From: an uncultured Clostridium sp.
GTDB taxonomy: Bacteria; Bacillota; Clostridia; TANB77; CAG-508
NCBI GenBank assembly: GCA_947653235.1
Contig: CANTGH010000001.1
Span: 247,191-311,190, forward strand
Length of the DNA stretch: 64,000 bases
Direction: 5' to 3'
The position numbers and the translations under genes are program-made. This document shows, piece after piece, positions 1-64,000 of this stretch. Numbering within the stretch: the first letter of the stretch is position 1; each line of letters starts with the position of its first letter. Under the pieces are notes generated by a model. The model searched no databases. It was not told where the DNA came from and saw only the letters and a program-made list of their open reading frames with translations.

Positions 1-19
1 TTATTTTCCTCCTTCCTTT

Positions 20-655
20 CTATTTACTTTGCTTTACGCTCGTCTTTATTTTTAAGATGCTACCTTTATTTCCAGGAACACTTCCCTTCACTAAAATCGC
101 ATTTTTATCTAAATCTACTCGAACAATGGTAAGATTTTGAATGGTCACGGTATCAACACCCATGTGACCTGGTAATTTCTTGCCTTTGAAAACTCTACCT
201 GGCGTTGAAGTTGATCCCATTGAACCTGGTCTTCTGTGATACATCGAACCATGTCCCATTGGTCCTCTGGATTGTCCATGACGTTTGATAACACCTTGGA
301 ACCCTTTTCCCTTTGTAATCCCTTGAATATCAACTGTTTCTCCTGCTTCAAATGTATCTACCTTGATTTCATCTCCTACTTTTACAGCCGATACATCTTC
401 TAACTTAAATTCTCTTAGATGTTTCATTGGCTTTACACTTGCTTTGCTAAAATGTCCTTTAGTTGGTTTGTTTACTTTGCTTTCTTTGACTTCTCCAAAA
501 CCTAATTGAACTGCATCATAACCATCTGTTTCAACTGTTTTTATTTGAACAACTGAACATGGTCCACATTCAATTACTGTTACTGGAATAACTACGCCTG
601 TTTCATCAAAGATTTGAGTCATACCAACTTTTCTTCCTATTATTGCTTTTTTCAT
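20..655 (-). CDS. rplC: 50S ribosomal protein L3
   Basis: 211-aa ORF starting [18 protein letters not shown] with the typical L3 Gly/His-rich C-terminal half. It directly follows rpsJ. Confidence 0.95.
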
Positions 656-729
656 TTTTATTTCCTCCTAAATTTCTATTGGCTGAATTTTCATTCAGCA
701 TGGCCTTTTAGGCTATTTTTTTAAGTAAG

Positions 730-1056
730 TTAAAACTTAATTTCAATATCAACACCTGCTGGTAATTCTAATTTGGTTAGATTATCAACAGTTTTTTGCG
801 TTGGATAAAGAATATCAATTACTCTTTTATGGGTTCTCATTTCAAATTGTTCTCTGGAATCTTTGTGTTTGTGTGGAGAACGTAAAATTGTTATGATTTC
901 TTTTTCAGTTGGAAGCGGAATTGGACCTGATACTTTTGCTCCTGTTCTTTTAGCAGTTTCTACTATTTTTTCAGCAGACTGTTCTAAAACGACATGATCA
1001 TAAGCTTTTAGTCGAATTCTAATTTTGTCACTTCCTATTTTGTTTGATGTTGCCAT
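730..1056 (-). CDS. rpsJ: 30S ribosomal protein S10
   Basis: 108-aa ORF with the S10 motifs [18 protein letters not shown] and [11 protein letters not shown]. Confidence 0.92.
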
Positions 1057-1384
1057 TTTTTTCCCTCCTTTTTAAATTCTACGAAAAAGTTGAAAAACAT
1101 TCTTTGATAAGGGTTTTCAACCTTTTTTGATTACGATAACGGCAAGTTATTAACGTATCCGAGTGTTTTCTTTTTCACCTTTTTAAATCCAAGTTATTTT
1201 TATTTTTTCTTAAAAATTCCCTTGGATAAGTTTTTCCCAAAAATACGTTTATCAAACTTATCGCCTGGTCTAAGCCACGACATACTCTGCAAGAGTTCCC
1301 TCCGCTTAAATAAAGTAAACAAAATTTCTCTTTATTTTACGTAGCCACATCTTGCTTCATCGCAAATCTACACGCAGTTGATAT

Positions 1385-1415
1385 TATACTATGGATTGGT
1401 AGGATTTGTCAATAC
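1385..1415 (-). promoter_or_regulatory. sigma-A-like promoter (TTGACA-N18-TATAAT) about 330 nt upstream of rpsJ, i.e. a long S10 leader
   Basis: On the minus strand: TTGACAaatcctaccaatccatagTATAAT. A second candidate is TTGACA-N17-TAAAAT near 1518-1546. Confidence 0.4.
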
Positions 1416-1480
1416 TTTTTTTTACTTTTATGAAATTTTTATTTTTCGTTTCAAAAATCCTATTTTTATTAAAAATAACA

Positions 1481-1524
1481 AAAAAAGACCGAGCTTAATA
1501 AAAGTTCGGTCTTTTCTTTATTTT
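1481..1524. terminator. bidirectional rho-independent terminator downstream of the M23 peptidase gene
   Basis: Hairpin AGACCGAG-loop-TCGGTCT flanked by A-run and T-run. A closely similar hairpin recurs at 31495-31537. Confidence 0.55.
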
Positions 1525-1579
1525 AACATATTTACGTAACTTTGTCAATAATCTGCTAGTAATTTTTATAACCTATTTT

Positions 1580-2398
1580 CTATTTTAAATAGATTGTCGG
1601 ATTAACTGTTACACCTTCTTTATACATTTCAAAATGCAAATGACATTCATCTGCTACCTCAAAACTTGCAGTTTCTCCAACTGTTGCAATTGTTTGTCCT
1701 TTTTCTACTTGTTCTCCTTCTTTGACGAATTCTGTTGTTAAAAGATTAGAATACATCGTTTTAAATCCATTTCCATGTGAGATGATGATCGTAAGACCAT
1801 ATCTTGGATCGTTTTTGATACTCTCAACGGTTCCTTTTTCTGCACTTGCTACAACAGAAGCTTTTTCTGCTTTAATATCAATTCCACTATGTGTACACCA
1901 TTCATCTAATGTTTCTGAATAGACAAGGGTTTCCATTGCATAATCCTTTATAATTTCTCCTGCCACAGGTGCTTGGAATTCAACCTTTTCTTCTGTTCCT
2001 TTTGGCGTGTTGTCCTCATTTTGTTCGGTTTGAGGTGTTTGTTCAGTTTTTTCCTCTTTTACTACTGGAGAAACTGGTTCTTTATTTTCTGGTAATTTGA
2101 CTGTATCGTCAGCTACATTTTGCGTTTCTAATTCAACTTGTACACTATTGTTTTCCGTTTCATTATTTGGTATTGTTTTGTCTGATGAATAACTTGCCTC
2201 TTCTAATTCTTCATTAGAAACAATATTTTCATTTTGCTCTGTTAAAGCTAGCAAATTAGCTTGTGCCTCATCGTTTAATTTTTTACTATACATCACAAAA
2301 ACAGTTACAAAAGCAACCACCGACAAAACGACTGCACCTGCAAATGTCATAATCATCTTTTTTCTTTTTTCTTCTTCAAAAAAATCTCTTCTACCCAT
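1580..2398 (-). CDS. M23 family metallopeptidase with N-terminal membrane anchor
   Basis: 272 aa. There is an N-terminal TM helix and a C-terminal LytM/M23 signature (HLHFEM...VNP). Confidence 0.75.
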   Translation of the reverse strand: MGRRDFFEEEKRKKMIMTFAGAVVLSVVAFVTVFVMYSKKLNDEAQANLLALTEQNENIVSNEELEEASYSSDKTIPNNETENNSVQVELETQNVADDTVKLPENKEPVSPVVKEEKTEQTPQTEQNEDNTPKGTEEKVEFQAPVAGEIIKDYAMETLVYSETLDEWCTHSGIDIKAEKASVVASAEKGTVESIKNDPRYGLTIIISHGNGFKTMYSNLLTTEFVKEGEQVEKGQTIATVGETASFEVADECHLHFEMYKEGVTVNPTIYLK

Positions 2399-2515
2399 AT
2401 AAAATCAATTCCTTTCGTTTTTTATAATGGTAGTATCTTCATTTTTCTGAAAAATATGCAAAAATAAAATTTTATTTTTCTATTAATTTATTTTAGACAA
2501 ATCGTGTTGTTTTTC

Positions 2516-3658
2516 CTACAAATTAATAACTTGTTCCCAAGGCAAATCTGGTTTTCCAAAATGCCCATAATTGGTGGTTTTTCGATAAATTGGTTTACGC
2601 AAATTCAGTGTGTTCATAATGCCTCTTGGTGTCAAATCAAATGTTTTTTCAATCTTTTCGATGATTTCCTCTTCTGGAATTGTAGCTGTTCCAAAAGTAT
2701 CCACCAAAATAGAAACTGGTTTGGCAACACCAATCGCATAAGAAAGCTGAATTTCACATTTTTTCGCATAGCCATTTGCTACGACATTTTTAGCAACAAA
2801 TCTTGCCATATAACAAGCACTACGATCTACTTTGGTAGGATCTTTTCCCGAAAACGCACCACCACCGTGACGACTATATCCGCCATAAGTATCCACAATA
2901 ATTTTTCTTCCTGTTAATCCACTATCTCCCAAAGGTCCACCAATGACAAATCGTCCTGTTGGATTAATATAATATTTTGTGTTTTCATCTAATAATTCTT
3001 CTGGCACAATCGCCTCAATAACTTTTTCTTTGACATCTTTTTTCAAAACCGTCAAATCCGTGTCTTGCGTATGTTGTGTCGATACCACAATCGTATCTAC
3101 ACGAACTGGCTTATCGTCTTCATATTCTACAGTAACTTGCACTTTACCATCTGGTCTTATGTAATCCATTATGCCCTGTTTTCTAACTTCTGTCAATCTT
3201 TTTGATAATTTGTGAGCTAAATCAATTGGCATTGGCATAAAATCTGCTGTTTCATCTGTGGCAAAGCCAAACATCATGCCTTGATCACCTGCACCTTCTG
3301 ATTCTATCTTTTCTCCTTCTTTGTCTTCATATGACTTATCCACACCTAGTGCAATATCTGGGGATTGCTTTGAAATATTAATCAAAACCTTACATGTTGC
3401 ATAATCAATATCCACTTCCTTTTCATGATATCCCACTTCTTTGATGGCATCCCTTACCACTTTTTCTAAATCCACTTCTGCAATAGATGTAATTTCTCCT
3501 GTTAACAAAATTTGCCCTTTCCCAGCAACCGTTTCACAAGCCACTCTTGCATAAGGGTCTTTTTCAAAATAGCTATCTAAAACACTATCGGATATAAAAT
3601 CACATAATTTGTCTGGATGCCCCTCTGTTACACTTTCTGACGTAAATAATTTTTTCAT
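2516..3658 (-). CDS. metK: S-adenosylmethionine synthetase
   Basis: 380 aa with the [13 protein letters not shown]-terminus and MetK motifs throughout. Confidence 0.95.
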
Positions 3659-3694
3659 TTTAAACTTCCTTTCTTGGTTTGATTTATGTTACAA

Positions 3695-3852
3695 GATTTT
3701 TGGCAAAAAAACCTTTGCAAAATGCAAAGGTTAACATTTCGATTTTAAAAATCATCAGCCAAAGCATTGCTTTGTCGGTATTAGCACCTTAAAAATTCAG
3801 GTTGCTGTGGAGTCATAAAGCCGATTCTCTCGTCCACTCTTGATAACATATT
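3695..3852 (-). promoter_or_regulatory. SAM-I (S-box) riboswitch with expression-platform terminator in the metK leader
   Basis: The minus-strand RNA reads TTATCAAGAGTGGACGAGAGAATCGGC...CCACAGCAACC...AAGGTGCTAATACCGACAAAG, which contains the S-box hallmarks. It is followed by the hairpin AACCTTTGCAttttGCAAAGGTT plus a T-run, immediately 5' of metK. Confidence 0.8.
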
Positions 3853-3857
3853 TTTGT

Positions 3858-3890
3858 TATTTTATAATTTTTTAGATAGCTTGTCAATAG
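3858..3890 (-). promoter_or_regulatory. candidate promoter for the S-box-metK transcript
   Basis: TTGACAagctatctaaaaaat-TATAAA on the minus strand just upstream of the riboswitch. Confidence 0.4.
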
Positions 3891-4004
3891 TTCCTAAATA
3901 AAAAATTAGCTTTTTTCTATTTACTACTGTAATTAAACAAATAGAATGTTATAATCCTGATACTTTATTTTATCGAATTGCTATTATTCAAAAGCAAAAT
4001 TTCC

Positions 4005-4044
4005 CTAATAAAACATAAAAACACAGCCTTTCTAAAGGCTGTGT
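4005..4044 (-). terminator. rho-independent terminator (minus strand)
   Basis: AACACAGCCTTT-agaa-AAGGCTGTGTT followed by TTTTATGTTTT on the minus strand. It is the only terminator downstream of polA and also ends the short transcript from repeat copy A. Confidence 0.6.
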
Positions 4045-4130
4045 TGCGATTATGTCGCAAAATAGCAAACGAAAGAAAAAACTAAAAAATCGGGATAATT
4101 TTTTGCTATTTTCGTAAAAAATCCTCTACC
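4045..4130 (-). ncRNA. candidate ~110-nt small RNA running from the copy-A promoter to the terminator
   Basis: A perfect extended -10 promoter at 4135-4163 is followed within ~100 nt by a strong terminator. The transcript contains an extended imperfect hairpin (CGAAAATAGCAAA ... TTTGCTATTTTGCG) and no ORF or RBS. Confidence 0.3.
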
Positions 4131-4212
4131 TTTTATTATATCACATTTACGTTAATTTGTCAACTTGACTTTTTGTAAAAACCTGCTCTCACTTGATTTT
4201 ACTCTGGTTTTT
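4126..4212 (-). repeat. conserved promoter-bearing repeat, copy A (TTGACA-N17-TGATATAAT)
   Basis: It shares about 90 bp with copies at 38445-38530 and 50045-50130. This includes the upstream block CAGTAAAAnCAAGTGAGAGCA, the palindrome GTCAAnTTGAC over the -35, and the transcribed start GGT(A/G)AGGnTATTTTT. Confidence 0.5.
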
Positions 4213-4220
4213 GGCTTTTT

Positions 4221-6908
4221 TTATTTTGTTTCAAACCAATTTTGTCCTTCCTGCAAATCTACTTCTAAATCAACTAACAAGTTCGCTGCTTTTTGCATAC
4301 AAGTTTTCAAAATTTGGCTGACTTCCTCTTTTTCCCTTTCTAATGCTTCTATAATCAATTCGTCATGAATTTGCAGTACCATTTTAGATTGCAACTTTCG
4401 TTTTTTTAGTTCTCGGTAGACATCAATCATCGCAATTTTCATAATATCTGCTGCGGTTCCTTGAATGGGTGCATTCATAGCCGCTCTATCTCCGAATTTA
4501 CGAACCATATAATTATTGGAACTGATTTCTGGAATGTATCTCCTGCGATGAAACATTGTCTCTACATAGCCATTTTGCTTTGCTTTTTCAATTTCTTGCT
4601 CCATAAATTTTCCAATTCCATGATATTGCTCTAAATAAGAATCAATATATTGTTTTGCTTCTTTTCTACTAATTCCTAGCTGTTCTGCCAACCCAAAATC
4701 ACTGATACCATATACAATACCAAAATTGACTGCTTTGGCATGACTTCTCATTTCCTTTGTCACTTCTTCAACTGGAACACCAAATACTTGCGAAGCACAA
4801 ATTTGATGAATATCATGATGTGCTGTAAATGCCTTTATCATCCCTTCATCTTGCGACATATGAGCCAAAATGCGAAGCTCAATTTGAGAATAATCCGCAT
4901 CTAAAAAAACTTTGCCTTTTTCAGCTTTAAATAATTTTCGAATTTGTTTTCCTAAGTCTGTTCTTGTTGGAATATTTTGCAAATTCGGATCCGTACTGCT
5001 AAGTCTTCCAGTTGCTGCAACAGTTTGGTGAAATGTTGTATGAATACGGTTCGTTTTTGGATTAATATAGGGTAACATGCCTTCGACAAATGTCGAATTT
5101 AATTTTGAAACTTGCCTGTAAAACAAGACTTTTTCAATTATTGGATGTGTATTTCTCAATTTTTCTAAAGTGTCAACATCTGTTGAATATCCATTTTTGT
5201 TTTTCTTTTTATATGGCAATTCTAGTTTTTCAAATAAAATTTCGCCTAACTGTTTGGGTGAATTGATATTAAATTCTTGACCAGCTAATTCATAAATTTC
5301 ATGACTTAATCCTTGAATCTGCTTTTTCAATTCTTGTGACATTTTTTCAATGTCGTCTTTATCTACTAAAACACCTGTATAACGCATTTGTGCTAGAATT
5401 TCTGCACTTGGCATTTCAATATTTCGAAATAAATCTAATTGTTTTACTTCTTTTAATTTTTGCTCTAAAATCAGCTTTGTTTCTCCGATTATGTAACAAT
5501 ACATAGCATATTTATAATCTGTTTTTTCTTCTTGAATTTCTTGATCAAAAAAGCTAGTTTGTATATCTTCTTTTGGTTCTTGCTGATAATAATCTTCTAT
5601 TTCTAGGTTTAACTGTTGTTTTGCAATTTCCTCTAAAGAATACAAATTGGATCCAGAATTTAATAAATACATAGCAATTTTGGCATCAAACATCATATTT
5701 TGCGGATTTAGTCCAGCTTGTTTTAATAAGATAAAATCCTCTTTTATTTCATATCCACATTTTAAAATTTCATTATTTTCAAAAATTGGTTTAAAAATTT
5801 CATTATCAAACGGAACACAATATACTTTTTTTTCAGATTTTAAGTAAAGATTTATTGTTTCAATTTTCTTTTTTATGATGAAAGCATCTGGATCCTCTAT
5901 CAATTCGAAATAATAGTATATTTCTTTTTGTTCATAAATTTTATCTAGTATTGACTGGGGTTGATTAGTAGGAATATAAATAAATAAATCTTCAAGCTTT
6001 TTAGTTGGCTCATTTTCTTCACTTTCTAACTGAAAACGTTCGATAAAGCGCTTAAATCGTAATTCTCTGAATAATTCTAAAACCGCAGGCTTATTCCAAT
6101 CTTGCACTTGAAAGGTAGCTAAATCTTTTTCAATGGGTGCTTTTTTATCAATGGTGCCAAGTGTTCTGGAAAGATAGGCTAATTCTTTATTTTCTAATAA
6201 TTTTTCTTTTTGTTTTCCTTTGATTTGTGTATCACCATTCTCAATAGCTTCATATAATTGGTCAATATTTTTGTATTTTTGTATTAGGTTTAAAGCCGTC
6301 TTTTCGCCAATTCCAGGTACACCAGGGATATTGTCTGAGGCATCTCCCATTAATCCTTTAACTTCGATTAATTGTTCTGGTATAATACCATAAGTTTCGA
6401 AAATTTTATTGGCGTCAAAATCTTCCGTTTCTGTTTTTCCTTGTTTGGTTCTAGGAATACGAATAATAACTGTATCTTTCGCCAGCTGAAATGAATCTCT
6501 ATCACCTGTTAGCAAAATAACTTTTAACCCTTGCTGTGCTCCCCAATCACTTAATGTTCCTAAAATATCATCTGCCTCATAACCTGATTTTTCAATGATT
6601 TTTAAGTTCATCGCCTCTAACACTTTTTTTATAATTGGCATTTGAGCCGCTAATTCATCTGGCATTCCTTTACGTGTTCCTTTGTACTGACTGTACATTT
6701 CATGCCTCTTGGTTGGTGATTTTACATCAAAGGCAACAACCAAATATTCTGGTTTTTCATCTTCTAAAATACGAAACAAAATCGTCAAAAAACCATAAAC
6801 TGCATTGGTATAAGTTCCATCTGCTGTCTGTAGCATTTTACTTCCCATGATGCCATAAAAAGCTCGATTTAAAATACTATTCCCATCAATTACAATCAAT
6901 TTCTCCAA
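4221..6908 (-). CDS. polA: DNA polymerase I
   Basis: 895 aa. It has an N-terminal 5'-3' exonuclease domain and a C-terminal polymerase domain (RRxAKAVNFGIVYGISDFGL, VLQIHDELIIE). Confidence 0.95.
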   Translation of the reverse strand: MEKLIVIDGNSILNRAFYGIMGSKMLQTADGTYTNAVYGFLTILFRILEDEKPEYLVVAFDVKSPTKRHEMYSQYKGTRKGMPDELAAQMPIIKKVLEAMNLKIIEKSGYEADDILGTLSDWGAQQGLKVILLTGDRDSFQLAKDTVIIRIPRTKQGKTETEDFDANKIFETYGIIPEQLIEVKGLMGDASDNIPGVPGIGEKTALNLIQKYKNIDQLYEAIENGDTQIKGKQKEKLLENKELAYLSRTLGTIDKKAPIEKDLATFQVQDWNKPAVLELFRELRFKRFIERFQLESEENEPTKKLEDLFIYIPTNQPQSILDKIYEQKEIYYYFELIEDPDAFIIKKKIETINLYLKSEKKVYCVPFDNEIFKPIFENNEILKCGYEIKEDFILLKQAGLNPQNMMFDAKIAMYLLNSGSNLYSLEEIAKQQLNLEIEDYYQQEPKEDIQTSFFDQEIQEEKTDYKYAMYCYIIGETKLILEQKLKEVKQLDLFRNIEMPSAEILAQMRYTGVLVDKDDIEKMSQELKKQIQGLSHEIYELAGQEFNINSPKQLGEILFEKLELPYKKKNKNGYSTDVDTLEKLRNTHPIIEKVLFYRQVSKLNSTFVEGMLPYINPKTNRIHTTFHQTVAATGRLSSTDPNLQNIPTRTDLGKQIRKLFKAEKGKVFLDADYSQIELRILAHMSQDEGMIKAFTAHHDIHQICASQVFGVPVEEVTKEMRSHAKAVNFGIVYGISDFGLAEQLGISRKEAKQYIDSYLEQYHGIGKFMEQEIEKAKQNGYVETMFHRRRYIPEISSNNYMVRKFGDRAAMNAPIQGTAADIMKIAMIDVYRELKKRKLQSKMVLQIHDELIIEALEREKEEVSQILKTCMQKAANLLVDLEVDLQEGQNWFETK

Positions 6909-6992
6909 GTGATAGCCTCCCTTTTTATTTTTGGTATAAATATTATTGTGAACATCTTATCATTTTTTAGTCTAAATAGCAACCTTATTTGA

Positions 6993-7033
6993 TAATAAAA
7001 AACAGATTAACTATTTTTATTCGTTAATCTGCT
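6993..7033 (-). terminator. rho-independent terminator after the GH25 gene
   Basis: Hairpin AACAGATTAAC-loop-GTTAATCTGCTT followed by a T-run on the minus strand. Confidence 0.6.
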
Positions 7034-7048
7034 TAAACTTTAAATTTT

Positions 7049-8836
7049 CTAATTCGCTTTTCTGCCTTCCTTTCTTCCGAACATCATGTAATGTTCCAAA
7101 GCTCTTGAAAAATTAGAACCAAACTCGGCTTGTAAATCACCGTGATAACTTATATATTTTTGCACATTAAATGTGCTACTCGCTTGTCTTCCTTCATGAA
7201 TTCCGTTATTGACAAAATGGTTAAAGGCAGCTACATAATCTGAACTAAATGCTCTTTTCAAATCCGCATATTTCTCTAAATAATACTCTGGATCAAACAC
7301 AGGACTAGCACTGCGCCCTTCTCGTTTCCCACAAGCTTCATAATGTTCTTTTAAAGCCACTGCATTATTTCCAAAAGCTTGCTTTAAATCATTGTATTTG
7401 TTTGCATAATAATCAGCATCAAACAAATCATTGGCAATATTGATTGGTGGATCATTGATTGGTTGTCCACCTTCTGCTAACGCATAATATTTTATGTACT
7501 CTGTACCCAATCTTTTTTTAACATAACTACTTTGTGAATTGGCGTAATTTCTTACATTAAAATCTTTACTTCCTTGTCTTCCTTCTAAAGCACCAAATTG
7601 TACAAAATGGGACAAAGCACCTGTTTTACTAGCATAACAAGCTTTTTTCACATCTTCATTCTGATCCAAATAATAATTTACCAAAAAATATTTACTACCT
7701 TGTCTTCCTTCATAAATTCCATTGTTGACAAAATGATTAAAAGCTGCTACATAATCCGTTCGGAAAGCTTGTTTTAAATCCGCATATTGGTTGATATAAT
7801 AGATAGGATCAAAAGCTGGTGATGCACTACGACCTTCTCGTCTTCCGCAAGATTCATAATGTTTTTTTAACGCCGATGCATTGTTGCCAAACGTTGCCTT
7901 TAAATCTGGATAACGATTCGCATAATAAGTCGCATTAAACAAACATTCTGCTACATTAGCATGATGGTAAGAACGATAATATTGATAATCAATATCGACA
8001 TCCACTGGTGTACCAATTCCTGGAACACTTCCTTTATCTGTACATTGCCACATGGTATAATGTCCACCATAAGTTGGTCTATCAACATAATAATGCGCTA
8101 CCCAAACATCGTAGGAAGAACGCAAACTTGGACTCCAAGTATTATTTAAATAATTTGTACTACCATACAAAGATGATTTATAACCTCTGCTATTGACATA
8201 ATCTAAAAATACTTTGGCATTCGCATTTAATTGTGCATGCGATAACCCATTGGTTCGATAATTAGGTACATTATTAAAATATTCAAAATCATAAGCAATT
8301 GGGAATTTGACATCATACCCTCTGATTAAATCTAGCGTAACTGCTGCTTCTTGAAGAGCTTCTGCTTCGTTTAATGCTGTTGAGAAAAAGTATACACCAA
8401 CATAAATTCCGTTTTCTAGTGCCCCTTTTATGTTAGCTTCAAATTTCGGATCAATCGCAATGTTTCCTTCTGCTGCATAGCCTCTAAAAGCACATCGAAT
8501 CATCGCAAATTTAACCCCCGAGTCAGCAACTGCTTTCCAATTGATATCTCCTTGAAAACGTGAAACATCAATTCCAACTGCTGTTGTTTCATTTTGATAA
8601 GTTGCTATCAAACTTCCTATACTATCTCCTGATGAGCTTGTCAGCGTGGATGATGTCATTAATAATTTGATGTATAATGGATCCTCTTCTTCGTTTGATG
8701 ATACACTAACATCTGGCATTGTCGTTGTAATTCCTTCATAGGTAACTGTTTCGTCACTTGAAGTCGCTAAACAATTAACAGATAAACCTAGTAAGAATAG
8801 TAAAAATACAAATAAAATTCTTTTCTGTAATTTCAT
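7049..8836 (-). CDS. secreted GH25 family muramidase (lysozyme) with C-terminal tandem repeat modules
   Basis: 595 aa with a signal peptide. The GH25 core reads VGIDVSRFQGDINW...GVYFF, followed by about six modules of ~44 aa. Confidence 0.8.
   Translation of the reverse strand: MKLQKRILFVFLLFLLGLSVNCLATSSDETVTYEGITTTMPDVSVSSNEEEDPLYIKLLMTSSTLTSSSGDSIGSLIATYQNETTAVGIDVSRFQGDINWKAVADSGVKFAMIRCAFRGYAAEGNIAIDPKFEANIKGALENGIYVGVYFFSTALNEAEALQEAAVTLDLIRGYDVKFPIAYDFEYFNNVPNYRTNGLSHAQLNANAKVFLDYVNSRGYKSSLYGSTNYLNNTWSPSLRSSYDVWVAHYYVDRPTYGGHYTMWQCTDKGSVPGIGTPVDVDIDYQYYRSYHHANVAECLFNATYYANRYPDLKATFGNNASALKKHYESCGRREGRSASPAFDPIYYINQYADLKQAFRTDYVAAFNHFVNNGIYEGRQGSKYFLVNYYLDQNEDVKKACYASKTGALSHFVQFGALEGRQGSKDFNVRNYANSQSSYVKKRLGTEYIKYYALAEGGQPINDPPINIANDLFDADYYANKYNDLKQAFGNNAVALKEHYEACGKREGRSASPVFDPEYYLEKYADLKRAFSSDYVAAFNHFVNNGIHEGRQASSTFNVQKYISYHGDLQAEFGSNFSRALEHYMMFGRKEGRKAN
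7052..7939 (-). repeat. intragenic tandem repeats (~130-bp units) encoding the Y-x-DLK-AFG-N-ALK-HYE-CG-REGR modules
   Basis: Protein-level repeats such as YYANRYPDLKATFGNNASALKKHYESCGRREGRSASP recur about six times. The repeats are also visible at the DNA level. Confidence 0.5.
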
Positions 8837-8959
8837 ATTATTTTCCTCCTTTTTTTATTATTTTTATTATATCACTTTGATTTTTGCATGTAAAGTTTTT
8901 TCATTTAATTGTAAAAAAAAGTAATCTTAAATTTACAATTGATTTATTATGTATATTTT

Positions 8960-10291
8960 TTAGCCATAGCGATATTTCTTTCGATTACCAATCAAAAATG
9001 CGTAGCTAACACCCAAAGCTAATATTTCAGCAATCACCACTGCCAGCCAAATTCCATTTAAGCCAAATAAAGCTGGTAATAAGAAAATCATAGCCACTTG
9101 GAATACTAACGTTCGTAAAAACGAAATCACAGCAGAAATCAAGCCATTATTCAGGGCCGTAAAGAAAGACGAACTAAAAATGTTAAACCCACTAATAAGG
9201 TAAGACATAGCAAATAAACGAATGGCTGTTGTCGTCATTTGTAACAATTCTGCATCATAGCTAACAAAAATCGAAGCCAATAAACGAGCTGATATTTCTG
9301 CCATTCCTGTCATCACAAGAGAAGTGACAGCCATTAGGCGAAAACTTTTTTTCAGCAAATTCTTGAGTTCCCCCGTATTTTCTGCCCCATAATGATACCC
9401 TACAATCGGTGCTGTTCCAATGGAATATCCCAAATAAGTTCCAACAAAAATAAAACCAACATACATAATAATCCCATATGCCACCACTCCATCCGATCCA
9501 GCATACTTCATAAGTTGCCTATTATACAATATATTGACAAGTGACATCGATATATTATTCAACATTTCCGAAGAACCATTGGTACAAGCCTGCCAAATCG
9601 CTTTTGCGTCAAATTTTGCCTTTCTTAATTGAAAAGGACTTTGATTTGGCATAATAAAATAAATGAGCGGAATACATCCTCCCACCAACTGGCTAATACC
9701 TGTTGCCAATGCGGCTCCCAATACCCCCATGTGACATACATACATAAATATAAAATCAAGCAACATATTCATCACACCTGTGATGATGGAAATCACCAAA
9801 CCAAACAGAGGTCTTTCAGCCACAATCAAAAAACTCTGGAAACAGTTTTGCAAAGCAAACGGAACCAAAAAAATAAGAATTGTCCTTCCATATGTTACGC
9901 AATCTTTTAGCATATCGTTATCAGCGCCTAGTTTTAATGAAATCGTTCTCATGAAAGGAAAACCAATCACCGAAAAAATTACGCTAATTAAGACAATTAA
10001 GTAAATTAACATAGAAAAATATTCATTCGCTTTTTCAGTTTTCCCTTCTCCTATTGTTTTTGAAATCAAAGCACTTCCACCTGTTCCAAACATAAAACCA
10101 ATGGTCCCTAAAATCATCAAAGCTGGCATGATTAAATTAACTGCTGCAAAAGCATCTGCCCCCACGCAATTGGCCACAAAAATTCCGTCGACCACACCAT
10201 AAATTGAGGTAAATATCATCATAATGATGGTTGGAATAGTAAATTTGATTAGTTTTGTATATGTAAAATGTTCTGATAATTGTATTTTCAT
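8960..10291 (-). CDS. MATE family efflux transporter
   Basis: 443 aa with about 12 TM segments and a MATE-type N-terminus (FTIPTIIMMIFTSIYGVVDGIFVANCVG). Confidence 0.8.
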   Translation of the reverse strand: MKIQLSEHFTYTKLIKFTIPTIIMMIFTSIYGVVDGIFVANCVGADAFAAVNLIMPALMILGTIGFMFGTGGSALISKTIGEGKTEKANEYFSMLIYLIVLISVIFSVIGFPFMRTISLKLGADNDMLKDCVTYGRTILIFLVPFALQNCFQSFLIVAERPLFGLVISIITGVMNMLLDFIFMYVCHMGVLGAALATGISQLVGGCIPLIYFIMPNQSPFQLRKAKFDAKAIWQACTNGSSEMLNNISMSLVNILYNRQLMKYAGSDGVVAYGIIMYVGFIFVGTYLGYSIGTAPIVGYHYGAENTGELKNLLKKSFRLMAVTSLVMTGMAEISARLLASIFVSYDAELLQMTTTAIRLFAMSYLISGFNIFSSSFFTALNNGLISAVISFLRTLVFQVAMIFLLPALFGLNGIWLAVVIAEILALGVSYAFLIGNRKKYRYG

Positions 10292-10396
10292 TTTTTCCTC
10301 CTTTTGTTATTATTCGATGAGCATCATTTTTCTCTTAATTTGTCATTTCTTTTTTCTAAACCAATATGACAACCTTTTATTCTGCCCCTTATTTTA

Positions 10397-10888
10397 TCAA
10401 TTTGTTTTCTTCATAACAATATGTGTATTGGTTTCCTCTATTTTCTCAAATCCCATTCTTTCATATAATTTTATCGCAGGATTATGTTTAAAACATTGTA
10501 ACATAATGTTTTTTCCTTTATTCTCCATCAGTATCTTTTTTAGTATAGCTGTTCCAATGCCTCTTTTTTGATAGGCTGGTTTTACACAAATATTGCCAAT
10601 TTCAAAAGTACACTCATTCGTTTCCTTTCCATTCCAAAAGCCAACTTTTTCATCTTTTATCAAAATAAACTGTATGTTTTTTTCATTTTCTTTCCAGAAG
10701 CACTCAAACAACTTCTTCTGATTTTCCTCTTGCCATTCTCCAAAATATGCTTCAACATATTTTGAATAAACCTGCTTTTTCAAATCGTAAACAAACTGCC
10801 TTTCCTCCTGATTTGTACTCTTAATCGGTCTTACCTTCAGATCAACTACCGCCCAATTAAATTTATCATTTTTTCTTACCATTTCCAT
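10397..10888 (-). CDS. GNAT family N-acetyltransferase
   Basis: 163 aa with the acetyl-CoA binding motif QKRGIGTAILKKIL...ERMGFEKIE. Confidence 0.8.
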   Translation of the reverse strand: MEMVRKNDKFNWAVVDLKVRPIKSTNQEERQFVYDLKKQVYSKYVEAYFGEWQEENQKKLFECFWKENEKNIQFILIKDEKVGFWNGKETNECTFEIGNICVKPAYQKRGIGTAILKKILMENKGKNIMLQCFKHNPAIKLYERMGFEKIEETNTHIVMKKTN

Positions 10889-10898
10889 TCTTCTTTCT

Positions 10899-10935
10899 AC
10901 AAATTTTAAACTGGAACCCGCAAAGCAAGTTCCAG
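10899..10935 (-). terminator. hairpin terminator downstream of the GC-rich gene
   Basis: CTGGAAC-loop-GTTCCAG followed by a T-rich stretch on the minus strand. Confidence 0.45.
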
Positions 10936-10963
10936 CTCGTTTCTGAAAGTTCGGTCAGTGCTA

Positions 10964-11776
10964 CTAATCAAGCCCAAGCTGTCCAAGACCTCCATAGTCA
11001 TCAAAGTCTACATCGAAATTGTGACTTAGGTCGGCAAGCGAACCGTCGTCGCCACCGTAATTGAAGTTACCACCAGCAACCCAAAAGCCACCAGCCTTCT
11101 TCCATGACTTCCATGAATCTTCTGCAAGCATTTTATACACGTTTCCCAGATCATAGAAACCGCAAACTTCTCGGCTTCCTGTTACCTCAAAGCCATTTTT
11201 AGCATTGTCAGAATCCGCAAAGTGTCCAAGTTCTGATGAATGGTCACATACCGCATCCCACGCCGCTTCAACAGAAACTTTTTTCCAAGTTACAAGCCGC
11301 CTGATCAATTCCAAATTTTTATTTGCGCCCTCTGTTCTTGTCATCACTCTACTGTTCCGCTCTGGTGCATAATTTTTCAAGATAGTTACCCAATCGTTGT
11401 AGGATTTTCCTACCGCAGGCGGTAATCCCGGCTGATACACCAATTCTCCCGTAACTGGGTCAAAGGATGGATCAATCGCCATGCAAGTAAAGGCATGCAA
11501 CCTCCCTTTGGCTCTGGCATTCAAAAACAGCTTCTTTGTTTTGTTCTGTCTGTCAGTTCTTGGCTCATATTGTAGCCAATCCGCATCCGTCTGAAAGGCC
11601 AAAGGATCAATCCGCCGTTCAAACTCGCTTCGCGGAAGATAGATTTTCTTCTCTGGCACAATAAATGCAGGTGCTGTATCAAACTCCAGCTTAATTTTAG
11701 TTGCGTCCTTCGGCACCATTAATTCAATAGACCGTCTTTCAGAAGCTTTGTATTCCATCTTTGCTGTGTTTTCCAT
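10964..11776 (-). CDS. hypothetical protein of atypical (high-GC) composition, likely horizontally acquired
   Basis: 270-aa ORF at about 45% GC against a ~30% GC background. It uses CGG/GCG/GCC codons that are otherwise avoided in this window. It is driven by a consensus promoter and has the RBS GGAGG. I recognise no family. Confidence 0.6.
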   Translation of the reverse strand: MENTAKMEYKASERRSIELMVPKDATKIKLEFDTAPAFIVPEKKIYLPRSEFERRIDPLAFQTDADWLQYEPRTDRQNKTKKLFLNARAKGRLHAFTCMAIDPSFDPVTGELVYQPGLPPAVGKSYNDWVTILKNYAPERNSRVMTRTEGANKNLELIRRLVTWKKVSVEAAWDAVCDHSSELGHFADSDNAKNGFEVTGSREVCGFYDLGNVYKMLAEDSWKSWKKAGGFWVAGGNFNYGGDDGSLADLSHNFDVDFDDYGGLGQLGLD

Positions 11777-11845
11777 ATTTTTGTCCTCCTTAATTTTATT
11801 GGTAAAATCTTTTAGATGAAATCATATATATTACTATATATAATT

Positions 11846-11875
11846 ATTATACCATATTTTACATAAAATTGTCAA
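11846..11875 (-). promoter_or_regulatory. sigma-A consensus promoter (TTGACA-N18-TATAAT) for the GC-rich gene
   Basis: On the minus strand: TTGACAattttatgtaaaatatggTATAAT, followed by GGAGG and the ATG. Confidence 0.45.
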
Positions 11876-11934
11876 GAAACTTGAAATCAATTGTTAATTA
11901 TAATGTGATTATACTATTCCTAGATTTTTTCTTA

Positions 11935-12468
11935 TTATTTTTGTAAATACCTCTCCTCCTCCGAAAACACACACCCACAATACTTCTGTCGATATAGTCC
12001 CAGTTCCTTTGCCTTATTTTGTCCTTCGCGAAATCCTAGGCGAAAATCACGATACAAAAATTTCACACCGTATTTTTCCGCCATTTCTTCACAAACCACC
12101 TTAATTGCTTCATGATTTTGATAAGGACTCACAAACAACGTCGTACAAAAAGCATCATACCCATTTTCCTTCGCATATTTAGCCGTTTCCTCCATACGCA
12201 CTGGATAACAATACTTTTGACAACGATTTTCCAAATCAGTCACCACAGATTTGCAAAACTCACGAAGTCCATAATTTTCATTTACAATCAGCTCCAAATC
12301 CACCATTTGACTATATTCCACCATCGTATCTCTTCGCATTTTATACTCCATAAATGGATGAATATTCGGATTAAACCAATACGCTACTGGCTCTATTCCC
12401 TCTTTTCTTAAACTTTCCACACAATACACGCTACAAGGCGCGCAACAACTATGTAATAATACCTTCAT
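11935..12468 (-). CDS. queH: epoxyqueuosine reductase QueH (DUF208)
   Basis: 177 aa with the LLHSCCAPCS N-terminal Cys motif and conserved C-terminal cysteines. Confidence 0.8.
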   Translation of the reverse strand: MKVLLHSCCAPCSVYCVESLRKEGIEPVAYWFNPNIHPFMEYKMRRDTMVEYSQMVDLELIVNENYGLREFCKSVVTDLENRCQKYCYPVRMEETAKYAKENGYDAFCTTLFVSPYQNHEAIKVVCEEMAEKYGVKFLYRDFRLGFREGQNKAKELGLYRQKYCGCVFSEEERYLQK

Positions 12469-12480
12469 TTTCCCTTTCCT

Positions 12481-13914
12481 TTACCTTTTTTCATAGACTT
12501 CAAAACAACTCATAACTGTCTCTACTTTTTCATAATGCTCGGCCACATATTCATAAACTTCGCTATACTCCTGAAAATATCTATAATTTGTCATCATAAT
12601 TGGCGTATCTTCCAACTCTTCAATCGCCTCTATGATTTTTTCCTTGCCATGCAAACCCACATTTCCTCTTAGTGGCAAATCTAAAATACCATGCTGAGTT
12701 CCCAATCTTGCCTGATACAAATACACTTCTGGCGATACCAACACAACTTCCTTCTCTCTCATATACGCCACAACATTTTCTATTTTACCATTGATTTCTT
12801 CTTGATAAACTGCTCCAAAATACGGATCCATCTTTTCTTTAATACGATAGGTATACCAATTAGCTATGTTTTTCGAAGTCATCACACAAACATAACATGA
12901 AACAATAAAAAGCAAGCTATTTTGAAATAAATTTTGTTTACTCGTTTTTTGATTCGTCCAACTAAAAAACGAAACCAAACTAAAAATCAGCGCCATTTTA
13001 GAATGAAATTCACACAAAATCGGATACGCAATCAACAACATTATCACTGAATAAAGAAACAAAATCTTTTGTTCCACCTCCAACTTCTTCTGATTCCACA
13101 GAAAAATCACAGGCACTACATTCACCAATACCAAACCAATCACATAACTTTCCATCGTTGCATTTTGCCTAAATTCCAACATCCCCAAAAAAGCATAATC
13201 GATAAATTCATACAACGAGCCAATCCCCCATAAATACGCACAATAAACCAACATGCCAATCCCAATTGGCAAACTATACCAACCCCAATATTTGATTTTA
13301 TCTTTCCATTTTTCACTTCTCAAAAAAAGTTCACAAATCGCTGTTGCTAAAAAATGATACACCCCAATAGTTTGTTTGGTCATAAAAATCAGAAAAAGCA
13401 AAATCCCCTGTTGGATGTAAAATTTTCTATCTCTTTCTCCCTTTTCCAAATATTTCAGAAGTGCCAGTAAAGATAAACCAATAGCCAACATATTATAATT
13501 GGCTGAAACCGCCATAACTTCTTTTAAAAACAAGGTCATAAGCAACAAATCGAGAAAAATAGCCAATTTAGACACTTTCCTTTGGCGCAACAATTGAGAC
13601 ACAACCCCATACAAAAACAACCAAATTCCCACTGCATACAGGCGAAAAACAAAATAGTTGACACCAAATATTTTTAAAATCACTGCTCCTACATAAAAAA
13701 ACAGCGGTGTTACTAACACATTGATGTCTTTGTAAATCGTAAGTCCATCCGCCATCTTCTTGGTTTCATTAAATAATGTAGATTCATCATTTTGCTGAAT
13801 GGGTTGGTTGAAAATGATACCAAATACCATAAGCCCAAAAATCAAAATCCATAACATTTCACTTTTGTGAACCAACACGGTTTCTTTTAATTTTTTCATG
13901 TTTCTATCCTTCAT
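12481..13914 (-). CDS. polytopic membrane protein, possibly a GT-C type (ArnT/PMT-like) glycosyltransferase
   Basis: 477 aa. There are about 11 TM helices followed by a ~120-aa soluble C-terminal domain. The family assignment is a guess. Confidence 0.5.
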
Positions 13915-14908
13915 AAGTTATTCCCAAATGTTCATAGGCCAGTGGAGTCGCCATTCTTCCACGCGGTGTGCGTGCTAAAAATCCAATTTGCATTAAATAC
14001 GGCTCGTAAACATCTTCTAACGTTTCAGCTTCTTCGTTAATCGTTGCAGCTAAAGTTTCAACCCCCACTGGTTTTCCGCCATATTTATAAATTAACGTTT
14101 CCAAAATCTTTTTATCAATATTATCTAAGCCCAAATCATCGATTTCTAGCTTATCAAGTGCTATTTTTGCAATTTCTAACGTAATATTACCATCACCAAG
14201 CACAAGTGCATAATCTCTGATACGCTTCAATAATCGATTAGCTATACGTGGGGTCCCTCTCGAACGCTTAGCGAGCTCATTTGCGGCATCTGGATCGATT
14301 TCAATCTCTAAAATCTCACTCGAGCGAGTTACAATTGTCTTCAAATCCTTCTCAGAATACAATTCTAGCCTACTAACGATACCAAACCTGTCACGAAGTG
14401 GCGTACTCAAGGAACCTGCTCGCGTGGTTGCCCCAATTAGCGTAAATTTCGGTAAATCCAGTCGGATAGAACGCGCACTGGGTCCTTTTCCAATCATCAG
14501 ATCCAAATTAAAATCTTCCATGGCTGGATACAAAATTTCTTCAACACTTTTATTTAAACGATGAATTTCATCGATAAATAGCACATCATTTTCCGATAAA
14601 TTCGTCAAAATAGCCGCCAAATCACCTGGTTTTTCGATGGCTGGACCAGACGTAATACGGATATTAGCATTCATTTCATTGGCAATAATGTTGGAAAGAG
14701 TCGTTTTTCCTAGTCCTGGAGGACCATATAAAAGCACATGGTCCAACGCTTCACTACGTTTTTTGGCTGCTTCAATATAAATTTTCATGTTTTCTTTTAC
14801 TTTCGTCTGCCCAATGTATTCACTTAAAACTTTAGGACGAAGTGACACTTCGTTCATCAGTTCCTCTTCATCTTGCACATTGGGAATGAGTAAATTTTCT
14901 TCTTCCAT
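13904..14908 (-). CDS. ruvB: Holliday junction branch migration ATPase RuvB
   Basis: 334 aa with LRPKxLxEYIGQ and the Walker A motif [13 protein letters not shown]. Confidence 0.95.
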
Positions 14909-14972
14909 AGTTTCTCCTTCAAATCTGGGCTTTTTTGAACTATTCAGAAATCCTTAATTGTTCAATTTTTTC

Positions 14973-15212
14973 CTAAATTTCCATATAATACTGCATATTT
15001 TCCATAAACGGAAAGATTTCTTTCACTCGTTTCAACGTATACACCGCACTTTTTTGATGCGGACATTTTTCAGGTGCCTCAATCAATTCATTTTTATAGC
15101 AATTTTTATCCAATTTATAAATCAAATAACGGCAATCCATGTACGTATAATTGATTTGAAAACCGTTGTCTAAATCTTCCCAAAACATTTCAAATGTGTA
15201 ATCTTTTTCCAT
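14973..15212 (-). CDS. hypothetical small protein
   Basis: 79-aa ORF between ruvB and ligA. No recognisable motif. Confidence 0.35.
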   Translation of the reverse strand: MEKDYTFEMFWEDLDNGFQINYTYMDCRYLIYKLDKNCYKNELIEAPEKCPHQKSAVYTLKRVKEIFPFMENMQYYMEI

Positions 15213-15231
15213 ATTTTTTCCTTTCTTTTGG

Positions 15232-17412
<2,181 letters not shown>

Positions 17413-18051
17413 CTAAGACTCGCGTAGTACCTCTTTTCCATTCTTCAAATAATCCCAACCAGAAAAAATCGTAGCAATCACGGCCACACTCATCAAAATC
17501 GTATTTACCAAATTCACAACAAATCCCAATCTTGTAAAACGAAATCCTACCCAAATAAACTCACCAAACCCATGAATATCCACAAAAGCCAAAATAACAG
17601 CAAGCATTTGTGTAACTGTCTTCAATTTTCCCCAAAAAGATGCACTAATCACTTCTCCACCTCTTTCCACAGCCACTAAACGATAACCAGACACCAAAAA
17701 TTCTCTTGTCAAAACAATCGCAGGTACCCACGCAGGCAGGCGATTATATTCAACAAGAAGAATCAATGCCGTAAGTACCAAAATCTTATCTGCCAATGGA
17801 TCCAAAAATTTACCAAAAGTTGTCACCATATTACGTGAACGTGCCAAATAGCCATCTAATTTATCTGTAATAGAAGCTACAATAAACACAAAATCCATCA
17901 AAAGCATTATAGCTGGAATACCTACACTGGCTTCAAAAATTCCCCAGCCAATTTCGTGATTAATTCCCAAATATGGTATTATCAGTATCACTGGTACTAA
18001 TAACATTCTGAATATGGTTAACTTGTTCGCTAGATTCATCTTCATTATCAT
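17413..18051 (-). CDS. pgsA: CDP-diacylglycerol--glycerol-3-phosphate 3-phosphatidyltransferase
   Basis: 212 aa with the CDP-alcohol phosphotransferase motif DxxDGxxAR...G...D...D. The start is preceded by AAGGAGG. Confidence 0.85.
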   Translation of the reverse strand: MIMKMNLANKLTIFRMLLVPVILIIPYLGINHEIGWGIFEASVGIPAIMLLMDFVFIVASITDKLDGYLARSRNMVTTFGKFLDPLADKILVLTALILLVEYNRLPAWVPAIVLTREFLVSGYRLVAVERGGEVISASFWGKLKTVTQMLAVILAFVDIHGFGEFIWVGFRFTRLGFVVNLVNTILMSVAVIATIFSGWDYLKNGKEVLRES

Positions 18052-20809
18052 TTTCCTCCTTTTTATTTTCTTCTTTTTCCAATTGATTTTTTCTTAGTTC
18101 TGCCAAACGATTGATGAGATTTTCTAACTCATTTAAATCTTTTCCAATCATTTCAAAATCATTCAAATTTAATGATTCATTCAAATTTTCATTAGATTTT
18201 ACAAGTGCATCAATTACGCTGTTTATGTCTTGCATGTCAACAATTTCTAAATCAACTGCATAATCGGTAAATAAATTTGAAATTGCATCGTTTAAGTCAT
18301 TTCCAATCGCCAACTTGTTTCCAGAAGCAACAATGACTTTCTTCAAAACTGGAATTTCGCTTTCATTCAAACGCACTTGATATACTGGTTGCACATACAA
18401 AAGTGTATGATTAATTGGTACCATAATAATATTTTTAATCAATTTCGTACCAGCTACATTTAAGTTTGCTAATTCATTTGAAATGGTTTCATCTTGCTCA
18501 ATTTGCGAACTCAGTTGCAAAATACTAGCTACATTACTCTCTGAGGCAAATTTATAAAGTGACAATTTGGGTGTTCCATTTTCATAAGTTCCCACCAAAT
18601 AAGCTGTTATATTTTGTTTAGCTTGCCTATTAAATGTGATGACTAAACCTAGCTTGGCTGCTTGACTATCTTGGGTTTTGACCATTGTGTAATAACTTTC
18701 CATTTCTTTTCCAGCTGTTGCTGTTTTAGCAGTGGATTCTGCTTTGGTAATCTCCCAAATATCGTCAGCTCTATATAAAACATCTTCGCTAATATCATGA
18801 TAGATATTCATCATTTCGGCTTGCACTTGGTATAACAATTTAGGATAAACAAATTGGTTACGAATATCTTCTGGAATTTCCTCTTCCAAATCTTGAAATA
18901 AGCTTGGGTATAAATTTCGATAAGACATGATAATTGGATCATTCCTATCTGTGATGTAAAACTTGGTTGTTCCATCATAGGCATCTATTAGCACTTTGAC
19001 AGAGTTTCTAATGTAATTGATTTTTTGTGTACTTCCACCTATATTTATGGTAGTAAGTTGTGAGTAAGGATATTGGCTAGAGGTTGTATAACCATCTAGA
19101 ACCCAAACTAAACGTCCTTCATCACTTATAATCAAATAGGGATTTTCATCATACATTACATAAGGTAACAAAACTTTGGCTCGTTCTATAATATTTCGGT
19201 TTGAAATAATTTTAGAATCCTCATTTATATATTTTGAAAATGCTAATTTAAAATCTTTGTTTGCAACACCAAGCACAAATCTGTCCCAAAAGCCTAAATG
19301 AAGTCCAGCTTTTCCATTGTATTCATTTTCCTTATAATTCGTGGCTGTAATTGGGTAGTCATATTCTTTTCCAAAACCAGAATTGACCACAATTGTACTA
19401 TTGGTTTCCAAACCAAAATAAATTCTAGGTTCTTTAATACGAAGACTTTCTTGGTTCGTAAAATCCGAAAGCAAATACTGGGCATAGCCATTTTCATCTG
19501 TGTTTGAGGCAGAATTTACAACCACAGAATAGCCATGTGTATATTTAAAAGTTCGGTTATTGTAGCTCATATTATAATTACTCAAAACTTCTCTTGGCGT
19601 TAAATAAACCAATTCTTGATTGTGTAGTTGTCCTAAAAAAGTGTTGCCATAGGAATAATACACGCCATCTTCTTGGTGCTGCGCAACTGTGGTAAGCATA
19701 ACATCTTTGGGAACGATAGGAATATTGTCAATTACATCGGAGTTATTTGTAATTTCATCATAGGTTATCGTTCCATAAGAATGAATTGATTGTTGTTCTA
19801 TTCCTATACCATAAGCTTCTTTAGTATTTTCGATATTATAACCAATGTATTGTTTTTGGTTGTCTAATACTTCTTTTTTGACAATAAATTGATCGTAATA
19901 AATCATTCCAATAAATAGACAAACTAAATAAGTTGGTACCATTAAAATAGAAATCATAGATTGTTTGAAATTCGATTTCATGGCATATTTAAGTAATCGT
20001 ACAACACAAATAAATAGCACTACTGCAAAAATGCGATAGCCCCATAATTTAATTGTGACATCTGTTTTTCCAGCACCTGTCAAATCTATGCTGGTGTTGC
20101 TTTCTAATGTTAACATATCTTGTGTTAATATATTTTGTGAAGTAAGAAAAATATAACCAGAAAAAAGCAGTGCTATCATGACAATCATGCTAACAATTTG
20201 CTTGATAAATGTATTTTTCTTTAAAAGCTCGATATCAACACCATCTAAGTATAGATTAATAACAACAACATAATAAAAAGCTGTGTAAATAATCAGACAA
20301 ATTAATTCACCAATCATGAAAAATAGAAGATTTTCAAGAAATGGCAAGGTAAAAATATAATAGGCAATGTCTGTACCAAAAACAGGATCGGTTTTTCCAA
20401 ACCAAGCACTGCTAATGAACATAGTATATTTTTGATTTAGTATAACCATTCCTATAATAGCAGCCATCAAGGCACCAATAATAGCAAATGTTTTATTGGG
20501 AAGTTTAGGGATTGGCTTTTTTTCGTCATCGAAAAATTTTTTTAAACCATGTTTGGTAAGCTTATTGAAAATATAAATCACCAAATAGGTTACCACAAAT
20601 ATGCCACCTGCTAAATATACTCTGGTATTTACATTCTTGAAAAATAATTCGGTGTAGTGTTCCCCAATTTCTTTAATACTCAAATATTCGGCTCGAAAGG
20701 CAATTAAAAGTCCTAAGCCAAACAGTGCCATAATAACAATTACTGCGATGCTACGAAGAGCTACATTTTTTTTCTTTTGCGTTTGATTTATTTCCTTTTT
20801 TTCTGGCAT
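17960..20809 (-). CDS. UPF0182-like large membrane protein
   Basis: 949 aa with an N-terminal block of TM helices, a large extracytoplasmic domain and an acidic coiled-coil tail. Its 3' end overlaps pgsA by 92 nt. Confidence 0.6.
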   Translation of the reverse strand: MPEKKEINQTQKKKNVALRSIAVIVIMALFGLGLLIAFRAEYLSIKEIGEHYTELFFKNVNTRVYLAGGIFVVTYLVIYIFNKLTKHGLKKFFDDEKKPIPKLPNKTFAIIGALMAAIIGMVILNQKYTMFISSAWFGKTDPVFGTDIAYYIFTLPFLENLLFFMIGELICLIIYTAFYYVVVINLYLDGVDIELLKKNTFIKQIVSMIVMIALLFSGYIFLTSQNILTQDMLTLESNTSIDLTGAGKTDVTIKLWGYRIFAVVLFICVVRLLKYAMKSNFKQSMISILMVPTYLVCLFIGMIYYDQFIVKKEVLDNQKQYIGYNIENTKEAYGIGIEQQSIHSYGTITYDEITNNSDVIDNIPIVPKDVMLTTVAQHQEDGVYYSYGNTFLGQLHNQELVYLTPREVLSNYNMSYNNRTFKYTHGYSVVVNSASNTDENGYAQYLLSDFTNQESLRIKEPRIYFGLETNSTIVVNSGFGKEYDYPITATNYKENEYNGKAGLHLGFWDRFVLGVANKDFKLAFSKYINEDSKIISNRNIIERAKVLLPYVMYDENPYLIISDEGRLVWVLDGYTTSSQYPYSQLTTINIGGSTQKINYIRNSVKVLIDAYDGTTKFYITDRNDPIIMSYRNLYPSLFQDLEEEIPEDIRNQFVYPKLLYQVQAEMMNIYHDISEDVLYRADDIWEITKAESTAKTATAGKEMESYYTMVKTQDSQAAKLGLVITFNRQAKQNITAYLVGTYENGTPKLSLYKFASESNVASILQLSSQIEQDETISNELANLNVAGTKLIKNIIMVPINHTLLYVQPVYQVRLNESEIPVLKKVIVASGNKLAIGNDLNDAISNLFTDYAVDLEIVDMQDINSVIDALVKSNENLNESLNLNDFEMIGKDLNELENLINRLAELRKNQLEKEENKKEENDNEDESSEQVNHIQNVISTSDTDNTIFGN

Positions 20810-20829
20810 ACTACATCTCCTTTTTAACT

Positions 20830-21735
20830 TTATAAAATTGCATCTAAAAATTCTCTTGCCTTAAATTCTTGCATATCTTCTATTTGTTCCCCAACCCCAA
20901 TAAATTTAATTGGAATTTGATTTTCTGCTACAATGCCTATTACAACGCCTCCTTTTGAGGTTCCATCTAATTTGGTTAAGATGATTCCTGTAATATCTGT
21001 GGTTTCTTTAAAAGCCTTTACTTGTAAAATGGCATTTTGACCTGTTTCAGCGTCTAATACAAGCAATACTTCTTTGCTGGCATCTGGCATTTGATTTTCA
21101 ATGACTTTTTTAATTTTAGCAAGTTCATCCATTAAATACTTTTTATTATGCAATCGTCCTGCTGTATCGCAAATCAGCACATCGGCACCAATTTGACGTG
21201 TTTTTTCAATGGCTTCAAATACAACAGATGCTGGATCGGCACCTTCTTCTTTTTTCACCAAAATACTACCAGAACGCTTGCTCCATTCTTCCAATTGTTC
21301 CACCGCGGCAGCTCGAAATGTATCTGCTGCTGCAACCACAACTTTTTTGCCTTGCCTAGTTAATTTACTTGCCATTTTTCCAATGGAAGTGGTCTTTCCA
21401 ACCCCATTGACACCAACCATTAAAATAATAGATGGTGTTGTATCTAAGTGAAGCTGACTATCCCCAACTTCTAAAATTTGCTCCATAATATCTTTTAAAG
21501 CATTTTTCACATCTTCTTCGTTTTCGATTTTTTCTTTTTTCAATTTGTTTCGCAAATCATTGATAATTTGTAAAGAAGTATCTACACCTATATCAGACAT
21601 AATCAAAATTTCTTCTAATTCTTCTAGCATCGCTTCATCAACTTTGCGAAAATTGCTAAATACATCATTTATCTTATCATTAAAAGATTCTTTTGTCTTT
21701 GTCAAACCTGACTTTAATTTATCAAAAAATCCCAT
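20830..21735 (-). CDS. ftsY: signal recognition particle receptor FtsY
   Basis: 301 aa with the SRP GTPase motifs GVNGVGKTT and DTAGR. Confidence 0.9.
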   Translation of the reverse strand: MGFFDKLKSGLTKTKESFNDKINDVFSNFRKVDEAMLEELEEILIMSDIGVDTSLQIINDLRNKLKKEKIENEEDVKNALKDIMEQILEVGDSQLHLDTTPSIILMVGVNGVGKTTSIGKMASKLTRQGKKVVVAAADTFRAAAVEQLEEWSKRSGSILVKKEEGADPASVVFEAIEKTRQIGADVLICDTAGRLHNKKYLMDELAKIKKVIENQMPDASKEVLLVLDAETGQNAILQVKAFKETTDITGIILTKLDGTSKGGVVIGIVAENQIPIKFIGVGEQIEDMQEFKAREFLDAIL

Positions 21736-21884
21736 GTTTCCTCCTTTTGTTTTCTTTGGTTATATCATTTTATAGAGAAAAAAGCAAGCTATTTTAGAAA
21801 ATTAACATAGAGAGCATGCCTATTACTTTTCTAATAAAAATAATAAGTATGCTCTCTACTTTTGGAAATTTTTTGAATAAAGTT

Positions 21885-22280
21885 TTAATGATTTAATTCA
21901 AGTCTTGAAATTCTTTTTTCATGACTAAAAATTTGGACTTCATTTCTGTCCACTCTCTTTTCTAACTTACGAATTTTTTCAGATTTTTCCTTATTTTTGT
22001 CTAATTCTAAGCTGACTGCATCAAAAATAGCATCAATCTTTGTTCCATATTCCTGTTCGAATAAAAATTGTCGATTTCGAATTTGTGTTAGTTCTTGGTG
22101 TATTTCATTGAATTTTTGATCAAATTTCTGATCCATTTCTTCAAACTTTTGATCAAATCTTTGCTCCATTAATTCGAACTTTTGGTCGAATTTCTCATTG
22201 ATTTCATTAAACTTTTTATCAATTGCATCTAATATCTTTTCTTCCATATTCTCACCACCTTTCTTTTTGTTATTGCCCAT
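21885..22280 (-). CDS. hypothetical coiled-coil protein with FDQKF repeats
   Basis: 131 aa. The heptad-like unit xFDQKFxE(M/I) is repeated about six times. Confidence 0.45.
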   Translation of the reverse strand: MGNNKKKGGENMEEKILDAIDKKFNEINEKFDQKFELMEQRFDQKFEEMDQKFDQKFNEIHQELTQIRNRQFLFEQEYGTKIDAIFDAVSLELDKNKEKSEKIRKLEKRVDRNEVQIFSHEKRISRLELNH

Positions 22281-22356
22281 ATCCTAACATATTTTAATGC
22301 CATTTGCAAGAAAAACTTATTTTTTTATTCGACATTTTTCGCCTTCTTTTTCCCTC

Positions 22357-22385
22357 TTGCTTTTTCCATTTATTTATAGTATAAT
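22357..22385 (+). promoter_or_regulatory. tyrS promoter (TTGCTT-N17-TATAAT)
   Basis: Located 30 nt upstream of the tyrS RBS. The leader is only ~130 nt with no T-box. Confidence 0.4.
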
Positions 22386-22414
22386 ATTTCAAAATTAAAG
22401 GAGGATATAAAAAA

Positions 22415-23629
22415 ATGAACAATGTTTTCGATGTTTTACAAGAACGTGGCTATATCGAACAATTAACTCATCCAGAACAAATCAAGGAACTTCTAAACCA
22501 AAAATCCATCCCATTTTACATAGGATTTGACCCAACCGCTGACAGTCTACATGTTGGTGGATTTATTCCACTTATGGTGGCTTCTCATTTGCAAAAAGCT
22601 GGTCATAAACCTATTATTTTAGTTGGTGGTGCCACCGCTATTATTGGTGATCCGTCTTTTAAAAATGATATGCGTAAAATGCTATCTAAAGAAGAAATTC
22701 AGCACAATGTGGAAGCAATCAAAAAACAAGTAGAGAAATTTGTTTCTTTTGAAGGTGAAAATGCAGCCATTATTGTCAATAATGCTGACTGGCTTTTAGA
22801 GCTAAATTATGTGGATTTTATGCGTGAAATCGGAACTTTATTTTCCGTCAACAAAATGCTAGCTGCTGAATGTTACAAACAAAGAATGGAAACTGGTCTT
22901 ACTTTTTTTGAAATGGGCTACATGTTAATGCAATCTTACGATTTTCTGCATTTATATAATACCTATGGTTGTAAATTAGAAATTGGCGGAAATGACCAAT
23001 GGTCCAACATTATTGGGGGTGTTGATTTAATTCGAAAAATTGGAAAAGACGATTCCTTTGGTTTAACCTTCAAACTTCTTACCACTAAAGAAGGCAAAAA
23101 AATGGGAAAAACCGAAAAGGGTGCATTATGGCTAGATGCCAGCAAAGTATCTCCTTACGAATTCTATCAATACTGGCGAAATGTCGATGACACAGATATC
23201 ATCAATGTTGCAAAACTTCTTACTTTTTTACCCATGGACGAAATCGAAAAAATGGCAAACTTAAAAGATGAACAAATCAATGTAGCTAAGAAAAAAATTG
23301 CATTTGAAATCACCAAACTCGTTCATGGTCAAGTTGAAGCCCAAAAAGCCGAAGAAGCTTCTAATGCATTGTTTAACGGTCAAGGCAACTTAGAAAGTAT
23401 GCCAACTACCAAACTAGACAATTTTCCAATCACCATCGCAGATGCTTTAGTTCAAACAGGAATTGCACCTTCTAAAGGACAAGCCAAAACTCTAGTCGCA
23501 CAAGGTGGTATTTCTCTAAATGACCAAAAAATCATAGATTGTACTTATCTTTTATCGGATAACGATTTTGAAAATGGGTATGCTATCTTAAAAAAAGGAA
23601 AAAAAGTTTATCATAAATTAGAAAAATAA
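22415..23629 (+). CDS. tyrS: tyrosine--tRNA ligase
   Basis: 404 aa with the HVGG (HIGH-class) and KMGKT (KMSKS) motifs and a C-terminal S4 domain. Confidence 0.95.
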   Translation: MNNVFDVLQERGYIEQLTHPEQIKELLNQKSIPFYIGFDPTADSLHVGGFIPLMVASHLQKAGHKPIILVGGATAIIGDPSFKNDMRKMLSKEEIQHNVEAIKKQVEKFVSFEGENAAIIVNNADWLLELNYVDFMREIGTLFSVNKMLAAECYKQRMETGLTFFEMGYMLMQSYDFLHLYNTYGCKLEIGGNDQWSNIIGGVDLIRKIGKDDSFGLTFKLLTTKEGKKMGKTEKGALWLDASKVSPYEFYQYWRNVDDTDIINVAKLLTFLPMDEIEKMANLKDEQINVAKKKIAFEITKLVHGQVEAQKAEEASNALFNGQGNLESMPTTKLDNFPITIADALVQTGIAPSKGQAKTLVAQGGISLNDQKIIDCTYLLSDNDFENGYAILKKGKKVYHKLEK

Positions 23630-23649
23630 TTGGTTTCTCATTTTTCTAG

Positions 23650-23678
23650 TTGACTAAATGACCAAAATAGTGTATGAT
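23650..23678 (+). promoter_or_regulatory. clpE promoter (TTGACT-N17-TATGAT)
   Basis: Sequence agTTGACTaaatgaccaaaatagtgTATGAT. The repeated GTCA half-sites are not a convincing CtsR box. Confidence 0.4.
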
Positions 23679-23714
23679 TATTTATTATATACATTTTAAG
23701 GAGAAAATTTATTT

Positions 23715-26036
23715 ATGTTATGTTCAAATTGCAATAAAAACACAGCTGTCGTGTTCATTAATAAAACCGAAAATGGGCAAACTTCAACAGAAGGCTTATG
23801 TTATGGTTGTGCCAAAAAACGTGGCATTAATCCACTTGATGTAATCGTGAAAAATGCCAATTTAAGCCAAGATGAATTAGAAGATATGTCCAACCAATTC
23901 GAAGAAATTTTGCAAGATTTTTCTGGTAATTTAGATATTGAAAATATCACCCCAGAAGATTTCAACAATGAAAATAATCCTCTAAACGGATTTTTTGGTA
24001 TGTTCAAAACCAATTTAAATTCACAAGCCAAAAATGCAAATGAAAACTCAGATGCTACTTCTGATTCTTCTAGCAATTCTTCTAGTCCTAAAAAAGCAGT
24101 AAAAGTTAGCAAAAAACAAAAAAATAATAAAAAGAAATTTCTTGATACATTTGGTACCAATTTAACCGAAAAAGCCAAAAATGGCGGATTAGATGAAGTC
24201 ATTGGTAGAGAACGTGAAATTCAACGTATTACGCAAATTCTAAATCGTCGTTCTAAAAATAATCCTTGTTTGATTGGTGAACCTGGTGTTGGTAAAACTG
24301 CCATTGCACAAGGTTTAGCCATAAAAATTGCCAAACAGCAAGTCCCTGCAAAATTGTTAAATAAAGAAGTGTATTTAATTGATATTACAGCTATTATTGC
24401 AGGAACGCAATTTCGTGGTCAATTTGAAGCAAGAATGAAGTCTTTGATTGATGAATGTAAAACGTATGGAAATATTATTTTAGTCATTGATGAAGTGCAT
24501 AACATCATTGGTGCTGGTGACGCAGAACATTCCATGAATGCTGCCAACATTTTAAAACCTGCCCTTTCCAATGGCGAAATCCAATTAATCGGAACAACTA
24601 CTTTAAAAGAATATCGAAAATATATTGAAAAAGACACTGCTTTGGAAAGAAGATTTCAACCTGTCATGGTAGAAGAGCCTTCCGTTGAAGATTCTGTCGG
24701 TATTTTAAAAGGAATAAAAAAATATTATGAAGAATTTCACAAAGTTTTAATTTCAGATGATGTCATAGAAAAAACAGTCAAAATGTCTGAAAAATATATT
24801 CACGACCGCTTTTTGCCAGACAAAGCCATTGATTTAATTGATGAAGCTTGCTCGAAAATTAATTTAGGTAACAAAGATTTATACGAACTTGAAATTATCA
24901 AAAACGAACTTGCCAAGCTTGCTGAAGAAAAAGAAGAAGCCGTTTCTTCTGATTCTATCGAAGATTACCAAAAAGCAGCTGATTTAAAAACTAAAGAATG
25001 TTCTTTAACCGAACGAATGGAGCAAATTGAAAGTACCCTTCAACCTTCTGTTCTTTCTGTACAAGATATCGCCGAAGTGATTGAACGTTGGACCAAAATT
25101 CCAGTCACGAAAATAACTGAAGCAGAAACGCAAAAATTACTAAATTTAGAAGCCAATCTTCACCAACACATTATTGGTCAAAATACTGCTGTGGAAGCAG
25201 TTTCCAAAGCAATCCGTCGAAATCGAGCTGGACTTCAAAGTACCAAACGTCCTCCTTCTTTCATTTTCGTAGGACCAACTGGTGTTGGTAAAACCGAACT
25301 TGCCAAATCTTTAGCATATGAAATGTTTGGCTCTGAAGATGCGATTATTCGAATTGATATGTCTGAATATATGGAAAGTCACTCCACTTCTAAATTAATT
25401 GGCTCGCCTCCTGGTTATGTTGGTTACGACGATGCTGGGCAATTAACCGAAAAAGTAAAACGCAAACCATATTCCATTATTTTATTAGATGAAATTGAAA
25501 AGGCTCATCCAGATGTATTCAATGTCCTACTACAAGTTTTAGATGACGGAAAATTAACTGATTCCCAAGGAAATACAGTCAATTTTGAAAACACCATCAT
25601 CATCATGACATCTAACGCAGGTTCTAACCTAAATAATAACTCTATCGGATTTGGCAACAAATCCATTATGGATAATGACAAAATGGTCGCTGCACTCAAA
25701 GATTTATTCCGCCCGGAATTCTTAAACCGCGTCGATGAAATAGTAGCTTTTAATCCACTAACCGAGGAAGAATTATTACAAATCGTGGATTTACTATTAT
25801 CCAAAACCCAACTAGCACTAAATGCTAAAGACATCACATTAGACATTTCCTTAGCAGCCAAAAAATTCTTACTCGCTAAAGGAACCGACCTAAAATACGG
25901 TGCTCGCCCACTTCGCCGTTCCATCCAAAGATACATCGAAGACGAAATATCAGACATGATCCTAAAATCCGAAGTCATCGCAGGTCAGACCATCCACGTC
26001 GATTGCAAAAAAGATGAACTAAAATTCAAATTATAA
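23715..26036 (+). CDS. clpE: ATP-dependent Clp protease ATP-binding subunit, ClpE-like (N-terminal zinc finger)
   Basis: 773 aa. It has an N-terminal CxxC...CxxC motif and two AAA+ modules (GEPGVGKTAIA and GPTGVGKTELA). Confidence 0.85.
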   Translation: MLCSNCNKNTAVVFINKTENGQTSTEGLCYGCAKKRGINPLDVIVKNANLSQDELEDMSNQFEEILQDFSGNLDIENITPEDFNNENNPLNGFFGMFKTNLNSQAKNANENSDATSDSSSNSSSPKKAVKVSKKQKNNKKKFLDTFGTNLTEKAKNGGLDEVIGREREIQRITQILNRRSKNNPCLIGEPGVGKTAIAQGLAIKIAKQQVPAKLLNKEVYLIDITAIIAGTQFRGQFEARMKSLIDECKTYGNIILVIDEVHNIIGAGDAEHSMNAANILKPALSNGEIQLIGTTTLKEYRKYIEKDTALERRFQPVMVEEPSVEDSVGILKGIKKYYEEFHKVLISDDVIEKTVKMSEKYIHDRFLPDKAIDLIDEACSKINLGNKDLYELEIIKNELAKLAEEKEEAVSSDSIEDYQKAADLKTKECSLTERMEQIESTLQPSVLSVQDIAEVIERWTKIPVTKITEAETQKLLNLEANLHQHIIGQNTAVEAVSKAIRRNRAGLQSTKRPPSFIFVGPTGVGKTELAKSLAYEMFGSEDAIIRIDMSEYMESHSTSKLIGSPPGYVGYDDAGQLTEKVKRKPYSIILLDEIEKAHPDVFNVLLQVLDDGKLTDSQGNTVNFENTIIIMTSNAGSNLNNNSIGFGNKSIMDNDKMVAALKDLFRPEFLNRVDEIVAFNPLTEEELLQIVDLLLSKTQLALNAKDITLDISLAAKKFLLAKGTDLKYGARPLRRSIQRYIEDEISDMILKSEVIAGQTIHVDCKKDELKFKL

Positions 26037-26117
26037 AAAAGACAAAGACGGAGCTCCTATGCTTCGTCTTCATTGATTTTCACAATATGAAATTTTCCCT
26101 AAAAAGTCGTAGCGTCC

Positions 26118-26687
26118 CTACTCAAAATCCTCCAAAACTGAACTTAATTTTCCCTCGCCATACACCATAATTCCTTCTTCTAATTTCCTTATATCTTCTT
26201 CTGGTAAATAATCTCTTGCTATATCTGTTTTTTGGTATTCATTTAATTCGCCCAGTGTTCCCATTTGAAAGACCTTTACGATGTCCTCTGCCAATTTTAT
26301 AACAAAATGTTGATTGCAATAACCATTAATTTCTTTTGAAAGCACTAATTCGTTTTCCGAAAACTTGTCTACTTCCCAATCCTTATAATAATCTTCTACT
26401 TCTTGCTCTGTTAAATTAATCAATTCTTTCGGAAGTTCTACTTCTTCATAATCAAAATGACTACATTCATCATAATATTTTTTTAGTGCAAAATTGGTAT
26501 TTGGCAATACTTTTTCCTCTTTAACCGCCGTTGTTACGGTACTTTCATTTTCATACATTTCTTCTACTTGATGTGCTGTTTGCGCTTCCTGCGCTCTATA
26601 GGTTGTATTCAATAATCCTACAATTCCCCAAATCACTCCTACAATTCCTATTATTAATATACTAATATATACATAATCTTTCCTCAT
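26118..26687 (-). CDS. hypothetical membrane-anchored protein
   Basis: The likely start is MRKDYVYISIL, preceded by GGTGA. It has an N-terminal TM helix and an acidic soluble domain. Confidence 0.45.
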   Translation of the reverse strand: MRKDYVYISILIIGIVGVIWGIVGLLNTTYRAQEAQTAHQVEEMYENESTVTTAVKEEKVLPNTNFALKKYYDECSHFDYEEVELPKELINLTEQEVEDYYKDWEVDKFSENELVLSKEINGYCNQHFVIKLAEDIVKVFQMGTLGELNEYQKTDIARDYLPEEDIRKLEEGIMVYGEGKLSSVLEDFE

Positions 26688-26799
26688 ACGCTTCACCTTT
26701 CGTAAATTAGTATGAACGATTTTGGAAAAATTATACAAAGATAGGAAATAAATATCCTATCTTTTTTCATAAAAATGATGAGAGAAGAAACAATTGTTC

Positions 26800-27036
26800 C
26801 TCCCTCATTTTCTTTTTCAACACTTTATTGTCACCTTACGGTGACCGTGCGTTTGCTCGCATCATAAGTTGCTCCTTCCCTTGCAGTCATGCTCATCTGA
26901 CCCGCCACACTCGACAGCTACTTTACTTGGCATCTGCAGTTTCCAAAGTTTTTACTTTTTTGAAATCGGAACGGAGAATCCCGAGCATTAAATTTTCTTC
27001 TATTCATCGGCTACCTCCCGCACACTGCGCACCGGC
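26800..27036 (-). other. GC-rich noncoding island. It may be a pseudogene remnant or a structured RNA
   Basis: About 50% GC against ~25% flanking. On the minus strand it reads as a single frame broken by six stops (MRDSPMKTVTLDHFLENWAV*AGAQCAGGSR*IEENLMLGILRSDFKKVKTLETADAK*...). It ends in a GGTCACCgtaaGGTGAC hairpin. Confidence 0.3.
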
Positions 27037-27099
27037 TTAGACTGCCCAATTTTCTAAGAAATGATCTAATGTTACTGTCTTCATCGGACTATCTCTCAT
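27037..27099 (-). CDS. 20-codon ORF (MRDSPMKTVTLDHFLENWAV) with strong RBS at the head of the GC-rich island
   Basis: AAAGGAGG lies 7 nt before the ATG. It may be the N-terminus of a decayed gene rather than a functional peptide. Confidence 0.2.
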   Translation of the reverse strand: MRDSPMKTVTLDHFLENWAV

Positions 27100-27137
27100 A
27101 CAATAGCCTCCTTTCAGAAAAATTTTTTAATTTCAAC

Positions 27138-27151
27138 CAAGAATATTCTTG
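27138..27151. promoter_or_regulatory. perfect 14-bp palindrome CAAGAATATTCTTG at the transcription start region (candidate operator)
   Basis: It lies 10-23 nt downstream of the -10 of the 27162-27190 promoter. Confidence 0.35.
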
Positions 27152-27161
27152 ATATAATTAT

Positions 27162-27190
27162 ATTTTAGCATATTTACATAATTTTGTCAA
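27162..27190 (-). promoter_or_regulatory. sigma-A promoter TTGACA-N17-TAAAAT driving the sORF/GC-rich unit
   Basis: On the minus strand: TTGACAaaattatgtaaatatgcTAAAAT. Confidence 0.45.
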
Positions 27191-27221
27191 TACTTTTTTA
27201 AAAATTTTTTCACTTTTTTCA

Positions 27222-27278
27222 CTTAAAAAAAACGCCCACATACGAAGTCCTTTCTTCGCACCTAGGCGTTTTTTTTAT
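27222..27278. terminator. bidirectional terminator downstream of the SSB-like gene
   Basis: AACGCC-long loop-GGCGTT with an A-run before and a T-run after. Confidence 0.5.
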
Positions 27279-27304
27279 ATATTAAACTAAATATATACTA
27301 TATT

Positions 27305-27985
27305 CTATGAAACAACCTCTTCGGATGTTTCGTTTGTTTGTGAATCTTGTTCTTCTTTTTCCACAATTTCTAAACTTGCGACAGAAACCTCGTAAGCTAC
27401 TCTTTCTTCAACACTTCCATCTTCATGTTTTTTCTCATAAATTCTGCTTTGTACTCTACCAATTAAGCGTACTTCAGTTCCTACTTCCATGTTTTCACAA
27501 AATCTAGCGTTGCGTCCCCAAGCAATACATGGTATGTAATCGGATTTATTATAAGCACGATTAACCGCTAACAAAATATCCGCAATTTCCCTGCCAAATG
27601 GTGTTTGTCTGTAAATTGGCTTTTTGCAAATATAGCCTAATAGTTTTACTTCATTTGATACTTCTTCTTTGCTTTCTTCTGGATTGACTTGTATAATTTC
27701 TTTCGCAAAAACCGTAAGAATTAAGCGGTTTCTCTCGTTTTCATAATTGTTGTATGAACGAAATTGACCTTCTACTTTTAGGGTATTACCTAATTCTAAA
27801 TTAATTGTTGTTAGTAATCTTTCCGATACAGTAATTGGTATAATATCTACTGTTGAGCTTAATCTTACTACTTCTAAATTAAATAAATAAAATTTCTCTC
27901 CATAGATTTCATGGCTGTATCTTTTCTCACTCGCAACTTTTCCAACCAACACTAAGTGGTTGTTTTCTAAATAATTTGTATTCAA
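27305..27985 (-). CDS. SSB-family protein with two OB folds (TTG start)
   Basis: 226 aa. The second OB fold resembles SsbA (LAVNR, IPCIAWGRNA, GRVQSRIYE). The start TTG is 8 nt after AAGGAGG. Confidence 0.55.
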   Translation of the reverse strand: MNTNYLENNHLVLVGKVASEKRYSHEIYGEKFYLFNLEVVRLSSTVDIIPITVSERLLTTINLELGNTLKVEGQFRSYNNYENERNRLILTVFAKEIIQVNPEESKEEVSNEVKLLGYICKKPIYRQTPFGREIADILLAVNRAYNKSDYIPCIAWGRNARFCENMEVGTEVRLIGRVQSRIYEKKHEDGSVEERVAYEVSVASLEIVEKEEQDSQTNETSEEVVS

Positions 27986-27989
27986 TTTA

Positions 27990-28204
27990 AATTCCTCCTT
28001 AAATTCATCTAGTGTATTTCATATATGCTAATTTTTCATCTTATTACTTCTATTATAACACATTTTTTTTGGTTTGTCTACATAAAATTTCATTTTTTTG
28101 TAATTTTTTACATTTTTTTAATATTTTTTTGTGTTTTTTCTTTGATTTTTTTAGGTTTTTAGTGTTTTTTGTTATGTTCATTCATTATTTGTTCTTTTTT
28201 TATG
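27990..28204. repeat. low-complexity T-tract region (phased T6-8 runs) upstream of the SSB-like gene
   Basis: About 215 bp of tttttttg-type runs. It contains an extended -10 promoter (TAGACA-N17-TGtTATAAT) on the minus strand and is likely curved or UP-element DNA. Confidence 0.45.
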
Positions 28205-29557
28205 TTAGTTTCTAACCAATTGTTTGAATAAATTCCCTCTTTCTTCAAAATTTTTGAAATATTCATAGCTGGAAGCTGCAGGTGATAACACACAAATCGT
28301 ATTTTTTTTCGTAACTTTTTTAGCAATTTTTACTGCTTGTTCTAAATTCTCTACTAAATATACTTTTTTACTTACTTGATTTTTTAAGGTATGATAAATT
28401 ATCTCTCCAGTTTTAGGAAGACAAATGATATGTTCTACCATTGAATTTTGAAGAAATTGAATCAACTCTTGCAAATCAACTCCTCTATCTTTCCCACCTA
28501 CAATTAATGTATTAACTTTTTCAAGTGCCTTTATCGTATAAATGGTTGATTGTGGTATGGTTGCTATAGAATCGTTATAATATTGGACTGAATCAATTTC
28601 ATCCACATATTCCATGCGATGCTGTAAGGTCTCAAAAGTTTCAATTGTTTTAAGGGCTATATCTAGTTCTAAATTCATTTTATCACATACAGCTAGAACA
28701 AACATGATGTTTTGAATGTTGTGTATTCCTTTTAATTTTAGTTTTGTATTTAAATTCATCATTTCTTTCTTGTTACAATATATGTGATTGTTTTGAATAT
28801 ATACGCAATTTTGAGTATCTGTACCCTCTTTTAATGTAATAGCATAATCTGTTGGCTTAAAGATATAGTTTTTCATATTTTGGTTATCATAGTTATAAAT
28901 TAGAATATCTGCTTGTTTTTGATACTTAGTAATGTTATATTTGGCATCTGCATATTGCTCAAATGAATTATAATGATCCAAATGTTCTTCATATAAATTG
29001 AGCCAAATTGCAATATTAGGCGATTGTTTTACATATTGTAAGCTATGAGAAGACAATTCTAGAACAACAATACTATTAGTTTTCAGATTTTCTATACTTT
29101 CCAATATAGGCTCTCCAATATTTCCTAGTAAAAAAGTATCTCTGCCTTGATCTTTTAACACTTGATACATCAAACTACTGGTCGTACTTTTGCCTTTGGT
29201 ACCAGTAATTCCAATCGTGAAACAGTCTACAAATTGTAAAAATAGTTGTAATTGATTGGTTACTTTTTCTTGAAAATTCGTTATGTCTTTATTTTTAAAA
29301 GATAGCCCTGGTGTTTTTAAGATAATATCATATTCTTCTAATCCATTTAAGTATTGCTCGCCCATATTTATTTCTAAGTCAATATCTTCTAAAAATTCTG
29401 GATACTTTTGTAATAAATTGGTTGCTTTATCAGCAATAAACAACTTTTTTTGGGGAAAATTTTTTCGTAAAAAGTCATAAGTTGACTTTCCTTCTATACC
29501 AACACCTAAAATTAAAATTTTTTTATCTTTTAAATATTGTAATAATTTTTTTAACAT
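28205..29557 (-). CDS. MurD-like Mur ligase (UDP-N-acetylmuramoyl-L-alanine--glutamate ligase family)
   Basis: 450 aa with a MurD-type N-terminal Rossmann motif (KILILGVGIEGKS) and the Mur ligase P-loop GITGTKGKSTT. It is not in a dcw cluster. Confidence 0.7.
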   Translation of the reverse strand: MLKKLLQYLKDKKILILGVGIEGKSTYDFLRKNFPQKKLFIADKATNLLQKYPEFLEDIDLEINMGEQYLNGLEEYDIILKTPGLSFKNKDITNFQEKVTNQLQLFLQFVDCFTIGITGTKGKSTTSSLMYQVLKDQGRDTFLLGNIGEPILESIENLKTNSIVVLELSSHSLQYVKQSPNIAIWLNLYEEHLDHYNSFEQYADAKYNITKYQKQADILIYNYDNQNMKNYIFKPTDYAITLKEGTDTQNCVYIQNNHIYCNKKEMMNLNTKLKLKGIHNIQNIMFVLAVCDKMNLELDIALKTIETFETLQHRMEYVDEIDSVQYYNDSIATIPQSTIYTIKALEKVNTLIVGGKDRGVDLQELIQFLQNSMVEHIICLPKTGEIIYHTLKNQVSKKVYLVENLEQAVKIAKKVTKKNTICVLSPAASSYEYFKNFEERGNLFKQLVRN

Positions 29558-30900
29558 TCAAATAAACTCCTTTTCAAGATTTGCTCAAATTCTTCTGGTA
29601 AATTATTGTTTGGATTATATTCTTTTAACATATCCTCTTCTAATAGTTCAAAATGTTCTTGATAATAGTTTAACAAAAATGGTAATTGAAATTTGGTATT
29701 TTGAATGGTTTTTGAAATTGCAAATCGGATTTCTCGGTAAGTCCCAACACATTCAAATGGCTTGTTTTGACTATAGCCACAAAGTTCAATAAAGGTTTGT
29801 AACAATGATTCTTTTTCGAATAAATCTTCGCCGAAAATTGTAATCAACTTTTCACGATATAAAAATGGACTTAAAATAATAAATGCAAATAAACATTTCG
29901 GACAATCACAACACCATTTCCATTGTTTCTCTTTGCTTCCTACATTACAACTTTTAAAAACAGGATGATAGGCTTCTAACTTTGAAAATAATTTTGCAAT
30001 TTGTATTTCACTAATAGGACGAAGTATACTAAAATATTCTGGTCCATTGGGTGTTATATAGTTTGTTACATAATTTCTAAAATCATTTTCAAATTCTACT
30101 GTTTTGGAATATTGATGATTGATATTTTGCCCTTTAATGTTACTTTCATTCGCACTATCTTCATTAGATAATACAATATATTTTTTATCAAAAATAATGG
30201 CAACAAAATAAGTGATGAAAGCAACCAGTGCGGAAAAAGGCGTGTGACCATTTAAAAATCCCTGTTGATTTAGTTCAATTAAATTGGTATCGATTTTTCG
30301 TTCTACCTCGAATATCTCATCTTCTTTTAATTCTGCAATTTCAGCACATTTTCGTGAAACATCTTCTAGATTGATACGAAATCCAAATCGTTTTTGAGAA
30401 CTCTGTTTCAACAATTCCAAGGTAACATTCGAGTCTTTTCCACCACCAATAGGAATGATACAATCTTGTAAATTAGTTTGACATTCCTCTACTTCCCATC
30501 TCTTACCTTCTGAAAATATTTGAACAAAATCTTCCTGCGAAACTTGGATTTTGTTTTTATAACGAAATTCACCTAAACCAAAATAAATGAGCTTTTTAAA
30601 CCATTTTATTTGTTCTTCTTTTAGTTTTCCACATTTTATCCAAAAATATTGGCTACAGGTTGCTTTAAAATAACTAATTGCTTCTATAATTCCAATATGA
30701 AAAGCAACATTTTGAGCTATATTGCTATGCAAATGATTAATTTTAAAATTCTTTTTACGAATTTTTAAGATGGGATTAAATTGCTTTAATCCTTCAATTT
30801 CGAAACAATATTTTAAATAAATATTAGCTTCATCTTCTTCTATTTGATAGTCTTTATAAATAAATGATTTATATTTTTCTTTTAATTCTTCATATTTCAT
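29551..30900 (-). CDS. PP-loop ATP pyrophosphatase family protein, translationally coupled to the MurD-like gene (MurL-like candidate)
   Basis: 449 aa with the PP-loop IPIGGGKDS after a ~150-aa N-terminal domain and a C-terminal Cys cluster WKWCCDCPKC. Its start overlaps the preceding gene's stop (ATGnnTGA). Confidence 0.5.
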   Translation of the reverse strand: MKYEELKEKYKSFIYKDYQIEEDEANIYLKYCFEIEGLKQFNPILKIRKKNFKINHLHSNIAQNVAFHIGIIEAISYFKATCSQYFWIKCGKLKEEQIKWFKKLIYFGLGEFRYKNKIQVSQEDFVQIFSEGKRWEVEECQTNLQDCIIPIGGGKDSNVTLELLKQSSQKRFGFRINLEDVSRKCAEIAELKEDEIFEVERKIDTNLIELNQQGFLNGHTPFSALVAFITYFVAIIFDKKYIVLSNEDSANESNIKGQNINHQYSKTVEFENDFRNYVTNYITPNGPEYFSILRPISEIQIAKLFSKLEAYHPVFKSCNVGSKEKQWKWCCDCPKCLFAFIILSPFLYREKLITIFGEDLFEKESLLQTFIELCGYSQNKPFECVGTYREIRFAISKTIQNTKFQLPFLLNYYQEHFELLEEDMLKEYNPNNNLPEEFEQILKRSLFEC

Positions 30901-30989
30901 ATAATACTTTCTCCTTCTCTAAGGTATTCATAAATGTTTGATTATAATATCAAACATTCGTTCTTTTGTCAATCCCCTTTCTAAATTTT

Positions 30990-31030
30990 TATAAAAAACA
31001 CCTCTTTTTTTATTAAGAGGTGTTTTTATT
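30990..31030. terminator. bidirectional terminator after spoIIID
   Basis: AACACCTCTT-tttttatta-AGAGGTGTT with T-runs on both sides. Confidence 0.6.
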
Positions 31031-31348
31031 TTAAGAAGCATGATCTTTATGACTGTATTTAAGTTTTGTTGCCATTCCTCCTCGAATATGCCTTTCTGCT
31101 TTGTTTTCGTCTAGTACTTTGCGAACTTCCATTGCTAAGGTGTAGTTTATGTTGAGCAACCTTTGACTTACATCCTTATGTACCGTACTTTTACTGATTC
31201 CAAATTTTTTAGCTGCTCCACGAACTGTATCTTTTGTATCGATAATATATTGAGCAACTTTTATTGCTCTTTCTTCTATTGATTTTTTACCAGCTCCTGG
31301 TAAATTTTGTGAAACTGAAACTATATTTTTCATAAAGAAAACCCCCAA
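31031..31348 (-). CDS. spoIIID: stage III sporulation protein D
   Basis: 105 aa with the HTH VRGAAKKFGISKSTVHKDV and C-terminal GGMATKLKY, matching SpoIIID. Confidence 0.85.
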   Translation of the reverse strand: MGVFFMKNIVSVSQNLPGAGKKSIEERAIKVAQYIIDTKDTVRGAAKKFGISKSTVHKDVSQRLLNINYTLAMEVRKVLDENKAERHIRGGMATKLKYSHKDHAS

Positions 31349-31494
31349 ACAAATACATTTGCTTAATTGTATTCGTTAAAGAGTTGTATTAGAACTCTTT
31401 TTTAACTCACATTTTTTCTAAAAAAAAAGACAAAAGAATCATTTTTAGAACCGCTTTGCCAACTCCCTCACAGGATAGTAAAATTCCAAATAAA

Positions 31495-31537
31495 ACAAAA
31501 AAAGACCGCACTTAATAAACATTCGGTCTTTCTTATA
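31495..31537 (-). terminator. rho-independent terminator after the CorC-family gene
   Basis: AGACCGCAC-loop-TTCGGTCT followed by a T-run on the minus strand. It is nearly identical to the hairpin at 1486-1512. Confidence 0.6.
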
Positions 31538-31581
31538 TTATACCATACTTTAAATCAATTTGTCAAGCTTTCTTCTGCCTT

Positions 31582-32886
31582 TTAATTTTCTTCTTCCTCT
31601 TCTTTTTGGACAATGCAAACTTTGACTTTCAGAATTCGATTATTTTTTATTTTTTCTATTTTATATACAACATTTTCAAATTCTATAATCGGTTTTTCTT
31701 TTTCATTAGGAATTCTCCCAAGTTCATCAATTAAGTAACCAGAAAGGGTTTCATAATCTCCTTCTGGGATTTGAATTCCTAATATTTTTCGACATTCATA
31801 AATTGGCAAATTGCCTTGTAAAAGGTAAGTATTCGGATCAATTTCTTCGTATTCTTTTTCAAAATCGTCAAACTCATCAAATATATCACCTACAATTTCT
31901 TCCAAAATATCTTCCATTGTAACCAAGCCAGCAGTTCCACCATATTCATCTAATACAATTGCAATCTGCTTTTTGTTTTTGCGCATTTCTGTAAAAACTT
32001 CATCTATATCTTTCGTTTCTGGCACAAAATAAGCTTCTTTGACTAAATTCTTAATTTTCGTACTCTTACTTTTTTGCTCCAATAACATATCTTTTACATA
32101 CAAAATACCAATAATTTGGTCAATACTTTCTTTGTAAACTGGAATTCGACTGTATTTATAATCTTCTGCAATTTCTAAAATAGCTTCTGACATCGCCAAA
32201 TTACTATCTAGTGCAAAAATCTCCGTTCTCGGTGTCATAATTTCAGAAACCGTTCTATCATTAAATTCAAAAACATTGTTAATCATTTCTTTTTCGTTAA
32301 GTTCAATCGTACCTTTTTCTTCCCCAACATCAACCATCATGCGAATTTCTTCTTCGGTAACAATTTCTTCTTCATTTCCTGTTACACCAAATAATTTAGA
32401 AACAACATTGGTCGAAAATTCCAAAAATTTCACAAATGGTGAGGTAAGAATCGCAATAAAATTGATCACACCAATCGTCGCAAACGCAATGGCTTCATAC
32501 TTTTTCATCGCAATTCTTTTAGGAACCAATTCCCCAAAAATCAAAGTAAAATACGATAAAATAATCGTAATAATCACAATAGAAATTCCCTTCCATGTTT
32601 CAAAACTTAAACTCGGAATTGCTTGATATAAAATTGGTGCTAGATCATCAGCAAATGAGTCTGATGCAAACGCACTAGATAAAAATCCTGCTAATGTAAT
32701 ACCAATCTGGATAGTTGCCAAAAATCGGCTTGGGCTTTTTAGCATTTTTGCAATAGTTTTGGCTTTTTTATTGCCATCTTTGACCATCAAATCAATTTTG
32801 GCATCATTGAGCGAAATAAAAGCAATCTCACTTGCCGCAAAAAATGCGTTAATTAGTATTAAAATAAGCAGTATAACAACTTGCAT
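31582..32886 (-). CDS. HlyC/CorC (CNNM) family transporter: DUF21 membrane domain, CBS pair and CorC_HlyC domain
   Basis: 434 aa with an N-terminal 4-TM DUF21 region ([22 protein letters not shown]), a CBS pair and a C-terminal transporter-associated domain. Confidence 0.85.
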
Positions 32887-32889
32887 GGT

Positions 32890-33660
32890 TTAATCTTCTC
32901 CTTTATTTTTAAATTTTTCAATGATTTTTAAAATCAATTCATACGCAAATCTTTGTGATTTTATAGCAATTTCTCGGTCATATGGCTCTTGCAAAATCTC
33001 GTTATTAGAAACAATACGAATTCCTAAAACAGGAACACCAAACTCATTTGCCACTTGATAAATTGCAATGCCTTCCATTTCCTCACAAAGTGTCCCATAC
33101 GTTTCATGAAGCCATAAAATGCGGTCTGCTTCCCTATTCCAAATATCACCACTCCCAATCAAACCAACATGAACAATTCCCTCTTTATATTGCACTTTTT
33201 TTGCCAATTCTATTAAAGATTTATCTGCTTCTTGGTATTGCAAACGATCTTCTTCACCACAAATAAAATTGACCAGTTCCCATTCCAAACTGTTGCTTCC
33301 TTCGCCTTCTTTTTTTAAAGGCGTTCTACAAGATACAATATTCATGCACTTTTCACCAATCACAATATCGCCTTTATGGATACTTTTTCCATGTGCTCCT
33401 GCACTTCCTTGATTGATAATTGCAATTGGATGATATTTTTCAATCGCAATATACGTTGCAAGCGCTGCATTTACAGTCATACAATGACACCAGCCAATCA
33501 CCACTGGATAATTCTCAATGGTTCCTTCATAAAATTCATATTGATTCACTTTTTTTTGTTTTACGTTTTCCATCTTGGAAAGCAAAAAATCTGCTTCAAC
33601 ATCGAACATGGAAACGATGATTAAAATCGGATTGAGACCTTTATTTTTTTCTTCTATCAT
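32890..33660 (-). CDS. mtnN: 5'-methylthioadenosine/S-adenosylhomocysteine nucleosidase family
   Basis: 256 aa with the PNP_UDP_1 motif EMEGIAIYQVANEFGVPVLGIRIVSN. Confidence 0.8.
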   Translation of the reverse strand: MIEEKNKGLNPILIIVSMFDVEADFLLSKMENVKQKKVNQYEFYEGTIENYPVVIGWCHCMTVNAALATYIAIEKYHPIAIINQGSAGAHGKSIHKGDIVIGEKCMNIVSCRTPLKKEGEGSNSLEWELVNFICGEEDRLQYQEADKSLIELAKKVQYKEGIVHVGLIGSGDIWNREADRILWLHETYGTLCEEMEGIAIYQVANEFGVPVLGIRIVSNNEILQEPYDREIAIKSQRFAYELILKIIEKFKNKGED

Positions 33661-33709
33661 AATTTTCCCTTTATCATGGTTATTATATATTTTTTTCTGT
33701 CACTTGTCA

Positions 33710-33738
33710 AGTATATAAAAAGCAGGGATTTCCCTGCC
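33710..33738 (-). terminator. terminator after spoIVA
   Basis: GCAGGGAtttcCCTGC followed by TTTTTATA on the minus strand. A consensus promoter for mtnN (TTGACA-N18-TATAAT) lies just downstream. Confidence 0.5.
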
Positions 33739-33750
33739 ATTACTCATTTT

Positions 33751-35253
33751 TTAAAGGATAATACAAATCAACCCGCCACTTCCTTCATTGACAATTCTTT
33801 GCAAAGTTTCTTGCAATTTACCTTGTGCATCTTCTGGCATACGATTTAACTTATTTTGCAATCCTTCATTCACCAATTCATGCAAACTTTTTCCAAAAAT
33901 ATTCGATTCCCAAATTTTCTTTGGATCACTTTCAAATTCAGAAAGCAAATATTTCACCAAATCTTCTGACTGTTTTTCACTTCCCACAATTGGCGAAACT
34001 TCCGTTTCGGTATCAATCTTAATCATATGAATCGATGGTGCTTTTGCTTTTAATTTGACACCATATTTCTGCCCTTGTTTTACAATTTCTGGTTCCTCCA
34101 AAATCAAATCATCAATTCCTGGAGAAACAATGCCATAGCCTTTTTCATTGACTTCATGGAGTGCATACGCCATTTTGTCGTATTCCTTTTTCGCCATCGC
34201 CAAATTTGTAATACACGAAAATAACTCTCCTTCATTTTGAATCGCAACACCCGTCAGTTCTGTCAATGTATGATAGAACAAACTATCTTGTAATTCAATG
34301 CCAATCGTTACAACACCATTGCCTAGATTGATTTCATCAACATTGACCTTTTTAATTTCTTCACATTCTTCCAATTGCCCATAATTATCATTTACATCTT
34401 TCAAGCGTTTCGTGCTTTCAAATGTCTCTTTGACTTTGTCAAACAACATCATTTTCAAATCATTGCCACTTTCCAAACCATTGATCCATCTCGGAAAACG
34501 AATGTTGATTTTATCAATCATAAATTCATATAATAATTTGGAAAAAATCTCATTGATATCCTCTAAACCAAGATTTTCACAATTGATTGGCATAACTGGT
34601 GTTTGGTATTTCTCTGCCATTTGATTAGCAAGCCCCAAACTATATCCATCGCTTGGATTTTGACAATTCATCAAAATAATAAATGGTTTATTGAGTTCTT
34701 TCAATTCCTTGATAACACGCTCTTCTGGCTCTTCATAATCTTCACGCGGAATATCCGTAATACTGCCATCGGTTGTGATCACAATTCCTACTGTCGAATG
34801 TTCTACAATAACTTTTTTCGTGCCAAGTTCAGCCGCTGTCTCAAATGGCATTTCTTGTTCTGACCAAGGTGTCTTGACCATTCTTGGCGTATCATCTTCC
34901 AAATACCCTAACGCATTATTGACCAAATATCCCACGCAATCGACTAATCTGGTGCGCATTTTCACATTGTCGTTTAAGTTGATTTCGATGGCTTCATTAG
35001 GGATAAATTTCGGCTCTGTCGTCATAATCGTTCTGCCCCCAGCGCTTTGTGGAAGCTCGTCAATAGCTCTTTCTCTTTTGTAATCATTTTCAATGTTTGG
35101 CAAAACCAACAATTCCATGAATTTTTTAATAAACGTTGATTTTCCTGTTCGGACAGGACCCACCACACCAATATAAATATCCCCATCCGTTCTGTTTTTG
35201 ATGTCTTGATATATTTCAAAGTTTTCCATAAAAATACTCCCTCCTAAGTACAT
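33751..35253 (-). CDS. spoIVA: stage IV sporulation protein A
   Basis: 500 aa with the N-terminal Walker A GVVGPVRTGKSTFIKKF and full-length SpoIVA architecture. Confidence 0.92.
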   Translation of the reverse strand: MYLGGSIFMENFEIYQDIKNRTDGDIYIGVVGPVRTGKSTFIKKFMELLVLPNIENDYKRERAIDELPQSAGGRTIMTTEPKFIPNEAIEINLNDNVKMRTRLVDCVGYLVNNALGYLEDDTPRMVKTPWSEQEMPFETAAELGTKKVIVEHSTVGIVITTDGSITDIPREDYEEPEERVIKELKELNKPFIILMNCQNPSDGYSLGLANQMAEKYQTPVMPINCENLGLEDINEIFSKLLYEFMIDKINIRFPRWINGLESGNDLKMMLFDKVKETFESTKRLKDVNDNYGQLEECEEIKKVNVDEINLGNGVVTIGIELQDSLFYHTLTELTGVAIQNEGELFSCITNLAMAKKEYDKMAYALHEVNEKGYGIVSPGIDDLILEEPEIVKQGQKYGVKLKAKAPSIHMIKIDTETEVSPIVGSEKQSEDLVKYLLSEFESDPKKIWESNIFGKSLHELVNEGLQNKLNRMPEDAQGKLQETLQRIVNEGSGGLICIIL

Positions 35254-35663
35254 CTTTCCTTAAATCGTATTCGTGAGGGACAGTTTTATGACTAAAAAAT
35301 TTTCTTTTTGAACATTCCGCAATTTCATAAATGTTTCCAGCTCTTCTTCTTCGGATAGCTGCTTAATCCATTTAACATAGCAATTTTATCTTTTAAGATT
35401 TGAAGTCATCGAAAAGTTTTCGTCCTATGACTCAAAAATCACTGTTATCATGACGTTTTCTGGTGTGTTATTCATTGGACTGGTTTTAGGCTTGGATATA
35501 TGCCTTATCTCGATTGTGTATCTGCTAATCAAAGGTATTTGTCGGAAAATTCATACAAAAAAATAGGAATTGCAACCATTACAAAATAGGAAAATTATCA
35601 AACAAATATTAGAGTTGCCAGAATATAATTATCCCCCAGTATAACTGGTGATTTTCTCTAAAG

Positions 35664-35706
35664 TTAAAAAAAGGACCTCTGGCTAATGTAGCCTAAAGTC
35701 CTTTCT
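35664..35706 (-). terminator. rho-independent terminator after the small hypothetical gene
   Basis: A nested hairpin, AAAGGAC...GGCTAatgTAGCC...GTCCTTT, followed by a T7 run on the minus strand. Confidence 0.55.
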
Positions 35707-35733
35707 TGATAAAAACAGAAAGCAAGCACTCTC

Positions 35734-35979
35734 TTAGATACGAGACCTCTGATGTTTTTCCTCATCCTTTTTCTTTTCGCAATAAAGTCTATCCGTCAAA
35801 AGGATATCTCTTTCCAGATCCTTGATTGCTTCTGGAGTATTGTTGATACCCAATTTATTCGCACTTTCAATCAAAGTAGGAATGTGCCCATTCTCCACTT
35901 TCACAAACACCTCCTGACTTCCATAAGTTACTATTACTCCTTCGTTAAACCAATTATACCGCAAGTTATATCTTTCCAT
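35734..35979 (-). CDS. hypothetical protein
   Basis: 81-aa ORF with no recognisable motif. Confidence 0.35.
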   Translation of the reverse strand: MERYNLRYNWFNEGVIVTYGSQEVFVKVENGHIPTLIESANKLGINNTPEAIKDLERDILLTDRLYCEKKKDEEKHQRSRI

Positions 35980-36106
35980 TTTACGCCCTCATATCTTTCT
36001 TTTTTTCTTATTTCTATTATACCATATTGTTTGCATAAAGTCAAACTTTGCACAGCCCTTCAAAATAATCTAGAAATATTTTACGCTTGATTTTCTCTTC
36101 CCTTTG

Positions 36107-38366
36107 TTATATATCTTCACCCATCAATTTATATTTAAGCCCCGTATTCCTCTTCTTGACCTCAGAATTCCCAATCATAAATTCAATCAAATTCTGATTT
36201 CCAATGATAATGAGAAGTTTTTTCGCTCTTGTCATACCTGTATATAACAAATTTCGTGTTAATAGCATATTCGATGCCTGTGGCACCACTAAAATCACCA
36301 CATCAAACTCACTTCCGTTGCGCTTTATGAATCGTAATGGCATAGGCATGTTCTAATTGTTCCAACTCTGAAAAAGCATACCAAGCCACTTTCCCATCAT
36401 CAAACTGAACTTGGAGGTTTTTCTCCTTTCCATCAATTTTCGTAATAATTCCTAATTCCCCATTAAAAATACCGCTCCCACGATTGGCACCAAACTCCGT
36501 TTTACCATATTGCTTTTCCCAATATAAATCATAATTATTCTTAATTTGCATCACGCGGTCTCCTTCTCGAAATTCAATGTCGCCATACGTTTTACTAGAG
36601 ATTTCATTGGTTTTGGGATTTAAAATGTTTTGCAAATTCTTGTTGAGTTCTTTGGTTCCCAACTTTCCTTTTTTGGTTGGGGTTAAAATTTGGATATTTT
36701 CAATAAAATCATAATCGCCATAATTTTTTAGTCTTCCATTACTAAGGGAAACCACTTGTGCCAACATTTTATCTTGCATGCCTTCTTTGATATAGAAAAA
36801 ATCCTCTTCGGCGTCTTCTACATAATCTTTTTTGCCAATAAAACTAATCCCTTCATTCACAGCATGCGAATTGACAATAATTTTACTTTTTTCGGCTTGC
36901 CTAAAAATTTTATTCAAAGCCACTGTGGCAAATTTTTCACTTTCAATCAAATCTTTCAAAATACTGCCTGGTCCCACAGAAGGCAACTGATTAACGTCTC
37001 CCACAAACACCAATTTGGTTCCCAAATAAACCGCTTTGACGAGATAATTCATCAAAAATACATCCACCATTGACATTTCATCAATAACAAGAACATCACA
37101 ATCAATCGGCGAAATATCATTGTCCACATTGCCCAATTTATCGTCTTCAATTTGGCCGATTTCTAGCAAGCGATGTATGGTTTTGGCATCTTCACCTGTT
37201 GTTTCCGTCATTCTTTTGGCCGCTCGACCAGTTGGTGCACATAAAACAATTTTCTTTTTGTGGGCTTTATAAATTTCTATCAAACAACGAATAATTGTCG
37301 TTTTTCCCGTACCTGGACCGCCTGTAATAATGGAAACATTGTGCTGATTGACTTGTTCAACTGCTTCAAATTGCTTTTCAGACAACTCGATACCAATGTC
37401 TTTCTCCTGTTTTTGAATTTCTTTCTTGAAATTTTTAATTTGCTTCACATTTTCACAAGTTTCCAGCAAATGCAATCGGTCAGCAATATTTTTCTCAGCT
37501 TTATACAAAGGATACAAATAAATCCAATCCTCTGAGCCTCGCTTTTCTATCACAATTTGCTTTGCAACATTAAGAGCAATTAAATTATTTTCAATCGCCT
37601 CTTTTCCGACTTCTAAAATCTGTTCCACATAATCCATCAGATTTTCTTGTAACACACAGGTATTTCCGTTGTAACTAGACACCAAAAGCGCATATTTGAT
37701 ACCACTTTTGATACGATCATCGTTATTTTGGCTAATCCCAATTTGCATGGCAATTTTGTCAATTTTGTTAAAGTCAACACCATAGACAAGATCCACCAAA
37801 ATATAGGGATTTTCTGCGATTTTTTGAACAGCGTCCTTTCCCAAAGCATCATACACCTTTTTAGCGTTGTTAGCACCTATCCCAAATCCTTCTAAGAAAC
37901 TGACAATTTGCCAAACTTCCCATTTTTCATTAAATTCTTCACTAATTTCCTGTGCTCTTTCTTTTGTGATGCCTTTGACTTCTGCAAGCTTTTGAGGCTC
38001 TGACTGAAAAATCTGCAATGTCTGATCCCCAAAGTGGTCAATAATTCGTTTGGCAGTGGCAGGTCCAATGCCTTTTATGGTGCCACTTCCTAGATATTTG
38101 GCTAATGCTTCTGTGGTTTGGGGCATGATTTTTTCAAAGGTATCAATTTTAAATTGTTCGCCATATTCTTGATGAACCACCATTTTTCCGCATAATTTTA
38201 AGCAATCTCCCTCTGTTACAAAAGGAAGATAGCCTACAACTGTTATAATTTCCTGTTCATTGCTTGAAAAAACAGCGATGGAATAATCGTTGTTTTCATT
38301 TTGATAAATAAATTCTTGAATTTGTCCTTCTATTTCCATGTTTACCTCGTATTTAAATTGTATCAA
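36107..38366 (-). pseudogene. recD2: RecD2-like (YrrC-type) ATP-dependent DNA helicase, frame-disrupted by 1 nt near 36316. This may be a sequencing error
   Basis: The 685-aa ORF carries the Walker A ITGGPGTGKTT and ends ...AITIHKAQRK*. The 80-aa ORF in the next frame continues with GSEFDVVILVV...TRAKK, which is helicase motif VI. On the coding strand the junction reads CAA-C-GGA where CAA-GGA (QG) is expected. Confidence 0.85.
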
Positions 38367-38401
38367 ATGAACTGAAAATTTGCAATAATTTTATAATTTT
38401 T

Positions 38402-38440
38402 TCGCACAAAAAACGGAAATAACTAAAATTATTTCCGAAA
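38402..38440 (-). terminator. promoter-proximal hairpin plus U-tract immediately downstream of the copy-B promoter (terminator/attenuator)
   Basis: The minus-strand RNA reads CGGAAATAA-uuuuag-TTATTTCCG followed by TTTTTTGTG, about 15 nt after the predicted +1. Confidence 0.5.
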
Positions 38441-38444
38441 AATA

Positions 38445-38530
38445 CCCTCACCTTTTATTATATCACATTTTCTATCTTACGTCAAGTTGACGAAATAGTA
38501 AAAATATGCTCTCACTTGTTTTTACTGGGT
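38445..38530 (-). repeat. conserved promoter-bearing repeat, copy B (TTGACG-N17-TGATATAAT) upstream of recD2
   Basis: Nearly identical to copy C over about 85 bp. Confidence 0.5.
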
Positions 38531-38542
38531 TTGCTGTTCTTT

Positions 38543-38893
38543 TTATTTCTTGAATGTAATTTCTTGCGTCCAAAATTTTTTAAATCCTGTGAAATCCACA
38601 TCTTGGCACCAGAAATCTTTAACGGCTTTGAAATCTACATCTTGACACCAAAAATCTTTTATTCCTGATAAATCAATTTCTTGGTAAAAAAAGTCTCTTA
38701 CTTCTGGAAATTCAATTTCTTGGAATAAAAAATCATGTACCTCTGTAAAGACTTTTTCTTGCTTTGGGGTTAATTCCAATCGAAAAAAGTTTTTCAATTT
38801 ATTTAAAGCACCATATTGGGTTGGTAAATTTCCGCCTACGGTATTGTCTTTTAAATTATATTCTTTCATTTCATTCCTCCTTGGTAATTTCAT
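38543..38893 (-). CDS. hypothetical protein with internal KDFWCQDVDF repeats
   Basis: 116 aa. The C-terminal half is built from ~11-aa repeats of the form (V/I)xDFxxQ(D/E)(I/V)(D/E)F. Confidence 0.45.
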   Translation of the reverse strand: MKLPRRNEMKEYNLKDNTVGGNLPTQYGALNKLKNFFRLELTPKQEKVFTEVHDFLFQEIEFPEVRDFFYQEIDLSGIKDFWCQDVDFKAVKDFWCQDVDFTGFKKFWTQEITFKK

Positions 38894-38980
38894 CTATCAT
38901 TATATTTAACTTGGATTTATCATATACCATAAATTAAAATAAATCAATGGTTTTTATGTTAAATTTTGGTAACAAACGTA

Positions 38981-40280
38981 TTACAAATTAGTAACATTTT
39001 CGACAATTAATTCATTGAAATTCACTTTTTCTACACGACCTGATACAATTTGATTAATTCTATCTTGATTGGCTTTTGTTTTAGCAAATACGTAATTGGC
39101 TGTATGACCTTTATAAAATTCGCCTTCTTTTTCTTCAATCAATACTTCTACTTCTTTACCAACAAATTGTTTGTGATACCACTCTTGATTTTGATGTGAT
39201 AATTGAATTAACTTTTTACTTCTTTCTTCTTTCATCTCATCTATCACTTGATTTGGCATAGTAGCAGCTTTTGTACCACTTCTTCTAGAATACTTAAATA
39301 TATGGGTTTTATAAAATTTTATTTGTGTCAAAAATTGATAGGTTTCATTAAATTCTTCTTCTGTTTCACCTGGAAAACCAACAATAATATCTGTCGTTAA
39401 TATCACATCTTTATATGTATTTCTCAACTTTTGCACAATTTGTTCAAATTGCTTGGTTGTATAGCGTCGGTTCATTCTTTGTAAAGTGGCATCGCATCCA
39501 CTTTGTAAAGATAAATGAAAATGATGACAAATTTTATGCATTTCCTTTAATCTTTTTAAAAAATCATCCTCGATTAAAAGTGGCTCAAGAGAACCTAAAC
39601 GAATTCTTTCAATTCCATTAATTTGATTGATTTGTTCTAATAAATCAATCAATTGATACTTCTGCTTAAAATCCTTTCCATAAGAGGCAACATGAATCCC
39701 TGTGATAACAACTTCTTTTATCCCATTTTCTGCTATTTTTTGGATTTCATTTACTACATTTTGAGGATTTCGACTTCTTACTCTGCCTCTGGCATAAGGA
39801 ATTAAACAATACGAACAAAATCTGTCACAGCCATCTTGAACTTTAACAACTGCTCTTACCTTTTCGGTATATGTAATATCGCCAAAATCACCATATTGTT
39901 GACTTTCAAATACGTCTTCTACTGATTGCCTTTTTCCATTTGATAAATATTCTTCTATATGTTGAACAATGTCTTTTTTCTCATTTGTTCCCAAACATAG
40001 CTCAATTTCTGGCATATTTTCTATTTCTTGTTTTGCCACTTGCACATAACATCCTACAGCAACAATGGTAGCATTCGGATTGATTTGTTTTGCACGTCTT
40101 ATGATTTGTCTGGATTTTCGATCTGAAATATTGGTAACTGTACAGGTATTGATAATATAAATGTCTGCCTTTTCATGAAATTCTACAATCTTATCACCAT
40201 GTTCTATAAATTTTTGGATCATTCCATTAGTTTCATATTGGTTGACTTTGCAACCGAAGTGTGTAAAATGCTACTTTCAT
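38981..40280 (-). pseudogene. mtaB: radical-SAM methylthiotransferase (MtaB/MiaB family), frame-disrupted by 1 nt near 40255. This may be a sequencing error
   Basis: The 413-aa ORF has CDRFCSYCLIPYARG and a TRAM-like C-terminus but lacks the MTTase N-terminus. The upstream frame encodes MKVAFYTL then RLQSQPI*, where MKVAFYTLGCKVNQYETNGMIQKF is expected. On the coding strand the junction reads CTT-C-GGT where CTT-GGT is expected. Confidence 0.8.
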
Positions 40281-40295
40281 TTTTCTTCCTTTCTT

Positions 40296-40320
40296 TGGTT
40301 CTTGTATTGAAAAACAGGGT
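40296..40320 (-). terminator. terminator after mreB
   Basis: ACAGGGgagaCCCTGT followed by TTTTTCAAT on the minus strand. Confidence 0.5.
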
Positions 40321-40340
40321 CTCCCCTGTCTTTTGTCACT

Positions 40341-41339
40341 TTATGCTCTTCTGGAACGATCCAGATTATCTAAATTATCCAATGCCTTTCCAGTTCCAAT
40401 GGCTACACAAGAAATCGAATCTTCGGCAATCATAACATTAATACCAGTTTTTTCTTGAATTAATTTATCTAAACCATCCACTAAACAACCGCCTCCTGTC
40501 ATATAAATGCCTTTGTCACTAATATCAGAAGCAAGTTCTGGTGGCGTTTTTTCTAGAACATTATGAACCGCATCTACAATTAACATAGAAGGTTCTTCCA
40601 AAGCTTCTAACATTTCGCTCGAATAAACAGTTATGGTACGTGGTAAACCTGTTAGTAAATCACGACCTCGCACATCCATTTCCATATCTTGAAATTTAGG
40701 ATACACACAACCAATGTTGAGTTTTAGCTCTTCGGCTGTTCGTTCACCTATCATGACATTGTGTCTTTTTTTAATGTATTTTACAATGGCTTCATCAAAT
40801 TTATCGCCTGCTATTTTTATGGAAGTACTAACAACTGATCCACCTAACGAAATAACAGCAATATCCGTTGTTCCTCCACCAATATCAACAATCATGTTAC
40901 CAGATGGTTTGGAAATATCAAGCCCTGCCCCAATGGCTGCAGCAATTGGTTCTTCTATTAAATATACTCTTCTAGCACCTGCATTAGATGCTGCATCAAT
41001 AACCGCTTTTCGTTCTACTTCCGTTACTTGCGAAGGAATACATATCATAATTCTAGGAGCAAATAAAAATTTCCCTCCAATTTTTCCAATAAAATATTTT
41101 AGCATTTTTTCTGTGACAGTATAATCTGAAATAACACCTTCGCGTAGTGGTCTTGTCGCTACAATATTCCCTGGTGTTCTTCCAAGCATTCTTCTAGCTT
41201 CATGCCCAACAGCCAAAACTTCACCTGTTATATTGTTGACTGCAACAACAGATGGTTCTCTTAAAACAATTCCTTTCCCTTTTACATATGCAATGACTGT
41301 AGCTGTACCCAAATCAATTCCAATATCTTGTCCAAACAT
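40341..41339 (-). CDS. mreB: rod shape-determining protein MreB/Mbl
   Basis: 332 aa with the actin-like ATPase motifs GIDLGTA and DIGGGTTD. Confidence 0.92.
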   Translation of the reverse strand: MFGQDIGIDLGTATVIAYVKGKGIVLREPSVVAVNNITGEVLAVGHEARRMLGRTPGNIVATRPLREGVISDYTVTEKMLKYFIGKIGGKFLFAPRIMICIPSQVTEVERKAVIDAASNAGARRVYLIEEPIAAAIGAGLDISKPSGNMIVDIGGGTTDIAVISLGGSVVSTSIKIAGDKFDEAIVKYIKKRHNVMIGERTAEELKLNIGCVYPKFQDMEMDVRGRDLLTGLPRTITVYSSEMLEALEEPSMLIVDAVHNVLEKTPPELASDISDKGIYMTGGGCLVDGLDKLIQEKTGINVMIAEDSISCVAIGTGKALDNLDNLDRSRRA

Positions 41340-41534
41340 GTATTTCCTTCCCTTCTTAACTTACATTATCTATTTTACTTACTCTATTTTTAGCTTTTAT
41401 TACAGTTATATTACAATTATATTACATTTTGGTAAAAATTTCAACCTCTTTTTGTAATTTTATCATAGAATATTGTAATTTTTTTTTATTTGTGGTATAA
41501 TTCTTGAAAAATACTAAAAAGTGGGAGAAAAAAT

Positions 41535-42465
41535 ATGGACAAAATTTCAATTATTGTACCTTGTTATAACGAAGAAAAATCTTTACCTTTATTTTATAAA
41601 GAACTAAATAAACAGATCGATGAAATGAAACGGTACAGAGTTTGAATTTATTTTTGTAAACGATGGTTCTAATGATAACACTTTTGATACCATAAAAAAA
41701 TTATCAGAAACTGACTTTCGTGTGAAATATATATCCTTTTCTCGAAATTTTGGAAAAGAAGCCGCTATTTATGCCGGTTTAGAAAAATCAACTGGAAACT
41801 TTGTTACATTAATGGATGCTGATTTACAAGATCCGCCTTCTCTTTTGCCAAAAATGTACAAGTCTGTGACAGAAGAAAACTATGATGCTGTTGGCACACG
41901 TCGAACAACCCGAAAAGGTGAACCGATTTTACGCAGTTTTTTTGCAAAAATGTTTTATAAAATCATCAATCGAATCACAAAAATAGAAATGGTCGACGGT
42001 GCTCGTGATTATATTTTTATGAAAAGAGAAGTAGTCGATGCCATCTTATCTTTAAAAGAATACAATCGCTATTCAAAAGGTCTTTTTAGTTTTGTTGGCT
42101 TTGAAGTTAAATGGATTGAATATGAAAATGTAAAACGTGTTGCTGGTGAGACAAAATGGTCCTTTTGGAAATTAATGTCTTATGCTTTAGAAGGAATTAC
42201 CGCTTTTTCTACGACACCTTTAATCTTCTCTTCTTTACTTGGTCTAATGTTTTGCCTAGTTGCCTTTGTTTTTATTGCCATTATTGTTGTAAAAACTTTG
42301 CTTCTTGGTGATCCAACGAGTGGTTGGCCATCTTTAGTATGTATTATTTTTATGGTGAGTGGAATTCAATTATTTTCCTTAGGTATTATTGGTCAATATT
42401 TATCTAAAACCTATTTGGAAGTTAAAAAAAGACCAATTTATATTATTAAAGATACAAATTTATAA
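41535..42465 (+). pseudogene. family 2 glycosyltransferase (polyprenyl-phosphate sugar transferase-like, 2 C-terminal TM helices), frame-disrupted by 1 nt at ~41631. This may be a sequencing error
   Basis: MDKISIIVPCYNEEKSLP...QIDEMK runs into a stop, and the next frame continues TEFEFIFVNDGSNDNT...RNFGKEAA. On the coding strand the junction reads AAA-C-GGT where AAA-GGT (KG) is expected. Confidence 0.8.
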
Positions 42466-42486
42466 AATAAAGGCACTTTGTGCCTT

Positions 42487-42876
42487 TTAAAATATATTTT
42501 TTAATTTTAATTTATTCTTTTCTTCAATATGTTCTAGCATAAATTTCAAATCCGCTATATTTTGAAACAATTCATCTGTATCATTGGTGTCAAAGTTGGA
42601 TTGGATTAATACAATATCTCCACTGATTTTTTCCAATTCATTATGCTCTACAAATAAAGCTAACATTTCTTGTTCTTCTTTCCATCTTTGCTCTAATTCA
42701 TAAAACTCATTTTGTGCTTCCTCTTCCTCATTTTCTTTACATTTATTTTCAATACTGACAATTCCTTCTCTCATCCAATTGACAGAATCACCTAAATTCT
42801 TATCTGTACTATAATCAATTACAAATACAATCAATAAAATCGCTAGAATAATAGAATATTCTTTCCAAAATCTCAT
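42487..42876 (-). CDS. hypothetical membrane-anchored acidic protein
   Basis: The start MRFWKEYSIIL is preceded by AAAGAGGAG. It has an N-terminal TM helix and a Glu-rich coiled coil. Confidence 0.45.
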   Translation of the reverse strand: MRFWKEYSIILAILLIVFVIDYSTDKNLGDSVNWMREGIVSIENKCKENEEEEAQNEFYELEQRWKEEQEMLALFVEHNELEKISGDIVLIQSNFDTNDTDELFQNIADLKFMLEHIEEKNKLKLKNIF

Positions 42877-42877
42877 T

Positions 42878-43552
42878 TCACTTCTCCTCTTTTCGTTGGC
42901 AGAAAATACTTCCATTTCCACTCATTACCACTACTAACGCTTCTTCTGGTCGCATATGAAATTTCTCCACTTGTTTTTTTAACCATTGGTAATCTTTTCC
43001 AAGCTTGACTAAATTATCCGTTAACACTTTTCCATCAATGACTAAATCATACGACATTCCAACATATTCCGGTTCCATCCCAAAGTCCTCTGGCGTTGTT
43101 GCTCTTTTGGCAGGTTTTGGAATCACGGTGATTTGTCCACTTGTTTCTAAAATCGCATACTCTACATCTTCTAAATTATACGAACCATTCACACGTAGCC
43201 TTGCCTCTAATTCCGTAATGGTAAAATTTTCTTTTCGCATAGCTTTTTCGTCAATTCTACCACGAAATATCAAAATACGTGGTTTTCCACAAATAATTTC
43301 ACGAATGCGAATACTTTTTAAATTGATAATGGAAATCACAATATGCATCATGAGTAATCCTAATATTGGAATAATACCATATAAAATAGGGATTCCAGTC
43401 TCTGACATTGGCGTTGTTGCTAAATCAGCAATCATTATGGAAATCACAAGTTCAAATGGTTGCAACTGGCTAATTTCCCTTTTCCCCATAAAACGCATCA
43501 CTATCAAAACAAGAAGATACAAAAAAATCGTCCTTACAAAAATCAGTATCAT
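42878..43552 (-). CDS. DUF421 (YetF-like) membrane protein
   Basis: 224 aa. The N-terminal TM pair plus the soluble YetF-type C-terminal domain match the B. subtilis YetF/YdfS family. Confidence 0.65.
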   Translation of the reverse strand: MILIFVRTIFLYLLVLIVMRFMGKREISQLQPFELVISIMIADLATTPMSETGIPILYGIIPILGLLMMHIVISIINLKSIRIREIICGKPRILIFRGRIDEKAMRKENFTITELEARLRVNGSYNLEDVEYAILETSGQITVIPKPAKRATTPEDFGMEPEYVGMSYDLVIDGKVLTDNLVKLGKDYQWLKKQVEKFHMRPEEALVVVMSGNGSIFCQRKEEK

Positions 43553-43712
43553 TCTACTTTAAAACCTCTTTTTCAAAAATTTATATGAATATTTTTTGCA
43601 AAAATCCTCAAAATATACTTATATAATATTTATTTTCATTTTAAATAAATATTTTATTCAAAAGTTTGATCGTTTCCAAAACGATTTAAATTTGCCTAAG
43701 GAGGTTCAAAAA

Positions 43713-44087
43713 ATGGAGAACAATCATGCACAATCTAGCAATACAACTATGGGCGCTGTAGGTCAAGTAATCGGTAGATTTGTTGTAGCAGCCATTATAT
43801 TAGGTATTACTGCATTTTTTACGCCAAACTTCACCATTAATAATATTTGGTCTTTGGCAATTGCAGCAATCGTCTTAAGTGTTATGGATTATTTAATTGT
43901 AAAATTTACAGGATTACACGCAATGGCCTTTGGTAAAGGTTTTGTTGGATTTGTATTAGCCGTCGTTACATTATATGTAACACAATTTTTAGTTGCTGGT
44001 TACTCAATTACGTGGATGGCAGCCATTATTGGTGCTCTAATTTACGGTGTTATTGATTATATATTGCCTGGTGAACAAGGTGTATAG
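43713..44087 (+). CDS. small 4-TM membrane protein (phage holin family-IV/DUF360-like)
   Basis: The start is MENNH with AAGGAGG upstream. It has four hydrophobic helices and a GxxxG-rich sequence. Confidence 0.4.
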   Translation: MENNHAQSSNTTMGAVGQVIGRFVVAAIILGITAFFTPNFTINNIWSLAIAAIVLSVMDYLIVKFTGLHAMAFGKGFVGFVLAVVTLYVTQFLVAGYSITWMAAIIGALIYGVIDYILPGEQGV

Positions 44088-44094
44088 TAATTAG

Positions 44095-44151
44095 CCAAAA
44101 AATAACATAGATAGAAATAAATACTATCTATGTTATTTTTACATTATTACA
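44095..44151. terminator. strong bidirectional terminator
   Basis: A 14-bp stem AATAACATAGATAG / CTATCTATGTTATT with an A-run before and a T-run after. Confidence 0.6.
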
Positions 44152-44235
44152 CTATTCAATGCACGAAAAATCAAATCTTTAAACAAATCTATTGACAAAC
44201 TTACATAAATATGATATAATAAAAGGTTAGCCTTT

Positions 44236-45184
44236 TTATCTAAAAACCTCATAAAAATTTTTAAAAATATATCCTTGTTCTCGTAAATAGGAAATGAGCA
44301 TTGGCAAAGTTTGAACTGTATACGATTTATCACTCGCATCATGCATTAAAATAATAAGGCTTCCGATCACCCTGCATGGTTTGTTGCAAACAAGACATTA
44401 AAGCTTCTGGCGTTGTATTTCCTTCTGCATCACCTGTCAAACAATTCCAGTTGGTATAATTCACACCATAACTGTGTAACAATTCTTTCGCTTCTGCTTT
44501 AATACTAGCATATCTTCCGCCACTAGAACCGCCTGGAAAACGAAAAAGGTATGTGTTATAGGATTGATTGTTTAAGGCATTTCGAATGGCATTTTCACAC
44601 TTGATATATTCATCAAAAACCGTATCTTTCGAAGTGTATATTTGGGAATACTGATGAGAATAGCCATGATTGGCGATATAGTGACCTTCTGCATATTCAC
44701 GTTTTACTAAATCTGGATTTAATTCCACACGACTACCTAATACAAAAAATGTGGCTGGAATATTTTCTTGTTTTAAAATATCTAAAATTTGTGGTGTGAT
44801 ATTTTTTGATGGACCATCATCAAAGGTTAAATAGGCAACTTTCTCCTCTGTATGGTAAATATTCGTAATTTCTTGCTGTGCATTTGGATTTTGTTTTGGA
44901 ACAAATTTGGTTTTGATTTGCTCTAAATCGTGCTTTTGGATTTGTAAATGTTCTCCTTCATAAATAGCTAGTCCTGTCTTTTTATCGGATTTCTTGGCGG
45001 TTGTTTTCTCTGTTTGTGCATGATTTTTTAAATAAATAGAAATGCAAATACTTACAATCATGACAACGAAACAGCACAAAATAATCGCTCCACAAATAAT
45101 AGCTTTTCTTCTCAATTTGCTTTTATTTAATTCTACTTTATTAAATTCAAAATCTTCTTCTTCGTCTTCTCTATCATATAACAT
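44236..45184 (-). pseudogene. polysaccharide deacetylase (NodB homology domain, PdaA-like), frame-disrupted by 1 nt near 44363. This may be a sequencing error
   Basis: The 281-aa ORF has YLTFDDGPS...HGYSHQ and ends ...QGDRKPYYFNA*. The next frame reads IILMHDASDKSYTVQTLPMLISYLREQGYIFKNFYEVFR*. On the coding strand the junction reads GAT-C-GGA where GAT-GGA is expected. Confidence 0.8.
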
Positions 45185-45281
45185 TTTGCTTCCCTCGTTT
45201 CTTATTATACTATATTTTACATTTTTTTCAAGCGAACATACAAGAAAATTTGCTTTTTATTAAAATTCTAGCAACAAAGTT

Positions 45282-45331
45282 AAAAAAGCTATGTTAGAAT
45301 ACTATTTCTCACTCTAACATAGCTCTTTTTT
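45282..45331. terminator. bidirectional terminator
   Basis: A 12-bp stem AGCTATGTTAGA / TCTAACATAGCT followed by a T6 run. Confidence 0.55.
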
Positions 45332-45707
45332 ACGCTCTTTTTTTTAACCAGTACATCCGCTCTTTTATTTCGAGCAGTCTTTTTTTGTTGGAATAAAGAT
45401 CCGCAACCTGTTTTACGATGACATCATATTTTTCATAATACTCTAAAGTCTCACAAATGCATTTATAAAACTTTGTACACGCCTCTTGAGCATTGGAATA
45501 TCGAAATCGAATTTTTCCACAAGAAATTGTATCTGACTTGTTGAAAATTCCCAATTCCTCAGGATAAACATCAAATACCATCTCATACATTTTAAAAATG
45601 CAATACGCCTCAATCATCAATCTACACATTGGCACAACCAATCTTATGAAGCTCAAACATACCAGCAACAATATAACACCTAAAATTATCCGTAGCATTA
45701 TTCCCAT
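45330..45707 (-). CDS. hypothetical small membrane protein
   Basis: 125 aa with an N-terminal TM. It has a consensus promoter (TTGACA-N17-TACAAT) and the RBS AAGGAGG. Confidence 0.4.
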   Translation of the reverse strand: MGIMLRIILGVILLLVCLSFIRLVVPMCRLMIEAYCIFKMYEMVFDVYPEELGIFNKSDTISCGKIRFRYSNAQEACTKFYKCICETLEYYEKYDVIVKQVADLYSNKKRLLEIKERMYWLKKRA

Positions 45708-45766
45708 AAGAATTCCTCCTTAATTTTATTTATCTTTATTGTACCATTTTTTACATAATTTGTCAA

Positions 45767-47186
45767 CTAAAATATCTTTTCAAATTTATCCTTATGAAGC
45801 TCTCTTGGCACTTCAATTGGATATTGATTCGTAAAACAGCCTTCGCAGAAACTTTTCATATTGGAATTTTCAGCAATTTTCCTTAAATTCTCCAAACTCA
45901 AATATTCCAATGAATCTACACCAATTTGCTCACGAATTTCTTCGATGGTCTTTTTCCTTGCAATTAATCCATCTTCTGTTGTAACATCAGTTCCGAAATA
46001 GCACATACCAATAAATGGTGGAGCCGCAATTCTCAAATGAATTTCCTTCACACCTTCTCTTCTTAAAATTTGAACCAATCTCGTCATCGTGGTTCCTCGC
46101 ACAATGGAATCATCTATTAAAATAATTCTTTTTCCCTTAATATTTTGTTTCAAAGGATTTAATTTTAGAACCACTTGTTTTTTTCTTTCGCTCTGTGTCG
46201 ATTGGATAAACGTTCTACCTATGTATTTGCTTTTGACAAAAGCCATACCATATGGAATTTTAGACGCTTTCGAATAACCGAAGAGCGGCATCTAGACCAG
46301 AATCTGGTACGCCTGCTACAAAATCGGCTTCTACTGGAGCCTGCATACTCAAATAGCGACCTGTTTCTTCCCTAAATTTATGAACACTATAACCATCCAC
46401 AATTGAATCTGGTCTTGAAAAATAAACATATTCAAAAATACATAAACCATCTTTTTCATTCGTTCTAAAATTTGTCGTTGAAACTTGATTTTGATAAATC
46501 GTTACCACTTCACCTGGTTTAATATCTCGTACAAACTCTGCCCCTAAAATATCTAGTGCACAACTTTCTGACGAAAACACATAATCTCCATCCAATTTTC
46601 CCATACACAACGGACGAAAACCATTTGGATCTCTTACTGCAATTAGTTTTTGGGAACTCATCACCAATAAAGAATAAGCTCCTTTTATGTATTTCATACT
46701 ATTGAAAACTGCTTCTTCAATCGAATGTGTTTTTAATCTTTCACGTGCAATAATATAAGCAATAACTTCGGTATCGCTTGTAGAATTGAAAATTGCTCCA
46801 TTTTCTTCTAATTCTGCACGCAACTGTGCTGTATTGGTAAGATTTCCATTATGAGCAATACACAAATTTCCTTTTTTATATCTTGAAAAAATTGGCTGAG
46901 CATTTTCTTTTTTAGCCGCACCAGTCGTCGAATAGCGAACATGTCCTATTCCCATTTTTCCCTTTGGTAAATCACGCATAACGGAATTGGTAAAAACATC
47001 TGATACCAAACCTACATCTTTATGACATGTAATAACGCCCCCATTATTAATGGCAATTCCGCAGGATTCTTCTCCTCTATGTTGTAAACTCGACAATCCA
47101 ACACAAATTGGAAATGCTAACTCTTCTTCATTTTTTAAAGAATATATTCCAAATATTCCACATTCTTCTTTCATTTTCTTCTCCAT
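45767..47186 (-). pseudogene. purF: amidophosphoribosyltransferase, frame-disrupted by 1 nt near 46279. This may be a sequencing error
   Basis: The 308-aa N-terminal part carries the Ntn glutaminase CGIFGI motif and ends ...GVPDSGLDAALRLFESV*. The 174-aa C-terminal part carries the PRTase motif RIILIDDSIVRGTT. On the coding strand the junction reads CTT-C-GGT where ...AAL-GYSKASKIPY is expected. Confidence 0.85.
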
Positions 47187-47224
47187 TTAAAAATAATGAT
47201 AGAACCTAAGGTTTATCCTTTCGT

Positions 47225-47253
47225 TCCTATCATTATTATAACTTTTTTTTACA
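47225..47253 (-). promoter_or_regulatory. purF-proximal promoter (TTGACG-N17-TATAAT) followed immediately by a hairpin and U-tract
   Basis: On the minus strand: TTGACGaaattgtaaaaaaaagtTATAAT, then AATGATAG...CTATCATT plus ATTTTTAAAT directly before the purF RBS. Confidence 0.4.
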
Positions 47254-47299
47254 ATTTCGTCAATATAAAATTTGAGGTATTTTTTGAATTTATCAATGT

Positions 47300-47380
47300 T
47301 TTACATAAAAAACTCTACTTTTTATTATATCATATTTATGTAAATTTATCAACTTGACTTTGTGACCCAAATATGCTATA
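47300..47380 (-). repeat. partial copy D of the conserved promoter repeat (TTGATA-N17-TGATATAAT); a + strand TTGACT-N17-TATAAT shares the palindromic -35
   Basis: It shares the TTATTATATCAtATTT, TCAACTTGAC and AAATATGCT blocks with copies A-C. Confidence 0.4.
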
Positions 47381-47384
47381 ATAA

Positions 47385-47425
47385 AAGATAGGGGGTAAAA
47401 TCGATATTTTACCCCCTATTTTTTC
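47385..47425. terminator. bidirectional terminator
   Basis: TAGGGGGTAAAAT-cgat-ATTTTACCCCCTA followed by a T6 run. Confidence 0.6.
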
Positions 47426-49164
47426 TAATAATTCGCAAAAGTGCTCTCATATTTGCCAGAACCAATGCTTCCAACCGATATTGAGCCTGTTCCGCCATCA
47501 CCGCCTTTATATGCTACGTTTTCTATTCCTCCATTGGCTGTTATTTGTCCTTTATTAGCGTAATTTGTTTTATAAAATATATTAATCGATCCTCCTCCAG
47601 ATGAACCTCCACTAAAAACGTTATCTCCGCCGCCGCCCCTTTTTCCATTAGCTTCTATATCAGCATTATTTTGTATCGCATTAGCATATATAACTAACAA
47701 TCCACCTGTTCCATTCTCTCCATTTAAGTCAGGTCTAGTTCCATTTCCAGCATGACCAATTGCACCAGGATTACCAGCTCCACCTCCTGAATACGCATCA
47801 CCTTCAATCCTTGAACCTTCACCACCTGCACCACCATTTTCTTCTCCATCTGCTATGGAATGACCAGTCATTTCAATCGCATGTCCTCCTCCTCCAGTTC
47901 CCCCAGAATAAGAAGTACCTTTTGCACCACAACCTCTTCCCATAAATGGATTGGCATTTCCATTTGCTCCAGAACCTCCTCCACCAGTTGCTCTACTTGT
48001 TCCATTTTCACCATTGTTTCCTTCTGTATTTGTTGTGGATGGTATAATTCCCCCTGCACCACCTACTGCCGGTACATATTCAAAATTTCCCTCTGTATTT
48101 TTCCACAAATATACATTCTCTCCTTCAGCTCTAGCTCCACAAGCTGTCATACTGATCATTCCATTGTTAGTTAGTGTGCCTGTACAATAAATAATCATTC
48201 CTTTCGGTCCTCCGTAGCCTTCTTCACTTTGGACAGCTCTTACTTTTACTCCATTATTGATTGTTAAATTTCCTTCTACTTTTAATACTACCGTATTTTG
48301 AGCATATTCACTATCTGTTGCTACATCAGCTTGCGTTCCAAAAACATAAATATTTTTTCCTTCTTCTTTTCCACGCCAAACACCTTCTACATCTTGTATT
48401 CCATCCAGAACTAAGTCTCCTTTGTTATGAATAACATCTAATGAATATGTCTTAGTTTCTGTCTTTCCTGCTACTTTTACTTTTTTAAGTCCACTACTAC
48501 TGATTTTGGATATACCTTCCAATAATGAATTTGAAATTTCTAATACATTACTTACCTCTTCACTTTTCACAATCGCTGTTCTTCCATTGCTTCCTTTTAT
48601 TCTAAAATAATAAATTCCATTACTCGTCACTTCAAATCTATCTGTAGTTCCTTCTTTCAAAACAGCTCCATTAAGTGGTTGTATTTCTTGTATTGTTCCA
48701 TCTGTTGTGCTAGCAATAACTTGCAATTCCACTTTGGCTACTCCTTCTGCTGTTGTTATTTTGTCCACTCTTCCTGTTGGCTTTGCTCCCATCGATTCGT
48801 CTTCCAAGATGATTTCTCCTTCATTCGTAATGGTCACATCTTTGCCCTTATAATTTACTAATAAATCTGTTTCTACTGGAATGACTGTAGCATTTGAATC
48901 CTCTTTTCGAAGTTCTTTTTCTAATTCTTCTGCTTTTTTGGCATTATCCCAATGATTAGCTAATACATCAATCATCACAGCATTATAGTGCAAACGGATT
49001 TCTTCTTCAATGCTTGCCAAATTACTTTTGTCTGCTGTATTTGTCGCACGTTTCAAAATTCCATTTTCTCCCGCTATTAAATTCAAACTCACTCCAGCCA
49101 AAATTAATAATACAATAATAGTGACAACAAGCGCAATTAAAGTAATTCCTTATTTTCTCTTCAT
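47425..49164 (-). CDS. Gly/Asn-rich cell-surface protein with pilin-like N-terminus, interrupted by an in-frame TAA after codon 4
   Basis: The reading is ATG AAG AGA AAA TAA GGA ATT ACT..., giving MKRK*GITLIALVVTIIVLLILAGVSL.... The ORF finder re-initiates at a TTG (MAGVSL). The C-terminal ~230 aa are extremely Gly-rich (GGxGG, GNG). Confidence 0.5.
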
Positions 49165-49298
49165 CTTTGGTTTTCTCCTTTTATTTTTTATAGAGGCAGA
49201 ACTGAACTTTTTCTGCCCTCATTATTGATGTTATTATAACTAATCATTTCAATTTTTGCAAGATTTTCTTCCAATGTAATCAAATTGTAAAATTTGAA

Positions 49299-49631
49299 TT
49301 AAGGAACCATATTGTTTAAATAATCTTTTCCTTGCTCTTTTTCAAGAACTTTCATATTAAATTTTTCTTTTTCTAATTTATGTAAAATATTTAATGTTTC
49401 ATCTTCCGACTCCAAATCAATGACCACCAAATTATTATAAAAATTCCTTCCATAGGTCAACTCTCGAATGTATTCTTCAATTCCATTTTCGACATTTTTT
49501 ACAGTCATGACAAATTTTATGTTCTCTTCTAATTTTTTATAAGTATTAAAATTTACACAGTCCTGAATTATACTAAATAAGCCATATATACACAAAACCC
49601 ATAAGACTAATTGCATGAAAAAATCTAACAT
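49299..49631 (-). CDS. hypothetical protein with N-terminal TM helix
   Basis: 110-aa ORF. Confidence 0.4.
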   Translation of the reverse strand: MLDFFMQLVLWVLCIYGLFSIIQDCVNFNTYKKLEENIKFVMTVKNVENGIEEYIRELTYGRNFYNNLVVIDLESEDETLNILHKLEKEKFNMKVLEKEQGKDYLNNMVP

Positions 49632-49686
49632 ATTATCACTCCTTTTGTATATATTATGTAACTTTGTCGAATTTGTGACGATTCAC

Positions 49687-49971
49687 TTAATATCTGTTAT
49701 TTTCGACAATTTTAATAATATCTGCAATGTATTTTCCAATGACTGGAATATTAAGTGTAACGATTTTTTCTAGAAGAATAATTAAAATAGCTGTTATGAT
49801 GGTAACACCAATCCCTATCCCAACACCTCGGCTAACTCCAGCCCAAAAATTGCGCCTAAAAATCTCTTTTTTATTGCCCAAAATATAAATTAATTCTTGC
49901 AAATTTTGTTCCTCTAATTTTCGGCTCAATCGCTCTAAATTCCTATTTAATTTTCCAAACATAAACACCAT
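49687..49971 (-). CDS. hypothetical protein with C-terminal TM helix
   Basis: 94-aa ORF directly downstream of the copy-C promoter. Confidence 0.4.
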   Translation of the reverse strand: MVFMFGKLNRNLERLSRKLEEQNLQELIYILGNKKEIFRRNFWAGVSRGVGIGIGVTIITAILIILLEKIVTLNIPVIGKYIADIIKIVENNRY

Positions 49972-50044
49972 CCCTTTTATAGAATGGCGTTTTTTTTGAT
50001 TATTTATGCAATTTACTATATTTTTTGCTTTGAGAGAGCAAAAA

Positions 50045-50130
50045 TACCCTCACCTTTTATTATATCATATTTTCAGACTTATGTCAAGTTGACGAAATGG
50101 CAAAAATATGCTCTCACTTGATTTTACTGA
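50045..50130 (-). repeat. conserved promoter-bearing repeat, copy C (TTGACA-N17-TGATATAAT)
   Basis: See copy A. Confidence 0.5.
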
Positions 50131-50139
50131 TTTTTAGGA

Positions 50140-51294
50140 CTATTGATATAATATCATCCTAAATCCCCAATAATAATCTGTCATATTTTCTTTGTAGCCT
50201 GTATGACTGCTAGCCGTCCTGCTTAGATTAGCACCGCCACCTCGTACAACTCGGTAAGTAACTGTTTCTGCAACAGTTTGTTCATTGGTTGTATTTTTCT
50301 TTTTGTTTTTTGAGCTTGAATTAGTGGTTGCAGGTTTTACTTTATAGATTTCAGTTGTCCATTCTCTTACGTTTCCTGCTAAATCACATATGTTATTTTT
50401 TCTATCGGACTCAGTCACTCCTGTATTTTGAATGTTGCCTGAATAATTTCCATAACTTGTGTTGGTAGAATAATTTTCAAAACAACTATCTAGCCATTCT
50501 AAAGTGGTGTCCCAAGCATAGCTGTTCATAATAGCGGTTTGATACCCATCATAACCAAATACAGAAGATGCTTTATTTGCCACTTCTGCTGCTTCAGAAT
50601 ACGTAATATTTGTCCAAGGTGATGCATTAGCAATACTAGAAGCTGTTTTTTCTCCTTCTTTTTCATAAAGAGACGCTTCGTATCTGGCAATGTAAAATCC
50701 ATAATTTTGTGCAACACTATTGACTAATGCAGAGGCTGTATTATTCGATTCATCATAATCTTTATCCAACATCGTGTTTCTTGTCATTTTCCCACTTTTT
50801 ACTGGTACCCAAACAAACTGATTACCAAAAGAATCTTGAATTACATAACCATTTTCTACTTCTCCTTCTACATGTGAAAAACCAGTTGGCATGTATGGCT
50901 CAGTAGCAGAAGCCTCTTGTAAATTGCCCACTTCGATTGAAGCAGAAGCCATTTGACCATTCTTTCCTTTGGCTTTAAAAGTGTAGGTTCCATTTTGTTT
51001 AACTTCATATGTTGCATGATTAGAACGATTGATAGAGCCATCTGGAAAAATAATTGAATCAATGCCAGCTTCGTCTTCTGTGGTAGCATTTATGGTAATG
51101 ACAATTGTTTTTTGATACTTCTCATCGGTATTGGTACTTAAATCTAATTGTGGAAGTATTTCAGCTACCTTTGTTTTCCCATTGTTGGCACTATCCGATT
51201 TAGTTTTGTCAATGATAAGTTTTAGAGCAATTCCAGCCATTATTACAACGAAAATCATCAGTATCATGATAAGGGGTGAAATTTTAGGTTTCAT
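50140..51294 (-). CDS. membrane-anchored FGE-sulfatase (formylglycine-generating enzyme/SUMF1) family domain protein
   Basis: 384 aa with an N-terminal TM helix. The C-terminal domain carries GNVREW and YRVVRGGG...GFRMILY, typical of the FGE-sulfatase fold. Confidence 0.65.
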   Translation of the reverse strand: MKPKISPLIMILMIFVVIMAGIALKLIIDKTKSDSANNGKTKVAEILPQLDLSTNTDEKYQKTIVITINATTEDEAGIDSIIFPDGSINRSNHATYEVKQNGTYTFKAKGKNGQMASASIEVGNLQEASATEPYMPTGFSHVEGEVENGYVIQDSFGNQFVWVPVKSGKMTRNTMLDKDYDESNNTASALVNSVAQNYGFYIARYEASLYEKEGEKTASSIANASPWTNITYSEAAEVANKASSVFGYDGYQTAIMNSYAWDTTLEWLDSCFENYSTNTSYGNYSGNIQNTGVTESDRKNNICDLAGNVREWTTEIYKVKPATTNSSSKNKKKNTTNEQTVAETVTYRVVRGGGANLSRTASSHTGYKENMTDYYWGFRMILYQ

Positions 51295-51359
51295 TTTTCT
51301 ATCTCCTTTTTATTTGATATTTCTATTATAAACATAAATTTACTTTTTTTCAAACTTTT

Positions 51360-54300
51360 TTACAAATTAATCCATTTTTGAAGCATGGTTGAATAAATAT
51401 AAGTTTCATCAACCTTTCTATTTAAACTGATTTCTAAAGCTTGTTTATAGATTTCTAATTGCACAACATATTTTTCTTTGAGAATTTCTTCTGTTTGCAC
51501 AAAATCTGTTTTATAATCCACTAAAACAAGATGATTTTGTTCATCAATAAAATATAAATCTATCATGCCTTGTATAGCAATTTCATGTGCATCATATTCT
51601 TCACGTTTTAAATGAACACAAAATGCTTTTTCTTTTTCTAATATTGGAGCTCGTTTTATTCTTGTATACATTCTTGAATTTAAAAATGCTTCAATTTCAC
51701 ATAAATCAATCTTTGCTAATTCCTCTTGTTGAACGATTTTTCGCAGGCAGAGTTGATTGACAAAATCTTGCAGTTCTTGTTTGGTATAACTCTTCGTAAA
51801 ATCTAATTTCTGTAAAATAAAATGTATTATGGTTCCTTTTCGAACAGATGTAATTTCCTGTTTGTTTTGTGCCAATTGAAGACGGATGTGTTCTAAGCCA
51901 ATTGGCTCTTTTTCTGTTTTATTTTTACGTTGCTTTAACTCTGAAACTGTTGTTTTGATTGGCATATCAACCAAAGCCTTGTGTGGATATTCCCATTGAA
52001 ATATTTTCTCGATAGCTTGCCTATCTATTTCTTTATTCCAATCTATCTTCCTTATATTTTCTTGGATAGGTTGCGTTTTTTTAAACTCCTCTTTGGAATG
52101 AACCAACACAGCTAACTGGTTTTGCAATTCTCCTTTTAACAATACCAAATGAATCCAGTCAAAATAGGAATCATATTTTTTTAAGAGAATTGGATCGATT
52201 TTTGTCTCTTGCTCAGTATACATATTTAACAAATCTATTTTTTGATTTTGTTCTTTATGAAAATCATTAACTGTAGCTGTAATGATTAGTTTTTCTTTGG
52301 CACGTGTGAGTGCAACATAGAGGATTCTCATTTCTTCGGAAATAGTTTCGTTTTTTTCAACTATTTTGATTGCTTCTTTGGCAACTGTTGGATATTGAAT
52401 TTTCCTTTCATAATCGATGTATTGCGGACCAAATCCAATAGTATTATGAACTAAAATATCTTTTTTTAAATCTTGTAAATTCATTTTTTTATTAGCACAA
52501 CATAAAAATACAACTGGAAATTCTAATCCTTTACTTTTATGAATACTCATAATTCTAACTACATTTTCATTTTCTCCAATTACTTTAGCAGCAGACATAT
52601 CTGAATTACCACTTTTTAACTTTTCGACAAAACGTATGAAATGGAAGAGTCCGCTAAAGCTAGTTTTTTCATATTCTTTGGCACGTTCAAACAACATCCT
52701 TAAGTTAGCTTGTCTTAAGGTTCCATTTGGCATAAGGCCAACGTATTCCAAAAAACCTGTATCGGTATAAATTTTCCAAATTAATTCTGCTAAACTTAAG
52801 AGTTCACTTTCTTGCTTCCAATTTTGTAAATGATTTAAAAATTGGTTTATTTTTTCTTGTAGTGATTTTTCCATTTCTTTTGGCAAATTTAATAAGTTTG
52901 AATAGACACGTTCGTCTCGATTGGGTAAACGAATTTCTAGAATCTCATTATCGGAAAATCGACCAATTGGCGATCGCATAACAGCTACTAAGTTAATATC
53001 GTCTAATGGATTATCTAGCATTTTTAGGACATTTATGACAGTTTGTACCTCCATTGTATCAAAATATTCTGCTGATGTATCTGAAAAAACTGGAATTCCA
53101 TTTTGAGACAATTCTTTTTCAAAAATCGGTGCTGTACTTTTGGTAGAACGTAATAAAATTACAATATCTCTGTACTGTATTTTTCGACTATTTCCATCTT
53201 TTCCTTGGATTAGTTTTTCATTTTGAATGAGTTTTTGAATTTGCTCTCTTACACAAATTGCCTCTAACTCTATCTTGCTTAACTCTCTTTCGTTTTCTTC
53301 ATTTGAATTTTCTTGGATTTGTATTGTTTCATCTTGACTTTTTATGTCGATAATATGCAATTCACTTTTCCCCACATGATGTTCAATTTGTGGATAATTA
53401 GCTCCTAAATTCAAATATTCTTCTTTGGTATAATTTATATCACCCAATTTTTTGCTCATGATATTTTCAAAAACAACATTTGTTATGTCCAAAATATTTT
53501 GATTGCTTCTAAAATTTTTAAATAATTGAATTTTCTGACCTTTGGCATTACCACTTAAATCATATTGTTCGTATTTTTCCAAAAATAATTGAGGGCAAGC
53601 CTGTCTAAATTTATAAATACTTTGTTTGACATCACCAACCATAAAAATATTATTGCCACGTGATATGGATTTTAAAATATATTCTTGTATCTCATTACTA
53701 TCTTGATATTCGTCAATCGCAATTTCTTCAAATTTTTCTTGCAATTTTTTAGCAACTTCCGTTGGAAAAGGAATTCCATTTTCATTCTCTTGCACTAAAA
53801 TTTCTAATGCATAATGCTCTATATCTGAAAAATCAATAATATTTTTGCTCTTTTTCTTTGCTTTGAAGGTTTCATCAAATCTCACTATTAAATTTTTAAG
53901 TGCTAGTAAGTTGTCATATAAAATAAAAATATCATCAAAGGCTTCTTGCGAGTCATATAACAATGTTTTTTTAATGCTCACATTGATTTTATCTTTCACT
54001 TGATTTCGTACTTTCTTAGCTTCTTCTTTTAATTCTGGATTTGCCTTTTTATCAGAAGGCCATCGATCAAATTCAAGTTTATTGGCATAATGAAAGGCTT
54101 CATCCCAAGTGTTACAAGAATCATATAGTTTTTGTAGAATTGTTTCATCTTTTTGAAGTGTTTGGCTGTATTTTTCCATTTCTAGCTGTTGTTCTAATTT
54201 GTTTTTTTCTATCTTAATTTGGTTCATTCCGCTCAAAACTTCTTCTTTAAAATTCTCTAATACAATTTGTCCCCAAATGGAGTTTGAAAAATCCTGTTTT

Positions 54301-54903
54301 TTATTTTGAGAAGCACAAAACATTTCTACTTTTTCATCCAACCATTTTTGAGGAAAAGGCATACTTTGAATAAGGCGATAGATTTGCAAAACCATTTCTT
54401 GAATCGATTCATCCCCTCTATAACTCGTATAATTTTCTATTAATTTTGTAAATGTTTCCTCTTCTGCCTCATACAATTCTTCCAATATTTCTTCTAAAAC
54501 TTCCTGTTTTAATAACTGAATTTCCTCCTCAGATGCAATTCTAACATTAGCTGATAAATTGACTTCAAAAAAGTTATTTTTAATGACATCCAAACAAAAA
54601 GAATGAATGGTACAAATATTGGATTTTCCTAATAAAACAATTTGTTTTTGCAAATTTTCATCTTCTGGATTTTCATCCAATTTTTTATAAATCGCATCCA
54701 ATACTCTTTCTCTCATTTCAGATGCTGCTGCATTGGTAAATGTTACCACTAATAATTTATCAATATCGATGGTATCTTTTAAGATTTTCTGAATAATTCT
54801 TTCCACCAAAACAGCTGTTTTTCCACTGCCGTGCTGCTGCTGCAACTAATATATTATTATCTTTTTCAAATATAGCCTTTTTTTGTTCCTTTGTCCAATT
54901 CAT
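51360..54903 (-). pseudogene. addA: AddA-like UvrD-family helicase with C-terminal PD-(D/E)xK nuclease, frame-disrupted by 1 nt near 54830. This may be a sequencing error. No addB is adjacent
   Basis: The upstream frame reads MNWTKEQKKAIFEKDNNILVAAAA then RQWKNSC..., where ...AAAA-GSGKTAVLVERII is expected. On the coding strand the junction reads GCA-C-GGC. The 1161-aa ORF has UvrD motifs and a C-terminal LVDYKTD nuclease motif. Confidence 0.8.
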
Positions 54904-55004
54904 TTTTTTACCTCTTTTGTATTATATCTCATTATTTCAAGAGTTTCAATGTTTCAACGAATAATTTTTAAAAATTACCCAATACTATTTTTAAGGAGGC
55001 TTTT

Positions 55005-55430
55005 ATGAACGATTTAACAATTTTAAACGAAATACACAAAGGTGTATGTATGGGAAAAGATTCCATTGCGATGGTAGCACAAAAAAGTACAGATGAAAAA
55101 TTTAAAAACGAACTAAGTTATCAATATAATCAATATCAAGAAACAGAAAAACGCATCAATGAAAAATTTGAAGCAATCGGAGAAATCCCAGATGACACAC
55201 CCATGGGGGAAAAAATAATGGGTTGGACTGGTATTCAATTCAATACAATGAACGATAAAACCAATTCACAACTTTCTGAAATTATGATACAAGGTTATGA
55301 CATGGGAATTATCAAAGGAGTCAAACTTTTAAATCAAAGTCCAGAAGCATCAAAAGATGTAAAAGATATTTTAAATGGTTTTATTGCTTTTCAGGAAAAT
55401 AGTATCGATCGACTAAAAAAATTTTTGTAG
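55005..55430 (+). CDS. hypothetical protein (possibly ferritin-like/coat-F-like)
   Basis: 141 aa with RBS AAGGAGG. The family guess is weak. Confidence 0.4.
   Translation: MNDLTILNEIHKGVCMGKDSIAMVAQKSTDEKFKNELSYQYNQYQETEKRINEKFEAIGEIPDDTPMGEKIMGWTGIQFNTMNDKTNSQLSEIMIQGYDMGIIKGVKLLNQSPEASKDVKDILNGFIAFQENSIDRLKKFL

Positions 55431-64000: not shown

Follow-up and report, generated by a model that had tools for sequence, protein, structure and literature searches.

Among the closest described systems are the csRNA genes of the streptococcal CiaRH regulon, which are defined as regulator-dependent intergenic promoters followed by a terminator and occur as 2-6 genes per genome, in many types, with products of 51-202 nt (PMC3091779). 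The window (the whole 64,000-nucleotide stretch of DNA that we analysed) holds three copies, A, B and C, of a module of about 100 bases, all on the minus strand. The module shares with the csRNA genes (PMC3091779; PMC8186281) the presence of several sibling units per genome, each an intergenic promoter with a shared regulator site and then an intrinsic terminator, short RNAs (51-202 nt in streptococci and a predicted ~45-115 nt here), a diversity of types whose genomic contexts vary between species, and a regulon that includes protein-coding genes. It differs in that its putative cis-site, located at about -57 to -75, is an uninterrupted, asymmetric 17-20-mer, that its leader resembles a Shine-Dalgarno sequence whereas csRNAs carry the complement of one, that its RNA is less conserved than its promoter, and that its units are predicted from sequence. 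The CiaR site, by contrast, is a direct repeat, TTTAAG-N5-TTTAAG, next to the -10.

Putative mobile promoters (Matus-Garcia et al. 2012, PMC3488235) are also homologous promoter segments beside non-homologous genes, and the module resembles them in the 88-89% identity of copies B and C over more than 90 nt, in its variable presence among relatives and in its sharing across species. Unlike them, most module copies are insulated by their own terminator rather than driving the neighbour gene, conservation centres on a box that precedes the promoter, and most of copy B falls outside the -50 to -150 interval used in that definition. Small dispersed repeats such as MITEs, Correia elements and BOX/RUP are likewise short non-coding sequences scattered through intergenic DNA, and can bring promoter and terminator activity with them. 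A preliminary description of this DNA had proposed a MITE-like carrier; however, we found no terminal inverted repeats or target-site duplications at the copies and no cognate transposase, copy number is low (~1-4 per genome), and conservation is mosaic rather than uniform (box 100%, adjacent 15 nt free).

At symmetric bidirectional promoters (Warman, Grainger and co-workers; PMC12825309, PMC10268837), pseudo-symmetric DNA can engage polymerase both ways, and competition between polymerases is documented (PMC12825309). A further member of our family, copy D, reads as a genuine divergent pair. The symmetry axis of the module falls in overlapping -35 hexamers, which would place the starts ~75-80 bp apart, and at the mirror -10 position A, B and C have a conserved sequence other than a -10. 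In the 2021 work on symmetric bidirectional promoters the axis reportedly lies in the -10 region. Finally, the class I sites of the monomeric AraC-family activators MarA, SoxS and Rob are asymmetric, ~20 bp long, upstream of the -35 and constrained in spacing and orientation. The box is comparable to them in each of these respects purely by analogy: its sequence does not resemble the marbox, and the analysis turned up no candidate protein. The likeliest reading is that the module marks a small family of co-regulated tiny-RNA genes, mobile over evolutionary time, and not a transposon.

Architecture of the module in the window

4112-4204, minus strand: copy A, whole module from box to leader (nhmmer E=2e-20; promoter 12/12 with TG)
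4184-4203, minus strand: copy A, invariant box AGTAAAATCAAGTGAGAGCA
4135-4169, minus strand: copy A, promoter (palindrome GTCAAGTTGAC at 4159-4169; -35 TTGACA at 4158-4163; 17-bp spacer; TG-extended -10 TATAAT at 4135-4140)
4012-4130, minus strand: copy A, predicted transcript of ~115 nt (leader GGTAGAGGA-T6 at 4122-4130, long imperfect stem, terminator hairpin at 4020-4045 with T-run)
38435-38527, minus strand: copy B, whole module (nhmmer E=2e-22)
38507-38526, minus strand: copy B, box AGTAAAAACAAGTGAGAGCA
38457-38491, minus strand: copy B, promoter (palindrome GTCAACTTGAC at 38481-38491; -35 TTGACG at 38480-38485; TG-extended -10 TATAAT at 38457-38462)
38408-38452, minus strand: copy B, predicted short RNA, ~45 nt (leader GGTGAGGGTATTTTT followed by hairpin CGGAAATAA/TTATTTCCG at 38414-38437 with T6; called as a terminator)
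38357-38385, minus strand: recD2's own promoter (TTGCAA-N17-TGATACAAT), 3' of the copy B terminator
50037-50129, minus strand: copy C, whole module (nhmmer E=5e-24; promoter 12/12 with TG)
50109-50128, minus strand: copy C, box AGTAAAATCAAGTGAGAGCA
49972-50093, minus strand: copy C, promoter and leader (palindrome at 50083-50093; -35 at 50082-50087; -10 at 50059-50064; leader GGTGAGGGTA at 50045-50054)
47324-47352, minus strand: copy D, promoter without box (TTGATA-N17-TGATATAAT, then AAAAAGTAGAGTTTTTT)
47354-47424, plus strand: copy D, mirror promoter (TTGACT-N17-TGCTATAAT-AAAAGATAGGGGG), leading directly into a hairpin at 47388-47419 with T6
44192-44232, plus strand: further box-less family member (TTGACA-N17-TGATATAAT-AAAAGGTTAGCC), with the same -10 and leader

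The minus-strand copies lie where the preliminary description had placed them. From about -75 to +15, each of A, B and C consists of the box AGTAAAAtCAAGTGAGAGCA (17-20 nt, non-palindromic, at about -57 to -75), an A/T-rich tract resembling an UP element, a palindrome of back-to-back -35 hexamers, a consensus extended -10 and a purine-rich leader, AAAAGGT(RRR)GG..T5, which as RNA reads GGU(RRR)GG(A) followed by U5 and is Shine-Dalgarno-like. The core (TTGTCAA-N0/1-TTGACAA, 17-bp spacer, TRTG-extended consensus -10, start at G) is by its sequence a near-optimal sigma-A promoter; in a consensus promoter scan the score was 12/12 for A and C and 11/12 for B, and all three had a 17-bp spacer and the TG extension. 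Over the ~93-nt module, pairwise identity is 88% for B-C, 77% for A-B and 76% for A-C, and B and C remain 88-89% identical across 93-95 nt even though the adjoining genes are non-homologous.

The repeat is real and beyond chance. The box query CAAGTGAGAGCATATTTTT, with up to three mismatches, matches the window exactly three times (4177-4195, 38500-38518 and 50102-50120), compared with a mean of 0.10 in shuffled controls, none of which reached three in 100 shuffles. GTCAASTTGAC with up to one mismatch occurs five times versus 0.65 expected, and TGATATAATAAAAGGT has four exact matches plus one with a single mismatch. It is barely credible that such copies converged independently on the organism's promoter consensus and share no function. 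The -35, the spacer motif and the -10 are indeed common to many unrelated promoters in the window (e.g. 1548, 27190, 45766 and 11875), which follow a general strong-promoter consensus, TTGACAAAnTTAcrTAAATATGnTAtAAT, and much of the likeness among the copies in these elements is just this consensus. Three parts alone are specific to the family: the box, the palindrome and the AAAAGGTrrrGG leader, the last of which is confined to it among ~20 strong intergenic promoters compared. Convergence cannot explain three matches to a 17-20-nt box, nor the finding of that box in five other assemblies, again accompanied by this palindrome, this spacing and this leader; we rejected convergence for A, B and C. 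The preliminary reading of a dispersed promoter-bearing module, as opposed to independent promoters, is borne out.

Convergence is possible only for the box-less members, D and 44192(+). In the D region (47300-47420) the promoter is present and the box absent: of the partial copy described earlier, the promoter stands, whereas the supposed upstream half is a plus-strand, mirror-image promoter. By sequence, D is a true bidirectional (divergent) promoter pair. The hairpin behind its plus-strand arm doubles as the terminator of the ORF at 47425-49101. The 44192(+) promoter aims antisense at the 3' end of a polysaccharide deacetylase gene (44339-45184, minus strand).

The palindrome had been suggested as a possible dimeric operator over the -35. 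Its centre varies between 0 and 1 nt, and each half keeps a fixed distance from its own flank; it reads better as two back-to-back -35 hexamers than as a classical dimer site. Whichever the centre, the box lies 15 nt from the left half-site (14 in A and in L004), and the forward spacing is constantly 17 bp; the conserved block ends 14-15 nt upstream of the palindrome and not, as first described, ~25 bp. The Spo0A box, suggested speculatively for B and C, is not supported: TTCGTCA occurs only in these two, and the other copies carry TTTGTCAA or AAAGTCAA, with no CG.

Copies and site occupancy in related genomes

The module recurs in several related genomes, as expected of the dispersed element first proposed. 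Counting the window together with five further assemblies or bins, all from uncultured gut Clostridia, there are 15 box-bearing copies, and their architecture is conserved. A stretch of at least 17 nt of the box is the same in 14 of these copies and the neighbouring 15 nt vary freely, which points to selection on the box, not to recent copying. The genes flanking the copies are non-homologous.

In close relatives, each of the three sites that the module occupies in the window is empty. The junction of the FGE-like and DUF5665 genes lacks the module in L056, L057 and L058 (DUF5665 proteins 86%, 77% and 72% identical), and L014 and L048 have no copy at the site after a 116-aa ORF. Following polA, both the window and L014 carry a copy and L049 has a box-less promoter alone, whereas the site is empty in L047, L048, L050 and L051. 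Different species have unit types in common, with identities outside the box of 81% (A-L004), 83% (B-L018a) and 77% (C-L018b). Terminators travel with the unit, that of B resembling those of L015 and L018a and that of L014 resembling that of L005, beside differing neighbour genes.

These empty sites, the same unit types adjoining unrelated genes in different species, and the B/C match, which comes near the definition of putative mobile promoters (PMC3488235), would also suit a propagating promoter cassette, that is, selfish or neutral DNA spreading to new intergenic sites. The box would then be the cis-site of whatever moves the cassette, C and L018b would have been co-opted as gene promoters, and the built-in terminator would insulate neighbour genes, so that insertions are tolerated. 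We consider this unlikely. Besides lacking terminal inverted repeats and target duplications, the copies have no transposase or recombinase consistently nearby; they are few per genome, and a search of viral contigs found none in phages. Moreover, the invariant box among varying neighbours indicates functional constraint rather than recent copying, and no mobilisation mechanism can be named.

Proposed stand-alone transcription units and possible roles of the box

A hairpin with a T-run follows at ~+16 in 11-12 of the 15 copies, and in most copies within ~16-40 nt. Beyond the terminator, the next gene has its own promoter (B, L004, L005, L007, L015, L018a) or is convergent (L003, L014), and the module promoter therefore cannot serve it; these copies would thus be stand-alone units for RNAs of ~45-115 nt. 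For most copies this argues against the outward promoter of the preliminary description. Of the downstream units listed there, the terminated RNA of A and the small membrane protein gene of C hold, whereas further promoters precede recD2 (ATG at 38339; 676 aa in the gene call) and the purF-like gene in B and D. Downstream of copy A lies a SAM riboswitch-metK unit with a separate promoter (3859-3887). Copy C has only a weak A/U hairpin without a T-run at about 50019-50046, and no second promoter was found between it and the DUF5665 gene (ATG 49971); copy C hence probably drives the DUF5665 mRNA. On sequence grounds C and L018b both probably drive mRNAs.

The absence of a second promoter before the DUF5665 (C) and rsmI (L018b) genes, together with the hairpin close behind the promoter in most copies, brings to mind a leader or attenuator, in which the strong promoter serves the downstream gene, the hairpin and T-run form a conditional terminator with signal-dependent readthrough, and the purine-rich 5' leader acts as a sensor or as a STAB-SD-type 5' stabiliser. 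Shine-Dalgarno-like leaders are mRNA stabilisers in Firmicutes, in line with such a role, and the L014 leader can, as we read its sequence, pair with the 3' half of the terminator. Yet the downstream genes are functionally unrelated (metK, recD2, rfbD, RNase J, pyrK, spoIIE, rsmI and others), most have their own promoter after the terminator, L003 and L014 face a convergent gene, and the D(+) promoter leads nowhere but into a terminator. The copies showed no conserved alternative (antiterminator) fold, and an Rfam search of the units matched no riboswitch, leader or other family. Attenuation is therefore a very unlikely account of the family.

Rather, we favour, with a probability of about 0.4, a small regulon of sibling mini-RNA genes that share a putative factor-binding box. 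The copies would form a lineage-specific family of autonomous mini transcription units, comprising tiny-RNA genes and a few mRNA promoters under one regulatory module; the conserved cis-elements are compatible with the co-regulated set suggested earlier. In favour of this reading, no ORF is conserved within or beside the units, and they match no Rfam family. In most copies the intrinsic terminator at ~+16 would yield an RNA of ~45-50 nt (~110 nt in A and L012). A DNA-binding factor recognising the box may set the activity of all copies jointly, the output being the RNAs themselves or their shared 5' leader, and whole box-to-terminator cassettes may be gained, lost and relocated between genomes. 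Such an arrangement would resemble CiaR and its csRNAs in streptococci.

Several observations weigh against this regulon. Its RNA part is less conserved than the promoter, and the leader motif is loose (GGUAGAGGA, GGUGAGGG, UAGGGGA). Nor is a free seed universal, since the terminator stem takes up the leader in L003, L007, D(+) and L049. The promoters of C and L018b seem to serve protein genes, and the conserved leader may therefore be part of the promoter module and not an sRNA seed. A contiguous invariant 17-mer is also atypical of transcription-factor sites. In addition, on the mirror strand the box occupies exactly the -10 site of a mirror promoter (TTGACA-N14-TRTG-C-TCTCAC), a position outside what the regulon model accounts for.

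This position could instead reflect an asymmetric, two-faced docking site whose overlapping -35 hexamers bind RNA polymerase in either orientation, an explanation we regard as quite unlikely. On the mirror side the box would replace the -10 and discriminator (TTGACA-N14-TRTG-C-TCTCAC-TTGATTTTAC) and hold polymerase unproductively, tuning the forward promoter by competition of the kind documented at symmetric bidirectional promoters (PMC12825309); alternatively, a holoenzyme with an unrecognised sigma factor would make antisense or divergent RNA from it. The fixed distances on both sides of the palindrome fit this proposal, as do the TRTG that 11 of the 15 copies show ahead of the box when read in the mirror direction, the self-match of model positions 23-69 on the opposite strand in nearly every copy, and the real -10 at the mirror position in D (TATAAT) and L049 (TATTAA). 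However, TCTCAC lacks the A at -11 and the T at -7 that are essential in a sigma-A -10 element, and we know of no sigma factor with a TCTCAC-type -10. The divergent genes (L011, L017) have their own ordinary promoter between box and start codon, mirror transcripts of most copies would do no more than enter an unrelated upstream gene at its end, in antisense, and a merely disabled -10 would need no invariance.

A further point against the regulon is that the window contains another, unrelated family in which a promoter is likewise followed by a terminator; this genome may use such a layout generally.

Module copies in the window and in related genomes

Three copies of a promoter module lie in the window:

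4112-4204, minus strand: module copy A
38435-38527, minus strand: module copy B
50037-50129, minus strand: module copy C

All three hold the elements listed in the preliminary description of a promoter-bearing repeat, which is thus borne out: a box, a palindromic -35, a TG-extended -10 and a conserved leader. With up to three mismatches allowed, the box (CAAGTGAGAGCATATTTTT) matches the window exactly three times against 0.10 expected, the palindrome GTCAASTTGAC occurs five times against 0.65 expected, and TGATATAATAAAAGGT has four exact occurrences. Across 93-95 nt, modules B and C are 88-89% identical, and A shares 76-77% identity with either. The extra 10 kb inspected beyond the window, a ribosomal-protein operon, contain no further copy.

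The similarity over 90 bp had been read as too long for independent promoters to share, which holds in part. Because the pattern TTGACAAAnTTAcrTAAATATGnTAtAAT is common to many unrelated promoters of the window, part of this similarity is the local promoter consensus. The features specific to the family (n = 3) are a 17-20-nt box (AGTAAAAtCAAGTGAGAGCA), the palindromic -35 and the leader AAAAGGT(RRR)GG followed by T5. When about 20 strong intergenic promoters were compared, this leader was restricted to A, B, C, the two faces of copy D (a box-less member with a promoter on each strand) and a box-less promoter at 44192 on the plus strand. Mere consensus convergence, to which the common pattern would belong, is already contradicted for A, B and C and is hardly credible for the family. 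The window has a G+C content of 32.5%, counts spoIVA and spoIIID among its neighbour genes, and has related contigs labelled 'uncultured Clostridia bacterium'; its source is an uncultured, spore-forming member of the Clostridia.

We scanned 185,579 species genomes, one per species and with the window's own species absent from the representatives, for AGTAAAANCAAGTGAGAGCA. The full architecture was found in four MAG species of uncultured Clostridia, at 1-3 copies each, alongside five chance matches without it. In one metagenome assembly, a gapped pattern yielded five copies, including two that are identical to MAG copies, and a profile search added one more (L018b; L numbers denote loci from other assemblies), in which the box carries a single substitution. 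The total of 15 box-bearing copies from six sources indicates a low copy number per genome. Contig L018 holds two module copies in divergent orientation, 3.4 kb apart (5330-5425, minus strand; 8855-8926, plus strand), one of which carries the only box variant seen (CAGGTGAGAGCA). In the MAG CANSTR, a hairpin-forming repeat, GTAGGrACACGGGGmACCGTGTyC, precedes both module copies (L003, ~5545-5575 and ~5750-5770; L007, ~1870-1900) and looks like a separate REP-like family of that genome.

Several sources of the box were considered. A phage origin was rejected, as the 22 matches of the 16-base box core in viral contigs were all due to chance and none had promoter architecture. Synteny does not explain the copies either: flanks elsewhere are unrelated to those in the window, except for polA in L014 and a distant GATase gene in L010. 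The Spo0A box suggested earlier did not hold up, since TGACGAA is present in B and C only; the same strand shows TTGACAA or TTGACTT in the others. To our knowledge, the box has no convincing likeness to the operators of CcpA, CodY, Rex, LexA, CtsR, HrcA, TnrA or WalR, to LytTR/VirR boxes, to motifs of sigma-54, sporulation or ECF sigma factors, to boxA, the DnaA box or parS, or to rolling-circle nick sites (CTTGAT). A literature search with the box sequence returned human and mouse PCR primers only.

Mirror geometry of the promoter

In a generic consensus scan, the promoters of A, B and C rank at the top of the region. A, C and the promoter at 44192 score 12/12, and B and both faces of D score 11/12; all six have the TG motif and a 17-bp spacer. 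These elements (-35 TTGACA, -10 TATAAT, 17 ± 1 bp) predict a promoter of the sigma-70/sigma-A type. TTGAC lies 18 nt from TAyAAT in 15/15 box-bearing copies, equal to a 17-bp spacer. On the other side, the box and the palindrome's left half are 15 nt apart (14 nt in A and L004), and this distance stays constant whether or not the palindrome has a central base. Each half is therefore tied to its own flank while the centre varies, an arrangement that, on sequence grounds, fits two back-to-back -35 hexamers and not the rigid dimeric operator over the -35 that had been proposed.

The module is built as a mirror. Read on the strand opposite the forward promoter (the mirror strand), its left side is TTGACA-N14-TRTG-C-TCTCAC-TTGATTTTAC, so that the box stands where a -10 plus discriminator would be, TG motif included. 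In a profile search, the central 47 nt of the module match their own opposite strand. This mirroring of the position of a -10 element by the box is the module's one unusual feature. In copy D, the box is absent and its place is taken by a plus-strand promoter in mirror image, TTGACT-N17-TGCTATAAT-AAAAGATAGGGGG, which runs straight into a hairpin at 47388-47419. A real -10 stands at the mirror position in D and in the box-less promoter L049, which follows polA; a symmetric bidirectional promoter, with a productive -10 on both strands, is predicted for box-less D only. The mirror position in A, B and C reads TCTCAC, and these copies do not qualify as bidirectional promoters. TCTCAC lacks two bases essential for sigma-A, the A at -11 and the T at -7, and we know of no sigma factor with a TCTCAC-type motif. 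We also considered the mirror side as a promoter of divergent genes and rejected this idea, because murC in L017 and an ORF in L011 have their own promoters.

The mirror geometry invites two further readings. The module might be a two-faced docking site for polymerase, with the box as a mirror pseudo -10 (compare PMC12825309). The real -10 of the box-less members speaks for it and the TCTCAC at that position against it; we regard this reading as unlikely. A more far-reaching version, in our judgement distinctly unlikely, would make the box the -10/discriminator counterpart of a mirror promoter that shares the -35. The module would then be a new asymmetric docking site, read by an unrecognised sigma or holding a poised, competing polymerase, and would spread as a self-insulated promoter-terminator cassette making a new class of SD-like tiny RNAs.

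Within the box region, the top strand (TAAAAt-CAA-GTGAGAGCA-TATTTTT) looks similar to the -10/leader region (TATAAT-AAAAG-GTGAGGGTA-TTTTT), for example at 38498-38520 versus 38437-38457 on the minus strand. Perhaps the box arose by duplication of a -10/leader segment, or a single factor might recognise the two regions. For a candidate hairpin enclosing the box, the pairing of the arms is significant overall (Fisher p = 6e-4); the signal is driven by L011, B, L018a and L015 and absent from five copies.

Terminated units, their turnover and their possible role

A hairpin with a T-run follows the promoter in 11-12 of the 15 box-bearing copies. It starts about 16 nt past the predicted start in B, L003, L004, L005, L007, L011, L014, L015 and L018a, with the same spacing in the box-less D(+) and L049, and the RNAs predicted for all these loci are ~35-50 nt long; the terminators of A and L012 lie ~110 nt downstream. 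Beyond the terminator, the next gene usually has a separate promoter (TTGCAA-N17-TGATACAAT before recD2; likewise in L004, L005, L007, L015 and L018a) or is convergent (L003, L014). For most copies, a role as promoter of the adjoining gene is therefore excluded, contrary to the outward promoter envisaged in the preliminary description. Copy C, upstream of a DUF5665 gene, and L018b, upstream of rsmI, have neither a T-run terminator nor a second promoter and, judged by this layout, probably drive mRNAs. The flanking genes have no common function (polA, metK, recD2, rfbD/rfbA, RNase J, pyrK/pyrD, an asparagine-synthase-like GATase gene, murC, spoIIE, rsmI).

We found no conserved small ORF in the units on either strand, on which ground a type I toxin-antitoxin system was rejected. 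A small protein encoded in the box (mirror-strand MLSLDFT) was likewise rejected: there is no synonymous variation and no ribosome-binding site, the start codon is inconsistent (ATG, GTG or CTG), and lengths range from 7 aa to open-ended. No tRNA, tmRNA or rRNA gene lies near any copy, which disposes of a tRNA/rRNA promoter. Rfam gave no match at the window copies, even at E up to 10, and none at the gathering threshold in 10 related loci; its only matches in the window are two ordinary elements:

3749-3849, minus strand: SAM riboswitch upstream of metK (74 bits), with its own promoter at 3859-3887
57839-58019, minus strand: L10 leader upstream of rplJ-rplL (49 bits)

With no Rfam match, no conserved alternative structure and downstream genes usually promoted separately or convergent, a riboswitch or leader attenuator is not supported for the units. 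That the module serves as a leader or attenuator for downstream genes is very unlikely, the layout of C and L018b notwithstanding.

Whole units, from module to terminator, recur across species. Outside the box, copies are 61-85% identical, and a copy often has its best match in a different species (L004 for A, 81%; L018a, 83%, and L015, 82%, for B; L018b for C, 77%), with different neighbour genes. Terminators are homologous among B, L015 and L018a, and between L014 and L005. Homologous terminators next to differing genes imply that the persisting unit spans box to terminator. The sites of A, B and C are all empty in close relatives, so that orthologous sites are polymorphic for presence. At the site after polA, the window and L014 (77% amino acid identity) have the module, L049 (73%) has a box-less promoter instead, and nothing of the kind stands in L047, L048, L050 and L051 (82%, 79%, 67% and 64%). 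The site after a 116-aa ORF is empty in L014 and L048, and the module is missing from the syntenic FGE-like/DUF5665 junction of L056, L057 and L058. Together, the empty sites and the likeness of whole units across species thus suggest that units are gained and lost as cassettes. In L014 and L048, a stretch of 4-5 kb takes in a radical-SAM gene, the 116-aa ORF and polA; in the window (4221-6908 versus 38543-40222) the radical-SAM gene and 116-aa ORF are ~30 kb from polA, each group followed by a module copy (B and A, respectively). A rearrangement or insertion may have had its breakpoints at or near B and A.

Apart from the presence/absence polymorphism, the hallmarks of a MITE-like element, as once proposed, are missing. 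There are no terminal inverted repeats: the longest reverse-complement words between the left end and +95 to +175 are 5-8 nt, A/T-rich or -35-like, and differ between copies. The longest direct words in the flanks (4-8 nt, A-rich) do not exceed those of shuffled sequences, and filled and empty sites at the DUF5665 junction reveal no target-site duplication. Nor are there many near-identical copies per genome; exact-box matches number 1-3 per species genome and five in one metagenome.

Another reading is a self-insulated promoter cassette that propagates, as described in PMC3488235. Of the features that define such promoters, more than 50 nt at 80% identity or above is found for B-C (A stays at 76-77%), and flanking coding sequences are non-homologous, with B between the 116-aa ORF and recD2 and C between the FGE-like ORF and the DUF5665 gene. 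A further feature is a position at -50 to -150 from a translation start, from which the cassette would act as promoter of that gene. Here C fits, standing 74-158 nt before the ATG at 49971; between B and the recD2 ATG, 106-191 nt away, come a terminator and a second promoter. An invariant box beside freely varying sequence argues for function rather than recent copying, and we consider propagation unlikely.

We favour, at a probability of roughly 40%, a small regulon of mini-RNA genes and a few mRNAs, in which the box would be the common control site. CiaR-dependent csRNAs, predicted by a promoter-short RNA-terminator signature, number 2-6 per genome (PMC3091779). The units resemble them in their self-contained layout, low copy number and cross-species types. 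The csRNA type has an intergenic promoter with a shared cis-site, here box, palindrome and promoter in 15/15 copies, and an intrinsic terminator closing a short non-coding transcript, here predicted in 11-12/15 without a conserved ORF. Against the regulon, conservation is weaker in the RNA than in the promoter. The leader, as candidate seed for pairing with targets, has a motif, GGU(RRR)GG, that is only loosely conserved and that is enclosed by the terminator stem of L003, L007, D(+) and L049, leader-complementary sites in the window are not clearly above chance, and no candidate regulator gene was found linked to the units. A second, unrelated promoter-then-terminator family in the window (1548, 31566) also speaks against it.

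This second family has two copies (1471-1553 and 31488-31571, both on the minus strand; 81% identical over 63 nt), each a strong promoter followed by a hairpin and T-run: TTGACA-N17/18-TAwAAT, then AAAGACCGAA..TTTATTAAG..CGGTCTTTTTTTG. One copy follows an M23 peptidase gene, upstream of rpsJ, and the other lies upstream of spoIIID. A stop codon-promoter-terminator layout is therefore recurrent here, and immediate termination may be a general feature of the genome.

What stands of the preliminary description is a dispersed, putatively co-regulated promoter family. The module has not been described before, but as either sibling sRNA genes or propagated promoters it is of a known kind. If expressed, the units would make up a new family of very small RNAs, and the 20-nt box would serve as a compact marker of the regulon, offering a direct handle for regulator discovery in uncultured spore-forming gut Clostridia, a clade without any described regulatory biology. 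As a cassette, the unit combines a near-optimal promoter with its own terminator; its gain and loss at sites that are empty in close relatives would be a clean natural case of promoter/sRNA-unit turnover without transposon hallmarks. If inert, the units reduce to a propagated strong promoter, an ordinary phenomenon.

Neighbouring loci

Just downstream of D, at 47190-47263 on the minus strand, the promoter TTGACG-N17-TATAAT is followed by a hairpin (GATAGGAAC...GTTCTATC) and T5. It lies upstream of a purF-like GATase gene, has no Rfam match and may be an attenuator. The purF-like gene itself (45767-47186, minus strand) appears divided between two overlapping ORFs, one for a GATase (46260-47186, 308 aa) and one for a phosphoribosyltransferase (45767-46291, 174 aa), and is called likewise in L041; a frameshift, a programmed event or two genuine genes could each account for this. 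Similarly, recD2 (36107-38366, minus strand) is followed by an overlapping 80-aa ORF with a UvrD_C_2 domain (36107-36349), which places the C-terminus of the RecD2 helicase in a separate frame, as also in L041 and L042.

At the start of the DUF5665 gene (49965-50005, minus strand), a hairpin covers the ribosome-binding site and start codon (ACGCCATTC-loop-GGGATGGTG-TTTATG). It is conserved just upstream of the gene in L056, L057 and L058, with paired changes in relatives (ACACCATCC...AGGATGGTG), which suggests that this small membrane protein is controlled at the level of translation. Upstream of B, the 116-aa ORF has no Pfam match; three tandem 39-nt (13-aa) repeats, with the motif KDFWCQDVDF, form its end (38562-38678, minus strand), and it is 87% identical to its L014 counterpart.

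Follow-up and report, generated by a model that had tools for sequence, protein, structure and literature searches.

What kind of gene is the GC-rich open reading frame of 270 amino acids that stands out in this DNA of an uncultured Clostridium sp., and how did it come to lie beside a GNAT gene (10397..10888 by Pfam)? We followed up this question in a window of 64,000 nucleotides, which is the whole stretch of DNA that was analysed. An earlier note on the same DNA had proposed a recently acquired foreign gene under a perfect consensus promoter, possibly with a defence, toxin or phage-derived function. Much of its description holds: the frame exists as described, the promoter matches the consensus at 12 of 12 positions, Pfam agrees on the neighbouring GNAT gene, and no other 813-nt segment of the stretch is as rich in GC as the frame, at 0.449 compared with 0.325 for the window (z = 3.8). 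The family was also rightly called unrecognised, as searches of Pfam, PHROGs, NCBIfam, PADLOC and PDB sequences name no family for this frame. Our answer to the question is a different one and involves a diversity-generating retroelement (DGR), a system in which error-prone reverse transcription alters the tip of a binding protein. The frame is very probably the gene of a DGR variable protein whose cis cassette is gone and, with only slightly less confidence, the locus as a whole is best explained by a DGR variable protein whose cis machinery was deleted and which was left with a fixed allele of its variable repeat. The features on which this reading is based are compiled in Table 1.

Table 1. 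Features of the locus, in positions of the window. Homology statements refer to the related locus L007 unless another locus is named; VR and TR are the variable and template repeats.
Feature	Position	Strand	Basis
ORF of 270 aa with ATG start, read as the DGR variable (target) protein	10964..11776	-	ORF list; L007 orthologue P0002 followed by bAvd, RVT_1 and TR
Sigma-70-type promoter, TTGACA-N18-TATAAT, extended -10 TG	11846..11875	-	12/12 matches
Ribosome-binding site AAGGAGG, 8 nt 5' of the ATG	11785..11791	-	Seen directly in the sequence
N-terminal ~44 residues, low-confidence and family-variable, without signal peptide or TM segment	11645..11776	-	pLDDT 39-50; alignment columns
Predicted FGE-type C-type-lectin (CLec) fold domain, residues ~45-270	10967..11644	-	
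VR	10971..11099	-	Aligns with the L007 template repeat, 10273-10401
Diversified VR codons, residues 237-263	10988..11068	-	
IMH-like conserved VR 3' end (GGTCTTGGACAGCTTGGGCTTGATTAG)	10964..10990	-	TR/VR homology ends here; L041 identity returns to 100%
Post-stop motif TAGTAGCACTGACCGAAC	10949..10966	-	Conserved after the stop in most family loci
Hairpin with a 3-nt loop on a 14-bp stem that includes G-U pairs; UUUAAAAUUU follows	10908..10938	-	MFE fold, z = -2.5
Relic of avd, its first 23 nt (ATGGTAAGAAAAAATGATAAATT), which serve as codons 3-10 of the GNAT ORF	10860..10882	-	Unbroken homology with L007 into avd
GNAT-MatE-GH25 block, in place of avd-RT-TR and three small ORFs of L007	6932..10859	-	Synteny breakpoints; Pfam
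Whole exchangeable module: last ~5 codons of queH, then spacer, ORF, IMH, motif, hairpin, RBS and avd relic	10860..11948	-	Sliding identity with L007

The nature of the gene is revealed by its relatives. At L007, which has the same LigA-RuvB-QueH...PolA synteny, the homologue P0002 is 80% identical to the window protein and is directly followed by bAvd and an RVT_1 reverse transcriptase (RT), and the RT in turn is immediately followed by 129 nt that repeat the 3' end of the gene. The two copies show 19 mismatches, of which 18 fall at adenines of the RT-proximal copy and the other one at the 3' boundary, where the gene reads ...CAGCTTGGGCTTGA and the copy ...CAGCTTGTGCTCTA. A repeat pair that differs almost only at the adenines of one member is the signature of a DGR, so that the 3' end of the gene is the VR and the RT-proximal copy is the TR. 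Mismatches at TR adenines number 17 of 19 in L017 and 17 of 17 in L029, and the family has the gene order target-avd-RT-TR, which places the TR behind the RT. Compared with the L007 TR, L044, a second copy in the same assembly, has 22 differences, including 19 at TR adenines, and the window VR has 27, including 18 at TR adenines, mostly in AAY codons; the remaining differences of the window VR are of the synonymous type and match other TR variants. At the protein level, the L007 TR encodes AGGFWAAGGNFNNNSNNNPLADLNHNINVDNDNNYGLGQL and the window VR reads AGGFWVAGGNFNYGGDDGSLADLSHNFDVDFDDYGGLGQL, altered mainly at the AAY codons. In the relatives carrying the element, which provide the evidence for this step, a cDNA is copied from the TR RNA with errors at adenines and then takes the place of the VR. 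Each replacement re-randomises about 17-19 AAY-type codons, and targeting makes use of the conserved VR 3' end (IMH), the conserved post-stop motif and the hairpin.

The family comprises 57 clusters among the 5.8 billion proteins searched, and none of them has a Pfam domain. All 27 genomic loci have chromosomal contexts in MAGs of uncultured gut Clostridia (human, rabbit, mouse and ruminants). The family alignment defines a conserved core with DPSFD, PAVGKSYNWW and TGSREVCGFYDL, in which Cys177, Ser180, Glu197 and Asp209 are invariant, while the C-terminal ~40 residues form a hypervariable stretch with abundant N, Y, D, S, G and C between GGFW.AGG and (V/L)G.L.L. No signal peptide or TM segment was found in the window protein, whose maximal Kyte-Doolittle(15) value in the first 40 residues is 0.56. 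With the family alignment as input, AlphaFold2 gives a model with a mean pLDDT of 80.7 and values above 90 for most of residues 50-180. The best structural match to this model is a DGR variable protein, and Foldseek gives the same set of structural matches. The model thus predicts an FGE-type CLec fold, of which the VR would form the C-terminal part. This link is visible only by fold comparison: single sequences and the family profile both gave blanks against Pfam and PDB sequences, and the protein is unrecognisable as a CLec-fold DGR variable protein by sequence methods. It represents a new, unannotated sequence family of a known kind.

Two characterised DGR variable proteins help to place this family. 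TvpA (Treponema denticola variable protein 1, PDB 2Y3C), which belongs to a DGR with remote targets, shares 11% identity with the window protein, with no detectable sequence relationship. TvpA is a lipoprotein, whereas our family lacks a signal peptide; also unlike the TvpA DGR, the window copy is without its cis machinery. TaqVP of Thermus aquaticus (PDB 5VF4) is larger (381 aa), is 21% identical over the aligned part, and belongs to an intact DGR in an unrelated host.

The hairpin downstream of the gene had been described as a terminator. The structure itself is present, but the consensus scan for an intrinsic terminator (a GC-rich stem-loop directly followed by a T-run) made no call, the tail being UUUAAAAUUU. 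Most family loci, also where no RT lies nearby, share the consensus TA(A/G)(A)GTAGCACTGACCACTG directly after the stop codon, with a GC-rich hairpin behind it; in the alignment with L007, the motif of the window shows substitutions and a deletion of 3 nt. Across 10 loci, 3 of the 14 pairs of the hairpin show compensatory double changes and almost none is broken, other loci have different GC-rich hairpin sequences in the same place, and L007 carries the same hairpin between the target gene and avd. In phage BPP-1, the IMH and a downstream hairpin are required and sufficient for targeting, and it is the structure of the hairpin, not its sequence, that matters (Guo et al. 2011, PMC3240598). By analogy with that system, we favour reading the supposed terminator as a DGR target-recognition hairpin that possibly also acts as a weak terminator; the lack of a call by the scan, the covariation, and the place inside the target-avd operon of the relatives all favour the recognition role over that of a plain terminator. 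The likeness to the Bordetella phage DGR (Mtd, Avd, Brt, TR, IMH and hairpin/cruciform) has its limits. In our family the TR lies after the RT instead, the hairpin has a longer stem (9-14 bp) with G-T/G-U pairs and a TTT(T) loop instead of a GRNA loop, it stands ~25 nt after the stop without a (GC)14 tract, and the context is chromosomal without phage genes.

Neither an RT nor Avd nor a TR was detected by tblastn and blastn-short in the 64-kb window, where the VR itself is also unrepeated. Starting at the 3' end of queH, homology with L007 extends through the promoter, the ORF, the hairpin, the RBS and 23 nt of avd, where it stops, and it resumes 83 nt upstream of polA (breakpoints 8913-12250 in L007 and 10859-6932 in the window). 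The 23 nt are native to avd, because the same Avd start, M[EV][RG]KNNEL, is found in L007, L016, L019 and L029, which represent four unrelated contexts. They are foreign to the GNAT gene: in L046 and L047 queH is directly followed by the GNAT gene, which is read in a single frame and has its native N-terminal region, ...TEKKIRLGW-V.NLELKPYKNGNQ, and the window GNAT aligns to it only from NW-AVVDLKVRPIKS. This position of the GNAT gene, directly after queH in these other relatives, marks the module as an insertion. The locus is most economically explained by the insertion of a DGR module between queH and the GNAT gene and a later deletion of avd-RT-TR up to the GNAT gene. Synteny shows the insertion after queH; the subsequent deletion of the avd-RT-TR half, likewise shown, has left 23 nt of avd, which now serve the GNAT gene as RBS, start region and first codons. 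The adjacency of the GNAT gene, natively linked to queH, is a by-product of the deletion. The relatives differ in how much of the element they retain: L017 and L029 have an intact RT, in L007/L013 a 7-nt insertion has shifted its frame, and in L016 and L019 it is truncated; L020, L028 and L034 have avd remnants only, and ~20 loci have nothing within 10 kb.

The module has also moved between genomes. Identity between the window and L007 is 76% in queH, rises to 97.5% in the promoter spacer from ~15 nt inside the 3' end of queH, and amounts to 87% in the ORF outside the VR, 77% within the VR and 92% after the stop. In a sliding comparison it increases from ~0.76 to at least 0.93 at ~11948, and the homology ends at 10860. 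The 158-nt promoter spacer is 97.5-98.7% identical between genomes whose queH genes are 76% identical, and the dS of the ORF outside the VR (0.34; L007) is about five times lower than that of QueH, RuvB and LigA (1.7-1.9). The identity jump, the low dS of the ORF and the insertion after queH thus show a horizontally mobile module and in this respect bear out the horizontal acquisition that the earlier note had suspected; its use of the high GC content as a sign of recent arrival does not stand, for reasons given below.

A second allele of the gene is found in close relatives. L041 and L042 share with the window a block of at least 7 kb that is 99-100% identical, with the same junction between the avd relic and the GNAT gene and a flank dS of 0.02. 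Their ORF is 90.6% identical to that of the window outside the VR (dS 0.22) and 73.5% identical within it, and the divergence of L041 is confined to ~11948..~10990, with a mosaic interior. Mosaicism extends to the neighbourhood, as the polA gene of L041 is itself a 75% allele. Between the two alleles of the variable-protein gene there are also differences at VR positions that are not adenines (GCC/GCT, GAC/GAT and AAT/AAC), and these match different TR variants. These non-adenine differences, the 9.4% divergence outside the VR and the sharp boundaries at the queH end and the IMH argue for replacement by alleles of different donors and not for retrohoming from a single TR. New variation would accordingly reach this locus by recombinational replacement of the segment from the promoter to the IMH, not by retrohoming.

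The composition of the gene requires a separate explanation. Its GC3 is 0.42, compared with 0.244 +/- 0.055 in the 41 other ORFs of the window (z = 3.2). The enrichment in CGG pointed out in the earlier note is real, as 5 of the 15 Arg codons of the ORF are CGG and the other ORFs have 4 in 16,093 codons; that it is the only in-frame user was slightly overstated, because four other genes have one CGG each. These codons sit where close homologues have Arg, as at R140 in PERNSR, so that the standard code applies and recoding or unassignment of CGG in the host is ruled out. The family gene is ~0.10-0.16 in GC above the host flanks in nearly all of 29 other loci. Orthologues of similar composition at the same locus, which the earlier note had named as evidence against recent arrival, were found in part: the L007 gene has a GC content of 0.44 in a locus of 0.31. 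Within single operons, the target gene has a GC content of 0.40-0.44 (GC3 0.33-0.38), and avd and RT have 0.20-0.27 (GC3 0.11-0.25). As the excess is family-wide, high GC is a trait of the family and no sign of a recent arrival of this copy. With the codon preferences of the host, the window protein would have an expected GC content of 0.388, against the observed 0.449. About half of the excess is due to amino-acid content (rich in A, D, G, P, R and W, poor in I), and the remaining half is synonymous, chiefly in G-ending codons. Adenine-specific erosion of the whole gene is ruled out as the cause, since A3 and T3 are both depleted at third positions and G3 is doubled. The elevated GC3 is not accounted for by the DGR model.

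Against this background, the proposal that the frame is a foreign gene of recent arrival, tied to the GNAT gene and having a role as toxin, in defence or derived from a phage, is largely refuted, and we consider it highly improbable. Its atypical composition and CGG use, its own strong promoter, and its insertion after queH in a segment more recently shared than the flanks would all fit such an origin. However, PADLOC gave no match for the ORF or the GNAT protein at E <= 1, PHROG gave none for the ORF, a search of IMG/VR returned no relatives of the family, and the neighbours of the ORF are housekeeping genes. The uniformly chromosomal contexts in gut Clostridia, the family-wide GC elevation and the origin of the GNAT adjacency by deletion speak against it as well, and both fold and context are those of a DGR variable protein. 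We give equally little credence to the view that the protein is an FGE-like or sulfoxide-synthase-like enzyme whose likeness to DGR targets is only that of a shared fold. The four family-invariant residues, Cys177 among them, could be taken as a hint of catalysis, but the FGE-sulfatase model PF03781 does not match the window protein at E <= 0.1 or 26 family members at E <= 1, and no other enzyme HMM matches in the family even at E <= 1. In FGE proteins the active-site residues sit in the C-terminal region. Unlike the FGE superfamily (PF03781; EgtB, OvoA, PvdO), our family has in that place a hypervariable, non-catalytic segment that is rewritten by the retroelement, and the best structural match remains a DGR variable protein, which is how we read the frame in what follows.

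The more serious alternative concerns the present state of this DGR variable-protein gene: only the local machinery may have been lost, and a DGR outside the 64-kb window may still diversify the VR in trans. Remote targets are documented for chromosomal DGRs (PMC5758913), and within the family L044 is a remote target of the L007 TR, to judge from its mismatches at TR adenines. The IMH, motif and hairpin are kept here and in ~20 loci without an RT, the promoter and ORF of the window are intact, gut metagenomes abound in RTs of this clade, with more than 3,000 clusters, and two alleles with strongly different VRs and a dN/dS above 1 occur in a near-identical background. Set against this, 7 loci that carry the window allele and come from different samples all have the same VR, among them strains whose flanks differ by 0.4-1% and one locus with the substitution M144L outside the VR, so that the VR stayed constant while the flanks and even the non-VR part changed. 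The differences between the two alleles at non-adenine positions and outside the VR, with their sharp boundaries, and the 3-nt deletion that the window shows in a post-stop motif conserved elsewhere also argue against continued diversification. We therefore regard a live remote target as unlikely, and lean towards the reading, which we hold to be somewhat the better supported, that no DGR acts on the window gene any more and that it is orphaned and frozen. This applies to the window allele; a VR uniformly frozen in the species was discarded, because L041 and L042 carry the second, deep allele. When a degenerate pattern was used to look for a cognate TR in JGI metagenomes, IMG/VR and the fetched loci, only the VR copies themselves were returned, and as the VR too is absent from JGI and IMG/VR, this result is uninformative.

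In the relative, P0060 and P0002 are distinguished by six residues, all in the 3' half of the VR. Five of them correspond to AAY/CAC codons of the TR and one to a TAC codon, and all of these differences need changes only at TR adenines. The comparison of L013 with L007 is uninformative as proof of active diversification, since both are the same strain (1 mismatch in 5,918 nt). Between alleles, dN/dS is 0.21-0.35 outside the VR and 1.3-2.9 within it, which indicates that the scaffold is under purifying selection and that the VR carries the diversified codons. The outcome of this history in the window would be a gene with a fixed VR allele and its own consensus promoter, whose non-VR part is under purifying selection, and the protein would be a ligand-binding protein with one frozen specificity.

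A further and tentative proposal, doubtful when taken as one joint claim, would connect the exchange of alleles with the composition of the gene. The segment from the promoter to the IMH may be a portable allele cassette that gives genomes without the retroelement a second-hand hypervariation, by homologous replacement from DGR-bearing relatives, and the GC excess of the family (~+12 points over every host and ~+18 over its own avd and RT) may be selected or mechanistically imposed on DGR targets in AT-rich genomes, instead of being a trace of origin. The recombination arms of such a cassette would be the near-invariant promoter spacer and the IMH/hairpin region. To our knowledge, a gap of ~18 points in GC between the target gene and the avd and RT of one operon has no description for DGRs, and it raises a compositional question for these elements.

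These results assign a function class, a mechanism and a history to a family that is annotated nowhere. They also provide a caveat for genome scans, in that the half of a retroelement that survives can look like a foreign gene without a known function. The loci form a decay series that leads from the intact DGR through the frameshifted RT, the truncated RTs and the avd remnants to the 23-nt relic, along the whole of which the targets are intact, expressed and under purifying selection. The series bears on the question of a continued function in variable proteins whose diversification has stopped, and on the upkeep of their variation through allele replacement.

The comparison of the window with L041, a locus that has a nearly identical background and a different allele of the target gene, shows that the identity of the two sequences switches sharply at the start of polA (~6850). 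The polA genes themselves (window 4221-6848 and L041:6158-8104) share only ~75% identity, while the adjoining ~7 kb are 99-100% identical. A second divergent patch, at 8650-8950, covers the N-terminus of the GH25 gene and the spacer. Among the flank genes, GH25 varies most between strains (96% identity, 10 gaps); it contains a 251-nt internal repeat, whose copies at 7177-7427 and 7693-7943 are 75% identical, plus 74-nt units. The gene for a 477-aa membrane protein, which is present in the window and absent from the ruvB-queH position of L007, the locus of the closest relative bearing a diversity-generating retroelement (DGR), is a further indel of this mosaic neighbourhood. In two relatives with the GNAT gene directly after queH (L046:8001-8792 and L047:8001-8792), the GNAT domain and the C-terminal half of QueH share a single reading frame, whose 263-aa product matches PF02677 and GNAT families. 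The arrangement suggests that queH and GNAT are natively linked or fused, or else that queH is frameshifted.

The coordinates of the remaining features of the window are compiled in the table. The intergenic repeats, which sit 5' of several minus-strand genes, hold TTATTATATCACATTT, the palindrome GTCAAGTTGAC and GCTCTCACTTG, and by their sequence they look like a common promoter or operator region. The S-adenosylmethionine synthetase gene (2516-3658) is preceded by the SAM riboswitch; the Rfam scan of the window at the gathering score gave no matches beyond this riboswitch and the L10 leader.

Features of the window, with their positions and characteristics
Feature	Position	Strand	Characteristics
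Intergenic repeat family	38438-38532, 50040-50134, 4118-4221, 47307-47364		~60-95 nt; <=89% mutual identity
GH25 lysozyme-like gene	7049-8836		internal repeats
SAM riboswitch	3749-3849	(-)	Rfam, 74 bits
Ribosomal protein L10 leader	57839-58019	(-)	Rfam, 49 bits
477-aa polytopic membrane protein	12481-13914		between ruvB and queH; weak DUF2142 match

The assembly that contains L007 has a second copy of the target family (L044:7759-8552, also L014), broken into ORFs of 85 and 183 aa, and this split is a frameshift or a pseudogene. Its variable repeat still matches the L007 template repeat, with 19 of the 22 mismatches at adenines, and the post-stop motif and hairpin are retained. At another locus of the family, L009:10778-10890 (L015 alike), the motif that follows the variable repeat is tandemly duplicated (…GTGTAACACTAACCACGG…hairpin…GTGCAACACTGACCACTG…), an arrangement that resembles a junction of two target 3' ends.

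In L007 the reverse transcriptase (RT; L007:9267-10268) is interrupted at about codon 32, where a purine run has gained 7 nt; L013, from the same strain, carries this insertion as well. At this site L007 reads GGAAAAAGGGAAAAGGGAAAAG and two other loci of the family, L016 and L017, read GGAAAAAGAGAAAAG; as a result, the RT body is read in a different frame from the true N-terminus, MPKTIRNVYEQ.... The L007 DGR may be recently inactivated too, or reliant on slippage.

In the protein database, the 337-aa RTs of these DGRs form a very abundant clade: >3,000 clusters match at E <= 1e-40, and >100 of them share >=70% identity. The target-protein family comprises only 57 clusters; therefore, the RT/Avd type of these DGRs must serve further target families.

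Follow-up and report, generated by a model that had tools for sequence, protein, structure and literature searches.

Several small RNAs of Firmicutes have a dual function and encode a small peptide, among them S. aureus RNAIII/hld, B. subtilis SR1/SR1P and C. perfringens VR-RNA. The locus described here, from an uncultured gut Clostridia bacterium near Candidatus Scatovivens, resembles these systems in its predicted layout, which is that of a stand-alone transcript of a few hundred nucleotides with its own sigma-A promoter and intrinsic terminator, a short ORF preceded by a Shine-Dalgarno (SD) sequence near the 5' end, and a long untranslated 3' part. It differs from them in that neither its sequence nor an Rfam search links it to any of these RNAs, and in being confined to a single species and evolving fast. 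Two further kinds of described locus bear comparison. Type I toxin-antitoxin loci are likewise small, promoter-bearing, strain-variable and intergenic, with a short ORF and a structured 5' end, but the first ORF here (ORF1) is hydrophilic, no convergent antisense promoter was found in the unit, and the frames tried have no Pfam match. Riboswitch leaders share with the unit the form of a GC-rich stretch that lies upstream of a gene and ends in a terminator, whereas the unit has no covariance-model match, is absent from orthologous loci and is followed by the downstream gene's own promoter.

The unit spans about 480 bp (~27227-26754, minus strand) of the window, that is, of the whole 64-kb stretch of DNA that was analysed, and lies between an SSB-like and a BofC-like gene. 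We put at about an even chance the reading that this lineage-specific ~480-bp insertion forms an autonomous small transcription unit, predicted to be an orphan small-ORF mRNA or an sRNA gene of the dual-function type.

Results

Read in the direction of its predicted transcription, the locus comprises the following features, from the terminator of the upstream gene to the start of the downstream gene.

27224..27277, minus strand: intrinsic terminator of the SSB-like gene, with 24-nt inverted-repeat arms and a T-run; conserved in relatives up to ~27228; left insertion boundary
27191..27227, minus strand: start of the inserted DNA, an A/T-rich run ahead of the promoter in which GTGAAAAAA occurs twice
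27162..27190, minus strand: sigma-A-type promoter TTGACA-17-TAAAAT, 11/12 matches, with a TATG (-16) motif, that is, TG upstream of the -10 box
27136..27153, minus strand: element holding the 14-bp perfect palindrome CAAGAATATTCTTG (27138-27151), just after the predicted start
27037..27115, minus strand: SD GAAAGGAGG (27115-27107) and ORF1 (27099-27037), 20 codons, encoding MRDSPMKTVTLDHFLENWAV
26847..27036, minus strand: purine-rich non-coding core, 41-50% GC
27007-26918, minus strand: ORF2, 29 codons, with an SD-like GGGAGG upstream; not conserved
26876..26937, minus strand: 62-nt hairpin-forming segment, a self-contained stem-loop in the minimum-free-energy fold
26830..26865, minus strand: ORF3 (26865-26836), MMRANARSP, 9 codons, SD-preceded; overlaps the GNRA-loop hairpin
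26846-26830, minus strand: GNRA hairpin GGTCACC-GTAA-GGTGAC (RNA GGUCACC-GUAA-GGUGAC), read from the sequence
26770..26808, minus strand: intrinsic terminator and predicted transcript end (12-bp stem 26808-26778 and T-run), from a consensus scan
26737..26764, minus strand: second hairpin, at the right insertion junction; the 3' arm consists of native sequence, also present in loci L002 and L004
26687..26736, minus strand: promoter belonging to the BofC-like gene itself and lying outside the unit; sigma-G/F type, GTATA-17-CATACTA (26736-26708), present in conserved form in every close relative and followed by RBS and ATG

The comparison with related loci indicates that the unit is a lineage-specific insertion, recently acquired, within one gut Clostridia species. 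Specifically, blastn found it absent from 89 of 89 related loci, which comprise 80 genome loci found by scanning a single genome for each species (SSB-like gene 69-93% identical) and nine additional Logan/ENA contigs of the closest relatives (protein identity 72-76%), all without the unit. The order of SSB-like and then BofC-like gene is mostly retained in the nine closest species, and the SSB-like terminator adjoins the BofC-like promoter directly in L001, L003, L006, L007, L009, L086, L089, L091 and L092; in the first five of these, 0-30 bp separate the SSB terminator from a TATG(T/C)ATAATTTTCCAAAAATTATCCATACTA block, after which the BofC-like gene follows. Homology with the unit-free relatives stops at ~27228, the left boundary of the insertion. 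The window's BofC-like protein is encoded in identical form by 14 contigs, and in the five that were retrieved and compared, all from different samples, the unit is unchanged in 5/5, with one mismatch in one contig; it is therefore not an assembly artefact.

As to how the unit arrived, no convincing repeat was found that would represent a target-site duplication, and the apparent overlap of left and right junctions in relatives consists of A/T-rich low-complexity sequence. A test for a MITE or an IS-derived element likewise found no convincing terminal inverted or direct repeats at the unit ends, and no second copy of the unit occurs in the 64-kb window or in the 102 loci compared. At a neighbouring position, an extra GC-richer stretch of ~80 bp lies between the SSB-like stop codon and its terminator in L003:4680-4760, L086:2275-2355 and L089:2262-2342, and is not present in the window.

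An earlier note on this DNA, made from the letters alone, had described a self-contained module between two unrelated genes, and the unit does carry its own promoter, SD with ORF, and terminator in the right order and orientation. Two features are absent from that note, namely the intrinsic terminator and the status of the unit as an insertion relative to its relatives. The promoter that the note read as TTGACA-N17-TAAAAT was recovered by a consensus scan, with 11/12 matches, and its predicted transcription start lies near 27155. Promoters with at least 11/12 matches number 26 in the window where 3.4 are expected (about eight times chance), and the unit promoter is thus probably real. The A/T-rich stretch upstream contains a tandem 9-mer at 27205-27224 and could act as an UP element.

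The window holds four strong promoters that share the hexamers and much of the spacer (TTGACAAAnTTAYRTAAATATGnTAWAAT), at 1476-1550 (minus strand), 11845-11875 (minus strand), 44192-44222 (plus strand) and, for the unit, 27162-27190 (minus strand). The promoter at 1548 equals that of the unit at 29/32 positions and is directly followed by a terminator-like hairpin (1510-1476). The common spacer may reflect a shared spacer-binding regulator or a duplicated promoter module. A resemblance of the unit's promoter spacer, TTATGTAAA, to a dif/XerD arm was dropped, as an XerC arm is missing and other promoters have the motif too.

The palindrome after the start had been proposed as a repressor operator. 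It is present and perfect, but the proposed role is not supported: with 5 perfect 14-nt palindromes in the window against 8.8 expected, the palindrome alone is not unusual, and the second allele described below breaks the DNA palindrome yet keeps the RNA stem. A search for matching palindromic sites elsewhere returned a sole other site within two mismatches, which equals the chance expectation. In RNA, the palindrome would form a 5'-terminal hairpin, AUCAAG/CUUGGU, at about +3 to +20.

Downstream of this hairpin, the 20-codon ORF with a strong ribosome-binding site was found as the note had it, its perfect SD lying 7 nt before the ATG at 27099. The encoded peptide is hydrophilic, with seven charged or His residues and no hydrophobic stretch or membrane segment. 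It thereby lacks the small hydrophobic, membrane-active character of a type I toxin, and the suggestion of a small toxin is on that account not supported. The plus strand of the unit gave no promoter-like site in a consensus scan, which would overlook weak promoters. Beyond ORF1, its frame meets the stops TAA, TGA, TAA, TGA, TGA and TAA; these are the six stops that had been taken to interrupt a single frame, but all three reading frames are broken in the core, so that the choice of one is arbitrary. Two apparent internal regularities were also rejected. An R(D)SP motif common to ORF1, ORF2 and ORF3 is taken as coincidence because ORF2 is frameshifted in the second allele, and an internal 77-nt repeat suggested by CCGATGAA motifs is not significant (p=0.14).

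The core itself stands out by composition. GC content is 0.41-0.50 across 27100-26800, compared with 0.20-0.30 in the AT-rich DNA directly alongside, 0.30-0.40 in the adjacent genes and ~30% in the genome, which confirms the reported GC-rich stretch as ~210 nt at 41-50% GC against 20-30% in the immediate flanks. Three-base periodicity is absent from the core (chi-square p=0.78; p=0.60 and 0.81 for its halves), in a test for which 78% of 207-nt pieces of real window genes give p<0.05. Its folding energy is about that of shuffled sequence (z between -0.7 and +0.3, dinucleotide shuffles), and it is the terminal hairpins that account for the z of -1.4 to -1.7 obtained with the whole transcript. 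These results lend support neither to a recent coding origin nor to a tightly folded RNA. At the 3' side, the hairpin that the note had regarded as closing the unit (26846-26830) is present but does not mark its end, which is the predicted intrinsic terminator at 26808-26778, followed by the hairpin at 26764-26737. The unit terminator is T-rich on both sides and may terminate transcription in both directions.

A second, diverged allele of the unit separates its parts further. Loci L095 and L096 belong to the same species and encode a BofC-like protein from the same 90% cluster. The two alleles differ at 16/394 positions of the unit (~4%), with an additional 62-nt indel and a 1-nt indel in an A-run, whereas the SSB-like coding sequence differs at 2/681 positions (0.3%) and the BofC-like coding sequence at 5/570 (0.9%), mostly at third codon positions; third codon positions of the flanking coding sequences are about 1.4% different. 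By this measure, the primary sequence of the unit shows no purifying selection. The 62 nt of core missing from L095/L096 (26937-26876) have short inverted ends, GCAGATGC ... GCATGACTGC, on the minus strand, and the indel may stem from a deletion mediated by a hairpin or from a newly gained, very small hairpin element.

Elsewhere in the unit, L095/L096 keep the -35 box, the spacing and the TATG motif, and the -10 box changes from TAAAAT to TAATAT. The substitution 27147 A>T in L095 brings the DNA palindrome down to 12/14 and falls in the loop of the shared RNA stem AUCAAG/CUUGGU. The second allele preserves ORF1 in full, its one change there (27058 C>T) being synonymous, and ORF3 is kept in L095, with one synonymous change (26851 C>T) that also turns a G-C into a G-U pair in a small hairpin, UGCG/CGCA; ORF2 in L095 has two non-synonymous changes and a frameshift. 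The terminator stem keeps 12/12 pairs across four changes, one of them compensatory (G-C to A-U) and three of them G-U/G-C switches. What is retained and what is lost speaks against both an operator and a structured core under conservation, and can be reconciled with an RNA whose important parts are the 5' hairpin, the small ORF and the terminator, although the two alleles compared are too few to test selection on a 20-codon ORF.

The same comparison bears on whether the unit might be a new, undescribed class of structured non-coding RNA, such as a regulatory RNA, a ribozyme or a protein-binding RNA. Such an RNA would account for a GC-rich island in a ~30% GC genome, for several local hairpins, one of them with a GNRA tetraloop, and for the finding that every substitution in a predicted helix keeps its pair (a count biased by the use of a consensus fold fitted to both alleles). 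However, the core folds like its shuffles (z -0.7 to +0.3), the other allele dispenses with a 62-nt block of it, and there is neither an Rfam match at E up to 10 nor a homolog in any collection searched, which makes a new class quite improbable.

These searches were extensive. The Rfam covariance-model scan of both strands that the note had proposed was run with cmscan, once at gathering thresholds on the full window and once with E up to 10 on 26600-27350, and it returned no family match for the latter region on either strand, with noise below 22 bits. The weak resemblance to the B12 box of a cobalamin riboswitch came to nothing, as RF00174 has no match on either strand at E up to 10. At gathering thresholds, Rfam does recognize two other elements of the window, a SAM-I riboswitch at 3749-3849 (minus strand, 74 bits) and a ribosomal protein L10 leader at 57839-58019 (minus strand, 49 bits). 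The unit contains no tRNA or tmRNA gene. Against phages and plasmids, blastn gave matches to the promoter only, or none, and against E. coli genomes none; degenerate-pattern scans of JGI metagenome contigs and exact and degenerate-pattern scans of viral contigs found no relative. At the protein level, word-indexed searches found no homolog of an antisense 70-aa ORF or of ORF1 and ORF2, Pfam searches at E up to 10 with nine stop-free unit segments from five/six frames gave nothing significant, and tblastn of the unit frames found no homolog in phages or in any of the compared loci. For possible sRNA targets, the best duplex with translation-initiation regions within the window lies in the shuffled range. 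With no homolog outside one species, conservation cannot show function.

The proposal that the unit is a decayed gene thus met with no protein homolog in any frame searched and with a core devoid of codon periodicity; an old or very diverged gene remnant could nevertheless underlie it. One special form of such a remnant was suggested by minus-strand frame 1 (27088-26834), in which 85 codons are interrupted only by three TAG and which contains CxxC...CxC, as might be expected of a fragment of a stop-codon-recoded (TAG-reassigned) phage gene. This origin is scarcely credible: a frame of this kind is likely to arise by chance among six frames and three stop types (at an estimated ~7% per frame and stop type), 16/51 host ORFs longer than 150 codons have TAG as their regular stop, codon periodicity is absent, and the second allele frameshifts frame 1. 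The 85-aa read-through product, moreover, had 0 matches in an exhaustive phmmer search of 1.84 billion proteins, and no homolog in phages.

The genes on either side define the setting of the unit. The upstream gene (27985-27305) encodes a two-OB-fold SSB-family protein and has its own terminator at 27277-27224. The downstream gene, with its ATG at 26687-26685, encodes a BofC-like membrane protein of 189 aa; the BofC C-terminal domain (BofC_C) is matched by 9/14 family members, with a best E-value of 1.7e-7, and by the window's protein with an E-value of only 0.058. In B. subtilis, bofC is sigma-G dependent. The GTATA-17-CATACTA promoter in front of the BofC-like gene fits the forespore sigma-G consensus (GHATR-17/18-CATXHTA), and a promoter of this sigma-G/F type (GTATA/GCATA-17-CATACTA) with a very short 5' UTR stands at orthologous positions in L001-L009 and L086-L094. 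A conserved forespore-type promoter fits a sporulation role of this unannotated BofC-like family.

This arrangement decides against a leader function. Because the BofC-like gene has its own conserved sigma-G-type promoter downstream of the unit terminator, the unit is not a conserved leader of that gene. The idea that it acts as a cis-regulatory leader of the BofC-like membrane protein, whether riboswitch or attenuator, draws on its position upstream of the gene, on the same strand, and on the terminator at its end. All relatives, however, have the BofC-like gene without the unit, the gene's sigma-G-type promoter follows two hairpins or terminators, and no Rfam riboswitch, cobalamin included, matches either strand. 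The leader or riboswitch that the note had offered for the downstream membrane protein therefore had to be given up, with no Rfam match, with relatives that carry the gene alone and with a terminator and a separate promoter in between, and we regard it as very unlikely.

Further upstream, at 28205-30900 (minus strand), a MurD-like ligase of 450 aa overlaps by 7 nt a 449-aa protein with MurL_N and MurL_epimerase_C domains (precomputed Pfam). The pair looks like a MurD2-MurL type, in which L-Glu would be added and then epimerised. The interval between the MurD-like and SSB-like genes holds a 42-aa ORF that public pipelines annotate as a gene (28053-28181, minus strand); within this ORF lies a near-consensus promoter, TAGACA-17-TATAAT, at 28080-28052.

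Other species also carry inserts after the SSB-like gene. The same SSB-to-BofC gap holds, in L004:4790-5125, a promoter, an SD, a 62-aa membrane ORF and a terminator, and, in L002:4762-4915, a 160-bp remnant. In L057:4715-5075, a cassette with a membrane ORF of ~73 aa follows the SSB-like gene, with a different downstream gene, and in L071 a tRNA does so. The unrelated small cassettes in L004 and L057 indicate that these gaps accept small autonomous genes, and the gaps after the SSB-like gene look like an insertion hotspot for small genes. The unit resembles the L004 and L057 cassettes in its position after the SSB-like terminator, in the series of a TTGACA-17-TAtAAT promoter, strong SD and terminator, and in a GC content above that of the host; it differs in that they encode intact hydrophobic small proteins, whereas the unit has a 20-codon hydrophilic ORF and ~250 nt of non-coding sequence. 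We rejected homology between the unit and the inserts of L004, L002 or L057, as only the promoter consensus aligns, and a 3' 'AAGTGTT(A/G)AA' similarity to L002 is not significant (p=0.29).

These inserts lend weight to a possible, though doubtful, alternative, in which the unit is the decaying remnant of a horizontally acquired small-gene cassette of the L004/L057 kind, whose promoter and first 20 codons survive by chance and whose remainder is non-functional, perhaps still transcribed. Cassettes do appear to decay here, the same gap holding an intact one in L004 and a 160-bp remnant in L002; the unit diverges faster than neutral proxies and has a 62-nt indel and a frameshifting indel in its core, the core shows no structural signal, and its higher GC suggests a foreign origin. 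Against decay speak the lack of a protein homolog for any frame, of residual codon periodicity even in half-segments, and of any resemblance at the DNA level to the inserts of L004, L002 or L057 outside the promoter consensus, as well as the fact that both alleles keep ORF1, ORF3, the promoter architecture and the terminator pairing. A broader and unlikely conjecture would make the unit an example of undescribed, horizontally moving micro-cassettes that carry a promoter with a micropeptide or sRNA and colonise terminator-to-promoter gaps in gut Clostridia. The SSB-like gap would then be a hotspot with at least three independent captures of unrelated cassettes (window, L004 and L057), and exchange of cassettes between lineages would explain why the unit has diverged more than its flanks.

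Discussion

The available data are compatible with a model in which the unit landed between the SSB-like terminator and the sigma-G-type promoter of the BofC-like gene and works as a small transcription unit of its own. The sigma-A promoter would fire at ~27155 and give rise to an RNA of ~380 nt, which would open with the 5' hairpin formed by the palindrome, probably shielding its 5' end. The RNA would carry a well-placed SD and a translatable 20-codon ORF, after which ~250 nt of purine-rich sequence with little structure and additional SD-like motifs would follow. A strong intrinsic terminator would then end the RNA and thereby insulate the downstream sporulation gene. The unit would be fast-evolving and perhaps heading to decay. 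Transcription, translation of ORF1 and a biological role are what we infer from the DNA sequence.

Of the readings that the earlier note had offered, a small RNA or small-ORF locus is the best that remains, and a structured, riboswitch-like leader has fallen away. By prediction, the unit has what is asked of an independent sRNA gene, namely its own promoter, a Rho-independent terminator and an intergenic position. At most, it belongs with the known species-specific small RNA or small-ORF genes, and its sequence itself matches nothing known. The unit has no bearing on any long-standing question, and it illustrates that an intergenic island rich in GC and equipped with a promoter need not be a riboswitch or a structured RNA.

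The two alleles set apart the parts that are kept (promoter architecture, 20-codon ORF and terminator pairing) from those that are dispensable (62 nt of core, ORF2 and the palindrome). If transcribed, the unit would represent a small RNA or micropeptide gene that is very young, limited to one species and observed shortly after its acquisition, and as such it would offer a small case study of how uncultured gut Clostridia, with their compact genomes, gain orphan small genes and lose them again by decay.

Follow-up and report, generated by a model that had tools for sequence, protein, structure and literature searches.

A putative murL-murD2 operon in a spore-forming gut Clostridia lineage and its relation to the Xanthomonas route to peptidoglycan D-glutamate

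The described pathway and the Clostridial gene pair

The MurD2/MurL pathway was first described in Xanthomonas oryzae, where the two proteins are encoded by XOO_1320/XOO_1319 (Feng et al., 2017; reviews PMC8788868, PMC5808125). Orthologues from Micromonospora and Salinispora have also been assayed (reviews PMC8788868, PMC5808125). The MurL reaction depends on ATP and Mg and runs one way, from L to D. MurL consumes one ATP with formation of AMP, and the product of the Xanthomonas enzyme is the free D-Glu form (PMC8788868). In the carriers published so far, murI, dat, and a second murD are absent, and the distribution given covers Gamma- and Alphaproteobacteria, with actinobacteria as the rare addition (PMC8788868). 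In the reviews by the discoverers, the pathway is described as limited to relatively few genera and MurL as having no recognisable domain; MurD2/MurL is promoted there as a target for narrow-spectrum agents against Xanthomonas and Stenotrophomonas (PMC8788868, PMC5808125). Literature searches on Firmicutes MurL, and on a link between MurL and QueC or the PP-loop, found nothing relevant.

Analysis of a 64-kb window (the whole stretch of DNA under study) from a spore-forming gut Clostridia lineage, a host different from the published Proteobacteria and actinobacteria, revealed a gene pair belonging to the same two protein families. With a probability of roughly 0.8, this pair is a murL-murD2 operon that would provide the alternative route to peptidoglycan D-glutamate known from X. 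oryzae, and it very probably represents the Xanthomonas pathway in a Clostridial version. The first gene, murL (29551..30900, minus strand), encodes a 449-aa protein and the second, murD2 (28205..29557, minus strand), encodes a 450-aa MurD-like ligase. These ORFs are as given in the preliminary description of the locus, which had the ligase gene upstream, with its stop overlapping the start of its partner. The overlap is real (ATGTTAA, 7 nt, 29551..29557, minus strand), but the order is the reverse: murL is upstream, and reading of the sequence at the locus placed the murD2 ATG inside the murL stop region, where it overlaps the TAA stop codon. A GGAG Shine-Dalgarno sequence is found 9 nt 5' of the murD2 ATG, within the murL ORF. 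The overlap suggests translational coupling and, together with the internal Shine-Dalgarno sequence, suggests that MurL and MurD2 may be made together in matched amounts. The same gene order is found in X. sacchari, where murL and murD2 overlap by 20 nt.

Upstream of the pair, a Shine-Dalgarno sequence of murL (GAAGGAG; 30911..30917, minus strand) was read directly 10 nt 5' of the murL ATG. It is preceded by a promoter-like site (30944..30972, minus strand) of the sigma-70 type, composed of TTGACA, a 17-nt spacer, and TATTAT, with a TG before the -10 element. This site is putative, being a consensus match only (11 of 12 positions), and by eye it lies just downstream of a hairpin and T-run that follow spoIIID. 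The other genes of the window are housekeeping and sporulation genes, including those for SpoIVA, SpoIIID, a ClpC-like protein, TyrRS, FtsY, LigA, RuvB, PolA, and MetK, as well as ribosomal operons. Within the 64 kb no mraY, ftsW, murE, murF, murG, or murI was found, nor a D-amino-acid aminotransferase gene or a second murD; in the window, the MurD-like gene is therefore outside a dcw/mur cluster, as had been noted before. A sporulation-specific role, raised by the upstream spoIIID and spoIVA genes, was considered and rejected as unsupported. The spoIIID neighbourhood of murL is kept in the closest relatives only (2 of 80 related loci), and the sigma-70-type promoter-like site also disfavours such a role.

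MurL homology and a QueC-like predicted fold

Sequence comparison identifies the 449-aa protein as a homologue of MurL. The profile and BLASTP comparisons that had been suggested as a check gave a clear match to the NCBIfam MurL model NF041275 (E 8.6e-77, 258.5 bits), in which protein residues 8-416 align with model positions 5-411 of 447. The score is below the equivalog cut-off of 700 bits of this model, which was built for Xanthomonadales (MurL_Xanthmoales) and on which X. sacchari MurL itself scores 836 bits. A Pseudonocardia homologue (323 bits) is also under the cut-off. BLASTP against the annotated X. sacchari MurL gave 34% identity (E 2e-58), so that the two proteins are distant members of one family. 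Moreover, precomputed annotation assigns the Pfam families MurL_N (PF26299) and MurL_epimerase_C (PF26298) to the exact 449-aa protein (E 1e-5 or better), and likewise to 120 of 120 homologues among the matches listed. A local Pfam-A scan of the protein returned no family; the copy used most likely does not contain PF26298 and PF26299. The only close homologue with a source name (P0041) is called "hypothetical protein."

Alignment of 61 MurL homologues (59 gut-clade sequences, X. sacchari MurL, and the Pseudonocardia homologue) revealed 23 invariant residues. They include G153, G154, D156, H219, H262, K266, C318, C330, C333, C336, and C384; W329 and K335 are likewise invariant. The motifs GGGKDS, NGHxP, NHQxSK, SCN, WCxxCxKC, and KPFECVG are common to the Xanthomonas and window proteins. 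Two motifs had been singled out in the preliminary description, IPIGGGKDS (residues 149-157; 30430..30456, minus strand) and WKWCCDCPKC (residues 327-336). Both are present, and by this alignment they are more than chance, because their key residues are invariant in the 61 homologues. The first is predicted to be an ATP-binding, pyrophosphate-releasing loop. The second forms part of a Cys cluster, C318-x11-C330-x2-C333-x2-C336 (SCN...WKWCCDCPKC; 29893..29949, minus strand), which is probably a QueC-type Zn site, where metal binding would be expected.

A PP-loop fold for MurL, which had been raised earlier with some doubt, is borne out by structure prediction. The AlphaFold model of the 449-aa protein (pLDDT 92) has a QueC-like PP-loop fold, in which the first strand of a Rossmann-like alpha/beta arrangement is followed by an SGGxDS-type loop. 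Furthermore, a MurL profile matches the TtuA PP-loop (E 1.7e-4) with the IPIGGGKDS stretch aligned to the SGGKDS loop. No solved MurL structure was found in the PDB by sequence, where a single-sequence search gave noise and the profile search gave PP-loop matches only. The nearest folds to the model are QueC-family proteins, namely QueC (PDB 3bl5), Cap9 of CBASS (9nto), and QatC (9y01), with which MurL has the predicted fold of residues ~145-345 in common. In both, the first strand-helix unit begins with the PP-loop, and the C-terminal four-Cys cluster of MurL has QueC-like spacing. MurL differs from the QueC family in its loop (GGGKDS instead of SGGxDS) and in two additional parts, a domain of ~140 residues at the N terminus and a helical region at the C terminus. 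It also has no detectable membership of the QueC sequence family (QueC E 0.54 in the profile search). Given its similarity to MurL and its QueC-like predicted fold, the protein is therefore both "MurL" and "QueC-like," whereas the preliminary description had considered that it might prove QueC-like with no similarity to MurL.

Enzymes of the PP-loop fold family adenylate carboxylates, freeing AMP and PPi. The predicted fold of MurL is consistent with the published ATP-to-AMP chemistry of the pathway, and MurL would, like the QueC family, start with carboxylate adenylation and AMP formation. For the gut clade, we infer from the enzymology of Xanthomonas, Micromonospora, and Salinispora which substrates are used, with what stereochemistry, that adenylation takes place, and what individual residues do. 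In the proposed mechanism, MurD2 would spend ATP on ligating L-glutamate, rather than D-glutamate, to UDP-MurNAc-L-Ala. MurL would then bind ATP at its PP-loop and adenylate the newly added terminal L-Glu at its alpha-carboxylate, with release of PPi. The activated ester would acidify the alpha-proton, which could be removed and returned from the other face. Candidate acid/base residues for this exchange are the invariant His219, His262, Lys266, and Cys384, the last of which is found in the KPFECVG motif (29749..29751, minus strand) and is proposed by inference only.

The proposed outcome of this chemistry, epimerisation and hydrolysis, differs from that in the QueC family, in which adenylated carboxylates are converted into amides, nitriles, or other adducts. 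In addition, many Gram-positive bacteria amidate the Glu alpha-carboxylate of the stem peptide. As the closest solved folds belong to QueC-family enzymes and amidation of this carboxylate is common, it could be hypothesized that the gut-clade MurL passes the adenylated Glu alpha-carboxylate to ammonia in a QueC- or NAD synthetase-like manner. The product would be iso-glutamine, whether or not epimerisation also takes place, and the enzyme would stand in for MurT/GatD. Such a function is extremely improbable. All 23 invariant residues (23/23) are common to Xanthomonas MurL, whose product is free D-Glu (PMC8788868). Moreover, the clade includes Bacteroidales, which are not known for iso-Gln peptidoglycan, and no glutaminase partner is conserved beside the pair in the window and the 80 loci.

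Residues and class of the MurD2 ligase

The partner of MurL carries Mur_ligase_M and Mur_ligase_C domains and has the same three-domain Mur ligase architecture as canonical MurD, including the P-loop and the carbamylated-Lys position. The catalytic residues K115, N138, H183, K198, and T321 are kept (E. coli MurD numbering, verified via K115, H183, and K198). The ligase passes the murD model TIGR01087 with 352 bits (cut-off 212). Since X. sacchari MurD2 also scores 298 bits, this model does not separate MurD from MurD2. In BLASTP the ligase is 22% identical to X. sacchari MurD2, as compared with 27-31% to canonical MurDs; by overall sequence it is no closer to the former than to the latter.

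The window ligase does, by alignment, hold the residues that published mutagenesis has tied to L-Glu selectivity. At positions 182, 319, 348, and 416 of E. coli MurD, it contains Glu, Ile, Arg, and Tyr. X. sacchari MurD2 has Glu, Ile, Arg, and Phe at these positions, whereas the E. coli enzyme has Asp, Lys, Lys, and Leu. Glu191 (28985..28987, minus strand) aligns with Asp182 of E. coli MurD and with Glu197 of X. oryzae MurD2. Ile331 (28565..28567, minus strand) takes the place of Lys319, which gives NDSIAT instead of NDSKAT. Arg358 (28484..28486, minus strand) aligns with E. coli Lys348 and X. oryzae Arg358, and Tyr431 (28265..28267, minus strand) aligns with X. oryzae Phe435 and with position 416, which is Leu or Trp in canonical MurD. 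Where the canonical D-Glu pocket has Lys319 together with Asp182 or another non-Glu residue, the window ligase thus has Ile and Glu. The double substitution E197D/R358K turns MurD2 into a D-Glu ligase, and K319T makes E. coli MurD accept L-Glu (PMC8788868). The MurD2 substitutions P433A and F435L left specificity unchanged (PMC8788868); in the window ligase, the equivalent of Pro433 is Ser429, so that the proline is not kept while the aromatic residue at 435 (Tyr431) is. Because Arg at position 348 is found in streptococcal D-Glu MurDs as well (PMC8788868), Arg348 alone is not diagnostic.

Position 319 divides the ligases examined into two groups. All 76 MurL-adjacent ligases carry Ile or Leu there, and Lys was found in none of the 39 fused MurL ligases. 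By contrast, Lys is present in all 115 canonical MurDs, a control set that is large but phylogenetically narrow (mostly Enterobacterales and one Bacilli group), as well as in the second L045 ligase and the S. agalactiae and T. maritima enzymes. From these sequences, we propose that loss of Lys319 (NDSKAT to NDSI-x-T) is a signature of MurD2; the published review describes only the K319T and K330T mutants (PMC8788868). In agreement with this grouping, the MurL-linked ligases, including that of the window, and X. sacchari MurD2 were separated from canonical MurDs as a clade in 43 of 50 neighbour-joining bootstraps, in a tree in which canonical MurDs are thinly represented (Enterobacterales, a Bacilli group, S. 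agalactiae, and T. maritima).

These data bear on whether the ligase could be a conventional MurD specific for D-Glu, and perhaps the sole MurD of its genome, with the MurL-like protein using an adenylated carboxylate in some other way. The ligase passes the murD equivalog model, the RefSeq name of even the Xanthomonas MurD2 is D-glutamate ligase, and MurL-family genes occur on Pseudonocardia plasmids without a ligase partner, from which it follows that the MurL family may not be tied to one function. However, the equivalog is non-discriminating, as described above, the residues at 182, 319, and 348 are exactly those of Xanthomonas MurD2, and the Lys319 of every canonical MurD examined is absent. 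Conserved pairing of the ligase with MurL, often as a fusion, also argues against an ordinary MurD, which is very unlikely. Assignment of the pair to the MurD2/MurL type, first offered on the basis of the gene arrangement, is instead supported by the MurL profile and BLASTP matches, the residue signature of the ligase, and its grouping with Xanthomonas MurD2.

Gene linkage, distribution, and significance

Comparison of 80 related loci from Clostridia, Bacilli, and Bacteroidales revealed that murL and a MurD-family ligase are encoded on the same strand in 77. The ligase is a separate gene in 76 of these and fused to MurL in one (L071). The separate genes are directly downstream of murL in 75 cases and follow a 1.1-kb gap in the remaining one (L042). 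The overlapping or abutting murL-murD2 order is found in most of the 80 loci. Fusions of MurL and MurD are present in 40 of the top 150 representative clusters, in both domain orders, and one MurE-MurL fusion was also detected.

The same loci address the possibility that the chemistry is as proposed but the MurL-MurD2 route is auxiliary, perhaps coming into play under conditions such as a shortage of free D-Glu. Both ligase types can coexist, as L045, a Bacilli MAG, carries a canonical-signature murD (TIGR01087 392 bits, Lys319) 1.1 kb upstream of murL-murD2. Nevertheless, a second murD occurs within 6 kb of murL in only one of the 80 loci, and the published carriers have no murI, dat, or second murD (PMC8788868). 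The frequent fusion to MurD and the single fusion to MurE suggest a mainline pathway enzyme. The promoter-like site of the window is of the housekeeping sigma-70 type, and the spoIIID neighbourhood is restricted to the closest relatives, both of which also speak against an auxiliary route. An auxiliary role is rather unlikely.

The murL-murD2 unit was found in at least 583 species-level genomes. It is also represented in 2607 protein clusters at 50% identity, and the closest of these are mostly from gut Firmicutes and Bacteroidales. Among the matches listed, the best is 73% identical, and the lineage lies near MAGs labelled Clostridia, Clostridium sp., or Eubacteriales, with Ca. Scatovivens at 60%. 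The pair is also carried by a non-MAG Lachnospiraceae genome (L089), which could serve for experiments on it. The evidence points to MurD2/MurL being far more common in gut anaerobes than the literature states.

A wider reading, put forward tentatively and with somewhat more doubt than confidence, is that MurD2/MurL, instead of being confined to a few proteobacterial and actinobacterial genera, may supply a large share of gut anaerobes with much, or even all, of their peptidoglycan D-glutamate, often as a single fused protein. These anaerobes would include spore-forming Clostridia, Bacilli/Erysipelotrichales, Lachnospiraceae, Ruminococcus, Oscillospiraceae, and Bacteroidales. In the same reading, MurL would be a QueC-type PP-loop/Zn enzyme and natural loss of Lys319 a hallmark of L-Glu-adding MurDs. 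If true, a QueC-type PP-loop/Zn MurL would settle the use of ATP by this enzyme. With the QueC-like predicted fold, the proposed adenylation gains a concrete structural footing, and residues for mutagenesis can be named. Because annotation is unhelpful ("hypothetical protein" for MurL and D-glutamate ligase for MurD2), metabolic reconstructions of murI-less gut bacteria may wrongly predict D-Glu auxotrophy. Finally, given the distribution of murL-murD2, inhibitors of the pathway would also hit commensals.

Homology and predicted fold of the 449-aa protein

On sequence grounds, the 449-aa protein of the window is a MurL homologue. Precomputed Pfam annotation places the domains MurL_N (PF26299) and MurL_epimerase_C (PF26298) on the exact protein and on 120/120 of the listed homologues. 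A local Pfam scan of the protein returned no family, as both MurL models are presumably absent from that copy. Its score on the NCBIfam MurL model NF041275 (258.5 bits) is below the equivalog cut-off of 700 bits, which is tuned to Xanthomonadales. Further searching of a plasmid collection by tblastn gave a match on a 508-kb Xanthomonas sacchari replicon, on which RefSeq places a murL gene and then murD, the two overlapping by 20 nt. X. sacchari MurL scores 836 bits on NF041275. The 449-aa protein shares 34% identity with it across 328 aligned residues (E 2e-58). When 59 diverse sequences of the gut clade were aligned with X. sacchari MurL and one Pseudonocardia homologue (61 sequences), 23 positions proved invariant. 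Among these are G153, G154 and D156 (of GGGKDS), G218, H219, P221, N261, H262, K266, S317, C318, N319, W329, C330, C333, K335, C336, C384, and G386. The motifs quoted earlier were located at residues 149-157 (IPIGGGKDS) and 327-336 (WKWCCDCPKC).

MurL is predicted to have a QueC-like PP-loop fold, in agreement with the PP-loop motif noted in this partner in the preliminary description. An AlphaFold2 model made with 46 homologues as input (mean pLDDT 92.4, pTM 0.92) was matched by Foldseek to QatC, QueC, TtuA, and Cap9, and the MurL family profile matched the SGGKDS loop of TtuA (E 1.7e-4). No solved MurL structure was found in sequence, profile or fold searches of the PDB. Judging from the pattern, the invariant C-x11-C-x2-C-x2-C of MurL would resemble the zinc site of QueC. 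Members of the QueC family adenylate carboxylates, and a QueC-type PP-loop fold fits the published adenylation proposal. The reviews by the discoverers describe MurL as having no known conserved domains and as consuming one ATP with formation of AMP, and adenylation of the alpha-carboxylate is their proposal (PMC8788868, PMC5808125).

Residue signature of the partner ligase

The 450-aa ligase contains Mur ligase domains and passes the cut-off of the murD equivalog model TIGR01087. Among PDB entries it is closest to the D-Glu MurDs of S. agalactiae, T. maritima, and E. coli. TIGR01087 is blind to the difference between MurD and MurD2, since X. sacchari MurD2 scores 298 bits on it. D182, K348, A414, and L416 of E. 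coli MurD are reported to correspond to E197, R358, P433, and F435 of X. oryzae MurD2. In reported mutagenesis, MurD2 becomes a D-Glu ligase upon the E197D/R358K exchange, and K319T allows E. coli MurD to accept L-Glu (PMC8788868). With E. coli numbering anchored on K115, H183, and K198, positions 182/319/348/414/416 read Glu/Ile/Arg/Ser/Tyr in the window ligase and Glu/Ile/Arg/Pro/Phe in X. sacchari MurD2. The corresponding residues are Asp/Lys/Lys/Ala/Leu in E. coli MurD, Thr/Lys/Arg/Ala/Trp in S. agalactiae MurD, and Asp/Lys/Lys/Ala/Phe in T. maritima MurD. This signature assigns the window ligase to a predicted MurD2 type.

The 76 murL-adjacent ligases all have Arg at position 348 and all retain K115, N138, H183, K198, and T321. 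At position 319, 74 have Ile and two have Leu; at position 182, 63 have Glu and 13 have Asp; and at position 416, 74 have Tyr or Phe and the other two a gap. Lys319 was found in 0/39 fused ligases and in 115/115 canonical MurD sequences, a phylogenetically narrow set. In a neighbor-joining tree the gut-clade ligases are monophyletic (50/50 bootstraps), and together with X. sacchari MurD2 they stand apart from canonical MurDs (43/50). Overall, X. sacchari MurD2 is a distant relative, with an identity of 22% to the window ligase (BLASTP) and of 25-32% to gut-clade ligases in a trimmed alignment. At the X. sacchari locus (L090, 7136-8572), RefSeq gives MurD2 a D-glutamate ligase name, and this labeling of L-Glu ligases is probably a systematic misannotation.

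Locus layout and conservation of the pair

Both genes lie on the minus strand, with ORF calls at 29551..30900 (murL) and 28205..29557 (ligase), and share the 7 nt ATGTTAA. The 449-aa gene comes first, and it is thus its TAA stop that overlaps the ligase ATG. The stop/start overlap of the preliminary description holds, with its gene order reversed. On the same strand, GAAGGAG precedes the ATG of the 449-aa gene by 10 nt and GGAG precedes that of the ligase gene by 9 nt. On the upstream side of the pair, a hairpin and T-run 3' of spoIIID were read by eye, and past these is a promoter-like site, TTGACA-17-TATTAT (30972..30944, minus strand). G+C content is approximately 27-36%. Identical copies of the proteins are also found in several metagenome assemblies of gut type and on a 311,816-bp contig of an NCBI MAG.

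Window gene content is of the housekeeping and sporulation kind, including SpoIVA, SpoIIID, MreB, RecD2, a ClpC-like ATPase, TyrRS, FtsY, LigA, RuvB, PolA, MetK, and ribosomal operons. No dcw genes or murI were found within the 64 kb, and the ligase gene was thus correctly placed outside a dcw/mur cluster at this scale. The gene directly 3' of murD2 encodes a 226-aa SSB-domain protein (27305-27985, minus strand) and has its own promoter-like site at 28080-28052. X. sacchari also has an ssb gene 3 kb downstream, probably by coincidence. In the window spoIIID is intact (31031-31348, minus strand). At two loci from other samples with an identical MurL protein (L003, 1-3980; L004, 1-2550), homology to the window ends at 31200, within spoIIID, and the DNA past this point encodes a large serine recombinase of 516 aa (domains Resolvase, Recombinase, and Zn_ribbon_recom). 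The arrangement appears to reflect a skin-like intervening element that, in some strains, interrupts spoIIID at about codon 50.

Scanning a single genome for each GTDB species gave at least 583 confirmed relatives, and the best 80 carry MAG labels of Clostridia, Bacilli, Erysipelotrichaceae, Lachnospiraceae, Ruminococcus, Oscillospiraceae, and Bacteroidales. Among these 80, the murL/ligase pairing is the conserved unit: a MurD-family ligase is on the murL strand in 77 loci and directly 3' of murL in 75, often overlapping. One locus (L042) has a 1.1-kb gap between the genes, and in another (L071) the ligase is fused to MurL. Two locus sequences (L017, L079) stop just past murL, and one (L034) has no ligase within 6 kb downstream. 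The spoIIID neighborhood is kept in only 2 of the 80 and therefore a sporulation-specific link of the pair, which was also considered, is unsupported. The SSB-domain neighbor again follows murD2 in the eight closest relatives.

An exhaustive representative search with MurL returned 2607 clusters at E <=1e-3 and 1135 at <=1e-30. MurL/MurD fusions make up 40 of the 150 top representatives, 37 in MurL-MurD and three in MurD-MurL order. One representative (P0219, 932 aa) is a MurE-MurL fusion; MurE acts on the MurL product. Two further representatives are also unusual fusions: P0168 (1247 aa) carries an M20-type amidohydrolase or carboxypeptidase behind MurL-MurD, and in P0123 (619 aa) MurL is preceded by a DUF559-like N-terminal part.

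A locus from an uncultured Bacilli MAG (L045, MGBC103251) carries a murD with the canonical signature (3506-4870; TIGR01087 392 bits, Lys319) 1.1 kb upstream of its murL-murD2 pair (5983-8695). Neither lies within a dcw cluster, the neighbors being Rnf subunits and an LtaS-like gene. As both ligase types are present, canonical MurD and MurD2 can coexist in one genome. MurL-family genes were also found on three Pseudonocardia plasmids (P. alni pPaSha1, L091:4782-6182; NZ_CP011869; NZ_CP010991), with no Mur ligase partner nearby. One of these proteins scores 323 bits on NF041275 and neighbors a large WD40-repeat protein, and it may be a MurL paralogue with another substrate.

Proposed chemistry and distribution

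The MurD2/MurL reading of the preliminary description is supported by what was directly obtained, namely homology of both proteins to the characterized pair, the predicted MurL fold, the ligase residue signature, and gene linkage and fusions. By analogy to Xanthomonas, the pair probably performs MurD2/MurL chemistry (a probability of roughly 80%). Following the published enzymology, MurL would adenylate the alpha-carboxylate at the PP-loop, and alpha-proton exchange would follow, with H219, H262, K266, and C384 as candidate residues.

The system is the already known MurD2/MurL pathway, and the 449-aa protein is already tagged by existing Pfam models; the sole source name among close homologues is "hypothetical protein" (P0041). 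Published distribution covers Xanthomonadales, a few Alphaproteobacteria and rare actinobacteria, with low-similarity homologues cited in cyanobacteria, one fungus, and one amoeba (PMC8788868, PMC5808125). Firmicutes and Bacteroidetes are not mentioned in these reviews by the discoverers, nor was a mention found in the searchable literature. What the present analysis adds is modest: a predicted QueC-like fold is assigned to MurL, and loss of Lys319 is put forward as a natural hallmark of MurD2. A model built on NDSI-x-T together with Glu182 and Arg348 could tell L-Glu ligases apart.
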